Virus record (IMG/VR): IMGVR_UViG_3300033388_005412
Span: 1-64,000 of that record
Strand: one strand, 5' to 3'
Length of the DNA: 64,000 nucleotides
DNA from: a virus
Taxonomy: Duplodnaviria > Caudoviricetes
In this document: positions 1 through 64,000 of the stretch, one piece after another
Layout of the letters: each line of letters begins with the position of its first letter
How positions within the stretch are numbered: position 1 is the stretch's first letter
Made by a program: the position numbers and the translations under genes
Notes under the pieces: generated by a model
Told to the model about the DNA's origin: nothing
The model's database searches: none
The model's input: only the letters and a program-made list of their open reading frames with translations

Positions 1-2
1 AC

Positions 3-113
3 AAAGAACATACATATCAGACCAGCCAGGATTTGGGCGGCGCTGATAAAATCAAATGCGGACATTGCGATGCGTCATTAAGCAATGAATATGATGATAT
101 ACTAGGATGTTAA
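3..113 (+). CDS. 3' end of hypothetical protein (truncated by window edge)
   Basis: Open frame KEHTYQ...KCGHCDASLSNEYDDILGC* from window start to TAA 111-113. Confidence 0.5.
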   Translation, partial: KEHTYQTSQDLGGADKIKCGHCDASLSNEYDDILGC

Positions 114-140
114 TGATGTTAATTGGAAAAGGAGGGCGTG

Positions 141-443
141 ATGGGTGCTGAGAGATTTATGATAGAAAGTGAAGGTTTGGATCCAAGAGACGCTTTTAAC
201 GAAGCTGTCGAAGACGCCGCATATGATCATAGTCATGGTGGTTATACGGGAACCATAGCAGAAAAAGAAGATTTTGTGATAATTGATGTTCCAAATGGAG
301 TGGATCCGGAAAAATATGCTGAAAAATTATTAGACGATGATGACGAGAGAATTGAAAATAAATGGGGCCCGGCCGGCTGTATTCTTCTTGAAAAAGGAGA
401 GGAAATAAATCGATATCTTTTTTTCGGCTGCGCTAGTAGTTAA
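141..443 (+). CDS. hypothetical phage protein (acidic)
   Basis: ORF; AGGAGG SD upstream of ATG 141. Confidence 0.75.
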   Translation: MGAERFMIESEGLDPRDAFNEAVEDAAYDHSHGGYTGTIAEKEDFVIIDVPNGVDPEKYAEKLLDDDDERIENKWGPAGCILLEKGEEINRYLFFGCASS

Positions 444-453
444 GGGGCGTGAG

Positions 454-759
454 ATGAACAAGAAAAAAATAAATGAATCGAATATCCGCATTCACTGGTG
501 GAATCTGGGTAAGAAGACTTTAGAATATGATGGGCCGATTAAAGGGTATTTAAAGAAGAAAAATATTAAAATAATAAAAAATAACGGCGGATATAAAGCA
601 ACATTAGCTGTAAGTTCATGTAGTTGTGTGTTGAAGATGAATGATCCTGTGTATGCTAATTGCGCGAGTGAAGCAATCAAAGTATTCTTAATGCTGCTGG
701 GTGACAAATCTTTATATGTAAGCCCGTGTGGAAGACATTATAAAATAAATTGGAGGTAG
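454..759 (+). CDS. hypothetical protein
   Basis: ORF in co-directional gene string. Confidence 0.65.
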   Translation: MNKKKINESNIRIHWWNLGKKTLEYDGPIKGYLKKKNIKIIKNNGGYKATLAVSSCSCVLKMNDPVYANCASEAIKVFLMLLGDKSLYVSPCGRHYKINWR

Positions 760-764
760 ATGAA

Positions 765-1016
765 ATGATAAAACAATATGTATATAAAATCCAATGGTTA
801 CTGAGACCAAAGCAAGCATGTGCAATTATGAGAATATTAGGTGAGCGGGGTTTTGATAAAATTATGTTCAGAGATATTGACTTAAATATCATCAGAACAT
901 CTAATGATTTTATCACATTTTCATCTGGAACTGTTGATGATGAAGAAATTAAACATATAAAAAAACAGATAAAAGAAAATAAGGATATATGGTATGTTGA
1001 AATTATTAAGAAATAA
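765..1016 (+). CDS. hypothetical protein
   Basis: GGAGG SD at 752-756 before ATG 765. Confidence 0.7.
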   Translation: MIKQYVYKIQWLLRPKQACAIMRILGERGFDKIMFRDIDLNIIRTSNDFITFSSGTVDDEEIKHIKKQIKENKDIWYVEIIKK

Positions 1017-1030
1017 ACCGGAGGTATTAG

Positions 1031-1240
1031 ATGATGGACTCATTCAGTAAAACAGTTTATATGTCTAAAGAATGGACAGTAAGCCTAATCGTTGATAGTG
1101 ATGATCATCTTAATATTTATATTGAAAATGAAAATGAAGCAGATATTTTTGAGATTGAGTCAGGTCAAGGCGATGGCGACGGTGAACAGTTGGCGCTCCG
1201 ATTCACTACCGCAAAAATAGAGAAGAAATATAAGGAGTGA
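1031..1240 (+). CDS. hypothetical protein (acidic)
   Basis: GGAGG SD, ORF. Confidence 0.7.
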   Translation: MMDSFSKTVYMSKEWTVSLIVDSDDHLNIYIENENEADIFEIESGQGDGDGEQLALRFTTAKIEKKYKE

Positions 1241-1242
1241 AA

Positions 1243-1380
1243 ATGGAAAAAGTATGGTGTCCAGTATGTAACAGGAAAATTAGTCAGAAAGAATATATTA
1301 AAGATTTAGAAAATCTAAAAAACACACCTAATAACGAATGCAAAAATTGCAGAGAGGAGAAGAAATGGAAAAAGTATTGA
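1243..1380 (+). CDS. small CxxC...CxxC zinc-finger protein (45 aa, not in ORF track)
   Basis: MEKVWCPVCNRK...ECKNCREEKKWKKY*, AAGGAG SD; fills gap between neighbours. Confidence 0.65.
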   Translation: MEKVWCPVCNRKISQKEYIKDLENLKNTPNNECKNCREEKKWKKY

Positions 1381-1856
1381 AATTTAAATGGACAGTATCA
1401 AGAGCGCAGGATACATATGGATATAACATATGTTCATTGTATGTTGATGGCAAAAAAGTATCAGCATGTAATGGCGGAGGTTATGATATGAAAGGAACCT
1501 GCCTAGGTGACTATATTGCCGGCACATTTGTCAAAAGACTGCAAAGAAAAATTAAGAAAACTCACTATGGTCTCACATTTCATGATCCTACATATGATCC
1601 GGGAAAAGCCGAAGTAGATAATGAAACAATTGAGAAACGTGAAGGGGCCGGCAAATCATTTGGTTTAGAACGATATCAGGCCTTTTACAGCGCTAGTTCG
1701 AAGGTTCCCACTAAAAAGCACATAGTTCCCTCAATTGATGGCGCATGCGGCTTCAGCAGCGTTGAAAGTGTAATGAAAACAATAGGTCTTAAACTTAAAT
1801 TTATAGATAGTGCTACAAATACATCGACTTATTTATTGAAAGGACGGGGAAAATGA
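1365..1856 (+). CDS. hypothetical phage protein
   Basis: GAGGAG SD before ATG 1365; ATGA overlap with next gene. Confidence 0.75.
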   Translation: MEKVLKFKWTVSRAQDTYGYNICSLYVDGKKVSACNGGGYDMKGTCLGDYIAGTFVKRLQRKIKKTHYGLTFHDPTYDPGKAEVDNETIEKREGAGKSFGLERYQAFYSASSKVPTKKHIVPSIDGACGFSSVESVMKTIGLKLKFIDSATNTSTYLLKGRGK

Positions 1857-2182
1857 TCCCACCAATGATAACACCACATGGAAGAGTTATAGGAGAAAAT
1901 AAAATGATTAGATATGCCTGGAAAATCGATAAAGATATCATTGATCGGAATCATCACAAAGATTTAATCGGTCCCAGAGGCACGTCTGGTAATCTTGAAA
2001 ACGATATAAACAGCGGAAAAGGTGAAAAATTCAGAATGTTTGATGATGATATGAATCTATATTACGAAGGAAGAATAACCGGCGGATACGACGGATTTGA
2101 ACCGTTGGACGATTTTGGTCAACCGAACGCCGGATGCACAAGCATAGAATATCTGAAAAATGGTAAGTGGGAGCAGTTATGA
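1853..2182 (+). CDS. hypothetical phage protein
   Basis: ORF, ATGA overlaps on both sides. Confidence 0.75.
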   Translation: MIPPMITPHGRVIGENKMIRYAWKIDKDIIDRNHHKDLIGPRGTSGNLENDINSGKGEKFRMFDDDMNLYYEGRITGGYDGFEPLDDFGQPNAGCTSIEYLKNGKWEQL

Positions 2183-2424
2183 AAATCGAAAATAACAAAA
2201 TAAGGAAGGAAATTGGATGTATATTCGCGGATACATATAATTCATCAGGTATGTGTACGTTTAATATATGCGCCGATTATACTGAAAAAAATGAAAAGAG
2301 AATAACAGATTATATGATTAGAAAGTATGTGACACCATATAATGGAATGTATTATAATGTTCGGAAATTCATATATAAAAATTTGAAAACTGAATATTTA
2401 TCAAATAAAAAAGAGGAGGATTAA
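2179..2424 (+). CDS. hypothetical protein
   Basis: ORF, coupled to neighbours. Confidence 0.65.
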   Translation: MKIENNKIRKEIGCIFADTYNSSGMCTFNICADYTEKNEKRITDYMIRKYVTPYNGMYYNVRKFIYKNLKTEYLSNKKEED

Positions 2425-2723
2425 TGTATAAGTTGACATTTTTGAAAGAAAGATATCCCAGTGATTATGATGACGAAAATAAAATGATAGAGGATCTGCC
2501 GAATCCTGTTATATTGGGATATTATTATGATGGCAGCGCGGATATCGAGTGTTATAAAACATTTCCAACTATGGAAGTGGCTAAAAACTATATTGAAACA
2601 CAACTACATAACGAAGTTTATGATGTTTTTAACTTGTTTGACGAAAAAGGTGACATAATTATGACTGAAGACATGACTGAAGACATGACTGAAGACATGG
2701 AAGATACAATGGAGAATGAATAA
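2424..2723 (+). CDS. hypothetical acidic protein with MTED repeats
   Basis: GAGGAGG SD, ORF. Confidence 0.7.
   Translation: MYKLTFLKERYPSDYDDENKMIEDLPNPVILGYYYDGSADIECYKTFPTMEVAKNYIETQLHNEVYDVFNLFDEKGDIIMTEDMTEDMTEDMEDTMENE
2661..2696 (+). repeat. 12-bp tandem repeat ATGACTGAAGAC x3
   Basis: Three exact copies read directly; encodes MTED x3. Confidence 0.95.
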
Positions 2724-2923
2724 TGGCCTGGCAAAAATCATTTAAAAAATCCGGTAAAAACAAATTCAAGAAAACAGGAGAAGAGGTGTTATGCAATGAA
2801 TGTTTAGGACCGGCTAAACCAATAAAGAAAATAAAAATATGTAAAAATGGAGAACATGATTACAATATTATCGTCTGTGAAAAATGTTTTAAAAAACTAA
2901 AAAGAGGTAAAGGAAGCAAGTGA
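2723..2923 (+). CDS. small basic zinc-ribbon protein
   Basis: CNEC ... CEKC motifs. Confidence 0.65.
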   Translation: MAWQKSFKKSGKNKFKKTGEEVLCNECLGPAKPIKKIKICKNGEHDYNIIVCEKCFKKLKRGKGSK

Positions 2924-3117
2924 TGAAAAGACATGATATGGAAACAGCTTTGATAAATGATGACATTACTACAATAATAGAGGAACAATGTTATATGTAT
3001 TTGACTGATATTTTAACCATGACTTATATGCGAATGACTGATGAAGAAATAAAAAATGAATATTCTGAACGAGATTTTCAGAATGATGATATATCGAGGT
3101 CGAAAGATGAAAAATAA
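2920..3117 (+). CDS. hypothetical protein
   Basis: ORF, overlap coupling. Confidence 0.6.
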   Translation: MMKRHDMETALINDDITTIIEEQCYMYLTDILTMTYMRMTDEEIKNEYSERDFQNDDISRSKDEK

Positions 3118-3244
3118 TTGTCCAGTGTGTAATTCCATAACTGATGAAGTAAGAATGTTTGATATTAAAAGGATTTTTAACGAGTATTTGTCCGACGAAA
3201 ATCCGTCTGGTGATAGTGATTTTCCAAATGTTATAGATGGTTAG
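3107..3244 (+). CDS. small hypothetical protein (CPVC)
   Basis: GAGG SD before ATG 3107. Confidence 0.5.
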   Translation: MKNNCPVCNSITDEVRMFDIKRIFNEYLSDENPSGDSDFPNVIDG

Positions 3245-3262
3245 AAAATAATAGGAGAAACA

Positions 3263-3502
3263 ATGAACAAGTTTGCCAGAAAATGCGACAAATGCAATAA
3301 AGTATTTAATGAAGGATATTGCATTGAAGGTGGAGAAGAATATTACTGCTCTAAAGAATGTCTTTTGAAGGTGATGACAGAAGAAGAATTTGATGATTTA
3401 TATGATAATGGTAATGGTGACAGTTATTGGACGTCGTGGGAGTGTGAAGAAGATAAACGATATTATGAAGATGGAACAAGAATAAACCAGGAGGGTGTTT
3501 AA
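3263..3502 (+). CDS. hypothetical Cys-rich acidic protein
   Basis: AGGAG SD; CDKC...CSKEC. Confidence 0.7.
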   Translation: MNKFARKCDKCNKVFNEGYCIEGGEEYYCSKECLLKVMTEEEFDDLYDNGNGDSYWTSWECEEDKRYYEDGTRINQEGV

Positions 3503-3695
3503 TATGAAAATATACAGAATAGCAGTCGATTACAGAATTTCAGGATTAATAAATATTAAAGCTAATAGTTTGAGAGAAGCTATTGAAAAAGCGCAGGATG
3601 GTAGAACAGTTGATGTTTATGATAAAGAATATATCGATTATACATGGAATGTTAATGAAGATATGTCAGAAGCATTATATGAGGACGAAAAATGA
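3495..3695 (+). CDS. hypothetical phage protein
   Basis: ORF; 'KANSLREAIEKA' pattern shared with next ORF. Confidence 0.65.
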   Translation: MFNMKIYRIAVDYRISGLINIKANSLREAIEKAQDGRTVDVYDKEYIDYTWNVNEDMSEALYEDEK

Positions 3696-4009
3696 AAAAA
3701 TACAGGATGAAATGGGCGATCGAACTTGAAAAAACAGTAAATGCTAAATCAGTACAGGAAGCGATAGAAAAAATAGAAAATGTGGATTGCCAACATGCTG
3801 GCGAATATGTGACTGATAGTTTTGTAATAACGGATATGGATGAAATTGAAGAATATGGGCCATATACAATATGCGGAATAGAGATATCAAAACGTCATGC
3901 GAAAAAACTTGCCAAGTCAATTTATGATATTCTATCAAAAGGACCAATACGAAAACAGGATGTTGAAATAATTAATCAGATGAAAGAAATTATTAAGGAG
4001 GAAAAATGA
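3692..4009 (+). CDS. hypothetical phage protein
   Basis: ORF, ATGA overlaps. Confidence 0.7.
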   Translation: MKKYRMKWAIELEKTVNAKSVQEAIEKIENVDCQHAGEYVTDSFVITDMDEIEEYGPYTICGIEISKRHAKKLAKSIYDILSKGPIRKQDVEIINQMKEIIKEEK

Positions 4010-4176
4010 GGTACGAACTAAGGATAAGAATATTGGATAAGAATTACATCGATAGTCTTATAACATCTTTAGTCAGACAGGGTTATAATGTTTATTATAA
4101 CTCAGATGAAGGGGACGGAGGAATGGTGTGCTTTACTGGAACTGAAGAAGAAGTTTTCGAAATTAAGGAAACATGA
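4006..4176 (+). CDS. small hypothetical protein (56 aa, not in ORF track)
   Basis: MRYELRIRILDKNYIDSLITSLVRQGYNVYY...; AAGGAGG SD; ATGA overlaps on both ends. Confidence 0.7.
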   Translation: MRYELRIRILDKNYIDSLITSLVRQGYNVYYNSDEGDGGMVCFTGTEEEVFEIKET

Positions 4177-4481
4177 TGGAATTGTTAACAGAGGAATTAA
4201 AGAGAAAACTTCCGAAGTTGTATTCGCAGGATGGGAAAAAGCCGGAAGATGTTAAAATAATTGTGAAGTTCTTTACACCGGATTTTAGTTGGTCATGGTA
4301 CGCGATCGAATATGATCAGAAAGACACATTTTTCGGCTATGTCCGGGGAATGGAAAATGAATTAGGTTATTTCACGTTATCAGAACTTGAATCCGTCAAA
4401 GGTCCAATGGGGATGCATATTGAAAGAGATTTACATTTTTATGATCATACACTGAAAGAGGTTATGGATAGACAGATATAA
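4173..4481 (+). CDS. DUF2958-like protein
   Basis: LPKLYSQD...VKFFTPDFSWSWYAIEYD...FFGYVRGMENELGYFTLSELE pattern. Confidence 0.8.
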   Translation: MMELLTEELKRKLPKLYSQDGKKPEDVKIIVKFFTPDFSWSWYAIEYDQKDTFFGYVRGMENELGYFTLSELESVKGPMGMHIERDLHFYDHTLKEVMDRQI

Positions 4482-4497
4482 CAAATAGGAGGAATAT

Positions 4498-5004
4498 GTG
4501 AGCACACGAAACGAGAAGATATATAAATTGAGAAAACAAGGCCGATCTCTTCAGGAAATAGGGACAATGTACGGCATATCAAGAGAACGTGTTAGACAGA
4601 TTTTAGAAAAATATGAAAAAATACCGCTTTTGTCGACAGTAGATATCATGAGGGCTGTTGATATAAGTAATTGTAAATTTAATACTATATTAAATAAATT
4701 ACATATTGAGAAAAGAACAAGATGGGACCAAGATGTATTGGATAAAGTGATAACATTTATGAATAATAGAAGATGTATTCAATGCGGTAAACCGATATCA
4801 CCAACATCACAGCATACTAAGTATTGCGATAATAAAAACTGTATGGTAGAAAGATGGAAATATAAAAATTGGCCGAAAGACAGAAAAGAAAAACATGCTA
4901 TACTAGTTAAAAGATGGCAAATGAATAATTCCGAGGCCGCAAAAGCAATAAGAAGAAAAGCCAGTAAAAAATATTATTGGAAAATGAAGGAAAAATCCCT
5001 ATAA
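4498..5004 (+). CDS. sigma70 region-4-like HTH protein with zinc motif
   Basis: GRSLQEIGTMYGISRERVRQI HTH; CIQC...YCDNKNC. Confidence 0.75.
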   Translation: MSTRNEKIYKLRKQGRSLQEIGTMYGISRERVRQILEKYEKIPLLSTVDIMRAVDISNCKFNTILNKLHIEKRTRWDQDVLDKVITFMNNRRCIQCGKPISPTSQHTKYCDNKNCMVERWKYKNWPKDRKEKHAILVKRWQMNNSEAAKAIRRKASKKYYWKMKEKSL

Positions 5005-5039
5005 AGGGTGAAAATTTGTAAATTTTTCAGGAGAGAAAA

Positions 5040-5219
5040 ATGGAAGACAAGAAATCGCTGAGGTTGAAATTATCAAAAATGTCCGCACAGATCCGAAAGG
5101 ATATAATAGCATATTTTGATAACTATGACACACCGTTCACTTTTAGAGATGTGGATAAAAAGGAGATGCTCGATGATATTTGTGTTATTATTATTAACGG
5201 GCTTGAAATAAGGAGGTAG
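5040..5219 (+). CDS. small hypothetical protein (59 aa, not in ORF track)
   Basis: MEDKKSLRLKLSKMSAQIRKDII...; AGGAG SD. Confidence 0.6.
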   Translation: MEDKKSLRLKLSKMSAQIRKDIIAYFDNYDTPFTFRDVDKKEMLDDICVIIINGLEIRR

Positions 5220-5220
5220 T

Positions 5221-5466
5221 ATGAATAGAGTAGATGTTAAAAGTTCAACAATCAAAACAATTGGTTATGATAGTTCTATTTTAACTATGGAAGTTGAATT
5301 TAAAAATGGATGTGTTTATCAGTATACTGATGTGCCAACTGGTCTTGCTGATAGTTTGATGGGTTCGGAATCAAAAGGGAGGTTTTTTCACAAAGAAATT
5401 AGGAATAATTATAAATCTACTAAAATTTATGACCCAAAAAATGAAAAGAAAGAAGAAGACGTGTGA
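5221..5466 (+). CDS. KTSC domain protein
   Basis: VKSSTIKTIGYD...MEVEFKNGCVYQYTDVP...SESKGRFFHKEIR. Confidence 0.9.
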   Translation: MNRVDVKSSTIKTIGYDSSILTMEVEFKNGCVYQYTDVPTGLADSLMGSESKGRFFHKEIRNNYKSTKIYDPKNEKKEEDV

Positions 5467-5539
5467 ATATATACGAGATGTGATAAAACACGATGAATGG
5501 TTATTTTGAAAAGTGCCAATAATAAGGAGGAATTAGATT

Positions 5540-5836
5540 ATGGCTATTAAGAACATTGGGGCAGCTTGGAACAAAACATCGAAAAATGGTAATCCCATGC
5601 TTTCGGTATCACTCAACATGAAAGGAAAAAAGGTGAATTTTATGTTGTTCAAGAATACCCAGAAACAAAACCCGGGTCAACCGGACTGGAATGCTGGTGT
5701 GATTGTTGACGATGCTAATGCGCCCGCACAGGTCGCACCTGCACAGGCTGCGCCCGTACAGGTTGCGCCTGCTACGCCGGCTCCGGCAACACCTGCTGCT
5801 CAGGAAGATCAGTCAGACGAAGAGTCTCCCTGGTAA
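5540..5836 (+). CDS. DUF736-like / SSB-like OB-fold protein with APAQ linker and acidic tail
   Basis: IGAAWNKTSKNGNPMLSVSL...KQNPGQPDW; tail EDQSDEESPW. Confidence 0.6.
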   Translation: MAIKNIGAAWNKTSKNGNPMLSVSLNMKGKKVNFMLFKNTQKQNPGQPDWNAGVIVDDANAPAQVAPAQAAPVQVAPATPAPATPAAQEDQSDEESPW

Positions 5837-5852
5837 ATTCTGATGAATTTAT

Positions 5853-5972
5853 TTTAGCTGTGGCGGAATGCAAAGACGCAATATCAAGCGCCGTAAGAAA
5901 GTACCGACTTGATATGGACGGAGTAGGCTTAATCAGGGCAGTCCAGTGCAGGTTAGAATCCTGTCAGCTAAA
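5853..5972 (+). ncRNA. tRNA-like RNA with non-canonical extended anticodon and variable arms
   Basis: Acceptor stem (T)TTAGCTG/CAGCTAA(A); Leu-type D arm GCG-GAATGCAAAGA-CGC; T arm GCAGG-TTAGAAT-CCTGT; ATATCAAG/CTTGATAT hairpin with 19-nt interior; GGAC/GTCC variable hairpin; no encoded CCA. Confidence 0.75.
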
Positions 5973-5984
5973 TTAAATAAAAAA

Positions 5985-6836
5985 ATGTTAGTTGGATTAA
6001 TTTGTCCCAACGGTGATAAAGTCCGCTGGGATATATGTTTAAAAAAAGAATGCCCAGGGTGTTTTCCCTTGTCTATAAGACAGGCAATTTATAGATTCAA
6101 TAAAGAGCTACATGACTGGCCGTCTGTTACAGGCCTTTTATATTGTCTCAGGAAAACAAAATTAGAACACGATAATGATTATTATGTAAAACCGCAAGAT
6201 GCTTATTATGCAATGCGTGGGAGTCTTATACATGAATTGTTATCTTCGCATAAACCGGAAGAAGGTGAAATAATAGAGCAGGGATTTTCACGGGAAATTC
6301 CGGGAACGGGCCTTATTTTAAAGGGAAGAATAGACAGATATAAAGACGGTGTGCTGGAAGATTACAAAACAATGGCTGATAACGGCATCCATTTTCTGAA
6401 AAAGGGTGAACATAAAGAAGCATATATATGGCAGACCAACATATATAAGTGGCTGATGGAATCAAAACATGTGGTAAATAAAATAAGATTAATATATTTA
6501 ACAATGTCAAATGTTGTCACAAGCGGTGAAAGTTTTCTTGTAAAAAATCAACGAACACGGGAATTTGAAGAATATAAATCAGGCGAAATTCCTATTTATA
6601 CAGAGGAAAAGGTTGAGGCGTTTTTAATTCCGAAAGCTAAAACATTAATGAGAAAAAGTCTTCCGCCGGCTGATCCTAAAAATCCATGGCTGTGTAACTT
6701 CTGTTCATTTACTGATATGTGCAAGGAAAAAACCGGTGATGTTGGAGCAGTTGTTACAAAAGTTAACAGCAATACCATAAAACCAAAAGAAGAAATAAAA
6801 GAAAAGAAAATAATCAACGTGGATGAATTGTTTTAA
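5985..6836 (+). CDS. Cas4/AddB-like PD-(D/E)XK nuclease with Fe-S staple
   Basis: LLYCLRK ... KGRIDRY..LEDYKT ... WLCNFCSFTDMC; start moved to ATG 5985 because the ORF-track start lies inside the tRNA-like T arm. Confidence 0.8.
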   Translation: MLVGLICPNGDKVRWDICLKKECPGCFPLSIRQAIYRFNKELHDWPSVTGLLYCLRKTKLEHDNDYYVKPQDAYYAMRGSLIHELLSSHKPEEGEIIEQGFSREIPGTGLILKGRIDRYKDGVLEDYKTMADNGIHFLKKGEHKEAYIWQTNIYKWLMESKHVVNKIRLIYLTMSNVVTSGESFLVKNQRTREFEEYKSGEIPIYTEEKVEAFLIPKAKTLMRKSLPPADPKNPWLCNFCSFTDMCKEKTGDVGAVVTKVNSNTIKPKEEIKEKKIINVDELF

Positions 6837-6845
6837 GGAGCGTGT

Positions 6846-7046
6846 ATGAAATTTGGTGGGCTAATTGTCGCAGTTTGGGATAAAAGAGGTGATGTTTATC
6901 CGGTTGCGCTAACTGATGAAGATAAAAATTATATTATTGCCTTAATTAATCAACTTCAAAATAAAAAAGCGATCCAGGTTGTGGAAGATAAATTACCGTT
7001 TAAAATTGATGTTAAAAAAATGAAAAACGAGAGTAAAAAACAATGA
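6846..7046 (+). CDS. hypothetical protein
   Basis: AAGGAG SD, ORF. Confidence 0.65.
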   Translation: MKFGGLIVAVWDKRGDVYPVALTDEDKNYIIALINQLQNKKAIQVVEDKLPFKIDVKKMKNESKKQ

Positions 7047-7598
7047 ATAATAAATATAAAATCATTTATGCTGATGTACCATGGTGTTATCGTAATAAGA
7101 ATACCGGTGGTTCTATGAAAAGTGGTGCTAAAAGTAAATATCCCGTAATGACAACGGGAGATATTTGTAATTTACCAATTAATAAAATAGCTGATAAAAA
7201 TTCAGTGCTTTTTTTTATGGGTAACATGCCCAATGATGGAAGAAGGTATGAAAGTAATGAACGCATGGGGTTATAAATATAAAACTAAAATATACTGGAG
7301 AAAAATAATGTCTTTGGGTATGGGCTTTTGGTATCGCGGTCAGGTTGAGGAACTATGGCTTGGTATCAAAGGAAAAATAAAAGCATTTAGAATACAAAAA
7401 CCAAATTTCATAGAAACAAAAGCAAGAAAACACTCATAGAAACCGGATGAAGCATATAATTTAATTGAAATGTCTGGATTAAATCCGAAGATCGAACTAT
7501 TCGCGAGAAATACAAGACCCGGATGGGATTCAATTGGATTTGACATTGACGGTCGGGATATCAGAGAGGTATTAAACAATGAAAAAGAAAACTGTTAA
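7043..7598 (+). pseudogene. MT-A70 family adenine methyltransferase, disrupted (frameshift plus amber)
   Basis: KYKIIYADVPW...YPVM; T8 tract 7209-7216 breaks VLFLWVTCP; in-frame TAG 7437-7439 in HS*KPDEAY; frame continues KIELFAR..RPGWDSIG to TAA 7598. Confidence 0.85.
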
Positions 7599-7905
7599 GA
7601 AGAAAAAAATTAAGAATGCTAAAGACGAAAAAACAATAGCACGTTTGCAACCGAAAGAAAGATCAAATGGTGTTTTACCGTATCCGTATTTTATTAAAAG
7701 CGATGCATTAGTCGGTCGTCAGGATTTCTGGAAAGGTAAACCATTTAAGCTACTAGGGTTTAGCAAAATACCGGAGCCCGGTGATATTGACTTAATGTTC
7801 AGTGATTTTAAAAAGAATACCTCAAAGGCAATAGGCATGTATCCTGTTTTTGCAAATGAAGATAGTAACTGGGTAACATATTCAGAACGAATTGAATCAG
7901 TTTAA
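7579..7905 (+). CDS. hypothetical protein
   Basis: ORF in operon. Confidence 0.65.
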   Translation: MKKKTVKKKKIKNAKDEKTIARLQPKERSNGVLPYPYFIKSDALVGRQDFWKGKPFKLLGFSKIPEPGDIDLMFSDFKKNTSKAIGMYPVFANEDSNWVTYSERIESV

Positions 7906-7917
7906 GAAGTAGAGACA

Positions 7918-8310
7918 ATGAAACCAGAAATTAAACTCGAACCGATAAAAGAAATTACAGAAAAATCAAACGGAACTATAATTGATGCACTGCAACATTT
8001 TCTGTATAGGCCAAATTCTTTACAGCTTCGCCAACAAATATCAGAAATGGTATTACAAAAACTTGGATGTTATAACATACCTGTAAATTTTGACGGTGTT
8101 GATTTTTCAGTAGAAGAGATTGATAGTTCAATTACAGTAGTTCCTCATAATTTGTATACAGCAATACTATTATATGGATTTGAAGTAAATTACTATAAAG
8201 CAAAAAACCAAACAAAATATGATACTGGTTTTGGAACTATTAGGTTTGAAAATGGAAAAGCTTATTTTAAACCAGTTTATGATATAAAGGAGGTTAACCA
8301 TGTCATATAG
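7918..8310 (+). CDS. hypothetical protein
   Basis: ORF in operon. Confidence 0.65.
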   Translation: MKPEIKLEPIKEITEKSNGTIIDALQHFLYRPNSLQLRQQISEMVLQKLGCYNIPVNFDGVDFSVEEIDSSITVVPHNLYTAILLYGFEVNYYKAKNQTKYDTGFGTIRFENGKAYFKPVYDIKEVNHVI

Positions 8311-9193
8311 ACACATTCCTAATTTATATAAAGACAGACACATATTACTATTTAAAGAGGTCTTCGCGAGCGAGAAAATACATGGGACGTCCGCAAATGT
8401 ATCATTCAAGTCAGAAAATGTTGGTGGTGAATTAAAATTCTTTTCAGGCGGCGCGAGTCATATGTTATTTATGGAATTTTTCGATAGAGAAAAATTATTG
8501 GAAAATTTCAAAAAATTAGGACAAGATAATGTAACAGTTTATGGTGAAGCATATGGTGGAAAAATGCAGGGAATGAGGAAAACATATGGTGATAAATTAT
8601 GCTTTACCGCTTTTGAAGTGAAAATAGACAGAACATGGCTTTCGGTTGAAAAAGCTCAAAATGTGTGTTCTCAATTAGATATAGAATTCGTGCCATATAA
8701 AAAAATACTATGTAACATGGAGGCCATAGACGCAGAAAGAGCTGAGCCGTCTGTTATATCTGCACGGCGAACAGGTGCAGAGGATAACGAAAGAGAAGGA
8801 ATTGTTCTAAGGCCGCTTGAAGAAATGCGATTGAACAATGGTGATCGGATAATAGTTAAACATAAGAATGAAAGTTTTTCCGAGAGAAAATCCAAAAGAG
8901 ATACAAAAGTAACGAAAGAAGAATTGGAAGTCATTAAAAAAGCGAATGATATAGCCGAAGAATGGGTTACACCTATGAGGCTAAGACATGTAATTGATTC
9001 AATGGAAACTAAAGTTGAATCCATGGAGAATACAAAAGCAGTTATGACTGCGATGATCGCCGATGTGTTACGCGAATCAAAAGATGAGATAGTAGATAGT
9101 AAGCAGACAAGAACGGCGATGTGCCGAATGACCGCAAAATTATTAAAAAAATATTTTCAGGATAATTTGAGAGAAGAAAATGTCATTGTTTAG
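8300..9193 (+). CDS. Rnl2-family ATP-dependent RNA ligase
   Basis: Nucleotidyltransferase motifs: I EKIHGTSA, III VYGEAYG, IIIa FTAFEV, IV EGIVLRP, V IIVKHKNESFSE. Confidence 0.8.
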   Translation: MSYRHIPNLYKDRHILLFKEVFASEKIHGTSANVSFKSENVGGELKFFSGGASHMLFMEFFDREKLLENFKKLGQDNVTVYGEAYGGKMQGMRKTYGDKLCFTAFEVKIDRTWLSVEKAQNVCSQLDIEFVPYKKILCNMEAIDAERAEPSVISARRTGAEDNEREGIVLRPLEEMRLNNGDRIIVKHKNESFSERKSKRDTKVTKEELEVIKKANDIAEEWVTPMRLRHVIDSMETKVESMENTKAVMTAMIADVLRESKDEIVDSKQTRTAMCRMTAKLLKKYFQDNLREENVIV

Positions 9194-9770
9194 TGTGGGA
9201 TGTAATTCAAAACTGGATGATTCCGTTTACATATTTAATTTGCCGGCATTATATACGTGTCTCGGCTCAACAAAATGGTGTAGAAAACGGTGTTATGCAC
9301 AGCATCATCAAAGAATGTTTAATGCTGTGATGAAAAGCCGGGTAAGCCATTGGACAGCATCATTGGAAAAGGATTTTGTTGATAAAATTTCAGAAGAACT
9401 GGAAGCTGGCCGGCCGAAACTTGTTAGAATACATGAAAGCGGAGATTTTTATAGCAAATGTTATTATAATAAGTGGATTAGAATAGCTAAGAAATTTCCT
9501 AAGATAAAATTTCTAGCTTTTACAAAAAATCATCATCTTGATTTTAGTAAAGCGCCGAAAAATTTCGCGATAAGATTTTCAATTGACTACACATCGGATT
9601 TAAAAATTGTAAAAACTATTAAAAAAACTGTGAGAAAGGCATATGTATTAGACAAGCTGGGTAATATAACTTCCGATGGATTTACATGTAAGAAAACTGA
9701 AAAATATTGTGGAGATAAATGTACATTTTGTTGGGACAGTGAGGAAGATGTCGGATTACCGGAGCATTAG
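9180..9770 (+). CDS. GP88-like protein (radical-SAM-related)
   Basis: IFNLPALYTCLGSTKWCRKRCYA ... VRIHESGDFYS...W...FLAFTK. Confidence 0.8.
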   Translation: MSLFSVGCNSKLDDSVYIFNLPALYTCLGSTKWCRKRCYAQHHQRMFNAVMKSRVSHWTASLEKDFVDKISEELEAGRPKLVRIHESGDFYSKCYYNKWIRIAKKFPKIKFLAFTKNHHLDFSKAPKNFAIRFSIDYTSDLKIVKTIKKTVRKAYVLDKLGNITSDGFTCKKTEKYCGDKCTFCWDSEEDVGLPEH

Positions 9771-9778
9771 GAGAATAA

Positions 9779-9955
9779 ATGAAAATAAAAGAAATTGAAA
9801 GCGGTGAAGTATTTGAATGGACAGTAAAGGAAGTTTTGGAAGAGATAAATCGTGATAGAAGTGAAGAATGGCAGAGTTATAATAAAACAGATTGGAGAGA
9901 AGGATGGTATGAATGGTGTGAAGGTGACATATATACTTTGATGGAGGACATATGA
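9779..9955 (+). CDS. small Trp/Glu-rich phage protein (58 aa, not in ORF track)
   Basis: MKIKEIESGEVFEWTVKEVLEEINRDRSEEWQSYNKTDWREGWYEWCE; AGGAG SD; ATGA overlap. Confidence 0.7.
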   Translation: MKIKEIESGEVFEWTVKEVLEEINRDRSEEWQSYNKTDWREGWYEWCEGDIYTLMEDI

Positions 9956-10251
9956 TAGCGCCGACAAGCGATATTGAACATTTTAGAACTGAAGTTATGG
10001 TGAAACAATGTGAACTCCTGGATAACATAAGAAGACAACTCGTTGTATTGAATAAATCAGTGAACGATGGTAAACTCATTAATCCAGGACACATGGCGGC
10101 ACCTGATTTAAAAGTGAGATCGTGGGTTAAAAAATCAATGAAGACAAGTGAAACTGTTGTTGATTTATCAAAAGACGAACCAGGTATGAAGTTTAATAAT
10201 CCAAATCCATTTCCCGGCGATAAAGGCCCGAGATTCGGCAAAAAGAGGTGA
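9952..10251 (+). CDS. hypothetical protein
   Basis: GGAGG SD, ORF. Confidence 0.65.
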   Translation: MIAPTSDIEHFRTEVMVKQCELLDNIRRQLVVLNKSVNDGKLINPGHMAAPDLKVRSWVKKSMKTSETVVDLSKDEPGMKFNNPNPFPGDKGPRFGKKR

Positions 10252-10499
10252 AAATTATGAATAAAATTCAGAATTCGAAATTGTTAAATAGAAAATTAAC
10301 ACATGCTTTATTCAAAGAGCATGGCAAACAAATTGGCGAGGAGGCTATTAAGGCTGTTGAAGAACTCGTTAGAGATAAAATTGCATCTATTTGCAGTTCA
10401 ATGGGCGGCAGTGTTAAACGTATAAATGTCGCTGATGTTATCGCATTAAATAATGTAAAGAAAAGAAAAGTGAGATTGGTAAAGAGAGGATTGTTATAA
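10248..10499 (+). CDS. putative histone-fold protein with basic tail
   Basis: Helix-loop pattern NRKLTHALFKEH-GKQI-GEEAIKAVEELVRDKIASICSSM-GGSVKRI-NVADVIALN resembles archaeal/bacterial histones. Confidence 0.5.
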   Translation: MKIMNKIQNSKLLNRKLTHALFKEHGKQIGEEAIKAVEELVRDKIASICSSMGGSVKRINVADVIALNNVKKRKVRLVKRGLL

Positions 10500-12789
10500 T
10501 GTATACTTACAAGCCAGATAAATGTAAAGTCCCAATTAAAGTATGGTCAGAAAGAGATTCAATCGAACAAAGTGCTTTGGAACAGATTGAAAATGCGGCA
10601 ATGTTGCCATTTGTTTATCATCATGCAGCATTAATGCCAGATGCCCATCTTGGTTATGGGATGCCAATAGGCGGAGTAGTTGCATTGGACGGGATTATAT
10701 CTCCGCACATGGTGGGTTCTGATATTGGGTGTGGGATGTGTGCTGTTAAAACATCACTGACTGAAATTGATGCGGAAACAATTAAAAAAATCTTTGGCGG
10801 ATCTAAAGAAAACAAGGGTGGAATACGAGCATGTGTGCCAGTTGGATTTAATCATCAAAATAAAAAACAAGATGTTTCAAATATGCCTATAGATAGATAT
10901 AGACCGGATCGTGGAAATTATCCAACACAAGATATTACACCAATTGTTGCTCGTGAATTTGAGAGTGCTTTAAAACAACTCGGTACTCTTGGGGGTGGTA
11001 AATGGTTGCTTCCAGCCCAAGAGGATAATCTAAATATACTGAAATTTTCTCTGATTGACTTGGAAATCCTGCTGTAGGATGACAGGGCGCAAACTGTAAA
11101 AAGTAGCGTGAGAGACTAAGTGAGAAAACTCTATAAAACGAGAAGCGATAGTCCGAACTTGAGTATAAATAGCTATAAAAGCTCAAGATATAGACGGAAA
11201 CGTTCTATACTATTTTATTTTCTTAATTTGTTGATTTTTTTCAACAAAATGATATAGTATACTTATGGAGGTATATTATATGCTAAATAAATTAAGTTCG
11301 TTTCAGTCTTATTTGATTGGTTTGATGCAAGGTGATGGACATATGTATACTACTACTCGAAATAGAGGAAGTCTTCGATATGAGATTTCAATTCGCGATA
11401 AAGATATAGTGTATAAACTTGAAAAATTATTAGTTAAGTTTCATACACATGTTTCATATCGTACTCGTGATACAAATTTTAAAAAAGATTATCATTCTAT
11501 TTCGTTTGTTATTCATAATTTAGCTTTTAGAAAATGGCTAAATACATATGTTCCTTATGGAAGAAAATCAGATGTTGTAAAACCACCTAAAAATGTTATT
11601 ACGAAAGATTATATCAGAGGATTAACAGATGCTGATGGGTCAATTGGATTAACGAAAGGAGGTCGTTGTTTTTGGTCATTGTGTACGCAGTCGGAGACTG
11701 TAAAGAGATATGTGATTAATCATATTAATAGTCTATTGAATCTTGATAAAAGAAACAATAAAAACAAAAGAGATAATATATATAACATTGTCTTATATGA
11801 TGAAAACGCTCAGGACTACACAAACTTCTTATATCATAATTCTGAATTGTATTTAGATAGAAAATATCAGAAATACTTAATTGTTCAGAAATGGAAAAGA
11901 AGTGTACCAAAAATAAACTTTAAACGAAAACGGTGGCTGAAATCTGAAGACAATATAATATTGTCAAGTAAATATTCCATAATAGATCTTTGTCAAATGT
12001 TTGGAAGAACACAAAAATCAGTTTATATGAGACTGTGGCGATTAAATAAAATAAGTAACAAAAAAGAATCATTTCATTGAGATACAAAAAGGATCTGATG
12101 GACATATCTGGATTATGATTCATAGTGGAAGTAGAAATTTAGGATATAAAGTCGCTGATTATTATAATAAATTAGCTATTGAATTAAATGAGAAATGGCA
12201 TAGCAAAGTTCCTAAAGAATGGCAACTCGCATTTTTACCTGTGGATTCTAATGAAGGCCAAGCATATTTAAAAGAAATGCAGTATTGTGTTGATTTCGCT
12301 TTTGCAAATAGAAAGCTAATGATGAATAGAACTAAATATTGTTTCGATGAAATAATATCCGGTATTGAATTTGATCATATAATAAACATAGCACATAATT
12401 ATGCGTCATTAGAGAACCATTTCGGCAAAAATGTGTGGGTACATAGGAAAGGGGCTACATTAGCAAGAAAAGGCACTATAGGCATCATTCCGGGCTCCCA
12501 GGGGACGCATAGCTATATAGTAGAAGGTTTAGGTAATCCAGAATCATTTATGTCATGTTCACACGGTGCTGGGAGATGTATGAGTAGAACACAGGCCAAG
12601 AAAGAACTTAACTTAGAAATCGAAAAAAAGAAAATGGATGATCAAGGTATTATTCATGGTATGAGAAACAAAAATGATTTGGATGAATCATTATCAGCAT
12701 ATAAGGATATTAAAACTGTTATGAAAAATCAGGAAGATTTGGTAAAAGTTCTTGTTGAACTAAAGCCACTGGGTGTAATTAAGGGTTGA
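10499..12789 (+). CDS. rtcB: RtcB RNA 2',3'-cyclic/3'-phosphate ligase; exons 10499-10999 and 12067-12789 (407 aa spliced)
   Basis: MPDAHLGYGMPIGG, VGSDIGCGM, GTLGGG|NHFIEIQ, IHSGSRNLG, AHNYA, VHRKGAT, IPGSQG, SCSHGAGR, DESLSAYKDI. Confidence 0.95.
11000..12066 (+). mobile_element. group I intron in rtcB (1067 nt)
   Basis: 5' exon ends in U, intron ends in G; P1 GGGGGUGGU/GUUGCUUCC; P10 AAAUGGUU/AAUCAUUU; P3 TTTTCTC/GAGAAAA; P7 GACTA 11114-18/TAGTC 11149-53; removal restores GGGNH in frame. Confidence 0.92.
11231..11258 (+). promoter_or_regulatory. intron-internal promoter candidate for the homing endonuclease
   Basis: TTGATT-16-TATAGT with extended -10 (TGaTATAGT); overlapped by hairpin TTGTTGA-T6-TCAACAA. 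Confidence 0.5.
11280..12080 (+). CDS. double-motif LAGLIDADG homing endonuclease (intron-encoded)
   Basis: YLIGLMQGDG and YIRGLTDADG; GGAGG SD before ATG 11280; C-terminal Myb/HTH-like W..SED...FGRT..SV..R. Confidence 0.92.
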   Translation: MLNKLSSFQSYLIGLMQGDGHMYTTTRNRGSLRYEISIRDKDIVYKLEKLLVKFHTHVSYRTRDTNFKKDYHSISFVIHNLAFRKWLNTYVPYGRKSDVVKPPKNVITKDYIRGLTDADGSIGLTKGGRCFWSLCTQSETVKRYVINHINSLLNLDKRNNKNKRDNIYNIVLYDENAQDYTNFLYHNSELYLDRKYQKYLIVQKWKRSVPKINFKRKRWLKSEDNIILSSKYSIIDLCQMFGRTQKSVYMRLWRLNKISNKKESFH

Positions 12790-12814
12790 CAGATGTTAGA
12801 GGTTAATATATAAT
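12786..12814 (+). promoter_or_regulatory. sigma70 promoter
   Basis: TTGACA-17-TATAAT, perfect consensus. Confidence 0.9.
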
Positions 12815-12843
12815 TTATATGTTATGGAAAGGAGATTTTAAAG

Positions 12844-13131
12844 ATGAAGAAATCAAAAATTAAATTATCAGAAGAACAAAAAAAAGCAATGCAAAAGTAT
12901 TGGATGAAAGCATGTGAGGCCGAAGAAGAATATGACAAAGCAGTGTGTTATCTGGAACAGGAGATGAATAAAGAATTTAAAAACTCAAATTTACCGGAAT
13001 TGGAATTTTTTCGCAGTGACGGCGAAACTGCCGGAATCGGTGCCATGAATATTCATGATAGAGATAATTTTCCTCTGATACTATATAATTGGAATAACTA
13101 TCGCCGCTTATATTTTGAAGAAGATAAATAA
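12844..13131 (+). CDS. hypothetical protein
   Basis: AAGGAG SD, ORF behind promoter. Confidence 0.7.
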   Translation: MKKSKIKLSEEQKKAMQKYWMKACEAEEEYDKAVCYLEQEMNKEFKNSNLPELEFFRSDGETAGIGAMNIHDRDNFPLILYNWNNYRRLYFEEDK

Positions 13132-13147
13132 AACGGAGGAACAATAA

Positions 13148-13465
13148 ATGAAAAATAAAGAATTTCTACATGAAACTTTAAATCTGAGTCAACGAAAGTA
13201 TATAGATGCTTTTAAGTGGCTCGTTGGCGACGAAAGATTAACTGGTCGAAGTTATTTACTGGCGATTTGTTTTATTGAAAAAGCATTAAATAATCTTGGT
13301 AAATCAGTTGAAGTATGGGATCATTACCAACCAAACGGCCTAAAAGGGAATATGATGTCACTTATCAAGGAAATATTATCAAAATATCCTGAAATTGAAA
13401 ATTATTGTACACTTGCCCGTGACTGGTTTAGAATTAGTAAAGGTGTTAAGAAGGTTAATAAATGA
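13148..13465 (+). CDS. hypothetical protein
   Basis: GGAGG SD, ORF. Confidence 0.7.
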   Translation: MKNKEFLHETLNLSQRKYIDAFKWLVGDERLTGRSYLLAICFIEKALNNLGKSVEVWDHYQPNGLKGNMMSLIKEILSKYPEIENYCTLARDWFRISKGVKKVNK

Positions 13466-13484
13466 AATGTTCGCATAAGGAGGG

Positions 13485-14096
13485 TTGATGAATAGAACAC
13501 ATTTGGTGCAGCGTTTAATGAGACCGTATAAAACTGATGGTGATTCGAATATGGATAAATTATTGAAAGCAAATCCATTTGCTTTTGGCGGTGGTTTAAA
13601 AAATGGGGGTATATCTGAGGATGGTATGGAAATGATAAGAAATGTTTTTCAGTTCGATTACATGGGCGCCTCAGAATTTGAATGGGGCGCTGTTCCAAAA
13701 GCTTTAGCAAAAGTATATAAAAATGCGAAAGATTACATAGCATATGAAACATTAATACCATGGAAATATAGAAATTGGACACCACGTTTGAAAAAATCAG
13801 AAACAACAAAAGGTAAGTCACTTGTTTATATCATATGTCATAAAGAATGGATGCGGGATGTTATTGATTTTATAAAAAGACAAGCTGCAAATCCGTATAA
13901 CAAAAAAGACTTCTTAAAGGAAGTAACATTGTTACAAGGCGCCCTAGCAAAACCAGATGATCGTCATCCTTGCGGGTGGCTTGAATTAGATAATTCTTAT
14001 TTTTTCTTTACTGATAAAAAAATGTATGAGGGAACTTGCAAGCTGTTTGATGTAAAAAAAGTAGAGAAAGTAATAGTTAAAAAGGAGTTATCATGA
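13485..14096 (+). CDS. hypothetical phage protein
   Basis: AGGAGG SD; FQFDYMGASEFEWGAVPKAL segment looks conserved. Confidence 0.75.
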   Translation: MMNRTHLVQRLMRPYKTDGDSNMDKLLKANPFAFGGGLKNGGISEDGMEMIRNVFQFDYMGASEFEWGAVPKALAKVYKNAKDYIAYETLIPWKYRNWTPRLKKSETTKGKSLVYIICHKEWMRDVIDFIKRQAANPYNKKDFLKEVTLLQGALAKPDDRHPCGWLELDNSYFFFTDKKMYEGTCKLFDVKKVEKVIVKKELS

Positions 14097-14314
14097 AATT
14101 AGGTAAACGATCTGGTTGTTATTTTAATGATATAATTGATATTAATTTATCCCCGAGTCAACTTGAGGATTTAGTTAATATGACAGAGGAAAAAGCAATG
14201 AATGAAACAAATTATGATATTGTCGGTTTGTACAGAACTTTGAAAGATTTATTGCAGGCGCGATATTATGACTGGATAGAAGCACGAGAGAAAATAAAAA
14301 AGAAGGAGAATTGA
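14093..14314 (+). CDS. hypothetical protein
   Basis: ORF, ATGA overlap. Confidence 0.65.
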   Translation: MKLGKRSGCYFNDIIDINLSPSQLEDLVNMTEEKAMNETNYDIVGLYRTLKDLLQARYYDWIEAREKIKKKEN

Positions 14315-14315
14315 A

Positions 14316-16124
14316 ATGAAACTAGAAAATTTGGCTTTAATAAACTTCCGTAACCATACAAATACGGTATTAGAGTTGTCCAAAAAGATTAACGTATTTA
14401 TCGGTCCGAACGCATCCGGCAAAAGTAGTATTTGCGATGCATTGGTATATCTATTTACGGGAAAGAACGGAAGGGATGAGAAATCATCAACAGGACTCAC
14501 TGAGTTGATAACATTCGGCGAAAGCAGAGCTATGGTTTCATCAGATATTAATGGTATTGGAAAAATAACACGGTGTATACCTCATTCACTTCAAGTTAGT
14601 GGTTGGAGCGGCGGTTTACGGGATCAGCAGAATAAATTATATGACGCAATCAAATCGAATGAAGATGCTGTCATATGCTGTCTGAATAGTAATGAGTTTA
14701 TAAATATGGATGCGTCGGATAAAAAGAACTTTATATTTAATTTGATGGGAATGCACTTGGATTCTGATAAAGTTAAAATGGAATTTTTAAGATGGGCTAA
14801 AGAAAATAATATCCAGAACCCCATGAATATATTGAATTTGATGCCGAGTGATATTATATTTGACGGTTCTCATGAGAAACTGGACGAAGCGTATAAACAT
14901 TTTTTCACATCAAGAAAATTTCTTAAGAAAGAAATAAAAGAACTGGAAGTTAAGGCACAGGACAACAAGTCTCAGTTACCGGAAAATGTAACAGTTGATA
15001 ATAAAGATGCCATACTTAAGAAAATGAAAGAGCTGAAGGATGGCCGGGATGAACTTATGTTACAACTCGGCAAAATCCAGAGTATGGTTAAGCAGCATTT
15101 GGAACTCACTAAAGTTATTGATGCGAAAGTTGATACAGTTCCCGGAACATTAAAAGATTTTGAAAAAAGTGTAAGCAAGGCTGAGAAAACAATTACCGAG
15201 TTGAAAGAGCGACACGCTAAAGAATCGGCTGAAATTAAAGTTATCAGCGATTTAACAGCAAAACTGGAAAACTTTAATGGAAAATGTCCTTTACTCGATG
15301 ATTTTGATTGTGCGGCCGGAAATGAATTGATTAAAGTTCGTGATGAAAATAAATTGAAAATCAAAGAGAAGACAAAAATGATTAATGATATTACAAGTGC
15401 TCTCCAAAAATTGGGCAATGAAAAAGAGGTACTTGAAAAAAATATCGTTATAAAACAGAATGAACTTAAGCATGATGATGATGTCAAAAAGGCCAAGGAA
15501 GAACTTAAATCGATAACTAAACTTGGCGATCCTAAAAAGATACAGGATGACATAAATGCTGTCAGTGAAAGATTAACAAAAGGACAGTCTATTTTGACAA
15601 TGATCGACGCTGAGATTTTAAATGGAAAACAACAGAAAGCAGCAAGCATTGCTATGGATAAGAAGAAAAATGACTTGAAAAAAACTGAGATTCTGGTGGA
15701 CGCATTCGGTCCTAAGGGTATTAAGACAATACTCCTCAACCGGGCTCTAAAACCCTTGCAGGAAAAAGTATCTGAAAAAATGCAATTGCTGACCGATGGA
15801 AAATATTCGATTGATTTTAGAATCAAAGAGAAAAATTTCGATATATATGTGACATCGGATGGAATTGAGAGAAGTATTAAACATCTTAGCACGAGTGAAA
15901 GATTGAGAACGGGTATTATAATGCAGGATGCCATTAATTCCATGGCTGGTTTTAAAATGATAGTTATTGATCAAGTCGATATGCTTGATGACGACAATAA
16001 GAAACTATTGTGGAAACTTATTGATAGAATTAAAGATAATTATGAGACAATTATCATATTATCAACCGGATTATCAGTAAAAGATACAAACAAACCTGAT
16101 GTAAACATGTTCTATATTGGTTAA
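14316..16124 (+). CDS. SbcC/Rad50-like SMC ATPase
   Basis: LALINFRNH, Walker A GPNASGKSS, long coiled coil with CPLL..DC hook, signature LSTSERLR, Walker B VIDQVD. Confidence 0.9.
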   Translation: MKLENLALINFRNHTNTVLELSKKINVFIGPNASGKSSICDALVYLFTGKNGRDEKSSTGLTELITFGESRAMVSSDINGIGKITRCIPHSLQVSGWSGGLRDQQNKLYDAIKSNEDAVICCLNSNEFINMDASDKKNFIFNLMGMHLDSDKVKMEFLRWAKENNIQNPMNILNLMPSDIIFDGSHEKLDEAYKHFFTSRKFLKKEIKELEVKAQDNKSQLPENVTVDNKDAILKKMKELKDGRDELMLQLGKIQSMVKQHLELTKVIDAKVDTVPGTLKDFEKSVSKAEKTITELKERHAKESAEIKVISDLTAKLENFNGKCPLLDDFDCAAGNELIKVRDENKLKIKEKTKMINDITSALQKLGNEKEVLEKNIVIKQNELKHDDDVKKAKEELKSITKLGDPKKIQDDINAVSERLTKGQSILTMIDAEILNGKQQKAASIAMDKKKNDLKKTEILVDAFGPKGIKTILLNRALKPLQEKVSEKMQLLTDGKYSIDFRIKEKNFDIYVTSDGIERSIKHLSTSERLRTGIIMQDAINSMAGFKMIVIDQVDMLDDDNKKLLWKLIDRIKDNYETIIILSTGLSVKDTNKPDVNMFYIG

Positions 16125-16148
16125 TGAATAAAATTTGAGGTAAATATA

Positions 16149-16460
16149 ATGGATAAAAAAATTGTAAGTAAAAATGTAGCTAGAGGTTTGTTGTTTATAC
16201 TCGGCCTTATAGGCGTTGGCGTTGGTGATCCGATATTGGCCGTGAAGCGAATGATAAATGGTGATTCTAAAAAACTACAGGATAAATATGTTATAGTTTA
16301 TCTAATTGACGGCTCAAAGTCACCGATTGAAGGATGTGTTAAAGTAGTTAAAAAAGGATATATGATGATAAGAGATAATAATAATAAAATAATCTATATC
16401 AATACTGATAGAATAGATTATATAAAAACGAAAGTAGAGGGCGCACAGGAGGATGCATGA
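16149..16460 (+). CDS. hypothetical protein, C-terminal Sm/LSm-like fold possible
   Basis: KYVIVYLIDG..IEGCVKVV..YMMIRD..IIYINTDRIDYI; alternative start ATG 16251. Confidence 0.5.
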   Translation: MDKKIVSKNVARGLLFILGLIGVGVGDPILAVKRMINGDSKKLQDKYVIVYLIDGSKSPIEGCVKVVKKGYMMIRDNNNKIIYINTDRIDYIKTKVEGAQEDA

Positions 16461-16666
16461 CTAAAGATACAGTACATGTTAAATGGTTGATGGAATTATT
16501 GTCAAAGTTGGTGCATCGTGGTGATAATGAAGAACGGTTTGAATTGTATCACGACGGTAGTGGATGTGTATATAATATAGAATCAGGTAAGGAAAAAACA
16601 TTCAAAAATATCCGTGAGCTAATTAGGATTTTAAAAAATAAAAAAGTATATGGTAATAAAACATGA
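16457..16666 (+). CDS. hypothetical protein
   Basis: GGAGG SD, ORF. Confidence 0.65.
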   Translation: MTKDTVHVKWLMELLSKLVHRGDNEERFELYHDGSGCVYNIESGKEKTFKNIRELIRILKNKKVYGNKT

Positions 16667-16863
16667 GAAAAGATGAGATAGATAATGTTATAAAATGGCT
16701 TGATGATTTATGGCGTAAATATCCCACAATGAGACTAGGACAGCTTCTTGAGAATTTCGTTTTTACTGCTGGTACTCGCGGTGATGATACAAGTATCAGA
16801 CTATTTTATCAAAATGATCATGTGACGGCTGAAAATATAAAATTGGTACTTGACAGGAAGTAG
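16663..16863 (+). CDS. hypothetical phage protein
   Basis: LWRKYPTMRLGQLLEN pattern. Confidence 0.7.
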   Translation: MRKDEIDNVIKWLDDLWRKYPTMRLGQLLENFVFTAGTRGDDTSIRLFYQNDHVTAENIKLVLDRK

Positions 16864-16877
16864 CGCTATATTATAGT
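16850..16877 (+). promoter_or_regulatory. sigma70 promoter candidate
   Basis: TTGACA-16-TATAGT. Confidence 0.55.
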
Positions 16878-16907
16878 ATACACAATGAGGCAAATGAGGA
16901 AAATATA

Positions 16908-17300
16908 ATGTTAGGAATGCATGTAATGGGTGTCGGTAAAATATGGCGGAATGCTACATTTAAACCTATAAATAATGAAGGTGGATGGTGTAATTATGCC
17001 GTTTTAATAAAAAAGGAAAGGGGATCTGGTAATATGGTTTACTATTGTCAGCAATGGTTTATGTTGAACAGCAGATTCCCATCTCTTATAACATCGGAAA
17101 AAACGGTTGCGGTTTCTGGGATTTGGAAAGTAAACACGAAAAAGCAACCGGACGGCATTACAAATACATATCACTCAATCACTGTTGATCATATAACATT
17201 TATAGACCATGTTGAAAAAAATAAAGCGATTGAAAAACCAGTTAGAAAGAAAAAAGATGAAAAGGATTTATCGGATTTATCGAATGAAGCTCCTTGGTAA
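16908..17300 (+). CDS. putative single-stranded DNA-binding protein (OB fold)
   Basis: Beta-rich body, VAVSGIWKVNT...YHSITVDHITFI, acidic tail DLSDLSNEAPW. Confidence 0.6.
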   Translation: MLGMHVMGVGKIWRNATFKPINNEGGWCNYAVLIKKERGSGNMVYYCQQWFMLNSRFPSLITSEKTVAVSGIWKVNTKKQPDGITNTYHSITVDHITFIDHVEKNKAIEKPVRKKKDEKDLSDLSNEAPW

Positions 17301-17649
17301 AATAAGTAAATTATTGAAAAAGCTGTTCTATATAATAACACACTTATTTCACCGAGCACCCGTTTATATCGCAATATACAAAGACTATAAAGAAAAATGC
17401 ATTGAGAAGAAACAAGTGCCTATTCCAGAAAATGAATTTAAGGAAGTACACGAAGCTGTAAGAAAGAATATATCAATTATTAAGAATAAATATAATAATC
17501 CAATGTGCGCGATAGAATTAGATGAAACATTTATTTACTATGCGATGTTTAACAAAGAGAAACAACAGGTTGTTATAAATATATGGACAAAGAATCAGTA
17601 TCACATGTTAACTGGAAGCAAACGTAAGGAGCCGCATGAGCGACAATAA
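17284..17649 (+). CDS. hypothetical protein
   Basis: ORF; ATG 17284 chosen to minimise overlap. Confidence 0.55.
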   Translation: MKLLGKISKLLKKLFYIITHLFHRAPVYIAIYKDYKEKCIEKKQVPIPENEFKEVHEAVRKNISIIKNKYNNPMCAIELDETFIYYAMFNKEKQQVVINIWTKNQYHMLTGSKRKEPHERQ

Positions 17650-18196
17650 AAAAATTAGTAATGTAAAACCAATGATTAGTATGGAGATGATTAATAATAT
17701 TGACAGCATATTATCAAGCCAGAAGGAAATTGATGATTTACTGAACTATATTCAGAGAAATGAGCCACATTTCTATAACTGGTCACAGCGGCGGACGAGT
17801 CAGATAATATCCGGTTTGTCACGATATACTGATTTACGGATAAGTGTGGCGAATCGTATCGCACATGGATTACTTTTATCTTTCTTAGGAGGATATCTCC
17901 TCAGTTCTGAGTTAGACAATGATACTGTTAACAGTATAATACAAACACCTGAACAAGAATTTGAGACATGGCTTTCCGGGCAATTACCTGATAATTTTTA
18001 TAATTATTCAATAAATGGGCTTGATAAAAATTCTACTAAATACATAGCAAAAAAAGCCCATATAAATATAATTAAAACATTGGAAAATAACGTAAAAGCA
18101 AAAAACAAATACTTCAGAAATAAGTCACGTGATGATCTTGATGTTTTAGACGGGATCCCCGCAATTAAAAAGAAAAGGAAAAAGAAAAGTAAATGA
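17636..18196 (+). CDS. hypothetical protein
   Basis: AAGGAG SD, ORF. Confidence 0.7.
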   Translation: MSDNKKISNVKPMISMEMINNIDSILSSQKEIDDLLNYIQRNEPHFYNWSQRRTSQIISGLSRYTDLRISVANRIAHGLLLSFLGGYLLSSELDNDTVNSIIQTPEQEFETWLSGQLPDNFYNYSINGLDKNSTKYIAKKAHINIIKTLENNVKAKNKYFRNKSRDDLDVLDGIPAIKKKRKKKSK

Positions 18197-18378
18197 AAAT
18201 AGATAATAAATTTTTTAAAAGTACTATAATGAAAAATATTAACAAACTAATTACGGTAAACAGAGTTGAGAATAAATGTTCTATCGAAGACAGCTATGAG
18301 TATGTCATAAATTTCTTAGAACATATGATTGAAGTATTAAAAGACGATATGAAATTGGGAACATATGATAAAATATAA
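18193..18378 (+). CDS. hypothetical protein
   Basis: ORF, ATGA overlap. Confidence 0.6.
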   Translation: MKIDNKFFKSTIMKNINKLITVNRVENKCSIEDSYEYVINFLEHMIEVLKDDMKLGTYDKI

Positions 18379-18388
18379 GGAGTGAATA

Positions 18389-18745
18389 ATGAGTATTAAA
18401 GAAATCAGTATGGGACAATTGCCTCCGGCAGTTAAGAAACTGGCTATGGTATTTGCCGATATTGTTAAAATATATGCATGTGACACAATTGCTGAATTAA
18501 TAAATTCGTCTAAATCAAAAACTTTGGAAATGATGATCATTGCGCAAACTAAAAATGATAAGCCGGAAAAACATTTTTTAGTCGGGCTTGCCATGCCATG
18601 TAAAACTGATGATTTTAAAACACCGTTATTGTATTTTTCACCCCTAACATATGAACAATATGTTAAATATGAAGAAGTAATTAAAGACAAATTGAGAGTT
18701 AATGAAATCAATCGCAAAAGTAATATTTGGATGCCGAAAACCTGA
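18389..18745 (+). CDS. hypothetical protein
   Basis: AAGGAG SD, ORF. Confidence 0.7.
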   Translation: MSIKEISMGQLPPAVKKLAMVFADIVKIYACDTIAELINSSKSKTLEMMIIAQTKNDKPEKHFLVGLAMPCKTDDFKTPLLYFSPLTYEQYVKYEEVIKDKLRVNEINRKSNIWMPKT

Positions 18746-18746
18746 C

Positions 18747-19067
18747 ATGTCTAGAGATATACTTGAAAAAGAAATTGCTAAGAAATTTGGCGGACAGGTG
18801 ACCGTTGCTTCAGGTGCAATTCATAGCGACGGTGACGTCAGGATAGATGGATTTCTTGTTGAGGCAAAAAGGCATTTGACAAAGAAAAGTATATCCGTCA
18901 CTAATACAGTGTGGAAGCAGATAAGAAATCAGGCATTGAAACGTGGCCGGCGCCCATTGGTTATTTTTAAGAATAGTGAATTATCGGTTGCTATCTTAGA
19001 TTTAGAGGATTTTAAAGAAATGTACGAGGAGAATAAGGAAAATAAAAATGAAACAAATTCTATATAA
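18747..19067 (+). CDS. Hjc-type Holliday junction resolvase / PD-(D/E)XK endonuclease
   Basis: EKEIAKKFGG..ASGA..SDGDV..FLVEAK...KSISV. Confidence 0.7.
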   Translation: MSRDILEKEIAKKFGGQVTVASGAIHSDGDVRIDGFLVEAKRHLTKKSISVTNTVWKQIRNQALKRGRRPLVIFKNSELSVAILDLEDFKEMYEENKENKNETNSI

Positions 19068-20097
19068 AGATAAAAAATGGTTATATAAAAAATATTGTTG
19101 TGATATGTTATCATCAACTAATATTAGCAAAACATGCCATGTTACGCGACGTACTATTTTAAATTGGTTAGTGAAATATGAGATACCTAGACGCTCAAAT
19201 CTTGATTCTCAATTAAATAGATTTAAAAATAAAACATATTTAAATAAAAAATGGTTATTAAATAAATATTGTAATGATTTAAAATCAATAAATACCATTG
19301 CTAAGGAATGTGATATAGGTATTCATGGTGTTTTTAATTCATTGAAAAGACATAAAATAAGCACTAGAAGTTCAGGTTATGGGGCACATTTGTATTATAA
19401 TAATCATTGCAATTTAGATAAATATGCTATTGAATTTATTACAGGCGAAATGCTGGGTGATATGCATATAGAGAAAACTAGCAATTCAGCGGCTAGAATA
19501 ACATACGGCTCGAAGTATAAAAAATATCTAAACTTTTTAAGTAAGCAATTAAATTCTTTTGGAATAAAGCAATCTGGAAGATATACAATAACAAAAACAA
19601 TAAATCTTCCCGGAAATAGAAAAATAAAAGATAAAAATAGAGGCACAGTTTATCATTATTCTTCTTTAAGTTATCCAGAGCTCTTAGAGTTGTGCAAAAA
19701 GTGGTATATTCCTTACAAAGGATACTCTAAAAACAATCGTCGAAAATGGTTTAAAATAATTCCAAGAGATTTAGAATTAACACCGTTAGTTTGCCGACAG
19801 TGGTTTATTGGTGATGGTTGCACATCAAAATTAAGAAATGATTTGTATTTGGCAACTCGCGGATTTAAAGAAAAGGATGTAATGTTTCTAGCTATAAAAT
19901 TAAGTGATAAAGGATTCAGAATAACAAAACAAAAATACAATGATATACGTATTTCATGCTATTCAGTTGAAGATTTTTTGACATACATAGGACAGTGTCC
20001 AACAAAATGTTACGAATATAAATGGAGGATGTTAAATGAAAAAAGAAAAAGACTTGAAACTTCAAGAAGCGATAAATCAGTTGGCCAAACAGTATAA
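19048..20097 (+). mobile_element. free-standing LAGLIDADG homing endonuclease with two N-terminal HTH-like repeats
   Basis: FITGEMLGDMHI and CRQWFIGDGC; repeats KKWLYKKY.../KKWLLNKY... Confidence 0.85.
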
Positions 20098-21016
20098 AAA
20101 ACCTGTTGTTCAAAAAGGGTTACCTTCTTTGGAAAAAATTTCTCTTGGAATGATTTCCTTGGATAAATTAACAGGTGGTGGTTTTCCTAAAAGCAGATTT
20201 TCAATGTTGTTTGGTGATAAGTCTACTTGTAAAACAAGTTTATGTAAACGATTAGCTGGACAAATTATTAAAGAAGGTGGTAAAGTCGTTGTTGTAGATG
20301 CGGAACATAGTTGGGATTCAAAACATGCAAAAACACTTGGTCTTGATACTGATAAATTGATGGTTAATCAACCGGACACATTAGAAGAGGGAATAACAAT
20401 AATTCAAAAATTCGCACCGCTTGTAGATCTTATCATTTACGATTCTATCGTCAGCGTAGCACCTGAAGCCGAGATAGCAAGAGATATGGAACAGGAAACA
20501 AGAGCATTGATTCCACGGAAATTGTCTCAGTTTTTCAGAATAACAACGCCTGTCGTTGGAAAAGGTAAAGCTGCTGTTATTTTGGTTAATCAGGTTAGGG
20601 TGGATTTAAATAAATATGGCATGGCCGGATATCCTGGGGGCCGAGCACTTTCACACCATACTTCTTTCATTATGCAACTATGGAGAGGCAGTAAAAAAGA
20701 CTGCCCTACAAAGAAAATTAATGGGAAAGATATACCTATAGGCTTCAGAGTATTCGCCAAAGCCACTAAAACAAAAATATCCGATACGGAAGGACAGACT
20801 GTGAGTTTTAACTATTTCTACAAGGGAGAGCATTTTAAACCATTAGATGATCTTTTCCAGATGGCCGAATTGTTTAAAGTTATTGAAAAATCCGGAGCGT
20901 GGTATAATTATGGAGAAGATAAGTTTCAAGGACAGCAGGGTTTTATTAATTTTATGAAAGAAAATCCATCTGCTGTAAAGGAAATAAAGAAAGCTGTGAT
21001 AGAGGCAAAACTTTAA
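20036..21016 (+). CDS. recA: RecA-like recombinase
   Basis: SLDKLTGGGFPK, P-loop GDKSTCKTS, VDAEH, NQPDTLEE, YDSI, LVNQVR, PGGRALSH, IEKSGAWY. Confidence 0.92.
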   Translation: MKKEKDLKLQEAINQLAKQYKKPVVQKGLPSLEKISLGMISLDKLTGGGFPKSRFSMLFGDKSTCKTSLCKRLAGQIIKEGGKVVVVDAEHSWDSKHAKTLGLDTDKLMVNQPDTLEEGITIIQKFAPLVDLIIYDSIVSVAPEAEIARDMEQETRALIPRKLSQFFRITTPVVGKGKAAVILVNQVRVDLNKYGMAGYPGGRALSHHTSFIMQLWRGSKKDCPTKKINGKDIPIGFRVFAKATKTKISDTEGQTVSFNYFYKGEHFKPLDDLFQMAELFKVIEKSGAWYNYGEDKFQGQQGFINFMKENPSAVKEIKKAVIEAKL

Positions 21017-21017
21017 T

Positions 21018-21395
21018 ATGAAAAAAAGAAAATTTGACGGAGCAAAAGACTGGAATTTTATTATTGTTGAAGGATTTTGTGGATATTCATTTATGAAAGA
21101 CAAATATGTAACAGTTTCGGAATTTCCTAAAGATAAAAATGGAAAGTACGACTTTACTAACTGGTCAAGTAAAAAAGTAAAGACTGAGAGAATTAAAAAT
21201 CCTCAGTATGTCAATGCTAAAATTCCAACATATTGTAAAGGAAAAATTGGAATTGAATGCTTAGGTCCCCGTGATAAAAAATGTTCTTTTTTCTTATGCA
21301 GTCAAGCTGATTATGACGAATATCTAATAAGACATATTAGAGAAATGAGAAAATACACAAGAAACAAGAGGAGAAAAAAATGCCAGGAAAAATAA
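21018..21395 (+). CDS. hypothetical protein
   Basis: ORF. Confidence 0.6.
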   Translation: MKKRKFDGAKDWNFIIVEGFCGYSFMKDKYVTVSEFPKDKNGKYDFTNWSSKKVKTERIKNPQYVNAKIPTYCKGKIGIECLGPRDKKCSFFLCSQADYDEYLIRHIREMRKYTRNKRRKKCQEK

Positions 21396-21583
21396 TAGCA
21401 GTTGAATTATCATACAGTGAAATTGAAATTATCATAGATTTACTTCGTAATGACTTAGAAAGCGATTCAGCCGCATACATATATAAAACTAAACTCTTAA
21501 AGGATTTTCAAAATGCATTGGCTGATAATAATATAAACTATTATTTTAAAGGTGGGGCGCATGTTGCGCATGAGTTATATTGA
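21380..21583 (+). CDS. hypothetical protein
   Basis: GAGGAG SD, ORF. Confidence 0.6.
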   Translation: MPGKIIAVELSYSEIEIIIDLLRNDLESDSAAYIYKTKLLKDFQNALADNNINYYFKGGAHVAHELY

Positions 21584-21598
21584 AAAGGATGGAATAAA

Positions 21599-21835
21599 AT
21601 GAATTATGTTGAAAATGAAAAGTCAAGAGAAAAATTATGCGAGATGAACATATCATTAGGTGTTCTGAAAGAAATGCTACACCTTAAAGATAATGTGCAT
21701 ATTACAGATATATACATGATTCGTAATCGTAATTTGATTAAGATAGTTTTACATAGCGACGAACATGGTAAAATAGTGGAAACTGGCGATATCAGGCCAG
21801 TTGTTTCAATAAAAACTGTTCAGAAAATAATGTAG
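21599..21835 (+). CDS. hypothetical protein
   Basis: ORF. Confidence 0.6.
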   Translation: MNYVENEKSREKLCEMNISLGVLKEMLHLKDNVHITDIYMIRNRNLIKIVLHSDEHGKIVETGDIRPVVSIKTVQKIM

Positions 21836-21847
21836 GGAGATGATAAA

Positions 21848-22183
21848 ATGAGTAATTGTCCGAATTGTAAATCAGATATGAAAGATATTAAAGGTAGTTT
21901 CTCCATATGCAGAAAATGTGGCAATGTTTATGTGCCGATTGATGAAATACCAAGTGAATATCCGCTAAAGAATAATATGGAAAACGGAATGAAGAATGGT
22001 ATATCTTCAATTTTGAATGATACAGGAAAAGTTGAGAATAAAAGACATCTGACTGAGATAATTTATGCCATTTTAATATCACGAGGCGCAGCCGTAATAA
22101 CGGCGACAGAACTATCTACTGAAATTACCAATGCTATAGATGAAAATTATACATATAGTACTAAAAATATAAAAGGAGAATAA
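21848..22183 (+). CDS. zinc-ribbon protein
   Basis: CPNC...CRKC at N-terminus. Confidence 0.65.
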   Translation: MSNCPNCKSDMKDIKGSFSICRKCGNVYVPIDEIPSEYPLKNNMENGMKNGISSILNDTGKVENKRHLTEIIYAILISRGAAVITATELSTEITNAIDENYTYSTKNIKGE

Positions 22184-22185
22184 TT

Positions 22186-22779
22186 ATGCGACATTATCAT
22201 GGAATGACCCACCAAGAGGTTAAGGATAAATTTTATATCAATTATGATGGAGAGGAAGATATACCTGTCATGAAAAGAATTAATGGCCGGTTATCAAAAT
22301 TATGGCAAGAGGCGTCGTATTATTACACTGATTCGAAGAATGAAATGTCTAAGGTAAAAAATCGAATTAGACGAATTGATAGCCAACTGAAATACAATAG
22401 AGAAGAAATCAAACAGAAATATATAATGGAAAATAGATCAGTAACCAGAGATAAGAAATGGACAGATGCTGCCAGAGAAACTTTTGCATATGTCGAATCA
22501 TTGAATCCGGATTTACGAGGTGATATTGAGAAATTGCATAAAGAATTAAGTGACTGGAGTGAAGAAGTTGCCTTGTGGTTCGAAATAATGAACAACTTAA
22601 AATTTATTGGTGAGCGGGTTGATAGTTCATCTATGAATACAGCCGTTGAAGCTAAAATGTCAAATAAAGAACCATCAAACATACCGGATATAGTTGAAAA
22701 AGAGACAAAAGATCCGGAACTGGATACAAACGAGTACAAAGTTATTGATAATAAACCAAGTTCTGATGAGTTTTTTTAA
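22186..22779 (+). CDS. coiled-coil protein with acidic-aromatic tail
   Basis: AAGGAG SD; helical; ends SSDEFF. Confidence 0.7.
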   Translation: MRHYHGMTHQEVKDKFYINYDGEEDIPVMKRINGRLSKLWQEASYYYTDSKNEMSKVKNRIRRIDSQLKYNREEIKQKYIMENRSVTRDKKWTDAARETFAYVESLNPDLRGDIEKLHKELSDWSEEVALWFEIMNNLKFIGERVDSSSMNTAVEAKMSNKEPSNIPDIVEKETKDPELDTNEYKVIDNKPSSDEFF

Positions 22780-22782
22780 TAC

Positions 22783-22811
22783 TTGACAAATAATATTGTG
22801 AAATGTAATAT
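22783..22811 (+). promoter_or_regulatory. sigma70 promoter
   Basis: TTGACA-17-TAATAT followed by AAGGAGG SD. Confidence 0.8.
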
Positions 22812-22831
22812 GTGTAAAAGGAGGCTGCATT

Positions 22832-23050
22832 ATGATGTGCCCTGTGTGTGGAGATGAGGTTAGTTTCGGATTGTTAAAAGATGAGAATGGTAATTTCATG
22901 TGTGAAGAATGTTATATTAGAATACAAGTTCGTATTGCCAATGGCGATGCGATATATTATACACCTGAAGATATAACAACGACTTTTCCAAAAAATAAAT
23001 CCGGAAAGATTAAAAATACGATGAAATACAACATAAAGGATATAACATGA
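22832..23050 (+). CDS. zinc-finger protein
   Basis: CPVC...CEEC. Confidence 0.7.
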   Translation: MMCPVCGDEVSFGLLKDENGNFMCEECYIRIQVRIANGDAIYYTPEDITTTFPKNKSGKIKNTMKYNIKDIT

Positions 23051-23760
23051 TTAAATATTTGAAGGGTTTGTTTAACTATTATAAACCGCCTGATGATTAT
23101 ATACCGGATAACATGTCACAGCCACCGAATATTTTTAAACATAATTTCAATAAGAATTTTATTATTTCAAATACACAATTCGAATATGAAGAGTTATCTG
23201 TTCAGGACTTTTTGGCTAATAAAAATAGCTTTTTAGCAGACTTTGAAACAACGGTTGGATCAGCCGCGCAAATAATACACGCTGCTGCTCTTAATTATAA
23301 AATAAATCCTAAGTTGCTTTTAATTGCATTAGAACGTGAGAATGGATATATATCATTGCAATATGCGCCGCCTTTATGTGAAATTGATTGGGCTATGAAC
23401 ATTGGCTGGTCGGAAAAATTTGGCGGAATCGCGACATATGAAGGATTTGAAAAACAAGTTCACATAGTAGCTAAAGAATATAGAAGATGGTATAATCATT
23501 GTTCGCAATACAATAAAAGTAATAAAGAATTAATGTGCAGTGATGATTCAGTAGTTCCTGTGAACAACGCAACATATTCTTTATACAAGGTTTGCCCGTA
23601 TGTTGGTGATTATCACGTGTATCAGAAAAAACCAGTCAAGGATGGCGACGGAAAAATCATAACTACAACCATATCATTGCAACATAAAGTCCCGTTTGGT
23701 AATTATTTGTCATATCTGCTATGGAAAAAATGGTGGCCGAAAGATTTTAAAGGAGAATAA
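23047..23760 (+). CDS. putative lysozyme-like fold protein
   Basis: AAQIIHAAALNYKINPKLLLIALERENG...GFEKQV...ATYSLYKVCPY...GNYL..LW pattern, catalytic-type Glu retained. Confidence 0.55.
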   Translation: MIKYLKGLFNYYKPPDDYIPDNMSQPPNIFKHNFNKNFIISNTQFEYEELSVQDFLANKNSFLADFETTVGSAAQIIHAAALNYKINPKLLLIALERENGYISLQYAPPLCEIDWAMNIGWSEKFGGIATYEGFEKQVHIVAKEYRRWYNHCSQYNKSNKELMCSDDSVVPVNNATYSLYKVCPYVGDYHVYQKKPVKDGDGKIITTTISLQHKVPFGNYLSYLLWKKWWPKDFKGE

Positions 23761-23762
23761 CA

Positions 23763-24005
23763 ATGGAATACGAGAAAAATGAATGGAAACTTTCTATATC
23801 ACGTGTGACGAACGGATACATAATAGAGGCGGTTTCTGATATAGATGAGTTAAGTGTTAAAGACGTAATTGAAGATGATAAAAAAGATGAATTGGCGTCA
23901 CATGAGAATCTATTATGGGCAATAATGGATTACTTTAATTTCGGCGGCAGCAAACATGATTCCGAACGACTTAGAATAATAAGAAATCGAAAGGGCGAAA
24001 AATGA
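23763..24005 (+). CDS. hypothetical protein
   Basis: AAGGAG SD, ORF. Confidence 0.7.
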   Translation: MEYEKNEWKLSISRVTNGYIIEAVSDIDELSVKDVIEDDKKDELASHENLLWAIMDYFNFGGSKHDSERLRIIRNRKGEK

Positions 24006-24322
24006 TATACAAACGGCGTGAGGGCGGGATAATTAGACCAGGTTTTAATTATTCTTTTGGCAAGAGAGTGATACGATTTGCATTAATCACAAGAATACCC
24101 CTACCTATTTTTGTTTATAGAATTTATGATGATATGATGCGGGATATGGTTTATAAATGCTGGCAATATTATACTGTCTTCATTCAATTTAGAATATTGA
24201 ATCGCAAGTATGGGCGTAATCGATTTGTCACCGAATTTCGTATCGGCAAGTTTGTTTTTATTATAAAAGTGATTAGATTACCCGTAAGACAACCAGAAGT
24301 AGTTAACATGCGAACACCTTGA
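24002..24322 (+). CDS. hypothetical protein
   Basis: ORF, ATGA overlap. Confidence 0.55.
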   Translation: MIYKRREGGIIRPGFNYSFGKRVIRFALITRIPLPIFVYRIYDDMMRDMVYKCWQYYTVFIQFRILNRKYGRNRFVTEFRIGKFVFIIKVIRLPVRQPEVVNMRTP

Positions 24323-24347
24323 CACACATTGTCATATTTACTAATAT
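24319..24347 (+). promoter_or_regulatory. sigma70 promoter upstream of polymerase
   Basis: TTGACA-17-TAATAT; AAGGAG SD downstream. Confidence 0.8.
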
Positions 24348-24381
24348 AAATCAGTATAACCAATAAGGAGTTAAAAAAAAT

Positions 24382-26679
24382 ATGAAAATACCGTTGATGG
24401 CTTATCCCGGAGATCAGTTCCTTACCATAATAACCAATGGTAAAAGATCCAGAGTTCCCTTTCCATTTAAACCATTTGTGTATGTACAGCGCAAACTTGG
24501 CGAACATACACATGGAAATCTGCAGTATAAAACTTACACTGATTTATGGAAGAAAACAGAAATAGAACTTGCTAAACTGGAATTTAATACACCGCGGGAT
24601 TCATATAGTTTTTATAGTGATTATAATACATCCAAGTTGTGTTACTATCTTCCATATATGGAACAGATAATGATTGAAGAACCCGAATTTTTTACAAAAT
24701 TCCCTCAGACCAAAGAGCCTGTCATCATGACTCTTGATATTGAAACATGGAACGACGGAACCGGTATATTTCCTCATTATTCAACACATCCAATAACAGC
24801 AATCGGCGTTAAAATTAATGATATGCCGACGAAAGTATATGATAATTACGATGAAACATATAAGGATAAATATATCTTAGAAGAATTCATGAGGGATTTT
24901 ATAGATATTAATCCGGATATACTTGTCGGTTATTATTCCAAGTTTTTTGATTTTCCTTATATGATTAAAAGAATGGGAAAAATGAAACTCACAACAATGC
25001 GTGGCATTCCTTTAGCTAATATGCTTTGCCGGCCGCCCAGTTTGCCGCTTTTAATAGAAGACAAAAAGGATAAGAAAAAACACTCATCGTATAATATATA
25101 CGGCAGAATAATGATGGATATTCATGAGAATGTTCGACGTGATCAAACGGTCTTCGGTATGAAGGACCGGAAATTAAAAACAGTTGCCGAATGGTATAAC
25201 ATTCCTATATCTAAACATGACGAATTATATACAGAAAATAGCAGGAAGTATATTAAAACAGATATATTAAGAGAACATGTAACATCAGATGTCGAGGCGA
25301 CATATAGATTGATGAAGATATATTTACCATTGCAGATAATGCTGGCTGATTTTATGAGAGTACCTTTGAATAATATTATAAGTGGAAAGGCAAGTTTTAT
25401 TCCGAAATTATTTATCGGCCGTGGTGCACATGAATGTAAAATGGTTCCAATGGAAACAAATGCTGATCGATACGGTGATACTAAGTTTCAGGCGGCCATG
25501 GTTGGATTGAATAAGCCGGGATATTATAAAGAGATATACAAGGTTGATATAACATCTTTTTATCCATCCATAATGAGAACATTTAATCTAGGTCCGGATA
25601 CAACTAGGATATATGATAGACAACCATTTGACGCGGACGGCGATGATCCTCATTTTTCAATAAGTGGGTCAGGAGATTTTATATATGTCGGAATACCCGA
25701 TCATAATTTTAATGAAAAAATTATGATTAAAATAGACAAGAGAAACGAATCATTTTTAAAAAAAAGAATTGATAATTTATTTGCTATAAGAAAAAAATCC
25801 AAAGAAAAAATAAAAACAAGTAAAACGGATGAAGAAAAACAGTATAATGAAATTCACTCAACTGCCTTAAAAGTTGTACTTAATACAATTTTCGGCCTTA
25901 ATGGTTTGAAATACAGTCGGCTTGGTGACATGTCAGTAGCAATTGCGATTGTTGGGATTGCCAGATGGATTTTCGGTGAGATAATAAAGTATTACGGTGA
26001 TGATGTGGTATCGTGGGATACGGACGGTATAATACTTTCCAAGAAACCCAATTTAGATAAACTAAATAAATATGTTACAGATCTTGTTGAATCAAGAGCT
26101 CATGTTAAGAATTGTATAAACTTCGAATTAGAATTAACAGGGAAGGGTTATTTTTACAAGCCGAAAAATTATGCTATTATGAAGGATAATGGCAAATTGG
26201 AAATGCATGGTGTATCAATGAAAAGCAGCCGGGCCGCGGGAATATATGATGAGGCTATAAAACGGATGTGCGATGTTATTTTTACACATGATAATGATCC
26301 TGAGAAAGTTAAAATGGTAATAGATGGTGTTCGTAATTTAAATAATTATGATATGAATTATTTTGTTATGCGAACTAGTATTAATAAATCAGAATATAAA
26401 AATCCGAACGCATTACAACCATCCCTGGTTCGAAAATCGGAAGAAGTCTTAAAGAAAAAACTCAAAGTCGGAGACAGTATTGAATATTTCCGGACATGGG
26501 ATAAGTATGCTGTTAAAGAAGAAGTCAAATCAATCGATAATTTAGATAAGCATTATTATTCTGAAGTTATAGAGAAGGCGCTGAGGATATTCGATCATGG
26601 TGTGTTCGTGGAGAGGGAGAGAGCCAAGAAAGAAGCGATACGAAGAGATAAAGAAGATCAATTGAGGCTGGAATTATGA
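24382..26679 (+). CDS. polB: family B DNA polymerase with 3'-5' exonuclease
   Basis: ExoI LDIET, ExoII GYYSKFFDFPYM, ExoIII DVEATY; pol A VDITSFYPSIM, pol B LKVVLNTIFG, pol C WDTDG. Confidence 0.93.
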   Translation: MKIPLMAYPGDQFLTIITNGKRSRVPFPFKPFVYVQRKLGEHTHGNLQYKTYTDLWKKTEIELAKLEFNTPRDSYSFYSDYNTSKLCYYLPYMEQIMIEEPEFFTKFPQTKEPVIMTLDIETWNDGTGIFPHYSTHPITAIGVKINDMPTKVYDNYDETYKDKYILEEFMRDFIDINPDILVGYYSKFFDFPYMIKRMGKMKLTTMRGIPLANMLCRPPSLPLLIEDKKDKKKHSSYNIYGRIMMDIHENVRRDQTVFGMKDRKLKTVAEWYNIPISKHDELYTENSRKYIKTDILREHVTSDVEATYRLMKIYLPLQIMLADFMRVPLNNIISGKASFIPKLFIGRGAHECKMVPMETNADRYGDTKFQAAMVGLNKPGYYKEIYKVDITSFYPSIMRTFNLGPDTTRIYDRQPFDADGDDPHFSISGSGDFIYVGIPDHNFNEKIMIKIDKRNESFLKKRIDNLFAIRKKSKEKIKTSKTDEEKQYNEIHSTALKVVLNTIFGLNGLKYSRLGDMSVAIAIVGIARWIFGEIIKYYGDDVVSWDTDGIILSKKPNLDKLNKYVTDLVESRAHVKNCINFELELTGKGYFYKPKNYAIMKDNGKLEMHGVSMKSSRAAGIYDEAIKRMCDVIFTHDNDPEKVKMVIDGVRNLNNYDMNYFVMRTSINKSEYKNPNALQPSLVRKSEEVLKKKLKVGDSIEYFRTWDKYAVKEEVKSIDNLDKHYYSEVIEKALRIFDHGVFVERERAKKEAIRRDKEDQLRLEL

Positions 26680-27311
26680 ATGATATTTTAAGGATAATGA
26701 AATTAAACAAGAATATTTTGAAATTAAAGTTCATTCTCGGCGGTGTTATATTGTTATTTGTTTTAAATGAAGTCGGTATGATATATGCATTACGTCATAG
26801 CAGAAAATTGGAAAACATGATAATTCTTATCGAAGAACTTGAGAAATCCAATTATTATAACAGACTTGCGGGAAGTATCACAGACCATTATAATACTCGT
26901 GGAAACCGAATTAAATTTGCCGACGTTAAAAAAATATTAATGACCATTGACAGGATGGTTCCGGAGTATTTTCCGGAGGAAAGTCCTTTTTCGTGTGATG
27001 ATCTTATATCAATAGTCGCGGTTGAGTCTATTTTCAATCCCAAAGCGGTTGGAGCACTGGGTGAACGTGGTATATTTCAAATCTGGAAATGGAAAGAAGG
27101 ACTTGTTAACATAGGACATAAGGGAAAGGATCCATTTGATATTGAGTTGAATACAGAAATGGCGTTATGGCTGCTCAGATACAAATATAAGATATTCAAA
27201 GACTGGAAAACAACAATTATAGGATACAACGGAAGTGAAAAATACTGGGGTGAGTTCTTAATAGCTAAGAACAGAGTCAGAAAGTGGAAAGAAACAGCTA
27301 AAAAATTATAG
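26676..27311 (+). CDS. membrane-anchored soluble lytic transglycosylase (SLT)
   Basis: N-terminal hydrophobic helix; IVAVESIFNPKAVG..GERGIFQI ... IIGYNG. Confidence 0.85.
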   Translation: MNDILRIMKLNKNILKLKFILGGVILLFVLNEVGMIYALRHSRKLENMIILIEELEKSNYYNRLAGSITDHYNTRGNRIKFADVKKILMTIDRMVPEYFPEESPFSCDDLISIVAVESIFNPKAVGALGERGIFQIWKWKEGLVNIGHKGKDPFDIELNTEMALWLLRYKYKIFKDWKTTIIGYNGSEKYWGEFLIAKNRVRKWKETAKKL

Positions 27312-27335
27312 TATTATGTAGAAGCAAATGGAGGT

Positions 27336-27665
27336 ATGAATATGATATGCAAATGTTCAAATATATTAAGTAATGTCGTAAAAACAATTAACGCAAAAAA
27401 AGACAGTGTGAAACGGGCATGGGAGTTGGGTGGATTCTATGCTGTTGAAGAAATGGACAACACAGTAATGGAAATCAGAGATATTATCAGTGAGTCATAT
27501 AAAATATGCGGATGCTTTGATGGTGTTAAATTATCTAAAATCAGAAATATTGTTATTTTATATAAAGAAAATAAAGATGAGGCTGGTGCGGCAGGCGGCG
27601 AGCATTTTACAAGAATGACAAAGCAGGGCGCATATACTGAAGTTCTTCAAATAATAAACGAATAA
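27336..27665 (+). CDS. hypothetical protein
   Basis: GGAGG SD, ORF. Confidence 0.65.
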   Translation: MNMICKCSNILSNVVKTINAKKDSVKRAWELGGFYAVEEMDNTVMEIRDIISESYKICGCFDGVKLSKIRNIVILYKENKDEAGAAGGEHFTRMTKQGAYTEVLQIINE

Positions 27666-27669
27666 GAAG

Positions 27670-28050
27670 ATGAGTGAAAAAAACGAAGATAATCGCGGAA
27701 ATAAAGATAATAAAGTAATTATAATACAATATAAAACACCGCTTCGTAATTTAAAGAAAACAGAACTATTAGATGGCGAATGTACGTCCAATTTAAGAGA
27801 TAGACAAAATCCGGAACCGGTATTTATAATAAGAATTGATAAAAGAATAAGGGGATTTCGCAGATTTGAAACATTAGTTCATGAATTTGTTCATCGTGCG
27901 TGCGAGGAAGTATTCGGCTACCAGGGTGATGAATCAATAGTCGAGGATATAGCTGTTTATGCTAGAGATGAATATGAAAAATATCTGAAAAGATATAAAA
28001 CTATTGAAAATACCAAAAGTTTAAAGACAATAGGTAAGAAGGCATCTTAA
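27670..28050 (+). CDS. HExxH zinc-metallopeptidase-like protein
   Basis: IRIDKR...FETLVHEFVH. Confidence 0.6.
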   Translation: MSEKNEDNRGNKDNKVIIIQYKTPLRNLKKTELLDGECTSNLRDRQNPEPVFIIRIDKRIRGFRRFETLVHEFVHRACEEVFGYQGDESIVEDIAVYARDEYEKYLKRYKTIENTKSLKTIGKKAS

Positions 28051-28054
28051 AAAA

Positions 28055-28288
28055 ATGGATGATATTAGCAACACAATCGAGCATACAGGCTATAAACCCA
28101 CCGGGTCCGACAAATGGTCTGATTGGGTATATCACGCGGCTCAGGCCCTTAAAGAGCTTTCTATGGCAGAAGATCACCTAATTGCGGAACTTTCAAGCAA
28201 TCCATCCGATATCACGGGTACTTTAAGAGAAATACTTGGAAAAATTAGAAATATTAGAAAGCAGATAGAAAAGGGGGTAACAGGTTGA
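28055..28288 (+). CDS. hypothetical protein
   Basis: ORF. Confidence 0.6.
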   Translation: MDDISNTIEHTGYKPTGSDKWSDWVYHAAQALKELSMAEDHLIAELSSNPSDITGTLREILGKIRNIRKQIEKGVTG

Positions 28289-28446
28289 GCAAAGGCTGTT
28301 TACGTTGTGCTCTTAAACATTTATTAAAAGCAAAGGGTTATACTGAAGAATCATTATCTTTTGGAATGAATGTTCCAGTAGACTTGAATCAAATGGATCA
28401 TATTATGTTGGATCTTATTAACTACATAAAGGAAATGAAAAAATGA
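28285..28446 (+). CDS. small hypothetical protein (53 aa, TTG start, not in ORF track)
   Basis: MSKGCLRCALKHLLKAKGY...; overlaps both neighbours by 4 nt. Confidence 0.5.
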   Translation: MSKGCLRCALKHLLKAKGYTEESLSFGMNVPVDLNQMDHIMLDLINYIKEMKK

Positions 28447-28637
28447 CATATTGTATAAGGCCTGAAAAATGGAACCCCGTGTATATTATAGACGCGGAAT
28501 GGGAAGCCCCGGCTGGCCAATGGTTCATTTTTAAAAAAGAATACCTTGTTTTAGACAATACTTTCGAAATGAATAAATCCACAGCTGCGGACTTAGTTAA
28601 AAGAAATATTTTGAAACGGGATAAACCTCCGTTTTGA
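28443..28637 (+). CDS. hypothetical protein
   Basis: Last ORF of + block. Confidence 0.6.
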   Translation: MTYCIRPEKWNPVYIIDAEWEAPAGQWFIFKKEYLVLDNTFEMNKSTAADLVKRNILKRDKPPF

Positions 28638-28656
28638 ACCGGCTACAGTAATTACT

Positions 28657-29085
28657 TCAGTTTTTATATTTGAATGATCCAGTTAAATGCTCAATCAATT
28701 CATCAACCCGGCAGTTAATCATATCCAACATAACATTATACATTTTAGTATTATGAACATATTCTTCCATAATAGACAATATAGACTGTCTTAATGGCTC
28801 GGTCATACAGTGCAATAGTTCATGCATTACAGTTTTTTCTAAATCATTATTTATATGTTCGGGATTGAATATTATATGAATCTGTCTTAGTGGATAACCC
28901 ATGTGCGCAAAAGCATAACTATCTACTTTTCCGAATTGTTTTTCGTATTCTTTTATATCTTCTTTTTTTCCAATTTTATATGAAATTCTATAACCATCTA
29001 AAAGAAATATTTTTTTCCATTTTTCGATATATTTTTTTATCCGTTTATTTTTGTTTTTTGAAATTATATTACTGGTATGTTTCAT
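28657..29085 (-). CDS. HExxH zinc-metallopeptidase-like protein
   Basis: IHIIFN...LEKTVMHELLHC. Confidence 0.65.
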   Translation of the reverse strand: MKHTSNIISKNKNKRIKKYIEKWKKIFLLDGYRISYKIGKKEDIKEYEKQFGKVDSYAFAHMGYPLRQIHIIFNPEHINNDLEKTVMHELLHCMTEPLRQSILSIMEEYVHNTKMYNVMLDMINCRVDELIEHLTGSFKYKN

Positions 29086-29825
29086 ATTATAAAATCATTT
29101 AAATCCATTTCCGAATCAACTAGCTTTTGCCTGGCACCTAATTTTATTCTATTTATTTGCATAGGCTGCACATCAATTATATCTGCTATTTCATAATCGC
29201 GCATTTTTTTTCCATATGATAAGTATAAAATATATTTTTCGAAGTTTGTTAGATCTGTTTTATCGGACATACATAAATTTTCAAACTTGTCACTTTTTTC
29301 ATCGGCATTATTATAACTATCATAATCATCATATAGCAACTCATCATCGGTCATCCAGTCCAGCTTCATATCATTAATAATATCCGGTATGAAATCAATT
29401 TTCAAAGTATTGAAAACATCAGACGATATTTTTCGTATCCAATCTCTGACAGAAAATTTAAAATAATTATACAAGTATCCTGTAAAACATGGTCCGTTTT
29501 CTCGTTTAACAAATTGTTTGACATTTTTTAAAAATAAAAGACCAAGATCACTTTTTATATCATCATATGAATAATTTTGAAATATGATCCTAATGGCATC
29601 AGTTCCTGATTCGCTACTATTTTTATTATTAAGCATTCCTATTAAGCATATGATATCTTTATCTTTTGGTTTGAACTTTCCAAATTTTAAAAAATTAGCA
29701 TATTTCGCAATGTATCCGGAAAACGCGTTGAATAATTCTAATAGATAATCTTTCTTACCGTATTTACGATATTTGAATAATAAATCATCTATTTCTTCGA
29801 TAGTATATTTTTTTCTATTTTTCAT
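29082..29825 (-). CDS. RNA polymerase sigma-factor-like protein
   Basis: Region-2-like DDIKSDLGLLFLK..KQF...FTGYL; region-4 LTNFEKYILYLSY..MRDYEIADII.VQPMQINRIK. Confidence 0.7.
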   Translation of the reverse strand: MKNRKKYTIEEIDDLLFKYRKYGKKDYLLELFNAFSGYIAKYANFLKFGKFKPKDKDIICLIGMLNNKNSSESGTDAIRIIFQNYSYDDIKSDLGLLFLKNVKQFVKRENGPCFTGYLYNYFKFSVRDWIRKISSDVFNTLKIDFIPDIINDMKLDWMTDDELLYDDYDSYNNADEKSDKFENLCMSDKTDLTNFEKYILYLSYGKKMRDYEIADIIDVQPMQINRIKLGARQKLVDSEMDLNDFII

Positions 29826-30147
29826 TTTTTGTACTGTCCTTTTTTATTTTTTCAGCTTTCATCTTTTCGGCGGCCTGTTCCATTTGTATTTTATTCTGCT
29901 GTATTTGAGACATGATAAATTTTTGTAAAGTTGCGATGTCTATGAATCCGAATTTACCGGCAAAATAATTTCTAATCATATTCATCCATTTCCATTTATA
30001 TTCAAATGATTGTCTATGTGATAAATATAATATCAAGGAATTTAATACTGTATTTGTCTTTGTGATTTCAGTTCTGAATTCGGAACTTAGTCTCGCAATT
30101 TCTTTTTCAAATTTCCTAAATGTTCCAAATAATTCTCCGTCTCGCAT
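29815..30147 (-). CDS. hypothetical protein
   Basis: ORF. Confidence 0.65.
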   Translation of the reverse strand: MRDGELFGTFRKFEKEIARLSSEFRTEITKTNTVLNSLILYLSHRQSFEYKWKWMNMIRNYFAGKFGFIDIATLQKFIMSQIQQNKIQMEQAAEKMKAEKIKKDSTKNEK

Positions 30148-30155
30148 TTTTCCCC

Positions 30156-30443
30156 CTATTCTTCTAATAATCCCATCGCTTCTTCCAGTTGTTCTTTAAT
30201 ATTAGCAATTACTTCACATCCTTCGCCGTCAGTTTTCTCAATAATTTTATCCAGTTTATGAAGCGCTTCTTTTATATCATTCTCAACCCAGTCTTTTCTG
30301 AATTTTTTCGCGTATTTTTGGGCCCACTTGTAAATAAATTCTTTGCCGGGATCATGTTTTAATTTCTCACCTTCTTCATATTTAGCTTTGTTTATCAATT
30401 CGAGCTCTCTTTTTATATATTCATGCTGACGTTCTTTTTTCAT
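30156..30443 (-). CDS. hypothetical protein
   Basis: ORF behind promoter; EGEKLKHDPGKEFIYKW. Confidence 0.7.
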   Translation of the reverse strand: MKKERQHEYIKRELELINKAKYEEGEKLKHDPGKEFIYKWAQKYAKKFRKDWVENDIKEALHKLDKIIEKTDGEGCEVIANIKEQLEEAMGLLEE

Positions 30444-30467
30444 ATTTTTTTATGCTCCCCCTATATT

Positions 30468-30496
30468 ATTATACTTTACTATGTAACCTAAGTCAA
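30468..30496 (-). promoter_or_regulatory. sigma70 promoter
   Basis: TTGACT-17-TATAAT on minus strand, GGGGGAG SD downstream. Confidence 0.85.
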
Positions 30497-30502
30497 TAGA
30501 CA

Positions 30503-30844
30503 TCATTTCTTACTTTCCTGGGGGGCATTATGTTTTAAATATTCACTACGGTAAAAATATAAGCCTCTGCCTAAAATTGTTTTAATTTTCTTAGGTGAGA
30601 ATATTGTTGTGTTCAATGTGATCCATTGATACATCCTGCCCCATTCTATATCATCTTCTATCTGATGCAGTGTCGCCGTATCCATTGATTTATTTTTTCC
30701 CCAGTGTATTTCTTCAATATAAAGGTTTCCGGTCTTTAATTGCAACAGACAGGCATAATCTTTCATACTGTCTGAAACAATTCCTAATAAAATAAAATTT
30801 GGGTTGCCTAATAAACCGTCTGGTGTGTCTGTAATCAGTTTCAT
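30503..30844 (-). CDS. hypothetical protein
   Basis: ORF, ATGA overlap. Confidence 0.65.
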   Translation of the reverse strand: MKLITDTPDGLLGNPNFILLGIVSDSMKDYACLLQLKTGNLYIEEIHWGKNKSMDTATLHQIEDDIEWGRMYQWITLNTTIFSPKKIKTILGRGLYFYRSEYLKHNAPQESKK

Positions 30845-31905
30845 TTTTTTAGTATTATTAGTTTTCTATTATTACTCATCAAATGCTCTTCTATTTTATC
30901 AAACTTTGTTATTTTTTCAATTATTAAATTTATGTTTATATCAGATGGAATCCATTTATATTGTTCTTCTTTTGAATGTGGTAATTCGTAAATTAAATAT
31001 TTAGTTTTTTGGGAAATTAATTTAAGAAACTCTTTAAATTCATTTAAAGAATGATTGCTAAAAAAATGATGAAAAACTGCCAATGCTAATATGCAGTCTA
31101 CTTCGTCATTGTTGTGTTTTATAAAAGAAAAAATATCTTCATTAAAACAAGAAAACCCTATGTTGGAGAGTAACATATTTGCAATTTTATATCTAATTGG
31201 ATTTGACTCAACCCCAATTCCTTTTTTCACCACATCTTTTAATTCGTAAAGGGTGTATCCATGACATATCCCTAAATCTATCATAGAGTGTAAATTATAT
31301 TTCATTGAAACTGTTTTCAATATATTTTCTTTTTTATTATCTCTTGATGAATTCCAATTATTAAAATCCGGGTGAGGTATAGGTTGATATAAATTTTTTC
31401 CTTTGTACATATTTTTTAATTCATTGATCAATTTTTCCCAATTAGGTGATCGTTCGCAAATTGTTAATTCAACTGGTTTTTTCATAAAAAGTAATATAGC
31501 AATACGATGATGACCATCATATAATGAAAAATAACCCTTATCGTTTATGCGAACCGGATAATGACCATAGTAGTGATAATGATTTTTTATTTTTTGATAA
31601 AGTATTTTTTCGCCATTATCATCTTTAAGTGTTTTCCAATTTGGAGCCATTTCATACATATTTATAAAGTTTTTATATTGTTTAATGATGTCTTCTTTGT
31701 TATTTAATATGCCATCCCAAACTGTTCCGTTTTTAGTTAGTTCATCAGAAAGCCATTTATAATAATCAGTATGTTCCATAGGCATGGCTGGATTATTTTG
31801 TAATTGAATTAAAGTTCTATAATGTGGTAATGATTTTATAAGTTTAATAAATTGTTGGCTCCATGGGTCATTGCCCAGCAAAACTTTTTTACGCAGGTTA
31901 GTCAT
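30841..31905 (-). CDS. ParB/Srx-like domain fused to class I SAM methyltransferase
   Basis: PVRIN..GYFSLYDGHHRIAIL; MIDLGICHGY...GIESN...DCILALAVFHH. Confidence 0.7.
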   Translation of the reverse strand: MTNLRKKVLLGNDPWSQQFIKLIKSLPHYRTLIQLQNNPAMPMEHTDYYKWLSDELTKNGTVWDGILNNKEDIIKQYKNFINMYEMAPNWKTLKDDNGEKILYQKIKNHYHYYGHYPVRINDKGYFSLYDGHHRIAILLFMKKPVELTICERSPNWEKLINELKNMYKGKNLYQPIPHPDFNNWNSSRDNKKENILKTVSMKYNLHSMIDLGICHGYTLYELKDVVKKGIGVESNPIRYKIANMLLSNIGFSCFNEDIFSFIKHNNDEVDCILALAVFHHFFSNHSLNEFKEFLKLISQKTKYLIYELPHSKEEQYKWIPSDININLIIEKITKFDKIEEHLMSNNRKLIILKK

Positions 31906-32432
31906 TTATTTGCCTCCATATTTAAACTTATCAACGTACCGTTGATTTTATCCATGTGTGGTATGTACGCTTGACTATAGTCATCGATATCCGCATGCTC
32001 TGTTTTTCTCCAATCAAATCGTCTAATTCTTTTTGCGCCCGCCAGTTCAAGAAATTTTTTTAAAGTTTGAAAATCAAATCCCGTATAATGAATATTGTAA
32101 AGATAATCTCCGCCTCCAAAAATAGGGCCAATAATAACAGACAGGTCTTTTGTTTTATTATATACATTAAACAAGCTTTCTATGTCTGGAACAGACAATC
32201 TCAATATTCCGCCGGGCTTTAAAACCCTTAACCATTCCTTAAGAATATCAACAATAATTTTACGGTGAAAATGTTCCAAAATATGACAGGCATAAACCAA
32301 ATCACAACTATTATCTTTTATCATAGGTAATCTATCAACGCTATTAACTATATCGATATGTGGAAAATTCATAATATCAATGTGCGTAAACCCTTTGATA
32401 AACTTGTTGCCACATCCCAAGTGTAATTTCAT
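31902..32432 (-). CDS. class I SAM methyltransferase (Methyltransf_11-like)
   Basis: MKLHLGCG...THIDI...VYACHILEH...EWLRVLKPGGILRLSVPD. Confidence 0.9.
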   Translation of the reverse strand: MKLHLGCGNKFIKGFTHIDIMNFPHIDIVNSVDRLPMIKDNSCDLVYACHILEHFHRKIIVDILKEWLRVLKPGGILRLSVPDIESLFNVYNKTKDLSVIIGPIFGGGDYLYNIHYTGFDFQTLKKFLELAGAKRIRRFDWRKTEHADIDDYSQAYIPHMDKINGTLISLNMEANK

Positions 32433-33379
32433 CTTTTATTCCTTTCGGCGAGGATACCCGATAATTTTATTAACTCTTCGTAATAGGGGGCGTCGCAATC
32501 GAGCCCTATATCTTTGCACAAAAACCTCATACATGATTCGTATGTTCTCATTCCAACCAATCTCTTTTGATTTTGCATAATTGCCCTCTGATAATTTAAT
32601 ATTTCCTGCGAACTCATGTTCTTTATATAATTAAGCAGTTTCTTCTCAGACCAAAAGTCTCTATAATCAATATAACAGCTTTTTGGAATAAATTCAGAAA
32701 TATCCATCGCTCCTAAATATACAGGAATACAGCCTGCTGCAATAATATCAAAAAGTTTTTCTGTTATATGTCCTATATCTAGCTGGCTTTCAATAGCTAA
32801 AGAAAATATATATTTCGAAAGCATTTTTACTTTTGCCGAATACCTCGGTAGATATTTGGCTATAGTTTCTTCATTCACAGCATGGTTTGTTATGTCATCT
32901 TTAATACGAATATTATATTGCCCATAAATATCAACCCCAAGGTTTTTAAAACAATTTATTATCTTTCCCTTTGGCTCTCCACGCAAATGATAATTAGTAG
33001 CCACTGTACAGAACAGCTTTTGGCGATTGCCGATGGGATAGCATTCTTTTTCTGTTATCCACAATGGAATTGGCATATATTTAACCGTATCATTGTCAAC
33101 ATCGGTAGATATATGCGTATATATTCTTCCAAATTGTTGCTGATATCTAACACCGAAACCGTGGGGTTGTCTATATCTTCCCTCGTAATGTATGAGAATT
33201 CTTTTTGAATAGTCAAATTTATTAATAATATCTGATAGAAGTTTTCTTTTTTCTATATCGTATGGCTGAAAAACAATTAACCAATCATCTTTTGTTGGAG
33301 AAACATCTGTCGTCGCATTTTTGACAACACCGCTGTTTAAGTACACCCCCCAACTCCAATAAGAAATAGAATAAATCAT
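32429..33379 (-). CDS. GT10 (fucosyltransferase-like) glycosyltransferase
   Basis: KYIFSLAIES...GHITEKLFDIIAAGCIPVYLGA..ISEFIP..CYIDYRDF. Confidence 0.8.
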   Translation of the reverse strand: MIYSISYWSWGVYLNSGVVKNATTDVSPTKDDWLIVFQPYDIEKRKLLSDIINKFDYSKRILIHYEGRYRQPHGFGVRYQQQFGRIYTHISTDVDNDTVKYMPIPLWITEKECYPIGNRQKLFCTVATNYHLRGEPKGKIINCFKNLGVDIYGQYNIRIKDDITNHAVNEETIAKYLPRYSAKVKMLSKYIFSLAIESQLDIGHITEKLFDIIAAGCIPVYLGAMDISEFIPKSCYIDYRDFWSEKKLLNYIKNMSSQEILNYQRAIMQNQKRLVGMRTYESCMRFLCKDIGLDCDAPYYEELIKLSGILAERNKR

Positions 33380-33633
33380 TTATTGTTCTCTGCTCTCTTC
33401 CACTCTTCGATTGTTACCAAATTCAATATTTCTTTTCTACGCTTGCAAAGGAAATTAAAGTTAACATCTTTATCAGCACATTTTAATAACTTTTGTCTTC
33501 CGTTTGGCTTAATAACACCGATTCCTTCATCTATATCTATCGTACATAGCGATATGTTTTCCATCGTTCTTCTACATGATAAAATTGCCTTCCACACAGA
33601 CCCGTTCCAATGATTAACAACTACATGTTCCAT
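33376..33633 (-). pseudogene. C-terminal fragment of a class I methyltransferase-like protein
   Basis: REEHQ...HWNGSVWKAI...TIDIDEGIGVIK...RKEILNLVTIEEW resembles the tail of small glycan-cluster methyltransferases; no SAM motif present. Confidence 0.45.
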
Positions 33634-33827
33634 TTGGTGTTCTTCTCTACGCCATCGGCTTTATTCCAAATAGATTTGCCTGGCCAGAAAACATTTACTT
33701 TTTCAGAAATTTTTTTGTGAATTAATAACAAACTATTAAAAATTACTGTGGCATTAGACAACAATCCGCAATCATGTTTATCAAGAATTAATGTGTTTGT
33801 TTTTTGATTATAAGTAGTGCCGTACAT
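33621..33827 (-). pseudogene. short ORF, probable N-terminal gene remnant
   Basis: 68 aa with HDCGLLSNATV segment; ends inside the next fragment in another frame. Confidence 0.35.
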
Positions 33828-33833
33828 ATGATA

Positions 33834-35462
33834 TCACATCCATAACCAATTTCTAAAACACTTTGCACACATATTGTGTTTTTGATTTACAAAATCTTCT
33901 CTAAATTTTTGGCAATATTCATTATTCCACACAACAGGGTCTTTTATATTTCCATAAGCCGAATTACAAGGCAAAACAGAATTACAAATTGATATACTCC
34001 CGTTTCCATCAATTGCTATCATATCCCATGGTGATTGGCATGTTTGATTACCACCATTTTTATCTATTAAAGTTGGATATTTTTTTACAATATCAGCATT
34101 ATCTAGTTGTTTAATCTGATCAATATGCTGTTTATAATCTTTGGTTAAAACTAATTTCCAAAAATCTTTATTTTCAATATCATTAAAATGTGGTAATAAA
34201 TTATGCAAATGAACATTTTTAACACCTATAGATTTTATTAATTTTAATAATTGTGGAACAAATACTATATTTTCAGTAGTTACCACAGAACTAACATAAC
34301 ACGGTATTTCAGATTTTGCCACTAATTCAATACCTTTGATTACTCTATCCCATATATCAATTTTTGTTATTTTTTGATGTTCTTCTTTACAATGTGCATT
34401 TAGGCTTATAGAAATATAATCAGGCCTATGTTTACCTAATAAAGTATGAAATTTTTCAAGTAAAAATGAACCATTAGTAATTAATCCAACACTTTTATTT
34501 TGGTATTTTAATGTATTTATCACTGGAATTAAATTTGGACTTGACATTGGTTCACCATAACCACAGATACAAACACCTTTAATTGATGGAAGTTTTTTTA
34601 GCAAATAATCAGTAAGTTTTGGTGTTATGTCAGGAGCGTGCTCTATAAAATTATGTTGCCGATAACACCATTCGCATTTAAAATTACATTTATCTGTCAT
34701 ATAAATAGTTGCTTGCGTTGGACCTTTCATAAATTCTTCCAATCTTTTATATTCAAATCTTTTTTTTCTTATGTTTTTTTCTTCTTTTATGATTTTATTA
34801 GAATTTATACTAGCAAGCATACCAGCTATAGCATATAAATTTAAAATATTTGGGTTTTTTTTAAATATGTTAAATAGCATTTGGGGAACATCTTTTAACC
34901 ATCTATATCTGTAAATTTTAAATTTTTCCATTAAATTGTAATATCTTTCGAAAATACTTTCATTTGTCCATTTAGGACTATGTTTTCCAATACATTGTTC
35001 TATTATACAGCACCCATTGGAATCGTTATTAATATTATAACCATCTTTCTGTATTCTTTCCAATTGTTCCATTTCAGAACTTGGGTGTTTTAAATTATAT
35101 GGGTAATTTTTAAATATATTATATTTGTAAATCTTTATACCATATATTTTAAAATTCAAATGAATATCTAATAACTGAAAACATTTAAAAACACTTGAAT
35201 CAGTTTCGTCTTGTATTGAATTATACATAGTTTCAATAGCTGTTGGATATAAAATCATATCAGAATCGCATTCAATGTAAAATTTTGTTTCGCACTGATT
35301 AAGCATTTTCTGAAAAGCAGCAGACATTGGACTAATATTTTTAATTATTTTCAATGTAAACTTGACAGTTTGTTGGTTTAATGCATCTAAACAATCTTCA
35401 TAATTTAGATCAACACCAGATGTTATTAAAAAAACGGTTAAATTTTCACTTAAATCTATCAT
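33834..35462 (-). CDS. GT-A-like glycosyltransferase domain fused to radical SAM and SPASM/twitch domains
   Basis: N-term FYIECDSDMILY (DxD); CNFKCEWC; GYGEPM; CQSPW...ICNSVLPC...CAKC; start moved to ATG 35462. Confidence 0.85.
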   Translation of the reverse strand: MIDLSENLTVFLITSGVDLNYEDCLDALNQQTVKFTLKIIKNISPMSAAFQKMLNQCETKFYIECDSDMILYPTAIETMYNSIQDETDSSVFKCFQLLDIHLNFKIYGIKIYKYNIFKNYPYNLKHPSSEMEQLERIQKDGYNINNDSNGCCIIEQCIGKHSPKWTNESIFERYYNLMEKFKIYRYRWLKDVPQMLFNIFKKNPNILNLYAIAGMLASINSNKIIKEEKNIRKKRFEYKRLEEFMKGPTQATIYMTDKCNFKCEWCYRQHNFIEHAPDITPKLTDYLLKKLPSIKGVCICGYGEPMSSPNLIPVINTLKYQNKSVGLITNGSFLLEKFHTLLGKHRPDYISISLNAHCKEEHQKITKIDIWDRVIKGIELVAKSEIPCYVSSVVTTENIVFVPQLLKLIKSIGVKNVHLHNLLPHFNDIENKDFWKLVLTKDYKQHIDQIKQLDNADIVKKYPTLIDKNGGNQTCQSPWDMIAIDGNGSISICNSVLPCNSAYGNIKDPVVWNNEYCQKFREDFVNQKHNMCAKCFRNWLWM

Positions 35463-35463
35463 T

Positions 35464-38400
35464 TTATATATTATTAATTTTATCCCTTCGTTTGGAATGT
35501 ATTTGATGAAATTTTTCCATATCACCTAAAATAAAACATTCCCATATATCAGCAACAATATCCCAACTCCACCCAGCCACAATTATTTTTCTATTCGATA
35601 ATCCCGCTTGTTTCATTCTTTCCGGATCTTTTATCATTTTTATTATACCATCAGCTAATGAGTCAACATCTCTATTAACAATGCAATTTAAATAACTTAT
35701 GTTTATTTCTGAAGTTACACCTACTTCTGTTGAAACAAATGGAATACCACATGCACATGTTTCCACCAACGGTGTCGGTAGCCCCTCATTCGATGACGCA
35801 CAAATGTATAAATCAATATCAGAATAAAATTCCGGCATTTTTTCGTGGGGAATTAAGTTTTCATATCCATGTGTTTTAAAAATAACATTCGGATATTGTT
35901 TCTTTACAATATCTATTGCCGGAATGATAATATCATAATATCCTTTTAGTTTTTTATTTTTATTACCCACCCAACCTATAGTAATTGCATTATTTTCCAA
36001 TATATTATGAAATTTAAACATATTCGTATCAATTCCAGATGGTAAATAATACGCATCTATACTATGTTTATCTTTCCATGCTTGTATTATATTTTCAGAT
36101 ATTGTGCTATGTCTTAAACCATTTTGTATAAATTGAATTTCATTTTTTATCCATATGTTTCCGCTAATTTCGCTATTCTCAAGACCTATGCTATAAGGAT
36201 TATGATGAACCATTGTCACATTTGGTCTATTTAATAATGCGGGTGCAAAATTTGCACGGGACATACCAAATGAGGCCATAGCAAATATCATATCATATTT
36301 TTCTAGATTTAAAGTTAAAAATTCTCTCATGGAATATGCTGTGTAATTAACATCTGATTTTATATTATTTATGAATCCCTTTGCCTGGGAATGAATTGCC
36401 CAATCGGGGGAGTCATAAATCAAAGCAATATTTAAATTTCCCTTTCCTTTTTTTTGAATATAGTTTTTTTTACTTTCTAATATATTATTTAGAAATTCTT
36501 TTGACCTTATTTGCGGTGCAGCTGATTCATGATCCTGATGAATAAATTCAGATACTTTATCCCTTATTGTTTTTATGTTTTCAGCGCCGCATTTCCAAAA
36601 CATAAAATTATCTTCACCGCCCCATTGCTGAAAACTTTCCGGCCATTTTCCTATTTTTTCAAAGTCTGTTTTGTGTATTCCGCAATTACCATATCCGCCT
36701 TTGCGCCATCCTAGTTTATCAGCACACTGTAAAGTTTTCTCATTTTTACAAATAGGAAAACAAGCTTGATTTTCTTTAATATTTGATGACATAATATCTG
36801 TAAAATTTTCAGGAAAAAGCATGTCAGCATCAGTAAAAAATAGCCGACTGTATTTAGCAACTGCCGCACCGGCATTTAACCCACAGGATCGGTTAAATTC
36901 TTTTTCATTTTGTACAATTCTTATAGGAAATTTAAATTTTTGGCGTAAATCATTGAAATCAATATCTGTTGAGTGGAAATCCGATATAATTATTTCGAAG
37001 TTTTTATAATTTTGATTTGATATTGTTTCAAACATACGATGTAACATAGAAGCTCTATTTTTTAGTGTTAATATAATAGACACATTTTCTTTATTATCCA
37101 TGTGATGTTTCCTCTTTACAATGTTAACAGCGTCCGGCCAACTTATGACTGAACCACCTGTTATGCTGTTATCGCGAACATGCGCCATGAATAATGGTTC
37201 CGGAATATGTTTTCCAATCTTATTATTTTCTAACATAGTCAGCCAGAGATCCCAGTCCTGGGCACGTTGTATATAAGGGTCAAGCCCTGGAAAATCTTTT
37301 TTTCTGATAAGTGACATCATGCTTATGTAATTACTTTTTTTTAAATAACTGGCGTTAAAATTTATTGTTTTAAACGTATCATTTATTATTCCCTTTCTTT
37401 TATAATCAGAATACGCATAACTTATTTTTGGGTTATCTTTAAGAACACCTGCCATCTTTTCGAGCATCTGCGGATCCCATTCAGAATCAGCATCTGAGAA
37501 TAATAAATAATCACCTTTTGATTTTTCATATCCTTTTTCTCTCGCTATATTAGCATTTGTGTGTTTATTGCAATTTATTACTTTAAATTTATACCCATCT
37601 GCATATAATTCTTTCAATATATTTTCCGTATCATCTGTTGATCCGTCATTAACTATAATTATTTCAAAATGTTTGTATGTCTGATTATATATACTGCTTA
37701 TTAAATCCGGAAAATATTTACCACAGTTATATGTTGGTATGATAATACTAATTAACGGAGTGTCTGACGAAGTGTCTGACGAACCATTGTTAATTAGTAA
37801 ATTATTAGTATTTATTAGAACACTCTTATCCGGTTTATTAGATAATTTATCACACCACTTTGATTTAAACATATTCCGATCATCAATTAATCTCTCATCT
37901 CCAGATCTGCTTCTTGTTGCACATGTTATGTGTTTTGCCACAGCCTTATGCGCATATATTGTCTTATATCCAACATCTTCAGCCTTGAGGGAATAATCTA
38001 CATCACTTGATTCCATTTTATATTGTATTGAAAAACACCCAAGCTTATCAAATAAATCATGCCGCGTCATAAAACACGCGCCTGTGACAGCCTGAACTTC
38101 TTTTGTCTCATTGGCCTGAGGGTGGCCCCCTGGTTTACCAATATAAGAATGTTTACAATTGCATTGCTTATCTATTTCAATGCCGGCATGCTGAATTGTG
38201 CCATCTTGAAATAACAACTTGGCCCCGACAACACCAACTTTCGGTTTTGCCAGTTCTTCTACCATATTATTTAACCAGTCTATTTCCACAAAAGCATCAT
38301 TATTCAAAAAACAAAGTATATTATTTTTAGAATACTTTGCTCCGAGATTACAGAATCTAGAAAAATTAAATTCTTCCGGATGATTATAAACTCTGATGGC

Positions 38401-40452
38401 CGGATTTTGTTTTATTTGTTTTAAATAATTAACTGTATTCACATCCGTACTGCCATTATCAATTATGACTATCTCATAAGGATATTTCGTGTTTTTTCTT
38501 ATATGATTGATACACGTTGATAATAAATCATATCTATCTTTATTTAAAATAATAATACTAACTGGTTCCTTTTTTGCCACGTTTGTTGTTTTAAATAATT
38601 TTTCATCAGGAATCATTTTGTTTATAACATCAACCCATTTCGGGCCGATATTCTCCCATGAATACTTCTTAACATCTTTTCTACCGCTCTCTCCCAAACT
38701 TTTAATCAGTTTTCTATCATTATATAGTATATCAAATGAATCAGTAATTTCAGATATTGATGGTATGGCTCGGCGAATATTTGTCCCGGGTTCAACATAA
38801 AAACCAACCGGTCTAATAAACATTGTTCCCTTTTGAAAATTTTTTAATTCAGAATAATCTGTTATCACCGCTGGAGTCCCTGTAGAAAGGGAATCGCAGT
38901 TATGGGCGTATGCCACACCATTCACTATGTATGTATTATCATCTTCAACTTCTAAATTATAAACATATCCCTTGTACATTTTTCCCACTATTTTAGTGAT
39001 CGGCGTTTTAACATATGATCTGAATTCATTATCAACAACTCCTGTTTTGCTTCTTGAATTTGTTCTTCTTTTTGTCGTGTCCAATGCTATATTCTGATAG
39101 ATATTTAATTTAGTTTTACTTAATTTATTATGAATTCCCATTGATAAAAGACAATCGCGCATCCTGGCTAAGATTGGAAAATCCGTACAACGATGTGATA
39201 ATTTCGGGAAATGTGTGTCCAGTCGTAATTGTTTTCTTACTATTTTCTTTTCAACATCGGATGTTTCGATTATCGGATACCATAATAAATCACCGCGTTT
39301 CAAATGTTTTGCTGTTTTCCATGCCTTTGCTGTCCAAAACCTATGATTAGGTGTAACTTGTATAGGTGTCGACGTCTCGGTATATATATTGTAAATTTTA
39401 CCAGTATAATGTCTTTTAAAAACTTTAAGAACTTTTTTTAATTTACCTCTATGTGTATAAACATAATTTCCCGGCCGGATCCACTGAATTGGCTTATGTT
39501 CATATTTGGTTTTCACATAAGTATTTCTTAAAAAGCACACCGTACCGCCGAAGCCTTCCCCGCTTGACGGCAGCGTTGTTATGTCACACGCGTTATACAG
39601 TCGATTTAGTTTTTCAATTGGAACACCGTGCCCCAGTTGTAACGATGGATTTAATATAACTTTAGATTTGACATTATGATCACCTACCAATGAATGTAGG
39701 TCCCACCCGGCCGGATCATTTATTGCAGTATGCAAATATAAATATGTATTTGGTTTATTCCATTTTGCAAACGCCTCTATAGCATATGGTAGACCCTTCC
39801 TGGGATTTTGTCGGCCAAAATAACCAATAATAAATGAGTCTATATTAACATTCCATATTTGGGTTTTAATGCTTTTTTTATTTTTGAGTGGAACAAATTT
39901 ATTGATCTCACAACCGTCTGATATAATTGTCGTGAATTTCTTCATTATTTTATCCTTCTCTTTTGTTGATAGTTTTGATAATGTTGTTTGAAATCGTTCT
40001 TTTATAACCCGAAAAGCATACGGTCCCGCCGCAATTAATTTATCGGCCGATGCCAGTATTTGCGGACATGATATTATTTGATGTTGATTTTTAACAATAT
40101 TCGGTAATGGCTCGCCTTCTATATGAACATATAAAATTGTTGGAACTTCAGTATTCAGATATGGTTTGGCCGCCCAAATATCAGTTATTATAATTATCAA
40201 ATCAGGTGAAAATTCATTAACTATTTTATCATATTGTTTTTTCTGAAAATGTCGCGGATTGCCGCCTAAATTAACAGGCCATGATATTGTTTTATTATTA
40301 TAATTGTCGTTTTCATTATTTCTTGGATCAAATAATCCAATATGTTCAACAGCAAATCCATTATTATGTAAATAATTACCCAACCCACGACCCAACTGGC
40401 CAAAACCCGTATCGAGAAACGGGCTATCTGAAATTAATAATATCTTCTTCAA
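35464..40452 (-). CDS. 1662-aa five-domain glycosyltransferase (GT4[intein]-GT2-GT2-GT2/GT7C-GT4)
   Basis: GRQNPRKG..PSSGEGFG; SIIILN..DNGSTD..FLNND; SIIIPTYN..NDGSTD..FSDAD; FTDAD..WGGED; ASSNEGLPTPLVE..CGIPFVST. Confidence 0.9.
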   Translation of the reverse strand: MKKILLISDSPFLDTGFGQLGRGLGNYLHNNGFAVEHIGLFDPRNNENDNYNNKTISWPVNLGGNPRHFQKKQYDKIVNEFSPDLIIIITDIWAAKPYLNTEVPTILYVHIEGEPLPNIVKNQHQIISCPQILASADKLIAAGPYAFRVIKERFQTTLSKLSTKEKDKIMKKFTTIISDGCEINKFVPLKNKKSIKTQIWNVNIDSFIIGYFGRQNPRKGLPYAIEAFAKWNKPNTYLYLHTAINDPAGWDLHSLVGDHNVKSKVILNPSLQLGHGVPIEKLNRLYNACDITTLPSSGEGFGGTVCFLRNTYVKTKYEHKPIQWIRPGNYVYTHRGKLKKVLKVFKRHYTGKIYNIYTETSTPIQVTPNHRFWTAKAWKTAKHLKRGDLLWYPIIETSDVEKKIVRKQLRLDTHFPKLSHRCTDFPILARMRDCLLSMGIHNKLSKTKLNIYQNIALDTTKRRTNSRSKTGVVDNEFRSYVKTPITKIVGKMYKGYVYNLEVEDDNTYIVNGVAYAHNCDSLSTGTPAVITDYSELKNFQKGTMFIRPVGFYVEPGTNIRRAIPSISEITDSFDILYNDRKLIKSLGESGRKDVKKYSWENIGPKWVDVINKMIPDEKLFKTTNVAKKEPVSIIILNKDRYDLLSTCINHIRKNTKYPYEIVIIDNGSTDVNTVNYLKQIKQNPAIRVYNHPEEFNFSRFCNLGAKYSKNNILCFLNNDAFVEIDWLNNMVEELAKPKVGVVGAKLLFQDGTIQHAGIEIDKQCNCKHSYIGKPGGHPQANETKEVQAVTGACFMTRHDLFDKLGCFSIQYKMESSDVDYSLKAEDVGYKTIYAHKAVAKHITCATRSRSGDERLIDDRNMFKSKWCDKLSNKPDKSVLINTNNLLINNGSSDTSSDTPLISIIIPTYNCGKYFPDLISSIYNQTYKHFEIIIVNDGSTDDTENILKELYADGYKFKVINCNKHTNANIAREKGYEKSKGDYLLFSDADSEWDPQMLEKMAGVLKDNPKISYAYSDYKRKGIINDTFKTINFNASYLKKSNYISMMSLIRKKDFPGLDPYIQRAQDWDLWLTMLENNKIGKHIPEPLFMAHVRDNSITGGSVISWPDAVNIVKRKHHMDNKENVSIILTLKNRASMLHRMFETISNQNYKNFEIIISDFHSTDIDFNDLRQKFKFPIRIVQNEKEFNRSCGLNAGAAVAKYSRLFFTDADMLFPENFTDIMSSNIKENQACFPICKNEKTLQCADKLGWRKGGYGNCGIHKTDFEKIGKWPESFQQWGGEDNFMFWKCGAENIKTIRDKVSEFIHQDHESAAPQIRSKEFLNNILESKKNYIQKKGKGNLNIALIYDSPDWAIHSQAKGFINNIKSDVNYTAYSMREFLTLNLEKYDMIFAMASFGMSRANFAPALLNRPNVTMVHHNPYSIGLENSEISGNIWIKNEIQFIQNGLRHSTISENIIQAWKDKHSIDAYYLPSGIDTNMFKFHNILENNAITIGWVGNKNKKLKGYYDIIIPAIDIVKKQYPNVIFKTHGYENLIPHEKMPEFYSDIDLYICASSNEGLPTPLVETCACGIPFVSTEVGVTSEINISYLNCIVNRDVDSLADGIIKMIKDPERMKQAGLSNRKIIVAGWSWDIVADIWECFILGDMEKFHQIHSKRRDKINNI
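38899..39537 (-). mobile_element. mini-intein (213 aa) in the first GT4 domain
   Basis: Starts CFLRNT, block B VTPNHRF, block F VYNLEVEDDNTY, ends AHN followed by Cys+1; excision restores EGFGGTV-CDSLSTGTPAV. Confidence 0.92.
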
Positions 40453-40664
40453 AATATCTTTTTCTTTTTTCTTAAAAACAACATTCCATTTCCACCGTGA
40501 CCGGATAATTTCGCGTGCCCAACTTCATATCCGTCTGGCAAATCAACAGCGTCCACAATTTCTTTTGAAAAATAATAAAACATTCTATTTTTGGAATATC
40601 TCGCAAGTTTAGAATGTAAATAATATGTTATTCCTGTTTTAGGATGAACAACGCTGCATGCCAT
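40449..40664 (-). CDS. small conserved hypothetical protein
   Basis: GITYYLHSK...YYFSKE..AVDLPDGYEV...LFLRKK pattern. Confidence 0.7.
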   Translation of the reverse strand: MACSVVHPKTGITYYLHSKLARYSKNRMFYYFSKEIVDAVDLPDGYEVGHAKLSGHGGNGMLFLRKKKKIF

Positions 40665-40665
40665 T

Positions 40666-40881
40666 TTATTTTCCCCCCGATTTCTTTTTTGAACTCTTTT
40701 TAAGTTCTTTTGCTTTTTTCATTCTGTTTATTATATCATTGACTTGCCTGCCTGTCAACACCCTATTTTCTTTTTCAACTGTTTTTGTTTCTTCTTTTTT
40801 TATGTTGACCTGTTTAATTTGATCTTGTTGCTTTATTTTCGCCAATTTAGGATTGTAATTTATTGTGTTCGGAAATATCAT
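40666..40881 (-). CDS. hypothetical basic protein
   Basis: ORF. Confidence 0.6.
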   Translation of the reverse strand: MIFPNTINYNPKLAKIKQQDQIKQVNIKKEETKTVEKENRVLTGRQVNDIINRMKKAKELKKSSKKKSGGK

Positions 40882-41348
40882 TTCATTTCAACCCCATGTG
40901 TGTCTAAATAAAATGTTAAGATCGCGAGAGATGACCATATATCTTTAGCAATACCGTACAACGGGCCTGGAGTTTTCTTAAGACCTATTGCTTTTTTTCT
41001 GCCGCCCCACCTATCCAGAAGCGCTTGACGTATATTTGAATCTTTAGCTCTCATTGAAAAACAATGATGCATTTTAACATCTTTTCTAAGTATTAATTCC
41101 GTTTTAAATCCTTTATCTATTGCAACTTGTTGGAATCTACCAATCCATTCAATTGTATCTATTGTTGTTGCGCCGATCGGCATTCCATATGACGCGATTT
41201 TTTCTATTAAAACCACTAAATTTGATGTGTGCGATTTTAATATATCAATGATTTTCTGGTTCTCGACGATTTCTTTACTTATTATCTTATCACACCATAA
41301 AATATATGCGCTCTGGGTTGTGCCGGGATCAATACTAATATATGTCAT
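40878..41348 (-). CDS. RuvC-like (RNase H fold) resolvase
   Basis: YISIDPGTTQSA...VLIEKIASYGM...DIWSSLAI. Confidence 0.75.
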   Translation of the reverse strand: MTYISIDPGTTQSAYILWCDKIISKEIVENQKIIDILKSHTSNLVVLIEKIASYGMPIGATTIDTIEWIGRFQQVAIDKGFKTELILRKDVKMHHCFSMRAKDSNIRQALLDRWGGRKKAIGLKKTPGPLYGIAKDIWSSLAILTFYLDTHGVEMK

Positions 41349-41575
41349 TTTTTAATATTTTCCCTGACAATCGAAAATATAGTCTGAAGATGTTTTCTTA
41401 CACATTCATGTGATATCGCAAGTTTGTTTGATATTTCTTTAAGTGTTAAATTTCTATTTATTCTCAAATAAAATATCAAAACATCTAAAGAATTTAATTC
41501 AGATATAGTATCTTCTAACGCAAGACTTAACATATAATTGTCAATTCTTTTTTCTTTTGTTTTTCTTTTTTCCAT
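41345..41575 (-). CDS. sigma70 region-4-like HTH protein
   Basis: LTLKEISNKLAISHECVRKHL. Confidence 0.7.
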   Translation of the reverse strand: MEKRKTKEKRIDNYMLSLALEDTISELNSLDVLIFYLRINRNLTLKEISNKLAISHECVRKHLQTIFSIVRENIKK

Positions 41576-42545
41576 TCGAATTCCCTAATTCTTTATCCCA
41601 ATCTGTTAGTTGTCCGTTTTTATCGAATACTGTTATTTTACCATTTTGAATTTTAGCAAACTGTTTACGCCAAACACTGTGAGCAGAATCACGTATCATG
41701 ACATATTCATGATGTTCGCGGTCTGTCATACAACCCATCGACACTGCAAGATATTTAGCATTCACAGTAAATTCCATTCCAAAATTATGTCCATGTAACT
41801 GAAGAATATTCTGATCAAATTTATGTGCAAGTTTTAATGCTTTTGTTGTTGATCTGGCCGTAGCACGATCCGGATGTGTAATCCTCCACACCTGATTTCC
41901 CGACTTTAAAATACCATAATAATAATCACTTGAGCGAACATTGCCGACTTTTATTATCCTATTGCAAAGGGCGCCTAATGATTTCCAATTCATAACATAG
42001 TCTAATCGCCTTAAAATGCGGGCATCATGATCGCCGCAAATGAGCACAATCTGTTTAAATGTTTTAGTTAGTACCTTAATGACATCAAACAAAACTGAAA
42101 ATTCATCATCGAGTTTTCTTGATACACGTTCTGTGTTCAAATTAGGATATATTGACGTTGTTTTTTGGTCTGTCAAATCACCGCCGACAATTAATGTTGT
42201 TATTTTGTCACGTTTTGCTATTTTAATCATTTTATTCATCATATCAATATCATGAAAAGGAATGTGCGTGTCACCTATAACCATAGCATCACCGGATATT
42301 ACTTCAAATTTATTATACTTTTCAAGAACACAGCCCCCATCATATGTTAACAATGCGGCATCTTTTGATGAATCTAATCTAGTGCTATATCTACCCATCA
42401 TATTTGGATATTTTTGGTTTATTTTCTGAACGGCATCCGTGGTTGTACCAAAATAATCGGCAATTCGTTGCAATGTTAATCTTTGTTGTCTTAGTTCTTT
42501 TAATTTTTTAAGTTTACTTTCTGTCCATTTTATACGCATTTTCAT
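41541..42545 (-). CDS. HTH plus calcineurin-like metallophosphoesterase
   Basis: LTLQRIADYFGTT; VIGDTHIP, VGGDLTD, CGDHD, ITHP, LHGHN. Confidence 0.85.
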   Translation of the reverse strand: MKMRIKWTESKLKKLKELRQQRLTLQRIADYFGTTTDAVQKINQKYPNMMGRYSTRLDSSKDAALLTYDGGCVLEKYNKFEVISGDAMVIGDTHIPFHDIDMMNKMIKIAKRDKITTLIVGGDLTDQKTTSIYPNLNTERVSRKLDDEFSVLFDVIKVLTKTFKQIVLICGDHDARILRRLDYVMNWKSLGALCNRIIKVGNVRSSDYYYGILKSGNQVWRITHPDRATARSTTKALKLAHKFDQNILQLHGHNFGMEFTVNAKYLAVSMGCMTDREHHEYVMIRDSAHSVWRKQFAKIQNGKITVFDKNGQLTDWDKELGNSNGKKKNKRKKN

Positions 42546-43227
42546 TCTCCTTTTGCTTTTGTTTCCAGCCCTGTTTCCATAATTTTATTTTTCTTGTGTT
42601 AATCATATCTCTGACTTCATTATCACAAGAATCAACATCTATTTTATAAATTTGTGATGACCCGCGATTATTAAAATAATCTTTTATCCATAATATACCT
42701 CCAACTTCAACCGGCATTCTCGTACGCAATCCTAATAAATGTTTATAAAAACCTAATTGTATTGAATATTTGTGATGTTTCTCATCACCTATTTTACGAC
42801 TTGTTTTTATATCCCATATTCTTAAACAATCAGATGTTTGCTCAACAATATCCATTGTCCCGGCTATAAGATTAATCTCATCCCACGCCATTACTTCTGA
42901 TGTTAATTCCCCATTAAATTCAAATTTAGAAAATTTTTTAACAATTGATTTTAAATCGGAATTATCCGGCAATATATCATGTCTAATATATTCTTCAATT
43001 GCGGTATGTGCTTCCGTGCCGGTTTTTGTTATGTTGCCCCATAATGTCAAAACCTCTTTTTTTGTTTTTTTGTAATATACACTCCAAGGCATATTTATAA
43101 TTTTGTCTATAACACCGTCCACATCAAAAGCACCAAGACATTCTTCTATTAATTTATTAACTGATATATATTCCTGATTTAATTTATCAAAATATTGATG
43201 TGTCTCAGGGTAAAATTTAATACTCAT
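42514..43227 (-). CDS. PD-(D/E)XK exonuclease
   Basis: GTEAHTAIE...SEV...IAGTMDIV..IWDIKTS..SIQLGFY. Confidence 0.8.
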   Translation of the reverse strand: MSIKFYPETHQYFDKLNQEYISVNKLIEECLGAFDVDGVIDKIINMPWSVYYKKTKKEVLTLWGNITKTGTEAHTAIEEYIRHDILPDNSDLKSIVKKFSKFEFNGELTSEVMAWDEINLIAGTMDIVEQTSDCLRIWDIKTSRKIGDEKHHKYSIQLGFYKHLLGLRTRMPVEVGGILWIKDYFNNRGSSQIYKIDVDSCDNEVRDMINTRKIKLWKQGWKQKQKENENAYKMDRK

Positions 43228-43820
43228 TTTTCAACCACCTTAATAAATCTTTTTAAATTTCGATAATGTGTTTTATCCGATATCTTAAAATTAAAAAATT
43301 TACCAAATGGGACATTATAAATCGAAATTATATTCAACCATTCAAACTCCCGTTCAAAACCTTCCTTATAAAAGGAATAAATATAATTGGATTTGTAATA
43401 TTTTAAATCAGCCTGTTTATTGAAATCAAATAAACCAATATGAGCGATATTATTTTCTTTTATAATAAAATCAAATACACCCGCAAACAACACATCATTA
43501 ATTGAAACATCAAAAGGCATGCCAACACATTTAATGTTCATGTTGTTAGTGAAATTTTCTAAAAATGAACAAACCTGATTAGACAAATTTTCGGATAAAT
43601 CATGTTTATCGTTGATTTTATCATTGCTCACTTTTTTTTGATGCATGATTTTATATAAAATATTATTGAAAATTAAAATGGCGTTTTTCTGATATTTGGC
43701 TCTGATGTCAAAGTTATTAATTATTATTTTTTTTCTCATTTTTTTCTCATCCAATAATATACTATAATTAAAATCAAAACCCGTCAACCGACTTTTTATA
43801 ATTTTAGTTATTTTAGTCAT
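43224..43820 (-). CDS. degenerate PD-(D/E)XK-like protein
   Basis: FAGVFDFII...GLFDFN; catalytic Lys apparently absent. Confidence 0.5.
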   Translation of the reverse strand: MTKITKIIKSRLTGFDFNYSILLDEKKMRKKIIINNFDIRAKYQKNAILIFNNILYKIMHQKKVSNDKINDKHDLSENLSNQVCSFLENFTNNMNIKCVGMPFDVSINDVLFAGVFDFIIKENNIAHIGLFDFNKQADLKYYKSNYIYSFYKEGFEREFEWLNIISIYNVPFGKFFNFKISDKTHYRNLKRFIKVVEK

Positions 43821-43848
43821 TGACAATAGGCTCGTAATGTTTTATATT
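43820..43848 (+). promoter_or_regulatory. sigma70 promoter at divergent junction
   Basis: TTGACA-17-TATATT; AGGAGG SD before 43874. Confidence 0.8.
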
Positions 43849-43873
43849 AAAGTGAAAATAAAAATCAGGAGGT

Positions 43874-44515
43874 ATGGAAATGGATGAAAAAAAACTAATT
43901 GATGAGATGGGTTTAACGACGGAATTTAACAAAGCCGAACAAGCTGACTTAAAAGTAACATACGTCGGCATTGAACACGTTGTTGACGACGAAATGCATT
44001 ACACTGGAGAAAATGCAAAACTTAGAAAAACAAAAATTCCAAAAGCAAAAAGGTACATTGCGCAATGCACATGCTCACATGGTGATGGGCGATGGGTTGG
44101 AACAGGAACCGCCGCGGCTGATACCATTTCAACATTCAAACATCTAAAACTGGCACCCGAAGTGGCAATAATTCGTGCTAAAATAAATGCTTTTTCTTTA
44201 GCATTTAAATCATTATCTAAGTCATCTAAGTCATTGGAATTGCCGGAACCAGAAGAAATTACTCCCATACCATTAGTTTATGGGCCAACCGCAAAAACGG
44301 CTCTGGAAGGTGTGCCAAACAAAAATACACCGCCGAATAAATATACGCCGGAACAAATAAGTAAAATGAAAGCAATTAAAAAACGTCTGCAAACGGATAA
44401 TAATGGATTAGGACAATTCATATGGGAGTGGTCAGCCGGGCAATTGAAAACAAATAAAGATCTGACACCTGACAACATAGATAGTTTTATTGTTTTTATG
44501 AATACAAATTTCTAA
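43874..44515 (+). CDS. hypothetical protein, possible ssDNA-annealing protein
   Basis: WVGTGTAA...APEVAIIRAKINAF pattern loosely resembles Rad52-like annealases. Confidence 0.4.
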   Translation: MEMDEKKLIDEMGLTTEFNKAEQADLKVTYVGIEHVVDDEMHYTGENAKLRKTKIPKAKRYIAQCTCSHGDGRWVGTGTAAADTISTFKHLKLAPEVAIIRAKINAFSLAFKSLSKSSKSLELPEPEEITPIPLVYGPTAKTALEGVPNKNTPPNKYTPEQISKMKAIKKRLQTDNNGLGQFIWEWSAGQLKTNKDLTPDNIDSFIVFMNTNF

Positions 44516-44548
44516 GACAAGTATTTTGAATATTAAGGAGAATCGCGA

Positions 44549-47041
44549 ATGAGTCAATTAGACACAAATGATAAGTGTGATGTCATAGATCAACTTTATG
44601 GAAAACTAACAGAATATTTAACGATACATCATCATATTAAACAAGGCTCAAATGGTTTATTTAAATGTTTCACTAAACTACATGAAGATAAAACACCATC
44701 TCTTGGAATATTACCAACTAATTCTCATGTTTGGCATTGTCTATCTTGCAACCAAAGTGGGAACATTTTTCATGCCGCTCATTTTATAGAAGATTTACCA
44801 ATTGAAGGACCTGATTTTTGGAAAATAACAGTTCCATCATTAGCAAAAAGATTTAACATTCCTTATACACAGGAAGAAATGGAACAAGCTGACAAAGATA
44901 GATATCAAATGTTGAGGGCATATAAAGATGCCGCTGATATTATCTGCAGCCACCCTGACAAAGAAAAAGAAAAAGATGATCAAAACAAAATTTATGAGTA
45001 TTTGAATGAAAGAAAATTATCAATTCAAACAGCAATAGAATTAGGCATCGGCTCCGTTAGTTCACACGCTGAATATATGAAAAAACTTAAAAACATGGGA
45101 TGGTCAAAAGAATATTTATATTCGATTGAATTAGAAAATAAAACTATTTTCAATCAAAGAAATTTAATATTCACTGTTAAAGATATTAATGGCCGGCCGA
45201 TAGGTTTTGCGGCCAGGGATATGAAATGGACACATGGGTCAGTTGATCGAAAATATAATAACAATAGAACAAGCATTATTTATAAAAAGGGTTCAACTTT
45301 ATGGAATTTTCACAACATAAGCAATTCCGGACCTCTATGGCTTGTTGAAGGTTATATGGACGCCGCCACAATGTGGCAAGCCGGTATCAAAAACGTTGTC
45401 GCGCTGGGAGGAACGGCTTTTAGTGCTGATCATGTGGCTTTACTTAAACAACATGATATTTATAATTTAAATTTAATGCTTGATAATGATGACTCAGGTC
45501 AATTAAATACAGAAAATATTTTAAAAAACCACTTTGGAACAAGTATTTTATTTGATGTTAAAATATGCAACTATAACAAAGATATGTCGGACCCCGATTC
45601 TATAATTAATACATATGGTGTGGAAGAATTTAAAAAATTACAACTTATGGATTCATTTGATTGGGACTTAAAGCGACTCCCGTATGATATTGACAAGCAC
45701 ATTGTAGCCTCAGGTAAAATCGCCGAAATCGCAAGCGAAAAAAGCGGTATAAAACGTGATAAAATGATTCAAACACTATCCGAATTTACGGAAATAGAAA
45801 AACATATAATCGAAGATGATGTTAAACGCAAAATGGGAGACAAAGATTATAAACTGGATGAAGCCAAAAGAAAATTAAAAGAGCATGTGTTGTCAAATAT
45901 TGATCGGGATTTATTTAGAAAAAAAGTAGAACCATCATTATGGATTAATGAGTTATCATCATATTGGATTGGTATAACACAAACAATAGTTCCGGTTGTT
46001 AATGATCTCGAAAAATATAAAGATCGTCTTGATGATGCCAAACGAAAATGCGTTGATGATCCTGATATACCATTCAAAATGAATAGATTTAAAATATTCA
46101 CACAAAAAGCTGATGGTATTCCGAAACGTGCATGTTTTATTACATTTGGTGGGTTGCCTAACATTGGAAAATCATCAATATTACGAGCAATTGCGTGGGA
46201 TTTAATCCAAAGTAATGATGATGCGATGGTTTTATTCATAAGTATTGATGATGCATTCCTTAAAGTTATATCTTCTTTCCTTGCATTGGGATCGGGATTG
46301 ACGATTAACGAAATTAAAAGAGCAAAAGTTGTAATAGGTAACAATAAAGAAAAGAAAAGCAAGTGGGTTAATGTTTGGAAAAAATTTTTAGATGAAAAAA
46401 TATTTGAAAGACTGGTAATAAAAGACGCAACAGATGGAAACACTATTTCATCGATAGAAAAATACATTCAATATTATCAAAAACTTTTTCCTAATAAAAA
46501 AATGATAGTTATATTAGATAGTCTTCATAAATTAAAAGACTATTCCGGCATGGATCAGAGAATAAAATTCAGCAACATCAGTTTAAGACTAAAAGAATTA
46601 ACAAACACATATAACATACCTATGATAGCTATTGTTGAATTAAAACGAATTATGTTTGGAACCAAACCAACATTAAATGATATAAGAGAAACCAGTTCCA
46701 TAGAATATGATTCAGACATGGTATGGTTGCTTCACCAGGAATATCATGTCGACAGAAATACTCATTTGATTAAACAGATTCAAACTGATTCAGGCTCACT
46801 TGTGTGCCCTGTTAATGAACTAGTGTTTGGAAAAAATAAAGATGGCGAATTTAAAGGATCATTATATTTTTATTTTAAAACCAACACATCACAATTTGAA
46901 GAAGTCCCGGATAGTGATATAGCATTGATGATGGAGGCCGAAGAAAATAGAAAAAAAAGAAAATCAACTAGTGTTTTTGATGACCCAGTCTCAACACAAC
47001 CACAACAACTTGGTTTCAAAGGAAAAACACAGCAATGGTAA
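44549..47041 (+). CDS. DnaG-type primase fused to DnaB-like SF4 helicase
   Basis: Zn finger CFTKLHEDKTPS..WHCLSC; TOPRIM LVEGYMD, LDNDDSG; Walker A GGLPNIGKSS, ILDSLH, IRETSSIEYDSD. Confidence 0.92.
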   Translation: MSQLDTNDKCDVIDQLYGKLTEYLTIHHHIKQGSNGLFKCFTKLHEDKTPSLGILPTNSHVWHCLSCNQSGNIFHAAHFIEDLPIEGPDFWKITVPSLAKRFNIPYTQEEMEQADKDRYQMLRAYKDAADIICSHPDKEKEKDDQNKIYEYLNERKLSIQTAIELGIGSVSSHAEYMKKLKNMGWSKEYLYSIELENKTIFNQRNLIFTVKDINGRPIGFAARDMKWTHGSVDRKYNNNRTSIIYKKGSTLWNFHNISNSGPLWLVEGYMDAATMWQAGIKNVVALGGTAFSADHVALLKQHDIYNLNLMLDNDDSGQLNTENILKNHFGTSILFDVKICNYNKDMSDPDSIINTYGVEEFKKLQLMDSFDWDLKRLPYDIDKHIVASGKIAEIASEKSGIKRDKMIQTLSEFTEIEKHIIEDDVKRKMGDKDYKLDEAKRKLKEHVLSNIDRDLFRKKVEPSLWINELSSYWIGITQTIVPVVNDLEKYKDRLDDAKRKCVDDPDIPFKMNRFKIFTQKADGIPKRACFITFGGLPNIGKSSILRAIAWDLIQSNDDAMVLFISIDDAFLKVISSFLALGSGLTINEIKRAKVVIGNNKEKKSKWVNVWKKFLDEKIFERLVIKDATDGNTISSIEKYIQYYQKLFPNKKMIVILDSLHKLKDYSGMDQRIKFSNISLRLKELTNTYNIPMIAIVELKRIMFGTKPTLNDIRETSSIEYDSDMVWLLHQEYHVDRNTHLIKQIQTDSGSLVCPVNELVFGKNKDGEFKGSLYFYFKTNTSQFEEVPDSDIALMMEAEENRKKRKSTSVFDDPVSTQPQQLGFKGKTQQW

Positions 47042-47907
47042 ATACAATGGTAAATATATCAGAAATAATAAATAAAAATATATCATTTACACAAGAGAAA
47101 TTATTGAAAAGAAATCCTATTGTATTCTGGCCGACCGATGCCGGCTGTTATGTTAATGAAACATATCACGGTGAGTGTATGAAAAAAATATATTGGAAAA
47201 TAATGGGAATACCTTACACGAATCCTGTAAATCCTAGAGTTAAAAGAGTTATGGATGTTGGGTCTTTAATAGAACACAACGAAATTAAATATTCTAAAGG
47301 ATCCAGACGCATATATGTTGATAACAACATTTGTTTTTCATATGAAATATCACCAAATATAATAATATCAGGTGAAATGGATGCTATATATGTAATTGAT
47401 GATATCTATTATGGAATTGAATATAAAACAGGTTCCGGATGGTATTTCAGAAATGATATTTTTGGATCAAAAACAACATTAGGATTTCCCAGGGCCAAAG
47501 ATTTACTTCAAGTGATGATTTATCTTGATTATTGTAAACAAAAATCTGATATGCCGATTAGTAATTTTAAATTGATTTATATCGACAGAGGACGATGCGA
47601 CACATGTGAGTTTGATATAAAATTATCAGATGAGAAAAAAGCTATTATTAATAATGAACTGTTATCCGAATTCAGTGTTTATGATATATGTAATACATAT
47701 GAGAATTTGCAAAAATATATTAACACAAATACATTGCCGCCTTGCTGTTATCATAATTTTTATGATAAGCCGACTATAAAACAAATGTATATAAAAAAAA
47801 TAATAACAAAAAATCAATATATAAAATGGATGAAAACAGGCGGAGGTATGGATTATCAATGTTCATATTGCATGTATTTAAATAGATGTTTGCAGGGGGT
47901 AAAATAA
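47035..47907 (+). CDS. Cas4/AddB-like PD-(D/E)XK nuclease
   Basis: GECMKKIYW; ISGEMDAI..IEYKT; YQCSYCMYLNRC. Confidence 0.8.
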   Translation: MVNTMVNISEIINKNISFTQEKLLKRNPIVFWPTDAGCYVNETYHGECMKKIYWKIMGIPYTNPVNPRVKRVMDVGSLIEHNEIKYSKGSRRIYVDNNICFSYEISPNIIISGEMDAIYVIDDIYYGIEYKTGSGWYFRNDIFGSKTTLGFPRAKDLLQVMIYLDYCKQKSDMPISNFKLIYIDRGRCDTCEFDIKLSDEKKAIINNELLSEFSVYDICNTYENLQKYINTNTLPPCCYHNFYDKPTIKQMYIKKIITKNQYIKWMKTGGGMDYQCSYCMYLNRCLQGVK

Positions 47908-48560
47908 TGAAAAATATTGAAACTGATAAAACGATCAAAACTATTATAGGTGTTGATTCTTGCGGAGATGGCGCATTAAGCGGTCCGGTTGTCGCCGGCG
48001 CGGCCGCCTTTAAATTCGATATCGACTCAACTAAAAAATATTTAATGGATATTGGTTTAAATGACAGCAAAAAACTCTCCCCGAAAAAACGATATTTCAT
48101 AGAAAAAGAAATTAAAAAATTTATAATCTATGGTAAAGTAAGCATTGGGTTATATGATAACACGGCTTCTTTAATCGATCAAATAGGTATTAAAAATGCG
48201 TCTTTAAATGCTATGTACATGGCCGCAATTAGAGTCGCGCATAATATCGAAAAACCAATGCAGCTGAATACCCGCCTGCAGTGTGTTTTAATGGTTGACG
48301 GCATTCGGGAGATACCCAATATGGATATGGAACAGGTTACTATTATAAAAGGTGACTCAAAAATCCCCGAAATTATGATTGCGAGCATAATTGCAAAATG
48401 CAGCCGTGATCGATTTATGATATTGATGAGTGAAAAATATCCAAAGTATGGATGGGCCAAAAATAAAGGATATGGTACAACAAAGCATATCGCGGCAATT
48501 AGGGAATACGACTTATCAGAATTACATAGGAGCACATTTTGTCAAAACTTCAGAAAATAA
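47907..48560 (+). CDS. rnhB: ribonuclease HII family protein (variant motif I)
   Basis: GVDSCGDGALSGPVVA, NDSKKL, MVDG, IIKGDSK...ASIIAK..RD, YGWAKNKGYGT..H, HRSTF. Confidence 0.88.
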   Translation: MKNIETDKTIKTIIGVDSCGDGALSGPVVAGAAAFKFDIDSTKKYLMDIGLNDSKKLSPKKRYFIEKEIKKFIIYGKVSIGLYDNTASLIDQIGIKNASLNAMYMAAIRVAHNIEKPMQLNTRLQCVLMVDGIREIPNMDMEQVTIIKGDSKIPEIMIASIIAKCSRDRFMILMSEKYPKYGWAKNKGYGTTKHIAAIREYDLSELHRSTFCQNFRK

Positions 48561-49009
48561 ATAAAACATCGACAGATGTCGTTGTATCAAGATATAAAAT
48601 AACGCTCGAATCGAAAATGACATCAATGACATTAGATGGATATTTAATACCGCCTGTTAATTTTAATCTCGAAAATCGATTAGTATCGGGCATGATTGAA
48701 ATAGACCCGCGCTATCAAAATAAAATCGGATTATTGAGCATGGAAAATTCATATTACGGTGGAAGATCTGATAAAACTTTTGTTCCGATAGATGATTATG
48801 ATCATGTTTATACAACGGTATCAAAATCATTAAATAATTCAATAACAATTTACACGTGGCACGAAAATTTCACATTTTATAATGTATATTTAAATAGATA
48901 TAAATCGGATGAAAAAATATTTAAATTTATGGCACAGGCGGCCCTTGATAATTTATTAAAGTTTGAACAGCAGTTCACAATTGTCCCGCCGAAACAACTT
49001 GACAAATGA
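48539..49009 (+). CDS. hypothetical protein
   Basis: ORF; start uncertain. Confidence 0.55.
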   Translation: MSKLQKINKTSTDVVVSRYKITLESKMTSMTLDGYLIPPVNFNLENRLVSGMIEIDPRYQNKIGLLSMENSYYGGRSDKTFVPIDDYDHVYTTVSKSLNNSITIYTWHENFTFYNVYLNRYKSDEKIFKFMAQAALDNLLKFEQQFTIVPPKQLDK

Positions 49010-49039
49010 TTCTTGACAGATGACTCTTGACAGATGATT
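48998..49039 (+). repeat. three tandem 14-bp repeats each containing TTGACA
   Basis: CTTGACAAATGATT / CTTGACAGATGACT / CTTGACAGATGATT. Confidence 0.95.
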
Positions 49040-49055
49040 TTTGGTTTTGTACTAT
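49027..49055 (+). promoter_or_regulatory. sigma70 promoter
   Basis: TTGACA-17-TACTAT then AAGGAGG SD. Confidence 0.8.
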
Positions 49056-49073
49056 GTATGAAGGAGGAATAAA

Positions 49074-49376
49074 ATGATTGACATTAAGAAAGCGTTGGAT
49101 ACAACTAATTTTGAAGAAAAAATATTCAAACAAGCTAAAAAACAAAATGAATTTGATGAATTATTAATGAAGAGTGAAATTTTCACGGAAATGCGCCGAG
49201 TAGTTAAAAAATTATTTGAACTTGCTTTTATGGATGATCGCTCAGCAATTAAAAAGAAACTAAAAGCCAACTATAAAAAAAATGGAATTACTTTGGGTTT
49301 GCTTGATGACATCGAACATTGGAAAGATGAAAAATGGGAGACCAGGGAAAAACAAATAAAACAGGCAACAAAATGA
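49074..49376 (+). CDS. hypothetical protein
   Basis: AAGGAGG SD, ORF. Confidence 0.7.
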   Translation: MIDIKKALDTTNFEEKIFKQAKKQNEFDELLMKSEIFTEMRRVVKKLFELAFMDDRSAIKKKLKANYKKNGITLGLLDDIEHWKDEKWETREKQIKQATK

Positions 49377-50779
49377 ATGAAATAGTAATACCGAATGAAG
49401 CAAAAAAAATCTTTGATATTTTCAAAGATGCCGGTTATAAAATCTGGCTTGTTGGTGGGTGTTGCCGTGATCTTTTAATCGACGCAAACACTGAATTAAA
49501 AGATTTGGATTTCGCTAGTCCGACAAGGGCTGATATAACAACCAAAATATTAAAAGATAATGGATACAAACCATATACCATAGGATCGTATTTCGGTACA
49601 ATAGGGACAACTGTTAATAATATTGATATACAGGTAACAACATTTCGTAAAAAAGAACATTATAACAGAGGTTCCAGACATCCCGAGGTTGAATTCGGCG
49701 AATCCATAGACCAGGACATAGCCCGGCGGGATTTTCGCATGAATTCAATAGCGGCCGATGAAAATGGTAATATATATGATCCATATGATGGATATAAAGA
49801 TATCATAAATAAAGAAATATCAGTTGCCGGTGATATAAAAGAAATAATGTCAGAAGATCCGCTTAGATTATTAAGATGTGGGCGCTTTATAAGCAAATTC
49901 GGATTCAGCCCATCATTGGACTTACTTGATACTGTCGCTGAATTATCATATCTCATAACAACAATCAGCGTTGAAAGATGGAGACAGGAAATGGACAAGC
50001 TTCTACTTGGAAAAAATCCCGGAGACGCCCTTGATTTTATGATATATACAAAACTCTGCAATTATATGCTTCCTGAATTAATAAATATTGTCGATTTCGA
50101 TCAGTCAAGTCAATACCATCATAAAAATGTATTTGAACATACAAAACAAGTCATTGAACAAACTCCTCTCATACTGGAAATCAGATGGGCCGCCCTTATG
50201 CATGATTTGGGTAAAGCATATACACGAACATACGAAGATGGAAATGTTCATTTCTACAAGCATGAGATAATATCCGGAATACTGGCCAATGGAATCATGA
50301 ATAGATTCAAATTCCCAAATAAACTAAGAAAACGAATTAAAAATATCATAGAAAACCATATGTGCATTGTACAATATTCACCGGCATGGTGTGATTCGGC
50401 AGTACGGCGTTTCGCGAATAAGCATTCCAGTGCCGAATCAAGCATACTGGACAGTCTTTTTGAGCTTTCTATGGCTGATATAACATCTTCACACCCTGAC
50501 AGGGTTGAGGCCGGCATAGCTAACGTTAGACACCTCAAACAAAGAATTATTGACATGGCTAAGGCTAAAGAACTCGGCATTCATCTTCCAACCGGTTTAG
50601 GCAGGGCTATGATGGACACTCTTATGATTAAACAGGGGCCAATTATTGGAATAATTATGAAAAATATAATAGAACACATAGAAAGCGGTGAATTATTAGC
50701 AAATCAATCAATTGATTATTATATAGAGTGGATTAGAAAGAAGGAGGAATTATGGAAGCAGGAATGGAAACAGAAATGA
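49373..50779 (+). CDS. class II tRNA nucleotidyltransferase (CCA-adding-like) with HD domain
   Basis: LVGGCCRDLL, DLDFA, RRDFRMNSIA, EDPLRLLR, SVERWRQE, HH..VFEHT, MHDLGK; no [LV][LV]G[RK][RK]F poly(A) polymerase signature seen. Confidence 0.88.
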   Translation: MNEIVIPNEAKKIFDIFKDAGYKIWLVGGCCRDLLIDANTELKDLDFASPTRADITTKILKDNGYKPYTIGSYFGTIGTTVNNIDIQVTTFRKKEHYNRGSRHPEVEFGESIDQDIARRDFRMNSIAADENGNIYDPYDGYKDIINKEISVAGDIKEIMSEDPLRLLRCGRFISKFGFSPSLDLLDTVAELSYLITTISVERWRQEMDKLLLGKNPGDALDFMIYTKLCNYMLPELINIVDFDQSSQYHHKNVFEHTKQVIEQTPLILEIRWAALMHDLGKAYTRTYEDGNVHFYKHEIISGILANGIMNRFKFPNKLRKRIKNIIENHMCIVQYSPAWCDSAVRRFANKHSSAESSILDSLFELSMADITSSHPDRVEAGIANVRHLKQRIIDMAKAKELGIHLPTGLGRAMMDTLMIKQGPIIGIIMKNIIEHIESGELLANQSIDYYIEWIRKKEELWKQEWKQK

Positions 50780-50964
50780 AAATGGATGATGAGATAAACA
50801 GAGAAATTGATGAGCTTAAGAAAGAATTCTCAAAACTGCAGAATGAACTTGACATACTTGTTCAACAGGCAACTGATAAAAAAACAAGAATGGTTGAGAT
50901 CCAGGGCGCGTTTAAAATGTTAAGCAAAATGGGACAGATTAAAAAGGAGAAAAACAATGAGTAA
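50752..50964 (+). CDS. coiled-coil hypothetical protein
   Basis: GGAGG SD; heptad pattern. Confidence 0.65.
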   Translation: MEAGMETEMKMDDEINREIDELKKEFSKLQNELDILVQQATDKKTRMVEIQGAFKMLSKMGQIKKEKNNE

Positions 50965-51199
50965 AGAAAAAACAGAATTAAGGCATGGTGTAAAAGACGC
51001 GATTGTTAAAGCAGTTGATGCGGCCGAAGCTCAAATAATAATGAGCGAGGTTCTGCTTGAGACAATCATGGATATGGACATCAAGGGCGCGGAAGCTGAT
51101 CAAACAGCAACACGTAAACAGCAAATTCGACAGGAAATTGAATTTAATAAACTTTATCTTGCAAAGCTAAAAAATAATTTTAAGGATATTCTTAGCTAA
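50957..51199 (+). CDS. hypothetical protein
   Basis: AAGGAG SD; stop overlaps convergent gene. Confidence 0.65.
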   Translation: MSKEKTELRHGVKDAIVKAVDAAEAQIIMSEVLLETIMDMDIKGAEADQTATRKQQIRQEIEFNKLYLAKLKNNFKDILS

Positions 51200-51416
51200 T
51201 AGAATTAATTTTAGCGCTTAATATACTTATTTGCTTAGCGAGATTATCCACTTTTTGATTCAGTATAATAGACACGGTATTTAAATCAGCTGTTGTCGGT
51301 CCTGATGCATTTGCTATCTGCTGTCTCAGTATTTCAAGCTGCTTACTAATTCGCGTAATCTTTTTATCATAAAGCGTTTTAAATGCCGTAAAATCCCTGT
51401 CAGTTATATATGCCAT
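51192..51416 (-). CDS. coiled-coil hypothetical protein
   Basis: ORF. Confidence 0.6.
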   Translation of the reverse strand: MAYITDRDFTAFKTLYDKKITRISKQLEILRQQIANASGPTTADLNTVSIILNQKVDNLAKQISILSAKINSIS

Positions 51417-51430
51417 GTTTGGTTATTCGG

Positions 51431-51859
51431 TTATTCGGCATCAGCCTCGTCGTTTTTCTTATCAAGTTCTATAACTTCAACAGCATCTTCCAGTTTTTTA
51501 ACATCACCTGTTACTTTATAAGTATTTTCGTCGGAAACATTATCAAACTGTAAATCAGCCGAATCGCCGATTCCCTTGCCGAGTCCCTTAACAACCGTTC
51601 TGCCTGGAGCTAATCTGTACGTTGTTGTTTTCAAAACACCTTTATCATCTTTTTCTTCAATGTCCCATGAAAGAAAAATATCCTGTGACGGCCCAACACT
51701 CTCAATACCACCGGCTGTCATTGGCGCATATGCTGAAAAATACACATGTTTAACAATTGATTGCTTAGTTACATCTGCTCCATTTACAACCAAACTCGTT
51801 CCCTCCGAAGTACCATCTGATTTGATAGTTACCTTAATCGTCTTTTCCTTTTTTGCCAT
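51431..51859 (-). CDS. hypothetical protein
   Basis: GGAGG SD, ORF. Confidence 0.7.
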   Translation of the reverse strand: MAKKEKTIKVTIKSDGTSEGTSLVVNGADVTKQSIVKHVYFSAYAPMTAGGIESVGPSQDIFLSWDIEEKDDKGVLKTTTYRLAPGRTVVKGLGKGIGDSADLQFDNVSDENTYKVTGDVKKLEDAVEVIELDKKNDEADAE

Positions 51860-51879
51860 TTCATCTTCCTCCTTTTTTT

Positions 51880-52032
51880 TTATCTATGCGGCCCAGTACC
51901 ATTATATTTACGTGTTCCGCTGCAACTTCCCCGGCCTCCACGTCCACCACCGGTTTTCCTATTACTCGCCCGGCCTAAACCTCTTCCTCCTCCTCTTCCT
52001 AAACCTCGTCTTGGTCTTGCTGTCATTTTCAT
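51880..52032 (-). CDS. 50-aa Arg/Gly-rich (RGG) basic peptide (not in ORF track)
   Basis: GGAGG SD then MKMTARPRRGLGRGGGRGLGRASNRKTGGGRGGRGSCSGTRKYNGTGPHR*. Confidence 0.75.
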   Translation of the reverse strand: MKMTARPRRGLGRGGGRGLGRASNRKTGGGRGGRGSCSGTRKYNGTGPHR

Positions 52033-52033
52033 G

Positions 52034-52282
52034 TTATTTTCCTCCTTTTTTCAAATTAATAATCTCATGTTCAATAAATGCTAATTTCTGGAAGGCTTTC
52101 TCTACCTGTTTATCCAGTAAATCTCTTGTTTGCGGCGCTAATTGCTGCTTAGGACTTAACGCATCAATCCGTCTTTTAATATCCTCAAGCTGTAATAAAA
52201 GAGTTTTGGCCTGTTCCGTCCTAAATCTTTTATACCGATCCCACTCTTCTCTTGTGATAAATTCACTTTCAATAACGTCCAT
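52034..52282 (-). CDS. coiled-coil hypothetical protein
   Basis: GGAGG SD, ORF. Confidence 0.65.
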   Translation of the reverse strand: MDVIESEFITREEWDRYKRFRTEQAKTLLLQLEDIKRRIDALSPKQQLAPQTRDLLDKQVEKAFQKLAFIEHEIINLKKGGK

Positions 52283-52997
52283 AAAACCTCCTAATTAATT
52301 TTTTTGCTTTATTTAAATTTCCCATATATTCAACACCATCTATGACTCTAGTTGTCGCCCATAATGGTTGCAAATTCTTTAATGCCCAACATTCTTTGAA
52401 TCCAATATCGTTATATGATTCAAATTTAAAAACAACTTTAGGAACAATATGATCAATATGCCATTCGCCATAATTATCCCAAGTCATTTCTTGTGTGAAT
52501 AACATCTCCAAATGCTTTTTTAAATCATTTAATGTGTAATTAATAAGGTCTTCCCAATGCTTTCCTGCTTTATTTTTTTTAAGTGCGCACCAAAACATTT
52601 TTCCCATACTATTATTTAATCTACCATCAATACTAGACAATCTTTTCTGATAGTACTTTCTTGAAATTTCGCGGTACTTTCCAGGATTGGATTTACGCCA
52701 TTTTTTATTACATTTATTAACTTTTTCTGAATTTTCTATACGATATTTTTTCATACGCAATTTATTTTTATTTACATGTTTTTCGTTATATTTTTTGTTT
52801 AATAATTTAATCTTCTCCGGATTATTTTTTCTATATAAAACAGCTTTTCTTTTTTCAAGTTCTTTATTTTTTATATAATATTTTCTTCTATATTTTCTGC
52901 AACATTCCACACATCTAATAAGATGACCATTTTTATATTCTCGTTCTTTATGACAAACATGGCAAATTTTTGTTTTTTTCATAAAATATTTACTCAA
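52269..52997 (-). mobile_element. free-standing HNH-type homing endonuclease
   Basis: CHVC..CVEC plus K/Y-rich helical repeats; MTWDNYGEWHIDHIVP...CWALKNLQPLW. Confidence 0.85.
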
Positions 52998-54084
52998 TTT
53001 TGTCTAACGTAATTCCGGTAATAACCGGTGTCACATTTTCAATCTTTTCCAATTTAACTTCAATTTTCCAATCTTTAGTGACATCTAATAATAAACTCTG
53101 TTCCAATGGATATGTGCTCGGTACATCCGCTGTTTCGCCGCTTGTATCATATATTATTATACTGTCATCCTGCGTTTTAATTTTAATAACAAACGGCCGA
53201 TTTTCAGCCAGGTCAATCGGCACGATATAAGGATCATCTAATAATATTGAACTTAAACCAACAGCAGTTCCCATATCCAAATCATAACTAAAAGTTCCCT
53301 CCATAGCATAATCGCATTTGAAAATGCCGATATCTCTAATTGAAAAAATATATTTACCATCTTCAAGTTTTCCCTGTAATTTTACAATGATCTCATTAGT
53401 ATAATTTTCTATTTTTCTATGTATTTTAACCGGCCATGCTGTATCAAATAACTCAATTGGACCTGTCACACCATTATAATATATTTCTCTTATCTTTGTT
53501 CCCATTAAAGGAAACACTGTTATATATGAAGCATTGTCTGATTCAGACACAGATGTTGTTTTAACTTTCAAATAAATAAAGCCAGCGTCTGTTTCGGCGG
53601 GATCCAGTTCTGTACACCATATATCATTATTTCCATTTATAACATGCCGCAAATCAGTGAGATCGGCCCAGGGTCCGGTTGCTGCCGTACTTTCTTGTAT
53701 CTCACATGATGCTATCGCCTGGCTTTCGCCATATTCATTTTCAACTAATGGTATTTTACTAACGATATCCTCTTCAGCTAAACTTAATTGGCCATAAACT
53801 GAATCAACTTGAATATCATCTGAATAATCAGGTGCAAGATATCCGGATTTTATAATTTTACCTGCTACAGAACTCACTATATTATTAATCTCAGCTGTCA
53901 GCCAGTTAATAGTTTTCTCAGCCGCATATTTATAATCACTATGGGTTTTAGAAAGTCTTTGAAATCTTTTATATAAACTTAAAATATTTTTAAGAAAGCT
54001 ATCGGTAGTATCATTAAAAAATCGTGACGTGAATTTACTCAAATCACTTAACACATAATCTTTGATCGAAATATCTAAACTCAT
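52990..54084 (-). CDS. putative virion structural protein
   Basis: Acidic, beta-rich ORF in fibre module. Confidence 0.5.
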   Translation of the reverse strand: MSLDISIKDYVLSDLSKFTSRFFNDTTDSFLKNILSLYKRFQRLSKTHSDYKYAAEKTINWLTAEINNIVSSVAGKIIKSGYLAPDYSDDIQVDSVYGQLSLAEEDIVSKIPLVENEYGESQAIASCEIQESTAATGPWADLTDLRHVINGNNDIWCTELDPAETDAGFIYLKVKTTSVSESDNASYITVFPLMGTKIREIYYNGVTGPIELFDTAWPVKIHRKIENYTNEIIVKLQGKLEDGKYIFSIRDIGIFKCDYAMEGTFSYDLDMGTAVGLSSILLDDPYIVPIDLAENRPFVIKIKTQDDSIIIYDTSGETADVPSTYPLEQSLLLDVTKDWKIEVKLEKIENVTPVITGITLDKIE

Positions 54085-54305
54085 TATATCCTCCTATGCA
54101 CATTAAGTGCCGGTATTATAGATAATATTTCAGTTTTATATAAAAATTCAACATCTGTTTTTAAATCTTCATCAAAATCAATGAAATCCTCTCTCAAATT
54201 TTCCATATCATTCTTAAGATTGCCCCAAAACTTATTCCATATTTCATGATCCAAATTATATCTATATCTGAAATTTAATTTATAACTTTTCCATTTTTTA
54301 TTCAT
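54084..54305 (-). CDS. hypothetical protein
   Basis: AGGAG SD, ORF. Confidence 0.65.
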   Translation of the reverse strand: MNKKWKSYKLNFRYRYNLDHEIWNKFWGNLKNDMENLREDFIDFDEDLKTDVEFLYKTEILSIIPALNVHRRI

Positions 54306-54322
54306 ATATAATTCTCCTTATT

Positions 54323-54697
54323 TCAGTCACTACTGACCTCCACTTTATACCAATCTGTTGAATGTAAATAATCAATAACTTCCTGTGACATTGTATTTGC
54401 CTCAATATTATATCCAATAAATTCTACATAAGGAATATTAAAAAACCAAGTTATTTCAGTTTCGTTAAAATTTCCCTGCACTAATCGCTTGCTATCGTCA
54501 ACATTGCTTATATAATGAGTAATATCTCTCGGTTGTCCTGACGGATTTCGTCCCTGCAAACCCCTCGCAAGAATATTATCAAAAACAATTTCTCTGGAAG
54601 GGTCGGGGAGAAACGATGTATCAACGGAAAAATAGCATCTTTCATCAGCCTGAATAAAGCAAGCCACGAACAAAAATATAATTATTCTTTTTTTCAT
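54323..54697 (-). CDS. signal-peptide-bearing hypothetical protein
   Basis: MKKRIIIFLFVACFIQA-DE. Confidence 0.7.
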   Translation of the reverse strand: MKKRIIIFLFVACFIQADERCYFSVDTSFLPDPSREIVFDNILARGLQGRNPSGQPRDITHYISNVDDSKRLVQGNFNETEITWFFNIPYVEFIGYNIEANTMSQEVIDYLHSTDWYKVEVSSD

Positions 54698-55413
54698 TAT
54701 CTTACCCCCACCTGTTCTTCATATCTGTATAGTATTTCTGCGACAGACCAACTTCTTTCTGAAATTATTACCTCATCTATGGCCGTGTTTACAATTCCAG
54801 TTCCCGCACTTCTCGCACCGATTATAACATTGTCCGCTAAAAATGGTTCAATATCCCCAACAATATAGCAATTATCTTTTCGGATTCCGTCTAAATATAT
54901 TTCATAATTTGTCCCATTGTGCCTTAAAACTAAATTATGCCAATCCGCAGAAATGGATTCTGTTGAGCTACACCAACCGATTGTAGCTGCGCCATAGGCT
55001 TGTATATAAATAATTTCGTTCAGGAAGGAGCTAGTTCCCGCCCCTAACCAAAGTAACTGCTGATTTACTCCGCCTATTTGCATAATGATTTTATATGCCG
55101 ACGCAGACGTTATTGGGGTATCGGGATTTAACCATAGTGAAATTGTGCGAGCATATTTTCCCATATCTCCAACATTAACATCATCACTCCCGTCAAAAAA
55201 TAAACACTTTCCTAACCAGCTATCAATCCACAACGCACCAGTTATAGTTCCGTTATTCCCCTGCCCCGAAACATCGTAAGCGGTAGACCCAGTCCCTTTG
55301 TTAAAATGCCAAAGTCCTGCAGTGTAAGAAGTAGACCCTAACTGATAATCACCTTTCCATTCTGCAAAAGAAACCCCACAAAACAATAAAATAATCAGTA
55401 ATTTTTTCATCAA
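54697..55413 (-). CDS. LamG/concanavalin A-like domain protein with signal peptide
   Basis: MMKKLLIILLFCGVSFA-; GLWHFNKGTGSTAYDVSGQGNNGT...FDGSDD...TISLW...WHNL...IYLDG...IDEV. Confidence 0.85.
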   Translation of the reverse strand: MMKKLLIILLFCGVSFAEWKGDYQLGSTSYTAGLWHFNKGTGSTAYDVSGQGNNGTITGALWIDSWLGKCLFFDGSDDVNVGDMGKYARTISLWLNPDTPITSASAYKIIMQIGGVNQQLLWLGAGTSSFLNEIIYIQAYGAATIGWCSSTESISADWHNLVLRHNGTNYEIYLDGIRKDNCYIVGDIEPFLADNVIIGARSAGTGIVNTAIDEVIISERSWSVAEILYRYEEQVGVR

Positions 55414-58376
55414 TCTTCCTTAAAAATTGCCACGACCGAAACTCCACCTGGCGAGTCATTTTCGTCAACATCTTCAAAATCTATACCAATAGCTGTATTT
55501 TCATCGCACCTTATTCCTGTAAAAAATTTCAGATAAGTCACTCCCGCCGTAATAGACAATGTTGTTGTGCTTACTCCGTCACGCCATACCCTGATAGTAA
55601 AAGCGTCAGGTGTTGCCGATGTAATTTTAATATGAAATGCCTCAACATTTCCAGTCGCTCCGCAAACTTCAAACCAATGGCCGTTAGTGTAAAGAGTATC
55701 GCTTGAATTATAAATATTAGAAGCCCCTGTTCCACCATATAAAGCTATACGGTGATTGGATGAACCGCCTGCGCCACCACCAGTGCTATTTATTGTCACT
55801 ATTCCTCGCCCGTCTGTCGGTGTAATTGTAATATTATCTCCTGCAAGTATCTGCGAAACACCTGTTGACATTCCGGTTTCATAATCGTTTTTGTTTACAT
55901 AAGTTTCCGTTGCCGAACTCTCGTCAAGTTTATATGTTATATCTGTTATGTTAGTCAGCACCTGCACACCTGTCGTTGAAATAGCCGCCGCATTTGCGTC
56001 TATCAAATCTTTGTTCGTGCCCGTGCTTACGCCAATAGCCGTTATTTCAGTATCTGTTGTTACTATTTCGTCGGACAATGCCGCCCCTGTTGACCGCAAA
56101 GCCGTGTAAATCGTCGTCGTATCTGTTGCCACATTTTCAAAATCTACATTAGTTGCTATTATCTCCACTGATAGCGCCGCCCCGGTACTTTTTAATTCAT
56201 CGTAAATCTGCCCCGTTGTCGCTGCCGTTAAACTCAAATCCGCCGCAATTGCATAATCAGATATTGTGTATTCTTCCGCCGCCCCTGCGCCGTCAAATCC
56301 AGCAAATGTACTTGCCGTGCCTGTATGACCTGAATTTGTCCACGCCAATGTTCCTAAATCAGGGTGATTCGGCGGTGTGGATATTTTGTATGGTATAATA
56401 TATCTATTATCAATTTCTATAAAATTCGGTTCGCCTTCTTTAACTATTATTCTTGCCGCTAATATCCCAAAATTATTCACAACCGAGGGTATCGTAGCCG
56501 GGTCATCGGAGAGTTGGGCATCAATAAGTTTCAAAAATTGCTCCTGCCCATAGACTACATTTATATCGCTGTCATAATGAACATATGCGTATTGGCACAT
56601 ATAATAATTATTTGTAAGCGCAACCGTGCTACCGCTGCCATCGTCATATGCTGTGTTATCCACTTGTGTCAATGAACTTACTGAAATCCAATCGCCCGCG
56701 TCGCCCCTATACCACGCTATAAACCTCGCCGCATCCGATGTATCTTGTGTTGTTGTTTCTATGGGATTGTTTCCGTGCCAGAATTTCCCCGTCGTTGATG
56801 TTAAATACCTTTCTCCTGTTTCAGCAATCACTCCGCCGAATTCTCTCTCAAATCCTCTTACACCAACTACCCTTTTTCTTGCTCTATGCCGCCAATCATA
56901 AACGTTAAGCCCTGTGTCTATGTGGTGCATTGTGTTATCGCCGTTTTTATAAACAAGTCCTATTCCAAACTGTGTCTGTCCGTTTATTTCAGTTGTCGCC
57001 GCCGTTGTGGATATTTCTACATTTCCACCGTTGTAATCAATATAAACTTTTATAACAATGCCCGAAGCTATATCAATATCATATTTGCCGTCAAAATCAA
57101 AAGACACAAGTGTTGCCGTTGAACTCGCCGTAGTCCGTATCATTCCCGTGCCGCTTGACACTGATATTGTGCCGTCGCCGTTATCTGTAATTTGCCCACC
57201 GGTTGCTCTGCCTGCCGAGCCTGCAATATATATATAGTCTTGTGAGGTGTCGTATGTTGCGGAATTAAGGTTATTAATATAAACGTGATTTGCAGTAACA
57301 GAACTTGCCACAACACCGGTAAAATTAGAACCGTCAAAAGTTGGTGACGAACCGGATGTTACATCTTGGTTAATATAGCTGTGGTCACTGCCGTCATTTG
57401 CAATATGATCAGACAGAGCGGCAGCCGTGCTTTGCAAGGCAGTATAAATTCCACCTGTTGATATTCCAATTGCCTCTATAGCATCATCGTTCGTAGTTAT
57501 CTGTCCCTGTAATGAATCAACCTGTCCACTCAAAACAGCTGTTGAATACTCAAGCGCGGCAATTCTATCTTTATTCTCACCTGTTGATACCTGTAAATCA
57601 TATATATCAGCAGCATTTGTTCCCGTAGATACGGCTATATCATTTTCTCTCGCCACTGCTCTTGTTATTTCTGCGGATAACGCCGCAGCTGTTGAATTTA
57701 ACGCCGCATATATGGTCCCTGTGGAAACGCCCAGGGCGGCATCACCACCTATTCTATCTGATATCTCAGTATTAAGGTCAGTTCTTAATGTTGAAGTATC
57801 TATAGCAACATTTTCAAAATTAATATCTGTCGTCGCTATTTCCTCTGACAGCGTCGCCCCTGTTGACTGCAACGCCGCATAAATTGTACCAGTTGAGACT
57901 CCTAATACGCTATCGCCATTTTTTCTATTTGCGATTTCTGTTGTAAGATTATTTGCATTTGTTGTTGTATCCGTTGCAACATTATTAAAATTGGTATCGG
58001 TGTCTGCTATTTCTTCATCAAGAGCCGTCTTGATAGTACCGGTACTTGCCGCCGTTAAAGACCAACTGCTTCTAACCGCAAAATATGATTCATCATGATT
58101 ATCAAGTAAGTCAGAATCGGCCGCCTTTTCTGTTTTATATAAATATGTATCAGGTGCTGAACTTATAAACACAGGATCTGATTCTGCACCGCCGGCACCA
58201 AACTGTAAATCCACATAATCTTTATTTGCCGCCTGGCCACTTATTGTTGGTGTAGCTGTATATATTGTACCGCCCCTAAAATCCCATGAGCCAACTGGTT
58301 CGGCGTCATTTGTTTTTATATCCCATGCATATAATTGAGCCCCCAACAACAAAATTCCAAATAATATTTTTTTCAT
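55410..58376 (-). CDS. fibre/adhesin-like protein with signal peptide and ST-rich coiled-coil repeats
   Basis: MKKILFGILLLGAQLYA-W; repeated STGTIY.AL.STGA.LS.EI; ILAGDNITITP/GGAGGS segments typical of phage fibres. Confidence 0.7.
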   Translation of the reverse strand: MKKILFGILLLGAQLYAWDIKTNDAEPVGSWDFRGGTIYTATPTISGQAANKDYVDLQFGAGGAESDPVFISSAPDTYLYKTEKAADSDLLDNHDESYFAVRSSWSLTAASTGTIKTALDEEIADTDTNFNNVATDTTTNANNLTTEIANRKNGDSVLGVSTGTIYAALQSTGATLSEEIATTDINFENVAIDTSTLRTDLNTEISDRIGGDAALGVSTGTIYAALNSTAAALSAEITRAVARENDIAVSTGTNAADIYDLQVSTGENKDRIAALEYSTAVLSGQVDSLQGQITTNDDAIEAIGISTGGIYTALQSTAAALSDHIANDGSDHSYINQDVTSGSSPTFDGSNFTGVVASSVTANHVYINNLNSATYDTSQDYIYIAGSAGRATGGQITDNGDGTISVSSGTGMIRTTASSTATLVSFDFDGKYDIDIASGIVIKVYIDYNGGNVEISTTAATTEINGQTQFGIGLVYKNGDNTMHHIDTGLNVYDWRHRARKRVVGVRGFEREFGGVIAETGERYLTSTTGKFWHGNNPIETTTQDTSDAARFIAWYRGDAGDWISVSSLTQVDNTAYDDGSGSTVALTNNYYMCQYAYVHYDSDINVVYGQEQFLKLIDAQLSDDPATIPSVVNNFGILAARIIVKEGEPNFIEIDNRYIIPYKISTPPNHPDLGTLAWTNSGHTGTASTFAGFDGAGAAEEYTISDYAIAADLSLTAATTGQIYDELKSTGAALSVEIIATNVDFENVATDTTTIYTALRSTGAALSDEIVTTDTEITAIGVSTGTNKDLIDANAAAISTTGVQVLTNITDITYKLDESSATETYVNKNDYETGMSTGVSQILAGDNITITPTDGRGIVTINSTGGGAGGSSNHRIALYGGTGASNIYNSSDTLYTNGHWFEVCGATGNVEAFHIKITSATPDAFTIRVWRDGVSTTTLSITAGVTYLKFFTGIRCDENTAIGIDFEDVDENDSPGGVSVVAIFKED

Positions 58377-58386
58377 ACCATTCCTC

Positions 58387-60480
58387 CTAATTTTCATAAA
58401 TTACAACATCACCCTCATATGTTGCCACACTAATAACTGAGTTTGTATTGCCATACCGTGCTATTGTATCATCAGGATATGTTGCAATCATATTTATTAT
58501 CTGATTTATTGTAAATGTTTCTAATTTTCCACTGTTTTCTGAATATGCCGCCGATGATACAGATGATGCAAATGGTAAATTCGTTAAATTACTGCCATCA
58601 CCATAGAAATACGTCGCCGAAGCTTTTCCTACCACATAAACATTTGTATCTATATGTACACCAAAATCATCAGTCGTTATGTTTCCTGTATCCAACGCTA
58701 TTCCTGTCACCGTAATTGTATCTTTTATAATAGCGTTATCTCCGTATAAATCATCACCGTAAATATCGCCCGCCACCCTCGTCGTCGCGCCCATTGTTAT
58801 TTCAGAACCGTCATATTCTATGCTCGTCACTCCACCACCTATATGAAAATCAATACCCGCTGTATTTTCTGAATATGCCACAAAATATCCCCCGCGAGCC
58901 CCTTGGTTAATTGCATCAGGATAATTTTCACTCCCCCCGTCAAAAATTGCCGCTCCCCCTTCTGATGAAACGAAAAATTCACCATCTCCGACATCTATTG
59001 CAAGCCCCCTATTTTTTTGGTAATCGCTTGACTTTGGTTTTATCGTCGCCAAATCAGTATTTAATACTTCGTAAGAAGATAAATATGTGCTTTCTGTATA
59101 ATAATCAAAAGAACAATGACTCTTATAATTTATCCACGAAGTTCCTATTGCCATATAAGGTTGTAAGAATGTCTGCAATGTAGTTTCATATGAGCCTGTA
59201 TATATTGTTGTACGATTTTTAACAAATCTATATGTTACTGTTGTATCGTAATGTTTTAATGTTATTAGCGCGTCGTCTCCATCGTTCATAGTGAATGACA
59301 AATCAACGCTCCTCTGTGCACCTTCTGTATCTATGTAATAAAAATAAACACCAGCGCCACCAAAACGGTTAGCTTGTTGTATATAAAATCCTATCTTTGG
59401 AAAAATGTCAGGGCTATCCCTTTTCAGTCCTATAAAATACCCCCACATTATATCCCAAATCTCTCCTTCCTCGCCTATATCATTCCGTGCCGTCATATCC
59501 CATGTAGCAGTCAACACAGTTGCTGATGAGTTAAATGTTTTATTTCTTGTAAATAGCACGGCGCCATCGTTTGGAGAAGGTGGAGTTACATCTTGTTTTA
59601 TATGTAATTCTCCTGCCTCCACATAACATCCACCAGAGTCGGTAGGGTTATCTGCATATATCCAATCATTGACAATATCCGGGTAAACATCAAAATTATC
59701 CGTAAACCGTGAGTCTGCTTTATTATTATAATCTTCTTTTTCCACAAACCCGTCAATCTTAATCGTATTCGTCGTCCCCGTCGTCCAATAAGTATCCGAG
59801 GAATAATGCACCATTGAACCGTTAAACTGCGATCTACCTGTTTTACCATCAAGAACTATATTACAAGTTGCGCCGTTTGTTAATTTTATATTTGTTGAGT
59901 TCATTATTAATGAACCATTCATTTCATCGCCTTGGGTTGAAACAAAAGCATCATAATTTCTACCGTCCAATAAATCACTGTCATGTGCTTTCCACGTTGG
60001 TGTGTCTAAAAATAATTGATAATCATAACCATGTAATCCATCAAGTTTATCACTGTTATCACTATTATCACTGTTGTCACTGTTATAACTATCATATGCT
60101 TTCCATGACGATGTATCCAAATATAATTGAAAATCTGAACTATCATACCCATCCAATAGATCACTATCATACGCCTTCCATGTTGAAGTATCTAATTTTT
60201 TCTGATATATTGATTCGGCATCGTTTTTCTGCAAATATACTGCCGGGCCTGAACTTGTAAACACAGGATCACTTTCTTCCGGTGATCCAATACCGGTTAA
60301 ATTCGATCCATCGCCGTAATATGTTGTCGCCGATGAATAACCCGTAATATATGTATGGCTTGCTATTTTAATTTCCGCGCCGTCAGTTGTTTTTATACTA
60401 TTTCCTGACATTCTTAAGGTGGCGCACACAGGTGAAGTCAATGCGGCTAAAATTATAAAAATATCTCTATATTTTCTCAC
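58387..60480 (-). CDS. fibre-like protein with signal peptide
   Basis: MRKYRDIFIILAALTSPVCA-; YYGDGSNLT x2; DSDLLDG/DKLDG repeats. Confidence 0.7.
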   Translation of the reverse strand: MRKYRDIFIILAALTSPVCATLRMSGNSIKTTDGAEIKIASHTYITGYSSATTYYGDGSNLTGIGSPEESDPVFTSSGPAVYLQKNDAESIYQKKLDTSTWKAYDSDLLDGYDSSDFQLYLDTSSWKAYDSYNSDNSDNSDNSDKLDGLHGYDYQLFLDTPTWKAHDSDLLDGRNYDAFVSTQGDEMNGSLIMNSTNIKLTNGATCNIVLDGKTGRSQFNGSMVHYSSDTYWTTGTTNTIKIDGFVEKEDYNNKADSRFTDNFDVYPDIVNDWIYADNPTDSGGCYVEAGELHIKQDVTPPSPNDGAVLFTRNKTFNSSATVLTATWDMTARNDIGEEGEIWDIMWGYFIGLKRDSPDIFPKIGFYIQQANRFGGAGVYFYYIDTEGAQRSVDLSFTMNDGDDALITLKHYDTTVTYRFVKNRTTIYTGSYETTLQTFLQPYMAIGTSWINYKSHCSFDYYTESTYLSSYEVLNTDLATIKPKSSDYQKNRGLAIDVGDGEFFVSSEGGAAIFDGGSENYPDAINQGARGGYFVAYSENTAGIDFHIGGGVTSIEYDGSEITMGATTRVAGDIYGDDLYGDNAIIKDTITVTGIALDTGNITTDDFGVHIDTNVYVVGKASATYFYGDGSNLTNLPFASSVSSAAYSENSGKLETFTINQIINMIATYPDDTIARYGNTNSVISVATYEGDVVIYEN

Positions 60481-60674
60481 GGCTCAACTCCCCATTTTTC
60501 AACCCAAATACCCAATTCACGTCTTTCTACTAAAAAATTATTATCGCTCACAATTATTCTGTATGTCCCATCCTTATTTTTATTACCTATATATATAACA
60601 CCTGTTTCAATATCGCCGCCATCGCCTGAAATATGCTGCATCTTCCTGGTAAAAGGATTTAAAATCACCCTCAT
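60477..60674 (-). CDS. small fibre-associated protein
   Basis: IGNKNKDGTYRII...VERRELGIWVEK motif. Confidence 0.55.
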   Translation of the reverse strand: MRVILNPFTRKMQHISGDGGDIETGVIYIGNKNKDGTYRIIVSDNNFLVERRELGIWVEKWGVEP

Positions 60675-62500
60675 ACTAAATCTCCTGGCACAATGCTATT
60701 TTTCAACTCATAAGATCTTAAAGTCGGTGTTATGAACCCGCGATTGCCGATAAATTCGCACTCAAAGACAACCTTAATATCGGCTGTACTTGATGCTGCA
60801 TATTTAATGAATAAATCATCATCATCTTCATGTTTTGTTATGGCATATCCATCAATCCAATAAGTCCCCCTTTCTAATTCCGTGCTATGAACAACCCGCT
60901 TCAGCGGATATCTATATGCGAAAGCCATTAAATGCGTAACATCAGTTATTTCCGGCTCAGAAGGCGGTTCGCACGGCACCCATATTTCACTTTCATAGTG
61001 AAAGTATTCAATCTCAATTAAATTTGAGCCTTCCAATCCTGAAAATGTATAATTATCATCACCATTCACAACAACATTTAAAACCTCATTGTTTATTTTA
61101 CCCGAAAAATTAAGATGTCTGATTGTACATTTATAATCCTCCTGTAAATTATGAACAACTGTGATATCCTGATCAGCCTGAAGCTCAATATACATTCGCC
61201 GCTGTATCACATTTATCTTTTTCTTTAAAACAATTTCACATTTTAACTCATCCGGACCCAGGTATGTTGTCACGTCAGCGTCATCCACCTGACTTAATAC
61301 TGTAATTGGAATCTTATCGCCAATTTTAATAATTCTGACAACTTTGTTCTCCTCATCATACTTAACAAAATAATCAACATCTTTTACAAAATTTCCCTGC
61401 ATTCCTTCTATATAAACACTTTCAACACCATCTTTAACTATTTCATAATTATCCATCGTGAGGGATAAAAAATCAATTATCCCGGTCTCACCCAAAACAG
61501 TTAATTTCTCATTTTTGTATTCCCAATCATCTTCATCAACATGTTCAAATTTCTGATATCCGCTTCTGACCATTAAACTGTCTAAAACATAATTAGCATC
61601 CAACACACACGGCAGTGAAGTTGATTCTTTCCACTCAATTCCGCTCATGCCGCCTTTCGCCGTAATTAAATCATCCACTAAGCCAACCGAACCGATAGGT
61701 ATTCGATCGCCCGGTACGCCATCTTTGATAATTCTGATATATGAATTCAATTTAGAACCATTTGGTACACAAATATCTCTTGTTAAACTTAATTTATATA
61801 AATTATCAATATCAAACTCTTCACTTATAAATGTTCCTCGTGTTTTATACCGTGCCAAACACGCGTCGATGTAATTAATTGAAACTAAAGACGCGATACC
61901 TGTTATTTTTATCTCAACAGCCTTTCTCGGCCAGAAATTCCAAACATGCTGCTGGCCGGTTCTCTCGCCGAGGTTCTCAAATTCATTATTTGACGCATTC
62001 TTAACACTTAATGTCAGAGCAATATCATTATTTGTTCTGATAAAAATTTTATTAACTAATTCACGTTTCTCAAAACTCAATAAAAACTCAAAAGGTGTTT
62101 CAGTATCTGTCTGGTATGCCCAGAAACCCTCGTTATCTTCAAAAATTTTCTTAAAATCAGTACCTGGGACAGGACGACCGGAAATCATCGACATCGGATA
62201 CATAGCTTTTTTATAATAATCCGGGTTAAATAAAACTCTTTTAGATCTGAATTTCAAAGCATAACCGTCTTTATCATAAACAAGATTATCCTCGCTTTTA
62301 ACTAAATTAAGATCATGAAATGAATCACCATATTCAACCGGCTGTTTTTTCAAATTTATAAATTCATAATACGATGCCAAAATTTTCCTGCGCTGACGTA
62401 ATATCTGATCAACAGTGCTTCTATATAACTTTTCAATATATGTTTTAATATAATTAAAATTTGTATTAAGTGATTCTATAAATTTATCCTGATTATTCAT
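60671..62500 (-). CDS. putative virion structural protein
   Basis: 609 aa; N-terminal helix then beta-rich acidic domains; structural module context. Confidence 0.55.
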   Translation of the reverse strand: MNNQDKFIESLNTNFNYIKTYIEKLYRSTVDQILRQRRKILASYYEFINLKKQPVEYGDSFHDLNLVKSEDNLVYDKDGYALKFRSKRVLFNPDYYKKAMYPMSMISGRPVPGTDFKKIFEDNEGFWAYQTDTETPFEFLLSFEKRELVNKIFIRTNNDIALTLSVKNASNNEFENLGERTGQQHVWNFWPRKAVEIKITGIASLVSINYIDACLARYKTRGTFISEEFDIDNLYKLSLTRDICVPNGSKLNSYIRIIKDGVPGDRIPIGSVGLVDDLITAKGGMSGIEWKESTSLPCVLDANYVLDSLMVRSGYQKFEHVDEDDWEYKNEKLTVLGETGIIDFLSLTMDNYEIVKDGVESVYIEGMQGNFVKDVDYFVKYDEENKVVRIIKIGDKIPITVLSQVDDADVTTYLGPDELKCEIVLKKKINVIQRRMYIELQADQDITVVHNLQEDYKCTIRHLNFSGKINNEVLNVVVNGDDNYTFSGLEGSNLIEIEYFHYESEIWVPCEPPSEPEITDVTHLMAFAYRYPLKRVVHSTELERGTYWIDGYAITKHEDDDDLFIKYAASSTADIKVVFECEFIGNRGFITPTLRSYELKNSIVPGDLV

Positions 62501-62511
62501 TTATTCATCCT

Positions 62512-64000
62512 TTATTCATCCTTTGTATATGGATTTCCCGTCACAAATATCGGATAAAAATTTTTAATAACCGGCGTCTCCATATCATCTCCTTTAACCA
62601 ATATAACTTTAATTCTTATTTTTTTTGATTCAGTATCTATATATGGTGAATTTGTATTCAAATCAACTCCCGTAATAGAATTTTCTTTTCTTGTCTGAGA
62701 TATATCTGAATTTATATAAATCTTCTTAGGCAGCGGTTTAAAATTTTTAATTATATCTTCTCTATTAACAGGTATAATTCTGTGCCACACCAAACCATCA
62801 TCAACTGAAACAAAATATGATATCCCATCAACAGAATCATCGCTGTGTATTTTAACCGCGGTGCAATTATCCGGTATATCTATTTCTTTCGTAACGCCTT
62901 CCGATATATCTTCATATGTGTTATGGCCTATTTTTATGTCTGTTATGCCCATAGCATAGCGTTTTCTCTTTGACTCCCGTGATTGAACCGTTAGATACCC
63001 CCCAGTGCCCATTAAAACGTCTAAAACAGGTGTTTCGGTGTATTCAACCCCTGGAAGCCAATGGTCCATAATCCACGATGGAGCATCATTAATAACAGTC
63101 GTTATGTTTCTATTATCATCCCCGCTCATTTTCATAACTTTATCCAGGACATATGGTCCCGTTACATCAACCCAGCTTTCATTATTGGCTATCCTGAAAT
63201 AACCCAAATCATATTTCATATAATAACCGTGCTCCTGCTTAAAAGTTAAATTAATCGATTTTATTTTATCTTCTGTATTAAAAAAAGGTGACTCAAATGT
63301 AAATACTGTTTCTTTTGTTATCAATGTTTCCGGTATATCAATCGGCTTCTGCTCATATCCGTTTGACGCAACGGCTAAAACAATTTTATAATAAGTACTT
63401 GATGAGAATGAATGCGGTATTACAGTTATGGTGTTGATATCCATACCCTCAGAAAACACAAATTTCACAGTTGTCGTTAAATTTATTTCAGTATCTTTTA
63501 TCTGCTGAGAAAATACGGCGTCTTCGCGTTCCTCCTGGAGAACCACACCCTCGGCCTCCCAGAATGTGTCTTTATCATCAACAATAACGGCACCATCGTT
63601 GGCAGCCGGCCTGATTCCGTCCTCACCTGTTTCATTTCCTTCTATCCAGCGGCCATATGATTTTCCATAATAAACTGAAATATCCTTATCGCTTGAAATT
63701 GTGTTCAGAACAGGCGGCGCCTTCAATGTCGGGACAGCATCGGTATATGACTTAACACCGAGAACCGTTGTATTGAATTCGGAAATTGATGGGTTCTCTT
63801 TCAAGAACAAATCATCATACATTTTAACTTCTTCATCTGGTTTTTTGATCTGCTCAACACTGTTCCACGCGCTTAAAATTCTGGATTTTATATTTTGCTG
63901 TTCATTTTTAATTAAGTTTATATCACGCTCAATATAATCAATATATTTATTAATCACTTCGGACGACACAAAATCAGCTTTTTTAATCAGTTGAATATCC
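62512..64000 (-). CDS. putative virion structural protein (5' end beyond window)
   Basis: Frame stays open from 63969 to window edge (DIQLIKKADFVSSEV...). Confidence 0.55.
   Translation of the reverse strand, partial: DIQLIKKADFVSSEVINKYIDYIERDINLIKNEQQNIKSRILSAWNSVEQIKKPDEEVKMYDDLFLKENPSISEFNTTVLGVKSYTDAVPTLKAPPVLNTISSDKDISVYYGKSYGRWIEGNETGEDGIRPAANDGAVIVDDKDTFWEAEGVVLQEEREDAVFSQQIKDTEINLTTTVKFVFSEGMDINTITVIPHSFSSSTYYKIVLAVASNGYEQKPIDIPETLITKETVFTFESPFFNTEDKIKSINLTFKQEHGYYMKYDLGYFRIANNESWVDVTGPYVLDKVMKMSGDDNRNITTVINDAPSWIMDHWLPGVEYTETPVLDVLMGTGGYLTVQSRESKRKRYAMGITDIKIGHNTYEDISEGVTKEIDIPDNCTAVKIHSDDSVDGISYFVSVDDGLVWHRIIPVNREDIIKNFKPLPKKIYINSDISQTRKENSITGVDLNTNSPYIDTESKKIRIKVILVKGDDMETPVIKNFYPIFVTGNPYTKDE

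What the first reader, a model, noticed from the sequence alone, without database searches (positions are those of the whole stretch)
8300..50779. Multi-route RNA end-repair toolkit: Rnl2 ligase, RtcB and HD-containing CCA enzyme, plus a metallophosphoesterase
Established: RtcB joins 2',3'-cyclic or 3'-phosphate ends to 5'-OH; Rnl2 needs 3'-OH and 5'-P; class II CCA enzymes rebuild tRNA 3' ends and their HD domains have phosphatase activity. Seen: all three are present (8300, 10499, 49373), along with a calcineurin-like phosphoesterase (41541) and the tRNA mimic. Inference: a layered counter-defence against tRNA-cleaving host toxins, covering both direct ligation and heal-and-seal. No polynucleotide kinase is visible in this window.
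Basis: partly seen in the sequence, partly recalled or inferred. Interest (0 to 1): 0.7.

Follow-up and report, generated by a model that had tools for sequence, protein, structure and literature searches.

The report
Scattered RNA-repair genes in a phage
This 203-kb uncultured phage really does encode several enzymes that rejoin broken RNA and rebuild tRNA ends, but such sets are already known in large phages; here the genes are scattered, the phosphoesterase looks DNA-related, and no kinase for the "heal-and-seal" route was found anywhere in the genome.

Summary
Window 8300-9193 encodes an Rnl2-family RNA ligase with its catalytic motifs present. An RtcB ligase starts at 10499. A class II CCA-adding enzyme with an intact HD domain lies at 49334/49373-50779. 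A metallophosphoesterase lies at 41541-42545 on the minus strand.

Three corrections apply.
1. The 10499 ORF is only exon 1. rtcB is split at GGG|NHF by a 1067-nt group I intron (11000-12066) carrying a LAGLIDADG endonuclease, so active RtcB requires splicing.
2. The phosphoesterase carries an N-terminal helix-turn-helix domain and sits among DNA recombination genes. None of 13 related loci has an RNA-repair neighbour.
3. No Pnkp-type kinase was found in the complete 203-kb genome, so a phage-only heal-and-seal route is not supported.

Outside the window the genome also has Rnl1, an RlaP nucleotidyltransferase coupled to another phosphoesterase, and four tRNAs.

Among 20 large RtcB-carrying phage contigs the other genes occur patchily, which argues for independently acquired accessories, not a system. 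Combinations of RtcB, Rnl1, Rnl2, CCA enzyme and RlaP in jumbo phages are already described (PMC7824862).

The counter-defence reading is plausible but untested. Maturation of the phage's own CCA-less tRNAs and tRNA-like RNAs is a live rival. Verdict: new member of a known kind. The scan had already noted the intron and the 133-141 kb genes on this same genome.

The parts
8300..9193 (+). Rnl2-family ATP-dependent RNA ligase, 297 aa. Motif residues K26/H28 (motif I), E83 (III), E166 (IV), K187/K189 (V), plus an Rnl2-type C-terminal domain.
   Evidence: An AGGAGG ribosome-binding site lies 7 nt upstream of the ATG.
10499..10999 (+). rtcB exon 1, 167 aa, ending ...LGTLGGG. Contains D75 and C78 of the metal site.
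11000..12066 (+). Group I intron, 1067 nt. The ribozyme core is about 11000-11215, with the endonuclease ORF in the 3' part. U10999 pairs with G11008 in P1, there is an 8-bp P10, and G12066 is the terminal (omega) G.
   Evidence: More than 65 of 80 relatives have the uninterrupted gene with the two exons abutting exactly.
11280..12080 (+). LAGLIDADG homing endonuclease ORF inside the intron. The mechanical ORF starts at 11265; GGAGG at 11267-11271 favours ATG 11280. Its last 14 nt overlap exon 2.
   Evidence: Homologs with 37-38% identity sit in the split rtcB of Bacillus phages.
12067..12789 (+). rtcB exon 2, 240 aa, starting NHFIE. Contains N168, H169, H186, H277 and H333 (the GMP-accepting His) in spliced numbering. 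The spliced protein is 407 aa.
49334..50779 (+). Class II CCA-adding tRNA nucleotidyltransferase with a C-terminal HD/HDIG domain. An alternative start at 49373 is ATGA-coupled to the upstream ORF. Motifs: D57/D59, RRD 131-133, EDxxR 174-178, HD 290-291.
41541..42545 (-). HTH-fused metallophosphoesterase. Real, but judged not to be part of the RNA set. Motifs DxH 92-94, GD 122-123, GDHD 171-174, H224, HGH 251-253.
It is on the same strand, 2.3 kb upstream of the Rnl2 gene, and has no encoded 3' CCA.
   Evidence: Earlier finding e1-5369130. Only the 3' end was checked here; ARAGORN does not call it.
9180..9770 (+). GP88-family (PF17338) Cys-rich protein of unknown function. It overlaps the Rnl2 stop by 14 nt. 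This pairing is not conserved elsewhere, so it is listed as context only.
12786..12814 (+). Perfect sigma-70 consensus (TTGACA-17-TATAAT) directly after the rtcB stop. It marks rtcB as the last gene of the tightly packed 7579-12789 gene string.
   Evidence: This is a pattern match only.

Best explanation
The phage carries a scattered, independently acquired complement of RNA-end enzymes of the kind already catalogued in jumbo phages. It is not a dedicated multi-gene system.

Components in the window:
- An Rnl2-type ligase and an intron-interrupted rtcB lie in one tightly packed same-strand gene string (7579-12789) and are probably co-transcribed.
- A CCA-adding enzyme with an HD domain lies 37 kb away, in the replication block.

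Components elsewhere in the genome:
- Rnl1.
- An RlaP nucleotidyltransferase translationally coupled to a small phosphoesterase, next to the tRNA cluster.

Likely working (all steps below are inferred from family biochemistry; none is shown for this phage):
- After the intron splices itself out and restores the GGG-NHF active-site motif, RtcB directly joins 2',3'-cyclic-phosphate or 3'-phosphate ends to 5'-OH ends. This is the only route in this phage that can handle cuts by metal-independent tRNA nucleases, because no 5' kinase was found.
- Rnl2 and Rnl1 can seal only 3'-OH/5'-phosphate breaks, unless a host or unrecognised kinase helps.
- The CCA enzyme rebuilds or adds 3' CCA on host and phage tRNAs. 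Its HD domain may remove 2',3'-cyclic or 3' phosphates.

The net effect is to keep the tRNA pool usable during infection, combining repair after host attack with ordinary maturation of phage tRNAs. The metallophosphoesterase at 41541 most likely belongs to DNA recombination or end processing, not to this set.
For: Enzyme identities and catalytic residues:
- Rnl2.
- RtcB: both halves score above the Pfam cut-off, and profile positions 154/154 meet at the junction. D75, C78, N168, H169, H186, H277 and H333 align to Pyrococcus RtcB D95, C98, N202, H203, H234, H329 and H404.
- CCA enzyme: 304 bits to TIGR02692 against 99 bits to PcnB; 1MIV 2.5e-30.

Intron:
- In more than 65 of 80 relatives, exon 1 residue 167 abuts exon 2 residue 1 with no gap.
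- P1 has the U.G wobble at the splice site and P10 is 8 bp.
- The core is 75-80% identical to ORF-less insertions that split other phage genes. 15 of 36 predicted pairs show compensatory changes.
- Bacillus phages have the same insertion site with classic P/Q/R/S elements.

Gene string: the ORFs overlap or abut, and a perfect promoter consensus follows rtcB.

Link to tRNA: 26 of 80 RtcB loci have tRNA genes within 6 kb and 15 of 80 within 300 nt on the same strand.

Genome inventory:
- Rnl1: phrog_562 3.9e-72, PF09511.
- RlaP: PF10127.
- A phrog_547 phosphoesterase, 1.7e-44, overlapping the RlaP gene.
- Four tRNAs.

No kinase detected.

Mosaic distribution among 20 large RtcB contigs: PF09414 ligase in 8, Rnl2-type in 3, Rnl1 in 2, CCA enzyme in 5. 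RtcB has no conserved protein neighbour.

Phosphoesterase context.

Published precedent for such combinations: PMC7824862.
Against: - No expression or activity data exist, and splicing has not been observed.
- The host is unknown, so no cognate tRNA nuclease can be named.
- Both ATP-dependent ligases occur without any recognisable kinase. PMC7824862 reports that kinases generally accompany such ligases, so a component may be missing from this account, either a novel kinase or reliance on the host.
- A PF09414 ligase lies within 4 kb of RtcB in three other loci, in different arrangements. This hints at some functional linkage beyond chance.
- A relative (L087) has Rnl2 and CCA/HD homologs 7 kb apart.
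- The Rnl2 and CCA scores are below NCBIfam's equivalog cut-offs, so the exact substrate specificity is uncertain.
Confidence: 0.6

Rival explanations
1. Housekeeping maturation, not counter-defence. The CCA enzyme, and possibly the ligases, exist mainly to finish the phage's own tRNAs and its family of tRNA-shaped RNAs, which are transcribed without a 3' CCA.
For: - tRNA-Met and tRNA-Gln lack an encoded CCA, as do the tRNA-like RNAs at 5853-5972, about 157.1 kb and about 167.3 kb. tRNA-Thr and tRNA-Leu do encode it.
- RtcB relatives are often embedded in tRNA gene clusters on the same strand.
- RlaP and a phosphoesterase sit directly beside the tRNA cluster.
Against: - Bacteria whose own tRNA genes lack an encoded CCA must carry a CCA enzyme of their own (general knowledge), so a phage copy is not strictly needed for maturation.
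- Three different ligases are hard to explain by maturation of unbroken transcripts.
- No split or intron-bearing tRNA gene was seen.
Confidence: 0.22
2. One reading: a coordinated, layered system. RtcB does direct ligation. In parallel, the HD domain and the 41541 metallophosphoesterase heal 3' ends for sealing by Rnl2.
For: - All the named genes exist.
- Metallophosphoesterases of the lambda-phosphatase/CthPnkp type can open 2',3'-cyclic phosphates (PMC2190708).
- PMC7824862 notes calcineurin-like and HD-like phosphatases in the RNA repair sets of a few jumbo phages.
- The CCA enzyme's HD region matches phrog_6931, which also matches the T4 Pnkp kinase domain. That suggests, but does not show, HD-kinase fusion proteins in phages.
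Against: - No 5' kinase was found in a complete genome.
- The metallophosphoesterase has an N-terminal HTH, is on the opposite strand in a DNA recombination block, and has no RNA-repair neighbours in 13 related loci.
- Its fold matches are generic: Vps29, LpxH, PolD exonuclease, Mre11.
- A better-placed phosphoesterase exists at 133 kb, coupled to RlaP.
- The genes do not co-occur consistently in relatives.
Confidence: 0.1
3. The Rnl2-like enzyme serves replication, not RNA repair. It would seal nicks that have an RNA 3'-OH strand, such as primer junctions, in a phage that has no DNA ligase of its own.
For: - No ATP- or NAD-dependent DNA ligase family is detectable in the genome.
- The phage encodes its own primase-helicase and RNase HII.
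- T4 Rnl2 is a nick-sealing enzyme for duplexes with a ribo 3'-OH strand (established biochemistry, from my own knowledge).
Against: - The gene lies in the small-ORF block with rtcB, not in the replication module.
- Many phages simply use the host ligase.
- Rnl2 enzymes need ribonucleotides on the 3'-OH side, so they cannot replace a DNA ligase in general.
Confidence: 0.06

Closest known systems
RNA-repair complements of jumbo phages, as surveyed by Iyer et al. 2021 (PMC7824862). Example: Burkholderia phages BcepSaruman and BcepSauron, which carry RtcB, Rnl1 and Rnl2.
   Same: [quoted passage not shown] The genes are scattered accessories interpreted as counter-measures to tRNA-cleaving defences.
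   Different: That survey reports kinases and phosphatases as generally congruent with the ATP-dependent ligases. Here no Pnkp-type kinase, HAD phosphatase of the T4 type or 2H enzyme was found. In addition, rtcB carries an intron.
Phage T4 Pnkp + Rnl1 heal-and-seal pathway against PrrC, and T4 Rnl2
   Same: Rnl1 homolog with 33% identity to T4 RnlA. Rnl2 homolog with 26-28% identity over 97% of its length to T4-like Rnl2, with the same motifs and C-terminal domain.
   Different: The defining healing enzyme Pnkp is absent. T4 has no RtcB or CCA enzyme (from my own knowledge).
Split rtcB of Bacillus Herelleviridae phages vB_BsuM-Goe17, Goe27, Goe20, BSP36 and 278BB001
   Same: The same insertion point (GGG|NHF), a homologous LAGLIDADG ORF (37-38% identity), the same layout (exon 1, about 290-nt core, ORF overlapping exon 2), and 5' exon ending in U with the insertion ending in G.
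   Different: Their core carries the textbook P/Q/R/S sequence elements and is longer in the P2 region. The window's core is closer to ORF-less introns in a coat gene and a ribonucleotide reductase gene. In GenBank the Bacillus genes are annotated as separate proteins, not as an intron.
Bacterial class II CCA-adding enzymes with an HD domain (E. coli Cca; actinobacterial type TIGR02692; Bacillus enzyme 1MIV)
   Same: Head, neck and RNA-binding regions, motifs A, B and D, and the HD motif are all present. There is a full-length match to the actinobacterial-type model.
   Different: The score is below the equivalog cut-off (304 against 439 bits). The enzyme is phage-encoded and sits in a replication block after RNase HII.
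Cellular RtcB systems (E. coli RtcBA; RtcB2-PrfH, which protects against colicin E3, PMC9223846)
   Same: The same catalytic residues, and similar length to the short bacterial RtcB forms (407 aa spliced).
   Different: No RtcA, RtcR, PrfH or Archease partner was seen beside it in the window or in 80 relatives.

Membership tests
Rnl2-family RNA ligase | Covalent nucleotidyltransferase motifs I (KxHGT), III, IIIa, IV and V | tested here: met
   EKIHGT 25-30 (K26, H28), VYGEAYG 80-86, FTAFEV 102-107, EGIVLR 166-171, IIVKHKN 184-190. Motifs IV and V align to T4 Rnl2.
Rnl2-family RNA ligase | Rnl2-specific C-terminal domain | tested here: met
   Query 161-291 aligns to T4 Rnl2 200-327 at 2.8e-7. 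TIGR02307 covers profile 22-308 of 326. tblastn covers 97% of T4-like Rnl2.
Rnl2-family RNA ligase | Score above NCBIfam's equivalog cut-off | tested here: inconclusive
   58.7 bits against a cut-off of 197. This is a distant member: family-level assignment holds, equivalog naming does not.
RtcB 3'-phosphate/5'-OH RNA ligase | Metal-binding Asp/Cys/His residues, the GGGNHF motif and the GMP-accepting His | tested here: met
   D75, C78, N168, H169, H186, H277 and H333 are present in the spliced sequence. N168 and H169 exist in frame only after the intron is removed.
RtcB 3'-phosphate/5'-OH RNA ligase | Continuous coding sequence or demonstrated splicing | not testable with these tools
   The three ORFs are in three different frames, so splicing must be at the RNA level. 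No sequencing run was listed in which to look for the joint.
Group I intron | 5' exon ends in U paired to G in P1; intron ends in G; P10 pairs with the 3' exon | tested here: met
   U10999 pairs with G11008 in the minimum-energy fold. G12066 is the last intron base. 11000-11007 pairs with 12067-12074 over 8 bp, including one G.U (read directly from the sequence).
Group I intron | Conserved core helices supported by covariation | tested here: met
   P3, P4, P5, P6 and P8 are predicted on three related cores, and 15 of 36 pairs have compensatory changes. P7 (GACUA/UAGUC with a bulged A) is invariant. The sample is only three sequences.
Group I intron | Match to Rfam group I models | tested here: not met
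   No hit at the gathering threshold or at E<=10. This is a property of the Rfam models, not a defining feature of the class, so membership rests on the rows above.
Class II CCA-adding enzyme | Motif A (GGxxRD...DxD), motif B (RRD) and motif D (EDxxR) | tested here: met
   GGCCRD 41-46, DLD 57-59, RRDFRMN 131-137, EDPLR 174-178. Aligned to 1MIV over 22-248.
Class II CCA-adding enzyme | Distinct from poly(A) polymerase | tested here: inconclusive
   CCA models score far higher than PcnB: 304 and 189 bits against 99 bits. The loop between motifs A and B has the same length as in 1MIV. Only an activity assay would settle CCA- versus A- or CC-adding.
HD phosphohydrolase domain | H...HD...D metal-binding signature | tested here: met
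   H262/H263, H290-D291 and D382. PF01966 1.2e-6 and TIGR00277 HDIG above its cut-off. Activity on RNA ends is not testable here.
T4-type heal-and-seal pathway (Pnkp + ATP-dependent ligase) | A polynucleotide 5'-kinase/3'-phosphatase | tested here: not met
   Five searches were negative: tblastn with T4 PseT, phrog_505 and phrog_415 at E<=1, PF13671, and a Walker-A scan of all ORFs of 60 aa or more. CheckV rates the genome 100% complete, with terminal repeats.
RNA-end-healing metallophosphoesterase (CthPnkp / lambda-phosphatase type) | Metallophosphoesterase motifs and fold | tested here: met
   DxH 92-94, GD 122-123, GDHD 171-174 (the family consensus is GNHE), H224, HGH 251-253. The model has pLDDT 90 and the fold is confirmed.
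RNA-end-healing metallophosphoesterase (CthPnkp / lambda-phosphatase type) | Specific kinship or genomic linkage to RNA ligases or kinases | tested here: not met
   No sequence match to CthPnkp or lambda phosphatase in the PDB. The top fold matches are Vps29, LpxH, PolD exonuclease and Mre11. Neighbours are a PD-(D/E)XK exonuclease and a resolvase. None of 13 related loci has RNA-repair genes.

The most novel reading that the evidence does not exclude
A kinase-less RNA repair arrangement. The phage keeps two ATP-dependent ligases (Rnl1, Rnl2), RlaP and a CCA/HD enzyme but no recognisable 5' kinase. Either an unrecognised RNA 5'-kinase hides among its unassigned ORFs, or these enzymes are not repair enzymes at all and instead process the phage's own large family of tRNA-shaped RNAs, for example by joining, circularising or CCA-tailing them. 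In the first case, candidate places to look are the genes translationally coupled to the ligases: GP88 and the 130-aa ORF beside Rnl2, and the AAA ATPase beside Rnl1.
Probability: 0.12. Interest if true: 0.65.

Novelty: new member of a known kind. Interest (0 to 1): 0.3.

Why it matters
As posed, the finding adds one more uncultured jumbo phage to a pattern already catalogued: RtcB, Rnl1, Rnl2, CCA enzyme and RlaP in varying combinations. Three points give it some value. First, it is a clean case of ATP-dependent RNA ligases with no detectable phage kinase in a complete genome, which sharpens the question of what breaks these ligases actually seal. Second, RtcB in this phage clade is repeatedly invaded at its catalytic motifs: a group I intron at GGG|NHF, also present but unannotated in cultured Bacillus phages, and inteins before Cys78. 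That makes Bacillus phages a tractable model for testing whether rtcB splicing occurs. Third, the frequent physical adjacency of this RtcB clade to tRNA genes gives comparative support for a tRNA-directed role.

Tried and rejected
- Rfam found no group I model hit in the window or in 10900-12300, even at E<=10. The intron assignment rests on other evidence.
- Megablast of 8300-12800 against cultured phages found no match.
- Public sequencing runs: none was listed, and no RNA holder was listed. Splicing and expression could therefore not be examined, and read laying was not used.
- GP88 as a conserved partner of Rnl2 was rejected. The two closest Rnl2 homolog loci (L087, L088) have no GP88 nearby. 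GP88 relatives are mostly in small actinophages. The Atlas gave only 'GP88 family'.
- The small ORFs coupled to rtcB (9952-10251, 10248-10499) have no family hits and no homologs beside RtcB in 80 relatives. They were not pursued.
- Kinase hunt: tblastn with T4 Pnkp, PF13671, phrog_505/415 and Walker-A scans were all negative. The only N-terminal P-loop ORF (183959-185221) is ParA/Mrp-like.
- 2H phosphoesterase (PF13563) and DNA ligases (PF01068, PF01653) gave no hits.
- The first structure model of the metallophosphoesterase, from 5 sequences, was too poor to use (pLDDT 56). The second, from 100 sequences, was good, but the PDB fold search was generic. The profile search against the PDB found nothing significant.
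- The search for related loci with the 100-sequence alignment failed because no stretch was conserved enough. The 5-sequence alignment was used instead.
- Literature searches found no paper describing a phage rtcB group I intron or an experimental test of phage RtcB in counter-defence in the held library.

Full report
**Setting.** The window is the first 64 kb of a 203,294-bp viral record with direct terminal repeats. CheckV rates it 100% complete, and its GC content is 34.8%. It has no close relative among cultured phages at the DNA level.

**Rnl2-like ligase, 8300-9193 (+), 297 aa.**
- Family hits: PF09414 1.2e-14; phrog_548 'RNA ligase' 1.5e-30 over its full length; TIGR02307 'Rnl2 family' 6.7e-16 covering profile 22-308 of 326, which is below the equivalog cut-off.
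- It matches the T4 Rnl2 structure 2HVQ at 2.8e-7. The alignment runs from motif IV through the Rnl2-specific C-terminal domain.
- tblastn aligns 97% of its length to T4-like Rnl2 genes at 26-28% identity.
- Motifs I, III, IIIa, IV and V are present: K26, H28, E83, E166, K187, K189.
- It is therefore an Rnl2-family RNA ligase, with no sign of being a DNA ligase or of inactivation.

**RtcB.**
- The ORF at 10499 matches only Pfam RtcB profile positions 1-155. Positions 184-426 lie in 12115-12789, and a LAGLIDADG ORF sits between them. The three ORFs are in three different frames.
- Reading stop to stop, exon 1 ends ...LGTLGGG at 10999, and the frame of 12055-12789 resumes NHFIEIQ... at 12067.
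- A six-frame HMM search puts the two matches at profile 1-154 and 154-426.
- In more than 65 of 80 related RtcB genes from IMG/VR, residue 167 of exon 1 is followed directly by residue 1 of exon 2.
- The spliced protein is 407 aa. It has D75, C78, N168, H169, H186, H277 and H333, which align to Pyrococcus RtcB D95, C98, N202, H203, H234, H329 and H404.

**The insertion in rtcB (11000-12066) is a group I intron.**
- The 5' exon ends in U10999, paired to G11008 in a P1 hairpin.
- The last intron base is G12066.
- 11000-11007 can pair with the first eight exon-2 bases to form P10.
- The core is 75-80% identical to ORF-less insertions that split a P22-like coat gene (MW202674) and a ribonucleotide reductase gene (Roseobacter phage CRP-118). 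On these three sequences, 15 of 36 predicted pairs show compensatory changes.
- The LAGLIDADG protein has 37-38% identical homologs in Bacillus Herelleviridae phages. There they sit in an rtcB split at the same GGG|NHF point, with textbook P/Q/R/S elements.
For the present finding it means RtcB activity depends on splicing.

**CCA enzyme, 49334 or 49373 to 50779 (+).**
- Domain hits: PolyA_pol head, RNA-binding and HD domains; phrog_2244 tRNA nucleotidyltransferase 1.4e-60.
- TIGR02692 (actinobacterial-type CCA enzyme) scores 1.4e-90 over its full length, against 2.5e-28 for PcnB. The Bacillus CCA enzyme 1MIV scores 2.5e-30.
- Motifs A, B and D and the HD signature are present.
- The HD region also matches phrog_6931, a family that the kinase half of T4 Pnkp matches too. 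That suggests phage proteins fusing this kind of HD domain to a polynucleotide kinase. It is a lead, not proof, that such HD domains act on RNA 3' ends.
- The gene follows a primase-helicase, a Cas4-like nuclease and RNase HII, so it lies in the replication block.

**Metallophosphoesterase, 41541-42545 (-).**
- The protein is real: phrog_221 1.1e-15; a family of more than 1,100 representatives with the canonical DxH, GD, GNHE, H and GHxH motifs; a model with pLDDT 90.
- Nothing ties it to RNA. It has an N-terminal HTH-type domain and belongs to virus-only clusters that carry various DNA-binding N-termini.
- Its neighbours are a PD-(D/E)XK exonuclease (42514-43227) and a Holliday-junction resolvase (40878-41348).
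- One relative has a VRR-NUC nuclease in the same relative position.
- None of 13 related loci has an RNA ligase, RtcB, CCA enzyme or RlaP within 5 kb, and two have an SbcC-like ATPase nearby.
- Fold matches are generic: Vps29, LpxH, PolD exonuclease, Mre11.
- PMC7824862 notes that an SbcC ATPase with a calcineurin-like SbcD partner is nearly universal in jumbo phages. An SbcC-like gene is at 14316-16124.

**Rest of the genome.**
- ARAGORN finds four tRNAs, at 134.7-135.4 kb and 169.4 kb.
- An Rnl1 ligase is at 139963-141018 (-): phrog_562 3.9e-72, PF09511, 33% identity to T4 RnlA. It is coupled to an AAA ATPase.
- An RlaP nucleotidyltransferase is at 133576-134586 (-) beside tRNA-Thr. It overlaps a phrog_547 phosphoesterase at 133010-133579, 1.7e-44. 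This is a better-placed healing candidate than the 41541 gene.
- A compact metallophosphoesterase is at 72305-73000.
- No Pnkp-type kinase/phosphatase, 2H phosphoesterase or DNA ligase was detected.

**Is it a system?**
- Rnl2, GP88, two small ORFs and rtcB form a tightly packed same-strand string. A perfect sigma-70 consensus follows directly after rtcB. Co-expression of the two ligases is a reasonable inference.
- Across relatives the picture is mosaic. RtcB has no conserved protein neighbour. A PF09414 ligase lies within 4 kb in only 3 of 80 loci.
- Among 20 large RtcB-carrying contigs, 8 have a PF09414 ligase, 3 an Rnl2-type ligase, 2 Rnl1 and 5 a CCA enzyme. None has the full set seen here.
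- The one strong association is with tRNA genes: 26 of 80 loci have one within 6 kb and 15 of 80 within 300 nt on the same strand, mostly tRNA-Pro or tRNA-His. These counts include related contigs and are not independent.

**Mechanism.** From established family biochemistry, RtcB is the only enzyme here that can directly rejoin the 2',3'-cyclic-phosphate/5'-OH ends left by metal-independent anticodon nucleases. Without a kinase, Rnl1 and Rnl2 can seal only 3'-OH/5'-phosphate breaks. The CCA enzyme restores or adds 3' CCA. Two of the four phage tRNAs and the three tRNA-like RNAs checked lack an encoded CCA. A maturation role is therefore as economical an explanation as counter-defence for that gene.

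**Comparison with the literature.** Iyer et al. [quoted passage not shown] They interpret these as defence against tRNA-targeting immunity. This phage is a new member of that known kind. Its less ordinary features are the absence of any recognisable kinase and the intron in rtcB.

Noticed in passing
L089:1709-4034 (Bacillus phage vB_BsuM-Goe17, OM728300) and L090:1709-4034 (BSP36, MH707436): Cultured Bacillus Herelleviridae phages have rtcB split at the same GGG|NHF site by a group I intron with textbook P/Q/R/S elements and a homologous LAGLIDADG ORF. GenBank annotates the pieces as separate proteins ('tRNA processing protein 1/2', 'homing endonuclease'), not as an intron.
   Followed up: partly
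L010, L020, L034, L059 (about 4840-5780 in each locus): In these RtcB relatives an in-frame insertion of about 310 aa sits between GVDIG and CGM, immediately before the metal-binding Cys78. It ends in HN or GN, so it is an intein. There are at least two types, starting with Cys or with Ala. L038 has an out-of-frame insertion at the same place. L021 has a different endonuclease insertion near residue 122. rtcB in this clade is a hot spot for selfish elements.
   Followed up: partly
L091:1495-1711 (MW202674) and L092:1477-1876 (Roseobacter phage CRP-118, OR420741): A P22-like coat gene and a ribonucleotide reductase gene are each annotated as two CDSs. They are separated by an ORF-less stretch whose core is 75-80% identical to the window's rtcB intron, so these are probably unannotated group I introns.
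   Followed up: partly
80 RtcB loci L006-L085: A tRNA gene, most often tRNA-Pro or tRNA-His, lies within 300 nt of rtcB on the same strand in 15 loci. Several loci place rtcB at the edge of clusters of up to 25 tRNAs (L031, L033).
   Followed up: partly
G000 133010-134586 (-), outside the window: RlaP (PF10127) overlaps by 4 nt a 189-aa phrog_547 phosphoesterase that has no Pfam hit. The pair abuts tRNA-Thr, and an HNH endonuclease sits between tRNA-Thr and tRNA-Met.
   Followed up: partly
G000 139963-142145 (-), outside the window: The Rnl1 gene overlaps by 4 nt an upstream 376-aa AAA-family ATPase (PF00004) whose 200-aa N-terminal region is unassigned. This looks like translational coupling of unknown meaning.
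   Followed up: no
whole genome G000: No ATP- or NAD-dependent DNA ligase family was detected in this complete 203-kb genome, although it has its own primase-helicase and RNase HII.
   Followed up: partly
window 9180-9770: A GP88-family (PF17338, named after mycobacteriophage D29 gp88) Cys-rich protein with Cx6Cx3C near the N-terminus and a Cx7Cx3CxxC cluster near the C-terminus. It overlaps the Rnl2 stop codon. Its function is unknown and the pairing is not conserved.
   Followed up: partly
window 11265-12080 (residues 211-267) and 41541-42545 (residues 4-58): The C-terminus of the intron endonuclease and the N-terminus of the metallophosphoesterase both match the same segment of phrog_323 ('transcriptional regulator, D5-like'). 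This appears to be a shared small DNA-binding module.
   Followed up: no
L063:4638-5450 (-): A 39% identical homolog of the intron's LAGLIDADG protein lies free-standing, on the opposite strand, about 100 nt upstream of an uninterrupted rtcB.
   Followed up: no
L087:202-8873: In a 36.8-kb relative, a 48% identical Rnl2 and a 38% identical CCA/HD enzyme lie 7 kb apart on the same strand. Between them are a DUF5662 protein and a cytosine-C5 DNA methylase that carries an intein.
   Followed up: partly
L027:534-608: ARAGORN calls a tRNA-Pro inside the coding region of an RtcB relative whose exon-2-equivalent part is about 20 aa longer than usual. This may be a false call or a small insertion.
   Followed up: no

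Follow-up and report, generated by a model that had tools for sequence, protein, structure and literature searches.

A mobile group I intron predicted in rtcB, an RNA ligase gene of a 203-kb phage

Group I introns that carry homing-endonuclease genes are familiar guests of phage protein genes, as in td, nrdB and nrdD/sunY of T4, the DNA polymerase gene of SPO1, and orf142 of Twort; in the psbA intron of cyanophage S-PM2, the endonuclease F-CphI is instead encoded outside the intron. Phage genes can also be split by free-standing endonucleases. RtcB, a 3'-phosphate/5'-OH RNA ligase, is no stranger to mobile elements either, as the P. horikoshii enzyme carries an archaeal intein. Its metal ligands are an Asp, a Cys and three His, the third of these being His329 in P. 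horikoshii and His281 in E. coli, and its nucleophile is the His of the HGAGR motif.

Here, we analyzed a 64,000-nucleotide window of a 203-kb phage genome, in which positions 11000-12066 interrupt rtcB. With a probability of roughly 0.9, we consider this insertion to be a mobile group I intron, predicted both to splice itself and to home. The reading draws on a split gene, a recognizable fold, covariation, membership of an intron family, recurrence at the same site and a sporadic distribution, all of them observed directly. Like the introns of T4, SPO1 and Twort, the element has a core of the self-splicing type, hits conserved codons of an enzyme, holds its endonuclease ORF in a peripheral helix and occurs sporadically. 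Unlike them, it resides in a gene of RNA repair rather than of nucleotide or DNA metabolism, it has no P7.1/P7.2 insert between P7 and P3', and its endonuclease gene overlaps P9.2, the 3' splice site and exon 2.

An rtcB gene split between GG and NH

The preliminary description had located the interruption at the GGG/NH motif of RtcB and expected excision of 11000-12066 to give an in-frame protein of 407 amino acids. Both points hold: exon 1 ends with GGT, exon 2 starts with NHFIE, the two parts add up as 167 + 240 residues, and in a profile alignment positions 1-153 of the Pfam RtcB model (PF01139) end at 10999 and positions 154-426 begin at 12067, with neither gap nor overlap (Table 1). Exon 1, for which the PDB offers a match in P. 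horikoshii RtcB, closes with the codons for LGGG and includes the metal site DIGCGM with Asp75 and Cys78; exon 2, which aligns with RtcB of T. thermophilus and P. horikoshii, contains HSGSR and SHGAGR downstream of its first codons. The ligand and nucleophile motifs are present as DIGCGM (D75, C78), NHF (H169), IHSGSR (H186) and SHGAGR, and the 17 residues between H169 and H186 equal the spacing of His168 and His185 in E. coli RtcB (PMC9745838). All 75 intron-less homologues whose exon-1 match extends to the junction are collinear over the insertion site.

Table 1. Features of the interrupted rtcB locus, in window coordinates.
Feature	Position	Strand	Basis or remark
rtcB exon 1, 167 aa	10499..10999	+	Pfam PF01139 positions 1-153, E 5e-27
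P1 hairpin	10986..11023	+	P1, extension and loop; base-by-base check and covariation
Group I intron, 1,067 nt	11000..12066	+	model R1 113.1 bits; RF00028 13.3 bits; helices checked base by base
Catalytic core	11042..11162	+	family model R1, covariation, base-by-base reading
P3	11045-51/11122-28	+	base-by-base
P4	11059-62/11083-86	+	base-by-base
P5	11066-70/11076-80	+	base-by-base
TAG stop of exon-1 frame (ORF 10499-11077)	11075..11077	+	in P5 loop and 3' strand
P6	11087-90/11106-09	+	base-by-base
P6a	11093-95/11102-04	+	base-by-base
P7	11114-18/11149-53	+	base-by-base; bulged A11113
P8	11129-31/11140-42	+	base-by-base; only 3 bp
P9	CUUGAG 11158-63/CUCAAG 11182-87	+	base-by-base
P9.1	11189-96/11201-09	+	base-by-base; GAAA tetraloop 11197-11200 as cap
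Ribosome-binding site (GGAGG) of endonuclease gene	11268..11272	+	7 nt 5' of ATG 11280
LAGLIDADG homing-endonuclease gene (predicted), 266 aa	11280..12080	+	Pfam PF14528
Intron 3' end	12044..12066	+	P9.2 3' strand 12044-53, family-conserved GUAACA 12055-60, A run, omega-G 12066
rtcB exon 2, 240 aa and stop	12067..12789	+	Pfam PF01139 positions 154-426, E 1.5e-80

Production of RtcB requires splicing, as the junction offers exon 2 no start codon. Or could the two halves be translated separately and assemble as proteins, with a free-standing endonuclease gene between them and no RNA splicing at all? Phage genes split by such endonucleases provide a precedent, and an ATG is available at 12115, but this ATG lies 16 codons past NHF, so that a metal ligand would be lost, and neither a start codon nor a ribosome-binding site is found at 12067. 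Moreover, a covarying, conserved ribozyme core fills the 280 nt ahead of the endonuclease gene, and ORF-less versions of 231-264 nt occupy the same site in other rtcB genes. Two separately made halves thus appear extremely improbable.

An intein was considered as well. RtcB inteins are likewise mobile, come with a homing endonuclease and interrupt rtcB at a metal-ligand motif; however, they splice at the protein level and in frame, whereas the rtcB insertion contains an RNA core and is closed by stops in every exon frame. Reading on from exon 1 meets a stop at 11075-77, and the endonuclease ORF and exon 2 occupy the two other frames. On account of these frames and stop codons, we rejected the intein reading.

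The ribozyme fold and its covariation

The helices of the intron can be read directly in canonical order, P3-P4-P5-P6-P7-P3'-P8-P7'-P9, including the P3/P7 pseudoknot, and the P3, P7 and P9 proposed earlier were each found when checked base by base. At the sequence level, GAGAGACUAAG and GCGAUAGUCCGAAC correspond to AGACUAA and AUAGUC of the RF00028 consensus, with A11113 bulged, in keeping with R- and S-type elements and a guanosine-binding P7 in which a bulged base adjoins a G-C pair. The structure reading gave no clear P2 helix. P9.1 is closed by C-G and G-C pairs where the family has C-G and A-U. The 5' strand of P9.2, UAUUUUAUUU (11211..11220, + strand), reaches over the endonuclease gene to form ten perfect base pairs with 12044-12053. 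Other ORF-bearing introns at the same site have an equivalent of P9.2 in the same place with a different sequence and compensatory changes; the one in L206, read by eye, contains one mismatch.

Both intron ends are defined by pairings with the exons. In P1, GGUGGU (10994-10999) pairs with GCUUCC (11008-11013), including the previously claimed terminal wobble U10999.G11008 and one internal U.U mismatch, and this helix is unchanged in 19/19 same-site introns. After a 2-nt bulge, it is extended by 8 bp between exon positions 10986-10993 and intron positions 11016-11023. The extension covaries over the 19 introns (GGG with CCC, GGC with GCC, GGU with GCC), the changes on the exon side being synonymous. 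The P1 loop (11000-11007) serves as the P10 guide. P10 had been described as a perfect 8-bp helix: eight base pairs with 12067-12074 do form without mismatch, but only seven are Watson-Crick and one is G.U; same-site relatives maintain 5-9 bp. The last intron base, G12066, is the omega-G that had been named.

How well does this structure fit what is known of group I introns as a class? At the gathering threshold, Rfam gave no match anywhere in the window. The Infernal check with RF00028, as proposed in the preliminary description, yielded a weak full-length alignment when about 300 nt were scanned alone, its 13.3 bits falling below the 50-bit threshold. As 15 scanned loci of the intron family, including the same-site rtcB introns L102 and L136, likewise lack an RF00028 match at threshold, the test is insensitive for this family. 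R1, a covariance model derived from the cores of 44 related introns of phages with the window sequence left out, matches 11042-11162 with 113.1 bits (E 1.6e-21), far more than chance would give. This match has no second in the window or elsewhere in the 203-kb genome, and it is near the top of the 74-116 bits scored within the family. The family alignment shows compensatory changes at all 27 predicted pairs, with strong covariation in P3, P4, P6 and P8; P7 is invariant, and covariation is therefore uninformative on this helix. In an independent set of introns, gathered by the P1 pattern rather than by the core, 98.8% of cells are paired, compared to 74.6% after shuffling and about 48% for slid controls, as counted on the structure of a model-made alignment. 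Here, both-sided changes occur at 16/21 pairs.

A decayed intron that no longer splices would leave rtcB a disrupted pseudogene. The short P8, the lack of an evident P2 and an endonuclease frame without its usual stop in GUAACA would suit such decay. However, the core scores 113 bits, both exons are whole and retain every catalytic motif, the endonuclease ORF is intact, and P1 (with its one U.U), P10 and P9.2 all count as paired; we regard decay as very unlikely. For the overall assessment of the intron, the points counted against it were the RF00028 score of 13.3 bits, the 3-bp P8, the missing clear P2, the U.U mismatch in P1 and the overlapping frames.

An endonuclease gene that overlaps the ribozyme

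The 266-aa ORF within the intron contains two LAGLIDADG motifs in a single chain, LIGLMQGDG and IRGLTDADG, each with its conserved acidic residue, and matches Pfam PF14528 with 34.3 bits (cut-off 22.5 bits), in agreement with the LAGLIDADG gene claimed earlier. A total of 234 homologues were found, and the protein is 46-50% identical to the endonucleases of the same-site rtcB introns L206, L212, L232 and L245. The gene occupies the P9.2 loop and its last codons form the 3' strand of P9.2. From there, the frame continues over the 3' splice site and P10 and enters exon 2 by 14 nt, up to a TGA stop at 12078-80. The endonuclease genes of L206, L212, L232 and L245 stop within the intron, without read-through into exon 2. 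In L226, the closest intron-bearing relative, the frame passes GUAACA and stops at a TGA spanning the splice site. At the other end of the intron, the exon-1 frame would take ribosomes 78 nt into the ribozyme in unspliced RNA. Translation could disturb folding, since ribosomes in the exon-1 frame would move into the core and those in the endonuclease frame would cross the 3' splice site.

The element would operate as follows. The pre-mRNA would fold into the standard group I core, and free guanosine would attack after U10999, held in P1 by the U.G wobble. The freed end of exon 1 would then attack after omega-G 12066, with P10 aligning exon 2, and the joined message would encode the 407-aa RtcB with its GTP- and metal-contacting Asn-His pair rebuilt. 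The LAGLIDADG endonuclease, presumably made from a ribosome-binding site of its own within the P9.2 loop, would cut the intron-less rtcB of co-infecting phages, whereupon repair would copy the intron in. Its target, predicted from the sequence, would be the joined exons around GGT/AAT. The intron probably lies at this motif because the motif comprises the most conserved nucleotides of rtcB, which would offer a stable target for the endonuclease and the guide pairings alike.

But does the intron do anything for its host gene? The preliminary description envisaged a gate sensitive to GTP/Mg or translation stress, such that RtcB would be made only when GTP, Mg or the translation status permits splicing. 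RtcB indeed cannot be made without splicing, and with the exon-1 frame running into the core to 11077 and the endonuclease frame covering P9.2, the 3' splice site and P10, a competition between translation and folding is possible. However, we see no sequence feature that points to regulation in particular, most of the close rtcB relatives function with no intron at all, versions with and without the ORF alternate as for a selfish element, and read-through into exon 2 is not common to L206, L212, L232 and L245. The gate finds no support here, the distribution and the ORF-bearing and ORF-less twins being as predicted for a selfish homing element, and a regulatory role in addition to mobility seems unlikely.

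The overlap invites a further, if doubtful, speculation. The intron could be one of a clade of phage group I introns, large and uncatalogued, with the endonuclease gene built into the ribozyme, in which GUAACA normally supplies the endonuclease stop through its UAA (or an overlapping UAG), a point that the frame has slipped past here and in L226; endonuclease translation and RtcB splicing might then be mutually exclusive for each RNA molecule. Where the frame runs past the GUAACA stop, translation of the endonuclease could be completed only by a ribosome that opens P9.2, the splice site and P10. If true, the intron would contain a built-in switch between spread of the element and expression of the host gene.

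Distribution and meaning for phage rtcB

A group I intron in rtcB had been assumed to be a novelty. This novelty is smaller than supposed, as our survey of public data gave at least 19 distinct introns at the same GG/NH site in further rtcB genes of phages and metagenomes, which share 24-77% identity with the present rtcB. In L136, the contig ends inside the intron ORF, with exon 2 lying beyond the recovered sequence. ORF-plus and ORF-minus twins exist (L232/L233, L245/L223 and L206/L211). Most of the closest rtcB relatives carry no intron: the gene is uninterrupted at the site in 75/80 IMG/VR homologues compared, including ones 71-75% identical, and no insertion at the site is shown for the remaining five. 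A sporadic spread, twins with and without the ORF, and a site in the best-conserved codons together make up the pattern predicted for a selfish homing element.

Among 50,697 GenBank phages, blastn searches with the gene and with the intron core returned just two weak core matches and no close relative. The P1 pattern hit six places in 185,579 prokaryote genomes, none with RtcB or a core, and these were dismissed as chance. Phage rtcB genes host other insertions too: inteins sit at DIG/CGMC (L005, L015, L029, L054), and further insertions (L033, L016, L078, L026) gave no match to R1 or Rfam, nor did L081, a weak RF00028 site of the same phage genome, which places all of the latter outside the intron family.

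The family itself extends beyond rtcB. Two GenBank phages have other genes interrupted by its core, a P22-like coat gene in MW202674 (R1 101.6 bits) and, in Roseobacter phage CRP-118, the ribonucleotide reductase gp44/gp45 (98.9 bits); both records annotate two separate genes and no intron. These introns differ from ours in host gene and in having no endonuclease ORF, and the 3' tail, compared for MW202674, resembles that of the rtcB intron: GUAACA, a few bases, G, then exon 2. On the classic phages, R1 finds nothing in T4 or SPO1 and reaches 18-22 bits in Twort. The best match among the four classic genomes is psbA of S-PM2 (26.9 bits, full-length, inside a CDS annotated as joined from two pieces), a distant relative at 27 bits versus 74-116 within the family, and in another host gene.

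Finally, what does the intron mean for phages and their genes? The element is a familiar selfish one, in a host gene, rtcB, for which our literature search found no published report of a group I intron. The genes that host phage group I introns now include one of RNA repair, and phage rtcB emerges as a repeated landing site, with introns at GG/NH, inteins at DIG/CGMC and other insertions. For this phage, the two RtcB fragments should become one 407-aa protein in the annotation. As the standard Rfam model misses a large intron family, public phage records annotate such introns as split or truncated genes. The endonucleases of the family are candidate site-specific nucleases, with a target that is both defined and conserved.

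The split rtcB gene and its predicted joined product

The virus record is a 203,294-bp genome with direct terminal repeats, and the window is its first 64 kb. Here, the phage rtcB is carried by two separate ORFs, each matching PF01139. Since the two halves of the profile meet at positions 153/154 in the Pfam alignment, the gene is broken after the GGT that encodes the final Gly of LGGG (last base 10999) and resumes with the AAT for the Asn of NHFIE (first base 12067). Joining the exons gives an in-frame RtcB of 407 aa (167 + 240 by the PF01139 alignment), as the preliminary description had proposed. In Pyrococcus horikoshii RtcB, the GTP phosphates receive a hydrogen bond from Asn202, and His203 is a ligand of metal M2; in E. 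coli, the two corresponding His ligands are His168 and His185 (PMC9745838). In the window's protein, the His of NHF lies 17 residues from that of IHSGSR, as in E. coli; DIGCGM corresponds to Asp75 and Cys78, and SHGAGR aligns to the nucleophile motif of solved RtcBs. Judged by these motifs, the predicted spliced RtcB has all the catalytic motifs that were checked, and the Asp/Cys ligands lie on the other side of the intron from the M2 His.

The genes shortly before rtcB, on its strand, encode a PF09414 RNA ligase and a GP88-family protein; with the ligase so near, the phage has two RNA-joining enzymes side by side. ARAGORN found no tRNA genes in the window.

Features of the window and of comparison loci (L numbers; C1, the window's own full genome)
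Feature	Location	Remark
RNA ligase gene	8300-9193	PF09414
GP88-family protein gene	9180-9770	
RtcB fragment ORF	10499-11077	PF01139
Exon 1	10499-10999	PF01139 positions 1-153
Intron	11000-12066 (+)	1,067 nt
R1 match	11042-11162	113.1 bits, E 1.6e-21
Exon-1-frame stop	11075-77	TAG
P9.2	11211-20 with 12044-53	ten perfect pairs
(G)UAACA	12055-12060	
Exon 2	12067-12789	PF01139 positions 154-426
Endonuclease-frame stop	12078-80	TGA, 14 nt into exon 2
RtcB fragment ORF	12115-12789	PF01139
Second weak RF00028 match	C1:89591-89740 (L081)	12.4 bits, E 0.13; outside window
Endonuclease stop across 3' splice site	L226:1461-2512	TGA; TG in intron, A in exon 2
Broken non-LAGLIDADG ORF	L136:11487-11975; also L216, L235	stop after 96 aa
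Core between two coat genes	MW202674 16569-18084 (L194)	R1 101.6 bits
Two ribonucleotide-reductase genes	OR420741 34084-36157 (L195)	GenBank annotation
In-frame inteins, phage rtcB	L005:2870-3785; L015:2842-3779; L029:2836-3776; L054:2797-3782	about 300 aa
Stop-ridden insertion, phage rtcB	L033:1113-1807	about 690 nt
Insertion with Cys-rich ORF	L016:1330-2400	about 1 kb
HNH ORF	L078, upstream of 3611	
LAGLIDADG ORF 3' of rtcB	L026:4740-5330; also L028	
In-frame insertion, phage RtcB	L037:3875-4000	42 aa

The insert and its intron family

An intein is ruled out as the identity of the insert by stops in the exon-1 frame and by the placement, in a third frame, of a 266-aa ORF with two LAGLIDADG motifs and a PF14528 match. 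The helices named in the preliminary description (P1, P3, P7, P9 and P10) are all present in the window; the weak points of the structure are a P8 of only 3 bp, the lack of a clear P2 and a U.U mismatch in P1. At the gathering threshold, Rfam gave no match in the window. RF00028, the Rfam group I intron model, aligned over its full length with 13.3 bits when only ~300 nt were searched, a score that is weak alone, and in this alignment the two P7 strands of the consensus are matched by GAGAGACUAAG and GCGAUAGUCCGAAC. Since RF00028 at the gathering threshold also matched 0 of 15 family loci, including introns at the same rtcB site (L102, L136), this threshold is uninformative for the family.

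When IMG/VR was scanned with AGACTAAG-N15-45-GATAGTCCGAAC, 111 stretches matched, with a chance expectation estimated at only a few, and the whole core is common to the window and most fetched loci. From 5' to 3' it consists of a P3 strand, UGAUUGACUUGG, P5, GACAGGGCG, P6, GUGAGAGACUAAG, the P3' strand, the P8 hairpin and GCGAUAGUCCGAAC; there follow P9, P9.1 (a hairpin closed by a GAAA tetraloop) and P9.2, then GUAACA, with a few bases left to the final G. The (G)UAACA element, 5-11 nt before this omega-G, is nearly invariant across the family in any host gene. RNAalifold predicted 27 pairs from 45 sequences, with compensatory changes in 27/27. R1, a covariance model built from 44 of these cores with the window left out, matches the window's intron and nothing else in the window or the whole genome; as the fetching pattern was derived from the window, ~20 of the 119 R1 positions match by construction, the remainder not. 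A decayed intron is quite improbable, given an intact ORF, two intact exons and a core score close to the family's highest.

The independent set, gathered by a P1 pattern rather than by the core and supplemented with two GenBank phages, yielded 22 R1 matches of 74-116 bits. In its alignment, 98.8% of cells were paired, versus 74.6% in shuffles and 45-53% with partners slid, and 16/21 pairs showed change on both sides. The second weak RF00028 match in the phage's own genome was not recognised by R1; it may be a group I intron of another family, or noise.

Introns at the same rtcB site and their probable mobility

The P1 pattern, GGTGGTA-N1-2-ATGRTTGCTTCC, joins the end of exon 1 to the guide sequence (11000-11007 in the window). 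It retrieved three further contigs from IMG/VR and 38 metagenome stretches, with an R1 core ~48 nt downstream in 25; one more copy, L206, was reached via the endonuclease homologue P0013. The survey of rtcB for introns at this site, suggested in the preliminary description, thus yielded 19 distinct ones after removal of duplicates, in host genes 24-77% identical to the window's rtcB. Wherever the 3' end was recoverable, GGTGGT precedes the intron and AAYCAY follows it, which places it between the Gly and Asn-His codons of rtcB. A further copy is the closest intron-bearing relative, L226 (exon 2 77% identical), whose exon 1 ends ...GGT GGT A, whose guide begins one base later than in the 19 and whose 3' junction is the same, before AACCAT. 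ORF-less introns measure 231-264 nt (one 397 nt) and LAGLIDADG-bearing ones 1,067-1,098 nt (L226 about 1,050 nt); those of L136, L216 and L235, which hold an unrelated ORF, reach about 1,190 nt. In L136, the stop breaking this ORF is an in-frame TGA followed by a second TGA: either the gene is decaying or the phage reads TGA as a residue. A split gene expressed without splicing is hardly credible, since a start codon is missing at the junction and ORF-less copies exist.

The P1 extension is formed by exon bases -14 to -7 and the 8 intron nt found after GCUUCC and a 2-nt bulge; the Gly-codon wobble base is G, C or U with intron partner C, G or G, and two more positions vary on both sides in L102 and the L136 group. 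P10 is retained at 5-9 bp in the same-site introns. P9.2 links the bases just after P9.1 to those located 2-4 nt 5' of UAACA, so that the ORF is looped out; it measures 7-10 bp in ORF-bearing introns, with a different sequence in each. For L206, the automated search gave another pairing, and a helix of 11 positions, one of them mismatched, is visible by eye in the equivalent place. Without recourse to the protein alignment, covariation in the P1 extension, P10 and P9.2 fixes the predicted 3' splice site.

The window's endonuclease shares 46-50% identity with those of L206, L212, L232 and L245. In the latter three, the stop is the TAA within GUAACA; in L206 it is a TAG whose last base is the G of GUAACA. 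The window's frame is off by one base here (ATA AGT AAC) and continues past omega-G into exon 2. This stop placement, seen in the four but not in the window or L226, makes read-through a derived feature of the window's sub-lineage.

Among 80 fetched IMG/VR rtcB homologues (48-75% identity in exon 2), 75 are continuous across the intron site, including those 71-75% identical; in the remaining five, the exon-1 match stopped short of the junction and no insertion was seen there. In L232/L233, L245/L223 and L206/L211, the 5' part is common and presence of the endonuclease gene differs, as would be expected if homing-endonuclease genes are gained and lost. We favour a selfish, self-splicing, homing intron, with a probability of roughly 0.9 that refers to identity; its activity we infer. 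The preliminary description had added, compatibly with an intron, that splicing could gate RtcB production in a regulatory manner; nothing in the analysis favours this, and we consider it unlikely.

Other host genes and other insertions in rtcB

R1 also recognised introns outside rtcB, at loci other than the 15 scanned with Rfam. The MW202674 core is flanked by two genes that both bear the annotation P22 coat protein, and the core of Roseobacter phage CRP-118 (98.9 bits) by two that are both called ribonucleotide reductase. The MW202674 coat pair and the OR420741 reductase pair are each one gene split by an intron of this family. Of four classic phage genomes, S-PM2 gave a match in psbA, within a CDS annotated as two joined pieces (26.9 bits), and Twort two sites in an unannotated gap (18-22 bits); T4 and SPO1 gave none. 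By the S-PM2 and Twort matches, the family is distantly related to phage introns known from experiment. T4-type introns carry a P7.1/P7.2 insert, which is absent from this family.

Phage rtcB genes hold further insertions. Four in-frame inteins sit at the Asp/Cys metal site (DIG|CGMC); two have a Cys start and HN|C end, the other two an Ala start and GN|C end. The stop-ridden L033 insertion, with an HNH-type ORF between AVGV and DIGCGM, looks like an intron at a second rtcB site; neither R1 nor Rfam recognised it. L016 is interrupted between PVGFNHHKE and LGSGNHF, and L078 just before exon-2 residue 44. The L026 LAGLIDADG ORF, directly 3' of the rtcB stop, ends by repeating the 28 C-terminal RtcB residues, and about 25 tRNA genes come after it; the ORF looks like an endonuclease inserted along with a copy of the rtcB 3' end. 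The Cys-rich L037 insertion (C-x-C ... C-x2-C), right after NHFIEIQ, is in frame and not an intron.

Among the papers searched, none describes a group I intron in rtcB. The element is a further case of a known kind of phage intron, here in an RNA-repair gene. Of more use are two by-products: the wider intron family, and phage rtcB as a gene in which mobile elements are concentrated.

Follow-up and report, generated by a model that had tools for sequence, protein, structure and literature searches.

Sec-type leaders on the distal fibre genes of an uncultured jumbo phage: possible assembly of tail fibres outside the cytoplasm

Textbook tailed-phage assembly is entirely cytoplasmic. Filamentous phages (Ff), by contrast, make the virion proteins pIII and pVIII with signal peptides and assemble them after membrane insertion. 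Phage-fibre-like proteins with signal peptides are found in Bdellovibrio bacteriovorus, whose MAT fibres are trimeric, carry an S74 chaperone-protease domain in 13 out of 21 cases, are all made with a signal peptide and act outside the cytoplasm (Caulton et al. 2024, PMC10769870). Since MAT fibres are both exported and functional, phage-fibre-like proteins can fold after Sec export. In Porphyromonas gingivalis phages, tailed-phage genes have predicted host-adapted Sec leaders that follow the Q-rule (Matrishin et al. 2023, PMC10367356), i.e. Gln at +1, which in Bacteroidetes marks substrates of signal peptidase I (as cited in PMC10367356). In our full-text literature search, no paper presented signal peptides on the fibres of tailed phages as a route of assembly.

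The window (the whole 64,000-nt stretch of DNA analysed here) comes from an uncultured, 203-kb, contractile-tailed jumbo phage with about 322 ORFs in its whole genome. Its closest cultured relative by portal is Bacillus phage 0305phi8-36. An earlier note had claimed that four consecutive fibre-module genes start with Sec-type signal peptides, and rule-based analysis bears this out: all four display the n/h/c architecture, Shine-Dalgarno (SD)-supported starts and AXA sites. Textbook secretion signals on fibre-type proteins suggest that the host-recognition gear of this phage probably matures outside the cytoplasm.

Leaders and layout of the fibre cassette

The features of the cassette and its surroundings are as follows (window coordinates unless marked genome; a slash marks the predicted cleavage site).

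52990..54305, minus strand: two leaderless downstream genes, 73 aa and 364 aa; end of the module, then an HNH-like gene
54323..54697, minus strand: small accessory protein, 124 aa (ORF list)
54647..54697, minus strand: small protein leader, residues 1-17, IQA/D site; FVAC loosely lipobox-like
54697..55410, minus strand: LamG/ConA-like protein, 237 aa (Pfam PF13385 Laminin_G_3)
55363..55410, minus strand: LamG protein leader, residues 1-16; MKK, 12-residue h-region, SFA/E site
55410..58376, minus strand: fibre protein 2; the SD-supported ATG gives 988 aa, the ORF as a whole (open to 58397) 995 aa
56337..57314, minus strand: fibre protein 2 central fibre domain, about residues 355-680 (homologue search)
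58326..58376, minus strand: fibre protein 2 leader, residues 1-17; MKK, 10-residue h-region, LYA/W site
58387..60480, minus strand: fibre protein 1, 697 aa, GTG start (ORF list and SD)
59071..59733, minus strand: fibre protein 1 predicted ConA-like lectin/glucanase beta-sandwich, about residues 250-470 (AlphaFold2 and VIA-align)
60421..60480, minus strand: fibre protein 1 leader, residues 1-20; MRKYRD n-region, 13-residue h-region, VCA/T site
60477..62500, minus strand: two leaderless genes of the same operon (65 aa and 609 aa), immediately upstream
62512..64000, minus strand: leaderless virion structural protein, 538 aa, running past the window end (phrog_21108 match)
genome 72994-73521: spanin-like lysis protein, clean leader
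genome 78932-79300: small signal-bearing protein after the second fibre, 122 aa, clean leader
genome 79310-80860: second signal-bearing fibre, 516 aa, clean leader

The signal-bearing cassette is part of a minus-strand late structural operon and lies 3' of baseplate-side structural genes, with overlapping stops and starts. The 65-aa and 609-aa genes overlap or abut the fibre genes, and their products have no family match in Pfam or PHROGs. The 538-aa protein matches phrog_21108, 'virion structural protein' (8.4e-10), and belongs to the baseplate-side module. Elsewhere in the genome, the paralogous 516-aa fibre and the 122-aa small protein occupy the P2 gpH/gpG position, after Baseplate J (PF04865, 3e-20). 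Leaderless receptor-binding candidates are also present, e.g. a 522-aa protein with an F5/8 type C domain, and thus the signal-bearing set need not be the sole adsorption gear.

Strong SD sequences (GGTGGGGG, AAGGAAG, AGGAGG and GGGGAG) lie 5-8 nt 5' of every start. The 697-aa fibre and the 124-aa protein begin with the leaders MRKYRDIFIILAALTSPVCA and MKKRIIIFLFVACFIQA, respectively. The 995-aa ORF (55410-58397, minus strand) has an SD-supported ATG at 58376, giving 988 aa and the leader MKKILFGILLLGAQLYA, and the gene call of the protein collection, P0001, independently starts this fibre at MKKILFG. ORF 54697-55413 (minus strand) opens with TTG; its SD-supported ATG at 55410 yields 237 aa and the leader MKKLLIILLFCGVSFA. 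In none of the four genes does an SD-preceded alternative start lie 3' of the hydrophobic segment, which argues against true starts downstream of these segments, the possibility raised in the earlier note.

In order of increasing coordinate, the n-regions are positively charged (MKKR, MKK, MKK and MRKYRD) and the h-regions comprise 11, 12, 10 and 13 residues, with mean Kyte-Doolittle hydropathy of 2.4-3.5; cores of 10-13 residues lie within the span of about 7-15 residues typical of signal-peptide h-regions and are too short for a stable membrane anchor. The AXA rule (small neutral residues at -3 and -1) holds in all four (IQA/D, SFA/E, LYA/W, VCA/T), Ala being at -1 in each, and nearly all homologue leaders end in Ala or Gly. 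The lipoprotein lipobox, [LVI][ASTVI][GAS]C, is absent from three of the four leaders (LLFC, no Cys, SPVC), and only FVAC of the 124-aa protein loosely resembles it. None of the four contains the RR pair of a Tat signal (S/T-R-R-x-F-L-K). A SAR domain, a weakly hydrophobic N-terminal helix of mostly Gly, Ala and Ser that lacks a cleavage site, was considered and rejected: Ile, Leu and Phe abound in the cores, whose hydropathy reaches 3.5, and AXA-type sites follow. Judged by such rule-based features and by conservation, the four N-termini are probably genuine export signals of the Sec/signal-peptidase-I type.

The leaders are concentrated in the fibre modules. Our leader heuristic flagged 19 of the 322 ORFs of the 203-kb genome, and clean leaders on real genes number 7/322, six of them on fibre-module genes and the seventh on the spanin-like lysis protein. 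With seven positives placed randomly among 322 genes, a run of at least four has P = 2.5e-5. Applied to the first 100 kb of Bacillus phage 0305phi8-36, this heuristic detected leaders on none of the annotated structural genes.

Mature parts, homologues and host

The mature parts are supported as phage-fibre and lectin modules by their sequence motifs and domain matches, in line with the fibre motifs and LamG domain pointed out in the earlier note. The 697-aa protein contains GDGSNLT twice together with D(S/K)(D/L)LDG repeats, and its core is conserved in the homologue alignment (A6). In the AlphaFold2 model of the full-length protein, only the lectin domain is modelled with any confidence (pLDDT 60-80). 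VIA-align matches this domain to peanut lectin (1ciw, Z 14.0), the Dit CBM2 of phage J-1 (5ly8, Z 13.8) and the receptor-binding domain of TM4 gp23 (9n6a, Z 12.8). With middling confidence, residues 250-470 are thus predicted to adopt a ConA-like fold; lectins, GH16/PL7 enzymes and phage carbohydrate-binding modules align with it at Z of 12-14. The 988-aa protein consists of the leader, an N-terminal module, STGT-type repeat shafts, the widespread central fibre domain and a C-terminal domain. For both fibres, Pfam and PHROGs gave nothing informative and PDB sequence searches only chance-level matches. The 237-aa protein matches Laminin_G_3 (PF13385) at 39.1 bits (cut-off 27.6; 1.1e-9). The 124-aa protein, which has no family match in Pfam or PHROGs, is a distant paralogue of the 122-aa protein; both share the leader and a C-terminal Y-x-V-E/D-I/V-S-S with the 134-aa protein of contig L007. 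A weak crAss muzzle C-terminal match (E 0.04) fell below the cut-off and was set aside, as was its structure model (pLDDT 34, unusable); Inhibitor_I9/protease-propeptide-like folds in the Atlas, scoring only 0.83, provide no more than a lead.

Leaders persist in orthologues from other metagenomes although their sequences have diverged. P0002, an orthologue of the 988-aa fibre, is 41% identical to it by BLASTP (88% of the query) and 51% identical over the HMMER-matched stretches; the two leaders diverge after MKKIL, and the following ~40 residues stay alike. Contig L003 retains the order 520-925-LamG and L007 the order fibre-LamG-small, the latter at a different genome position, all with leaders. 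Strong homologues of the 697-aa protein (P0010-P0013) have leaders in 4/4 cases, as does the 520-aa homologue of L003. P0011 additionally carries a Peptidase_S74 intramolecular chaperone domain, a hallmark of fibres and spikes. The central domain of the 988-aa protein recurs widely: at E<=1e-3 it matches 3,164 representative proteins, and at 1e-30 still 698. Among the best representatives, 22 out of 146 (about 15%) have leaders; the three leader-bearing members examined all lie in phage tail modules. The domain also matches a leaderless Rhodobacteraceae phage virion protein and the leaderless annotated tail fibres of Stenotrophomonas phage DLP_6 and Podoviridae sp. MW202484. Thus, the question of whether homologous fibres lack the peptide has a divided answer: the relatives P0010-P0013 and P0002 carry it, whereas cultured phages share the central domain without it. 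No close relative turned up in IMG/VR when the 988-aa protein, the 697-aa protein or Baseplate J served as the single query; an alignment query of IMG/VR returned one locus (L013).

Two further suggestions of the earlier note found no support. Recent capture of host surface genes is not backed by the distribution of homologues: every homologue with examined context lies in a phage contig, and of two scans of 185,579 species genomes the first found none and the second only a phage contig (L016/L023). Likewise, we found nothing to link the cassette to the glycan island of this phage. Among the large ORFs of the island, Pfam revealed neither a flippase nor an oligosaccharyltransferase family, and no phage-encoded S26 signal peptidase or DsbA was found in the scanned ORFs. 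The signal-bearing proteins are not enriched in N-sequons or Bacteroidetes O-glycosylation motifs, and their cysteine content (0.67%) is below that of the remaining proteome (1.42%). The host is probably a diderm outside Bacteroidota. A search with the spanin-like protein for host inference gave six matches. Related contigs sit in the bins of two MAGs, Candidatus Omnitrophica and Candidatus Methanoperedens, but we hold this binning unreliable as a host clue because the contigs encode peptidoglycan peptidases.

Possible fates of the leader-bearing proteins

We hypothesize that the four genes constitute a distal host-recognition cassette, comprising a pair of long modular fibres along with a LamG-type, lectin-like protein and a small accessory one. 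Every product would be synthesised as a precursor whose Sec/signal-peptidase-I leader can be cleaved off. Host Sec would carry the proteins across the inner membrane, the leader would be cleaved after the x-x-Ala site, and the fibres would fold and trimerise in the periplasm, reaching the leaderless baseplate only once holin, endolysin and spanin break the envelope. In other phages, fibre attachment is the last assembly step and is possible in vitro. This sequence of Sec export, periplasmic folding and baseplate attachment at lysis is the reading that we tentatively prefer, and it is plausible to the same degree that the signal-bearing proteins are also virion parts, joining the particle after export. 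Of the three options in the earlier note (exported adhesins, fibres added outside the cytoplasm and captured host genes), the second fits best, given the fibre after Baseplate J, the S74 homologue and the virion MS/MS of Cellulophaga phage phi10:1 (below). Against it, the cysteine, glycosylation-motif, DsbA and signal-peptidase checks gave no reason for folding in the periplasm, and podophage relatives have leader-bearing adaptor paralogues. The latter are hard to square with cytoplasmic head completion, fitting it only if the whole outer tail were preassembled outside.

A reading without export holds that assembly is cytoplasmic and that the leader is an assembly or membrane-association element, either removed by a phage protease or retained in the virion for insertion into the host membrane. 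It agrees with conventional tail assembly, would place the adaptor paralogues of relatives more easily and does not need the periplasm-specific rationale that cysteine content and glycosylation motifs failed to provide; moreover, prohead protease has been suggested to remove 'signal peptides' of capsid proteins (Matrishin et al., PMC10367356). However, SRP/Sec in a living cell would recognise N-termini that combine a basic n-region with a core of 10-13 residues, and selection would act against such leaders on proteins bound to stay in the cytoplasm. Host signal peptidase I and glutaminyl cyclase read the conserved small residue at -1 and, in phages of Bacteroidota, the Gln at +1; a membrane-insertion helix would need neither. 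Furthermore, lectin, small, HNH and spanin-like proteins share leaders without having a common assembly role, and we consider this reading quite unlikely. Far less probable still is an artefact of wrong starts or chance hydrophobic N-termini. One ORF can indeed be extended upstream (995 vs 988 aa) and one start is GTG, but the SD pattern, the agreement of P0001, the retention of leaders in orthologues from other samples and the clustering (P = 2.5e-5) already largely refute it.

Another alternative accepts export and denies the virion role: the proteins would be fibre-derived lectins in the periplasm or on the cell surface, masking or occupying receptors (superinfection exclusion, protection of progeny from debris) or acting as adhesins or matrix binders. 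The genuine look of the leaders and the carbohydrate-binding folds of the mature parts are compatible with it, leaderless baseplate proteins with binding domains could be the real receptor binders, and published precedents read signal-bearing phage proteins as envelope modifiers (PMC10367356; for sortase substrates and outer-membrane proteins of huge phages, bioRxiv 10.64898/2026.10.24.761521). Nevertheless, it seems unlikely: the genes belong to a late structural operon in which stops and starts overlap, a signal-bearing fibre fills the canonical position for fibres after Baseplate J, and P0011 has the S74 domain. In addition, in the SU10-like stretches examined the only fibre-like genes seen, together with the adaptor paralogues, carry a leader, and the analogous phi10:1 proteins were detected in purified virions. 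Attachment after export thus stays our preferred reading of the cassette.

A broader proposal, which we regard as possible yet rather doubtful, is that many tailed phages (the jumbo myovirus, SU10-like podophages, the Cellulophaga siphovirus and others) build particle parts outside the cytoplasm: fibres, and in some the whole outer tail, would leave the cytoplasm through host Sec, lose their leaders to signal peptidase I and fold in the periplasm, to be joined to DNA-filled particles no earlier than lysis. If true, tailed-phage assembly would have an extracytoplasmic branch that has gone unrecognised. If fibres do mature in the periplasm and attach when the cell lyses, burst infectivity would hinge on the Sec and signal-peptidase capacity of the host, receptor-binding proteins would meet periplasmic quality control and might be hidden from cytoplasmic sensors, and pipelines that take a signal peptide as counter-evidence to a virion role would mislabel receptor-binding proteins. 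Since the leaders bear marks of the host phylum (Q-rule or not, leader length), they could also aid host prediction for uncultured phages.

Comparison with known systems

The filamentous phages differ from the window phage in being non-tailed and extruded through the envelope without lysis, their coat proteins remaining membrane-anchored until assembly. MAT fibres belong to no virus particle: they are encoded by chromosomal genes of a predatory bacterium, which carries them on its own surface or within a vesicle. PDB sequence searches detected no homology between them and the window proteins. For the P. gingivalis phages, the authors read the leader-bearing proteins as envelope modifiers, naming capsid proteins and spanins and not tail fibres (PMC10367356). 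The tail fibres of DLP_6 and MW202484 match the 988-aa protein in its central domain (22-28% identity, E as low as 1e-15), lack a hydrophobic N-terminus and are of the ordinary cytoplasmic type.

Uncultured SU10-like (Kuravirus-type) podophages (L016, L017, L019, L002 and L013) encode leader-bearing proteins truly homologous to the 697-aa and 988-aa fibres, and also share lysis-gene relatives with the jumbo phage. These phages differ in being short-tailed, with sizes of 31-42 kb and GC of 38-48%, and have leaders on most outer-tail genes, including the HNH protein and the adaptor paralogues, which are full-length PF24175 matches (57 and 65 bits). Leaders are not reported for cultured SU10 (PMC9509320).

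The closest parallel in a cultured phage is Cellulophaga phage phi10:1 (KC821618), where, as in the window, a gene run at the tail end, gp091-gp094 plus the pectate lyase gp095, has canonical signal peptides throughout. Proteins gp091-gp094 are annotated as structural from virion MS/MS, the annotation being silent on leader removal, and thus signal-bearing proteins can be virion parts. The premise of the earlier note that tailed-phage fibres lack signal peptides is therefore too absolute, gp091-gp094 being among the counter-examples in public records. We found no paper discussing the phi10:1 leaders. They have Gln at +1 in 5/5 cases (gp091-095), as do 3/3 leaders of contig L018, and hence look host-adapted. 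Unlike the window phage, phi10:1 is a siphovirus of a Bacteroidota host and its leaders obey the Q-rule, which those of the window do not; no BLASTP match below E 0.02 connects the two sets of proteins, which are analogous and not homologous. Since phi10:1 is a cultured system, whether exported fibres join the virion is directly testable there.

Leaders on the genes of the fibre cassette

The complete phage genome (203,294 bp, direct terminal repeats, GC ~33%), whose first 64 kb form the window, includes genes for a family B DNA polymerase, a primase-helicase, RecA, three giant proteins and Baseplate J. The RecA gene is overlapped by the gene directly upstream, which encodes a LAGLIDADG homing endonuclease (window 19048-21016). 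The closest cultured relatives of the portal protein are found in Bacillus phage 0305phi8-36 (34% identity), Moorella phage MTATph1 and Acinetobacter phage ME3. The structural operon, with the portal, major capsid protein and tail sheath inside it, runs on the minus strand from ~125 kb down to 52 kb, and four genes encoding signal-peptide-like N-termini (leaders) occupy its downstream end. The four ORFs and their N-termini match the earlier note, which had described consecutive fibre genes with Sec-type signal peptides. A rule-based scan over all 322 ORFs of the genome flagged 19, and clean leaders on real genes number only seven:

Window 58387-60480, minus strand: 697-aa gene of the fibre cassette
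Window 55410-58376, minus strand: 988-aa gene of the fibre cassette
Window 54697-55410, minus strand: 237-aa gene of the fibre cassette
Window 54323-54697, minus strand: 124-aa gene of the fibre cassette
Genome 79.3-80.9 kb: 516-aa gene
Genome 78.9-79.3 kb: 122-aa gene
Lysis cassette: 175-aa protein with a C-terminal membrane segment and a weak Rz-like spanin match

Given seven positives in 322 genes, a run of four has P = 2.5e-5, and the same scan flagged zero annotated genes in 100 kb of structural genes of 0305phi8-36. All non-lysis signal-bearing proteins of this phage are fibre-cassette members; head, sheath, tube and baseplate proteins lack the leader, as does the product of an HNH-like gene (window 52269-52997).

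The likeliest start of the second gene is the ATG at 58376 (988 aa), which has AGGAGG 6 nt upstream and agrees with the protein collection's own gene call, and that of the third is the ATG at 55410 (237 aa). A strong Shine-Dalgarno motif precedes every leader-encoding start, and none of the four genes has such a start downstream of the hydrophobic segment. The leaders display basic n-regions of 3-6 residues and hydrophobic cores of 10-13 residues, followed by predicted cleavage sites (IQA↓D, SFA↓E, LYA↓W, VCA↓T). Cores of this length are too short to anchor a protein stably in a membrane. The twin-arginine motif is absent from all four, and a lipobox-like feature is found only in the 124-aa protein.

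The mature regions are those of fibres and lectins. The 237-aa protein has a LamG/ConA-like domain (PF13385, 39.1 bits), and fibre repeats of the types GDGSNLT and DxxLDG are present in the 697-aa protein. The central domain of this second protein, the sole confidently modelled part (pLDDT 60-80), is a concanavalin-A-like sandwich according to structure comparison of the predicted model (Z 12-14 to lectins, GH16/PL7 enzymes, the phage J-1 Dit carbohydrate-binding module and the TM4 gp23 receptor-binding domain). In the 988-aa protein the central domain is of a very widespread type, with matches to 3,164 representative proteins, of which 698 reach E<=1e-30; tail fibres annotated in cultured and uncultured phages share it but have no leader. 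For the 124-aa protein, Pfam and PHROGs gave no recognisable family, and its predicted structure did not fold; an Atlas lead to a protease-propeptide-like fold was too weak for use. GC content of the cassette (37-43%, window 54000-60000) exceeds that of the genome, which is consistent with import of the fibre module from other phages; contigs with related cassettes have 40-48% GC.

The remaining leaders belong to two loci outside the window, elsewhere in this phage's genome (locus L004):

Genome 78932-80860 (L004:14932-16860): second fibre (516 aa) and small protein (122 aa), after Baseplate J and a 95-aa gene
Genome 72305-74831 (L004:8305-10831), inside the structural operon: lysis cassette of a DUF5675 protein (161 aa), a holin-like 75-aa membrane protein, the 175-aa protein and a metallophosphatase

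At the first locus, Baseplate_J (PF04865, 3e-20) and the 95-aa gene are directly followed by the 516-aa signal-bearing protein, whose slot in the established P2 gene order is that of fibre gene H, the 122-aa protein taking that of chaperone gene G. The 516-aa protein and the 988-aa fibre have 36 identical residues in one block, suggesting recent recombination between their genes. The 122-aa and 124-aa proteins are distant paralogues with a common C-terminal Y-x-V-E/D-I/V-S-S. The 175-aa lysis protein combines its N-terminal leader with a coiled coil ahead of the membrane segment; its …FGISAKYEK… stretch is kept in podophages of far higher GC, which hints that hosts may be shared with them.

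Leaders in related phages

Locus L003, from a different metagenome, has the gene order of the window, with leaders on its 520-aa, 925-aa and LamG genes; the leader sequences differ from those of the window, whereas the mature N-termini are conserved. In L007, which is related to the jumbo phage and shares its flanking genes and lysis cassette, the triad fibre-LamG-small protein bears leaders on all three members and sits at a different position, indicating that the cassette travels as one unit. A leader is present on every strong homologue of the 697-aa protein (4/4), and one of these homologues contains the Peptidase_S74 intramolecular chaperone, which is typical of fibres and spikes. These homologues are located in SU10-like podophage contigs (L016 and L017, together with L002 and L013). 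Almost all genes from the capsid gene to the lysis genes encode a leader in the SU10-like contigs, including adaptor paralogues, an HNH protein and a spanin-like protein:

L016:6065-6787 and L017:6244-6945: signal-bearing paralogues of the SU10 head-to-tail adaptor (PF24175), full-length match
L002:12226-12576 and L016:13563-13913: 116-aa HNH-domain protein with a canonical signal peptide (…SIAARA↓SQW), between fibre and lysis genes

The adaptor matches (57 and 65 bits, cut-off 27) start directly behind the leader. L016 has an additional adaptor copy without one. Signal peptides on adaptor paralogues are difficult to square with completion of the head in the cytoplasm. Export of an HNH nuclease would be unusual.

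Among the best 146 representatives of the 988-aa central domain, 22 (about 15%) have a leader. The three signal-bearing representatives looked up all lie in phage tail modules; one of them comes after a leaderless adaptor and is the first in a series of signal-bearing genes, five or six in number. Near-complete podophage contigs (L002, L016/L023) are deposited inside MAGs labelled Candidatus Omnitrophica bacterium (GCA_013791745.1) and Candidatus Methanoperedens sp. (GCA_964431955.1). This placement, at least the archaeal one, looks like a binning error, since the contigs encode peptidoglycan peptidases.

Host export machinery and the assembly route

The Bacteroidetes Q-rule places Gln at +1, a mark specific to the signal peptidase I substrates of that phylum (cited in PMC10367356). 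Leaders end in a small residue followed by Gln in 3/3 cases at locus L018 and in all five tail-end proteins of the cultured Cellulophaga phage phi10:1:

KC821618 41847-48878 (L022:11848-18879): five consecutive tail-end genes gp091-gp095 of phi10:1, Q-rule signal peptides

Since the Q-rule is obeyed in both, the leaders appear tuned to the host export machinery, indirect evidence that they are read by it. The window's leaders expose no Gln at +1 and their genes use strong Shine-Dalgarno sites, which together argue against a Bacteroidota host, while the short leaders (16-20 residues) and the spanin-like gene suggest a diderm one.

The most economical, though tentative, reading is that the fibre-cassette proteins would be exported by Sec, trimmed of their leaders after export, folded in the periplasm and attached to leaderless baseplates once lysis breaks the envelope. 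In T4, fibre attachment is the last assembly step and works in vitro. Alternatively, the exported lectins may act outside the virion, masking receptors or serving as adhesins. In phi10:1, however, signal-bearing tail-end proteins can belong to purified virions, because its GenBank record lists gp091-gp094 as structural 'based on experimental MS/MS proteomics analysis' (gp095 is a pectate lyase). The leaders may also have a cytoplasmic or infection-stage role. We found no rationale requiring export of the fibres in cysteines, glycosylation motifs or phage export and modification genes.

The earlier note had further tied the fibres to the glycan island. A glycosyltransferase gene lies in the window at:

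Window 35464-40452: 1,662-aa protein with several GT2 and GT1/GT4 glycosyltransferase domains and an intein (PF14890, 5e-14)

The tie to the glycan island is unsupported, because the signal-bearing proteins are not enriched in cysteines or glycosylation motifs and the regions scanned encode no phage DsbA, signal peptidase, flippase or oligosaccharyltransferase. Next to the 1,662-aa protein are methyltransferases, a radical SAM-SPASM protein and a GT10 fucosyltransferase-like protein, and its surroundings showed neither a membrane transferase nor a flippase.

Comparison with known systems

That the window represents an instance of signal-bearing fibres in a jumbo myovirus is well supported. Tail fibres and Sec leaders are each known parts; the new element is their combination, the mechanism being a proposal. 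A full-text literature search gave no account of tailed phages assembling through fibres with signal peptides; the nearest reports concern Q-rule signal peptides on Porphyromonas phage genes, interpreted as envelope modifiers (Matrishin et al. 2023, PMC10367356), envelope proteins of huge phages (2026 preprint, bioRxiv 10.64898/2026.10.24.761521) and a statement that phage DGR target proteins are without signal peptides. In phi10:1 the leader trait is analogous, but the proteins are unrelated in sequence, no homology of gp091-gp095 to the window's proteins being found; leaders on tail-end proteins probably arose more than once, and phi10:1 could serve as a cultured system where the export question is settled. 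The Bdellovibrio MAT fibres demonstrate that trimeric fibres of the phage type, S74 domains included, can be produced with signal peptides (PMC10769870), as proposed here for the fibres of the window.
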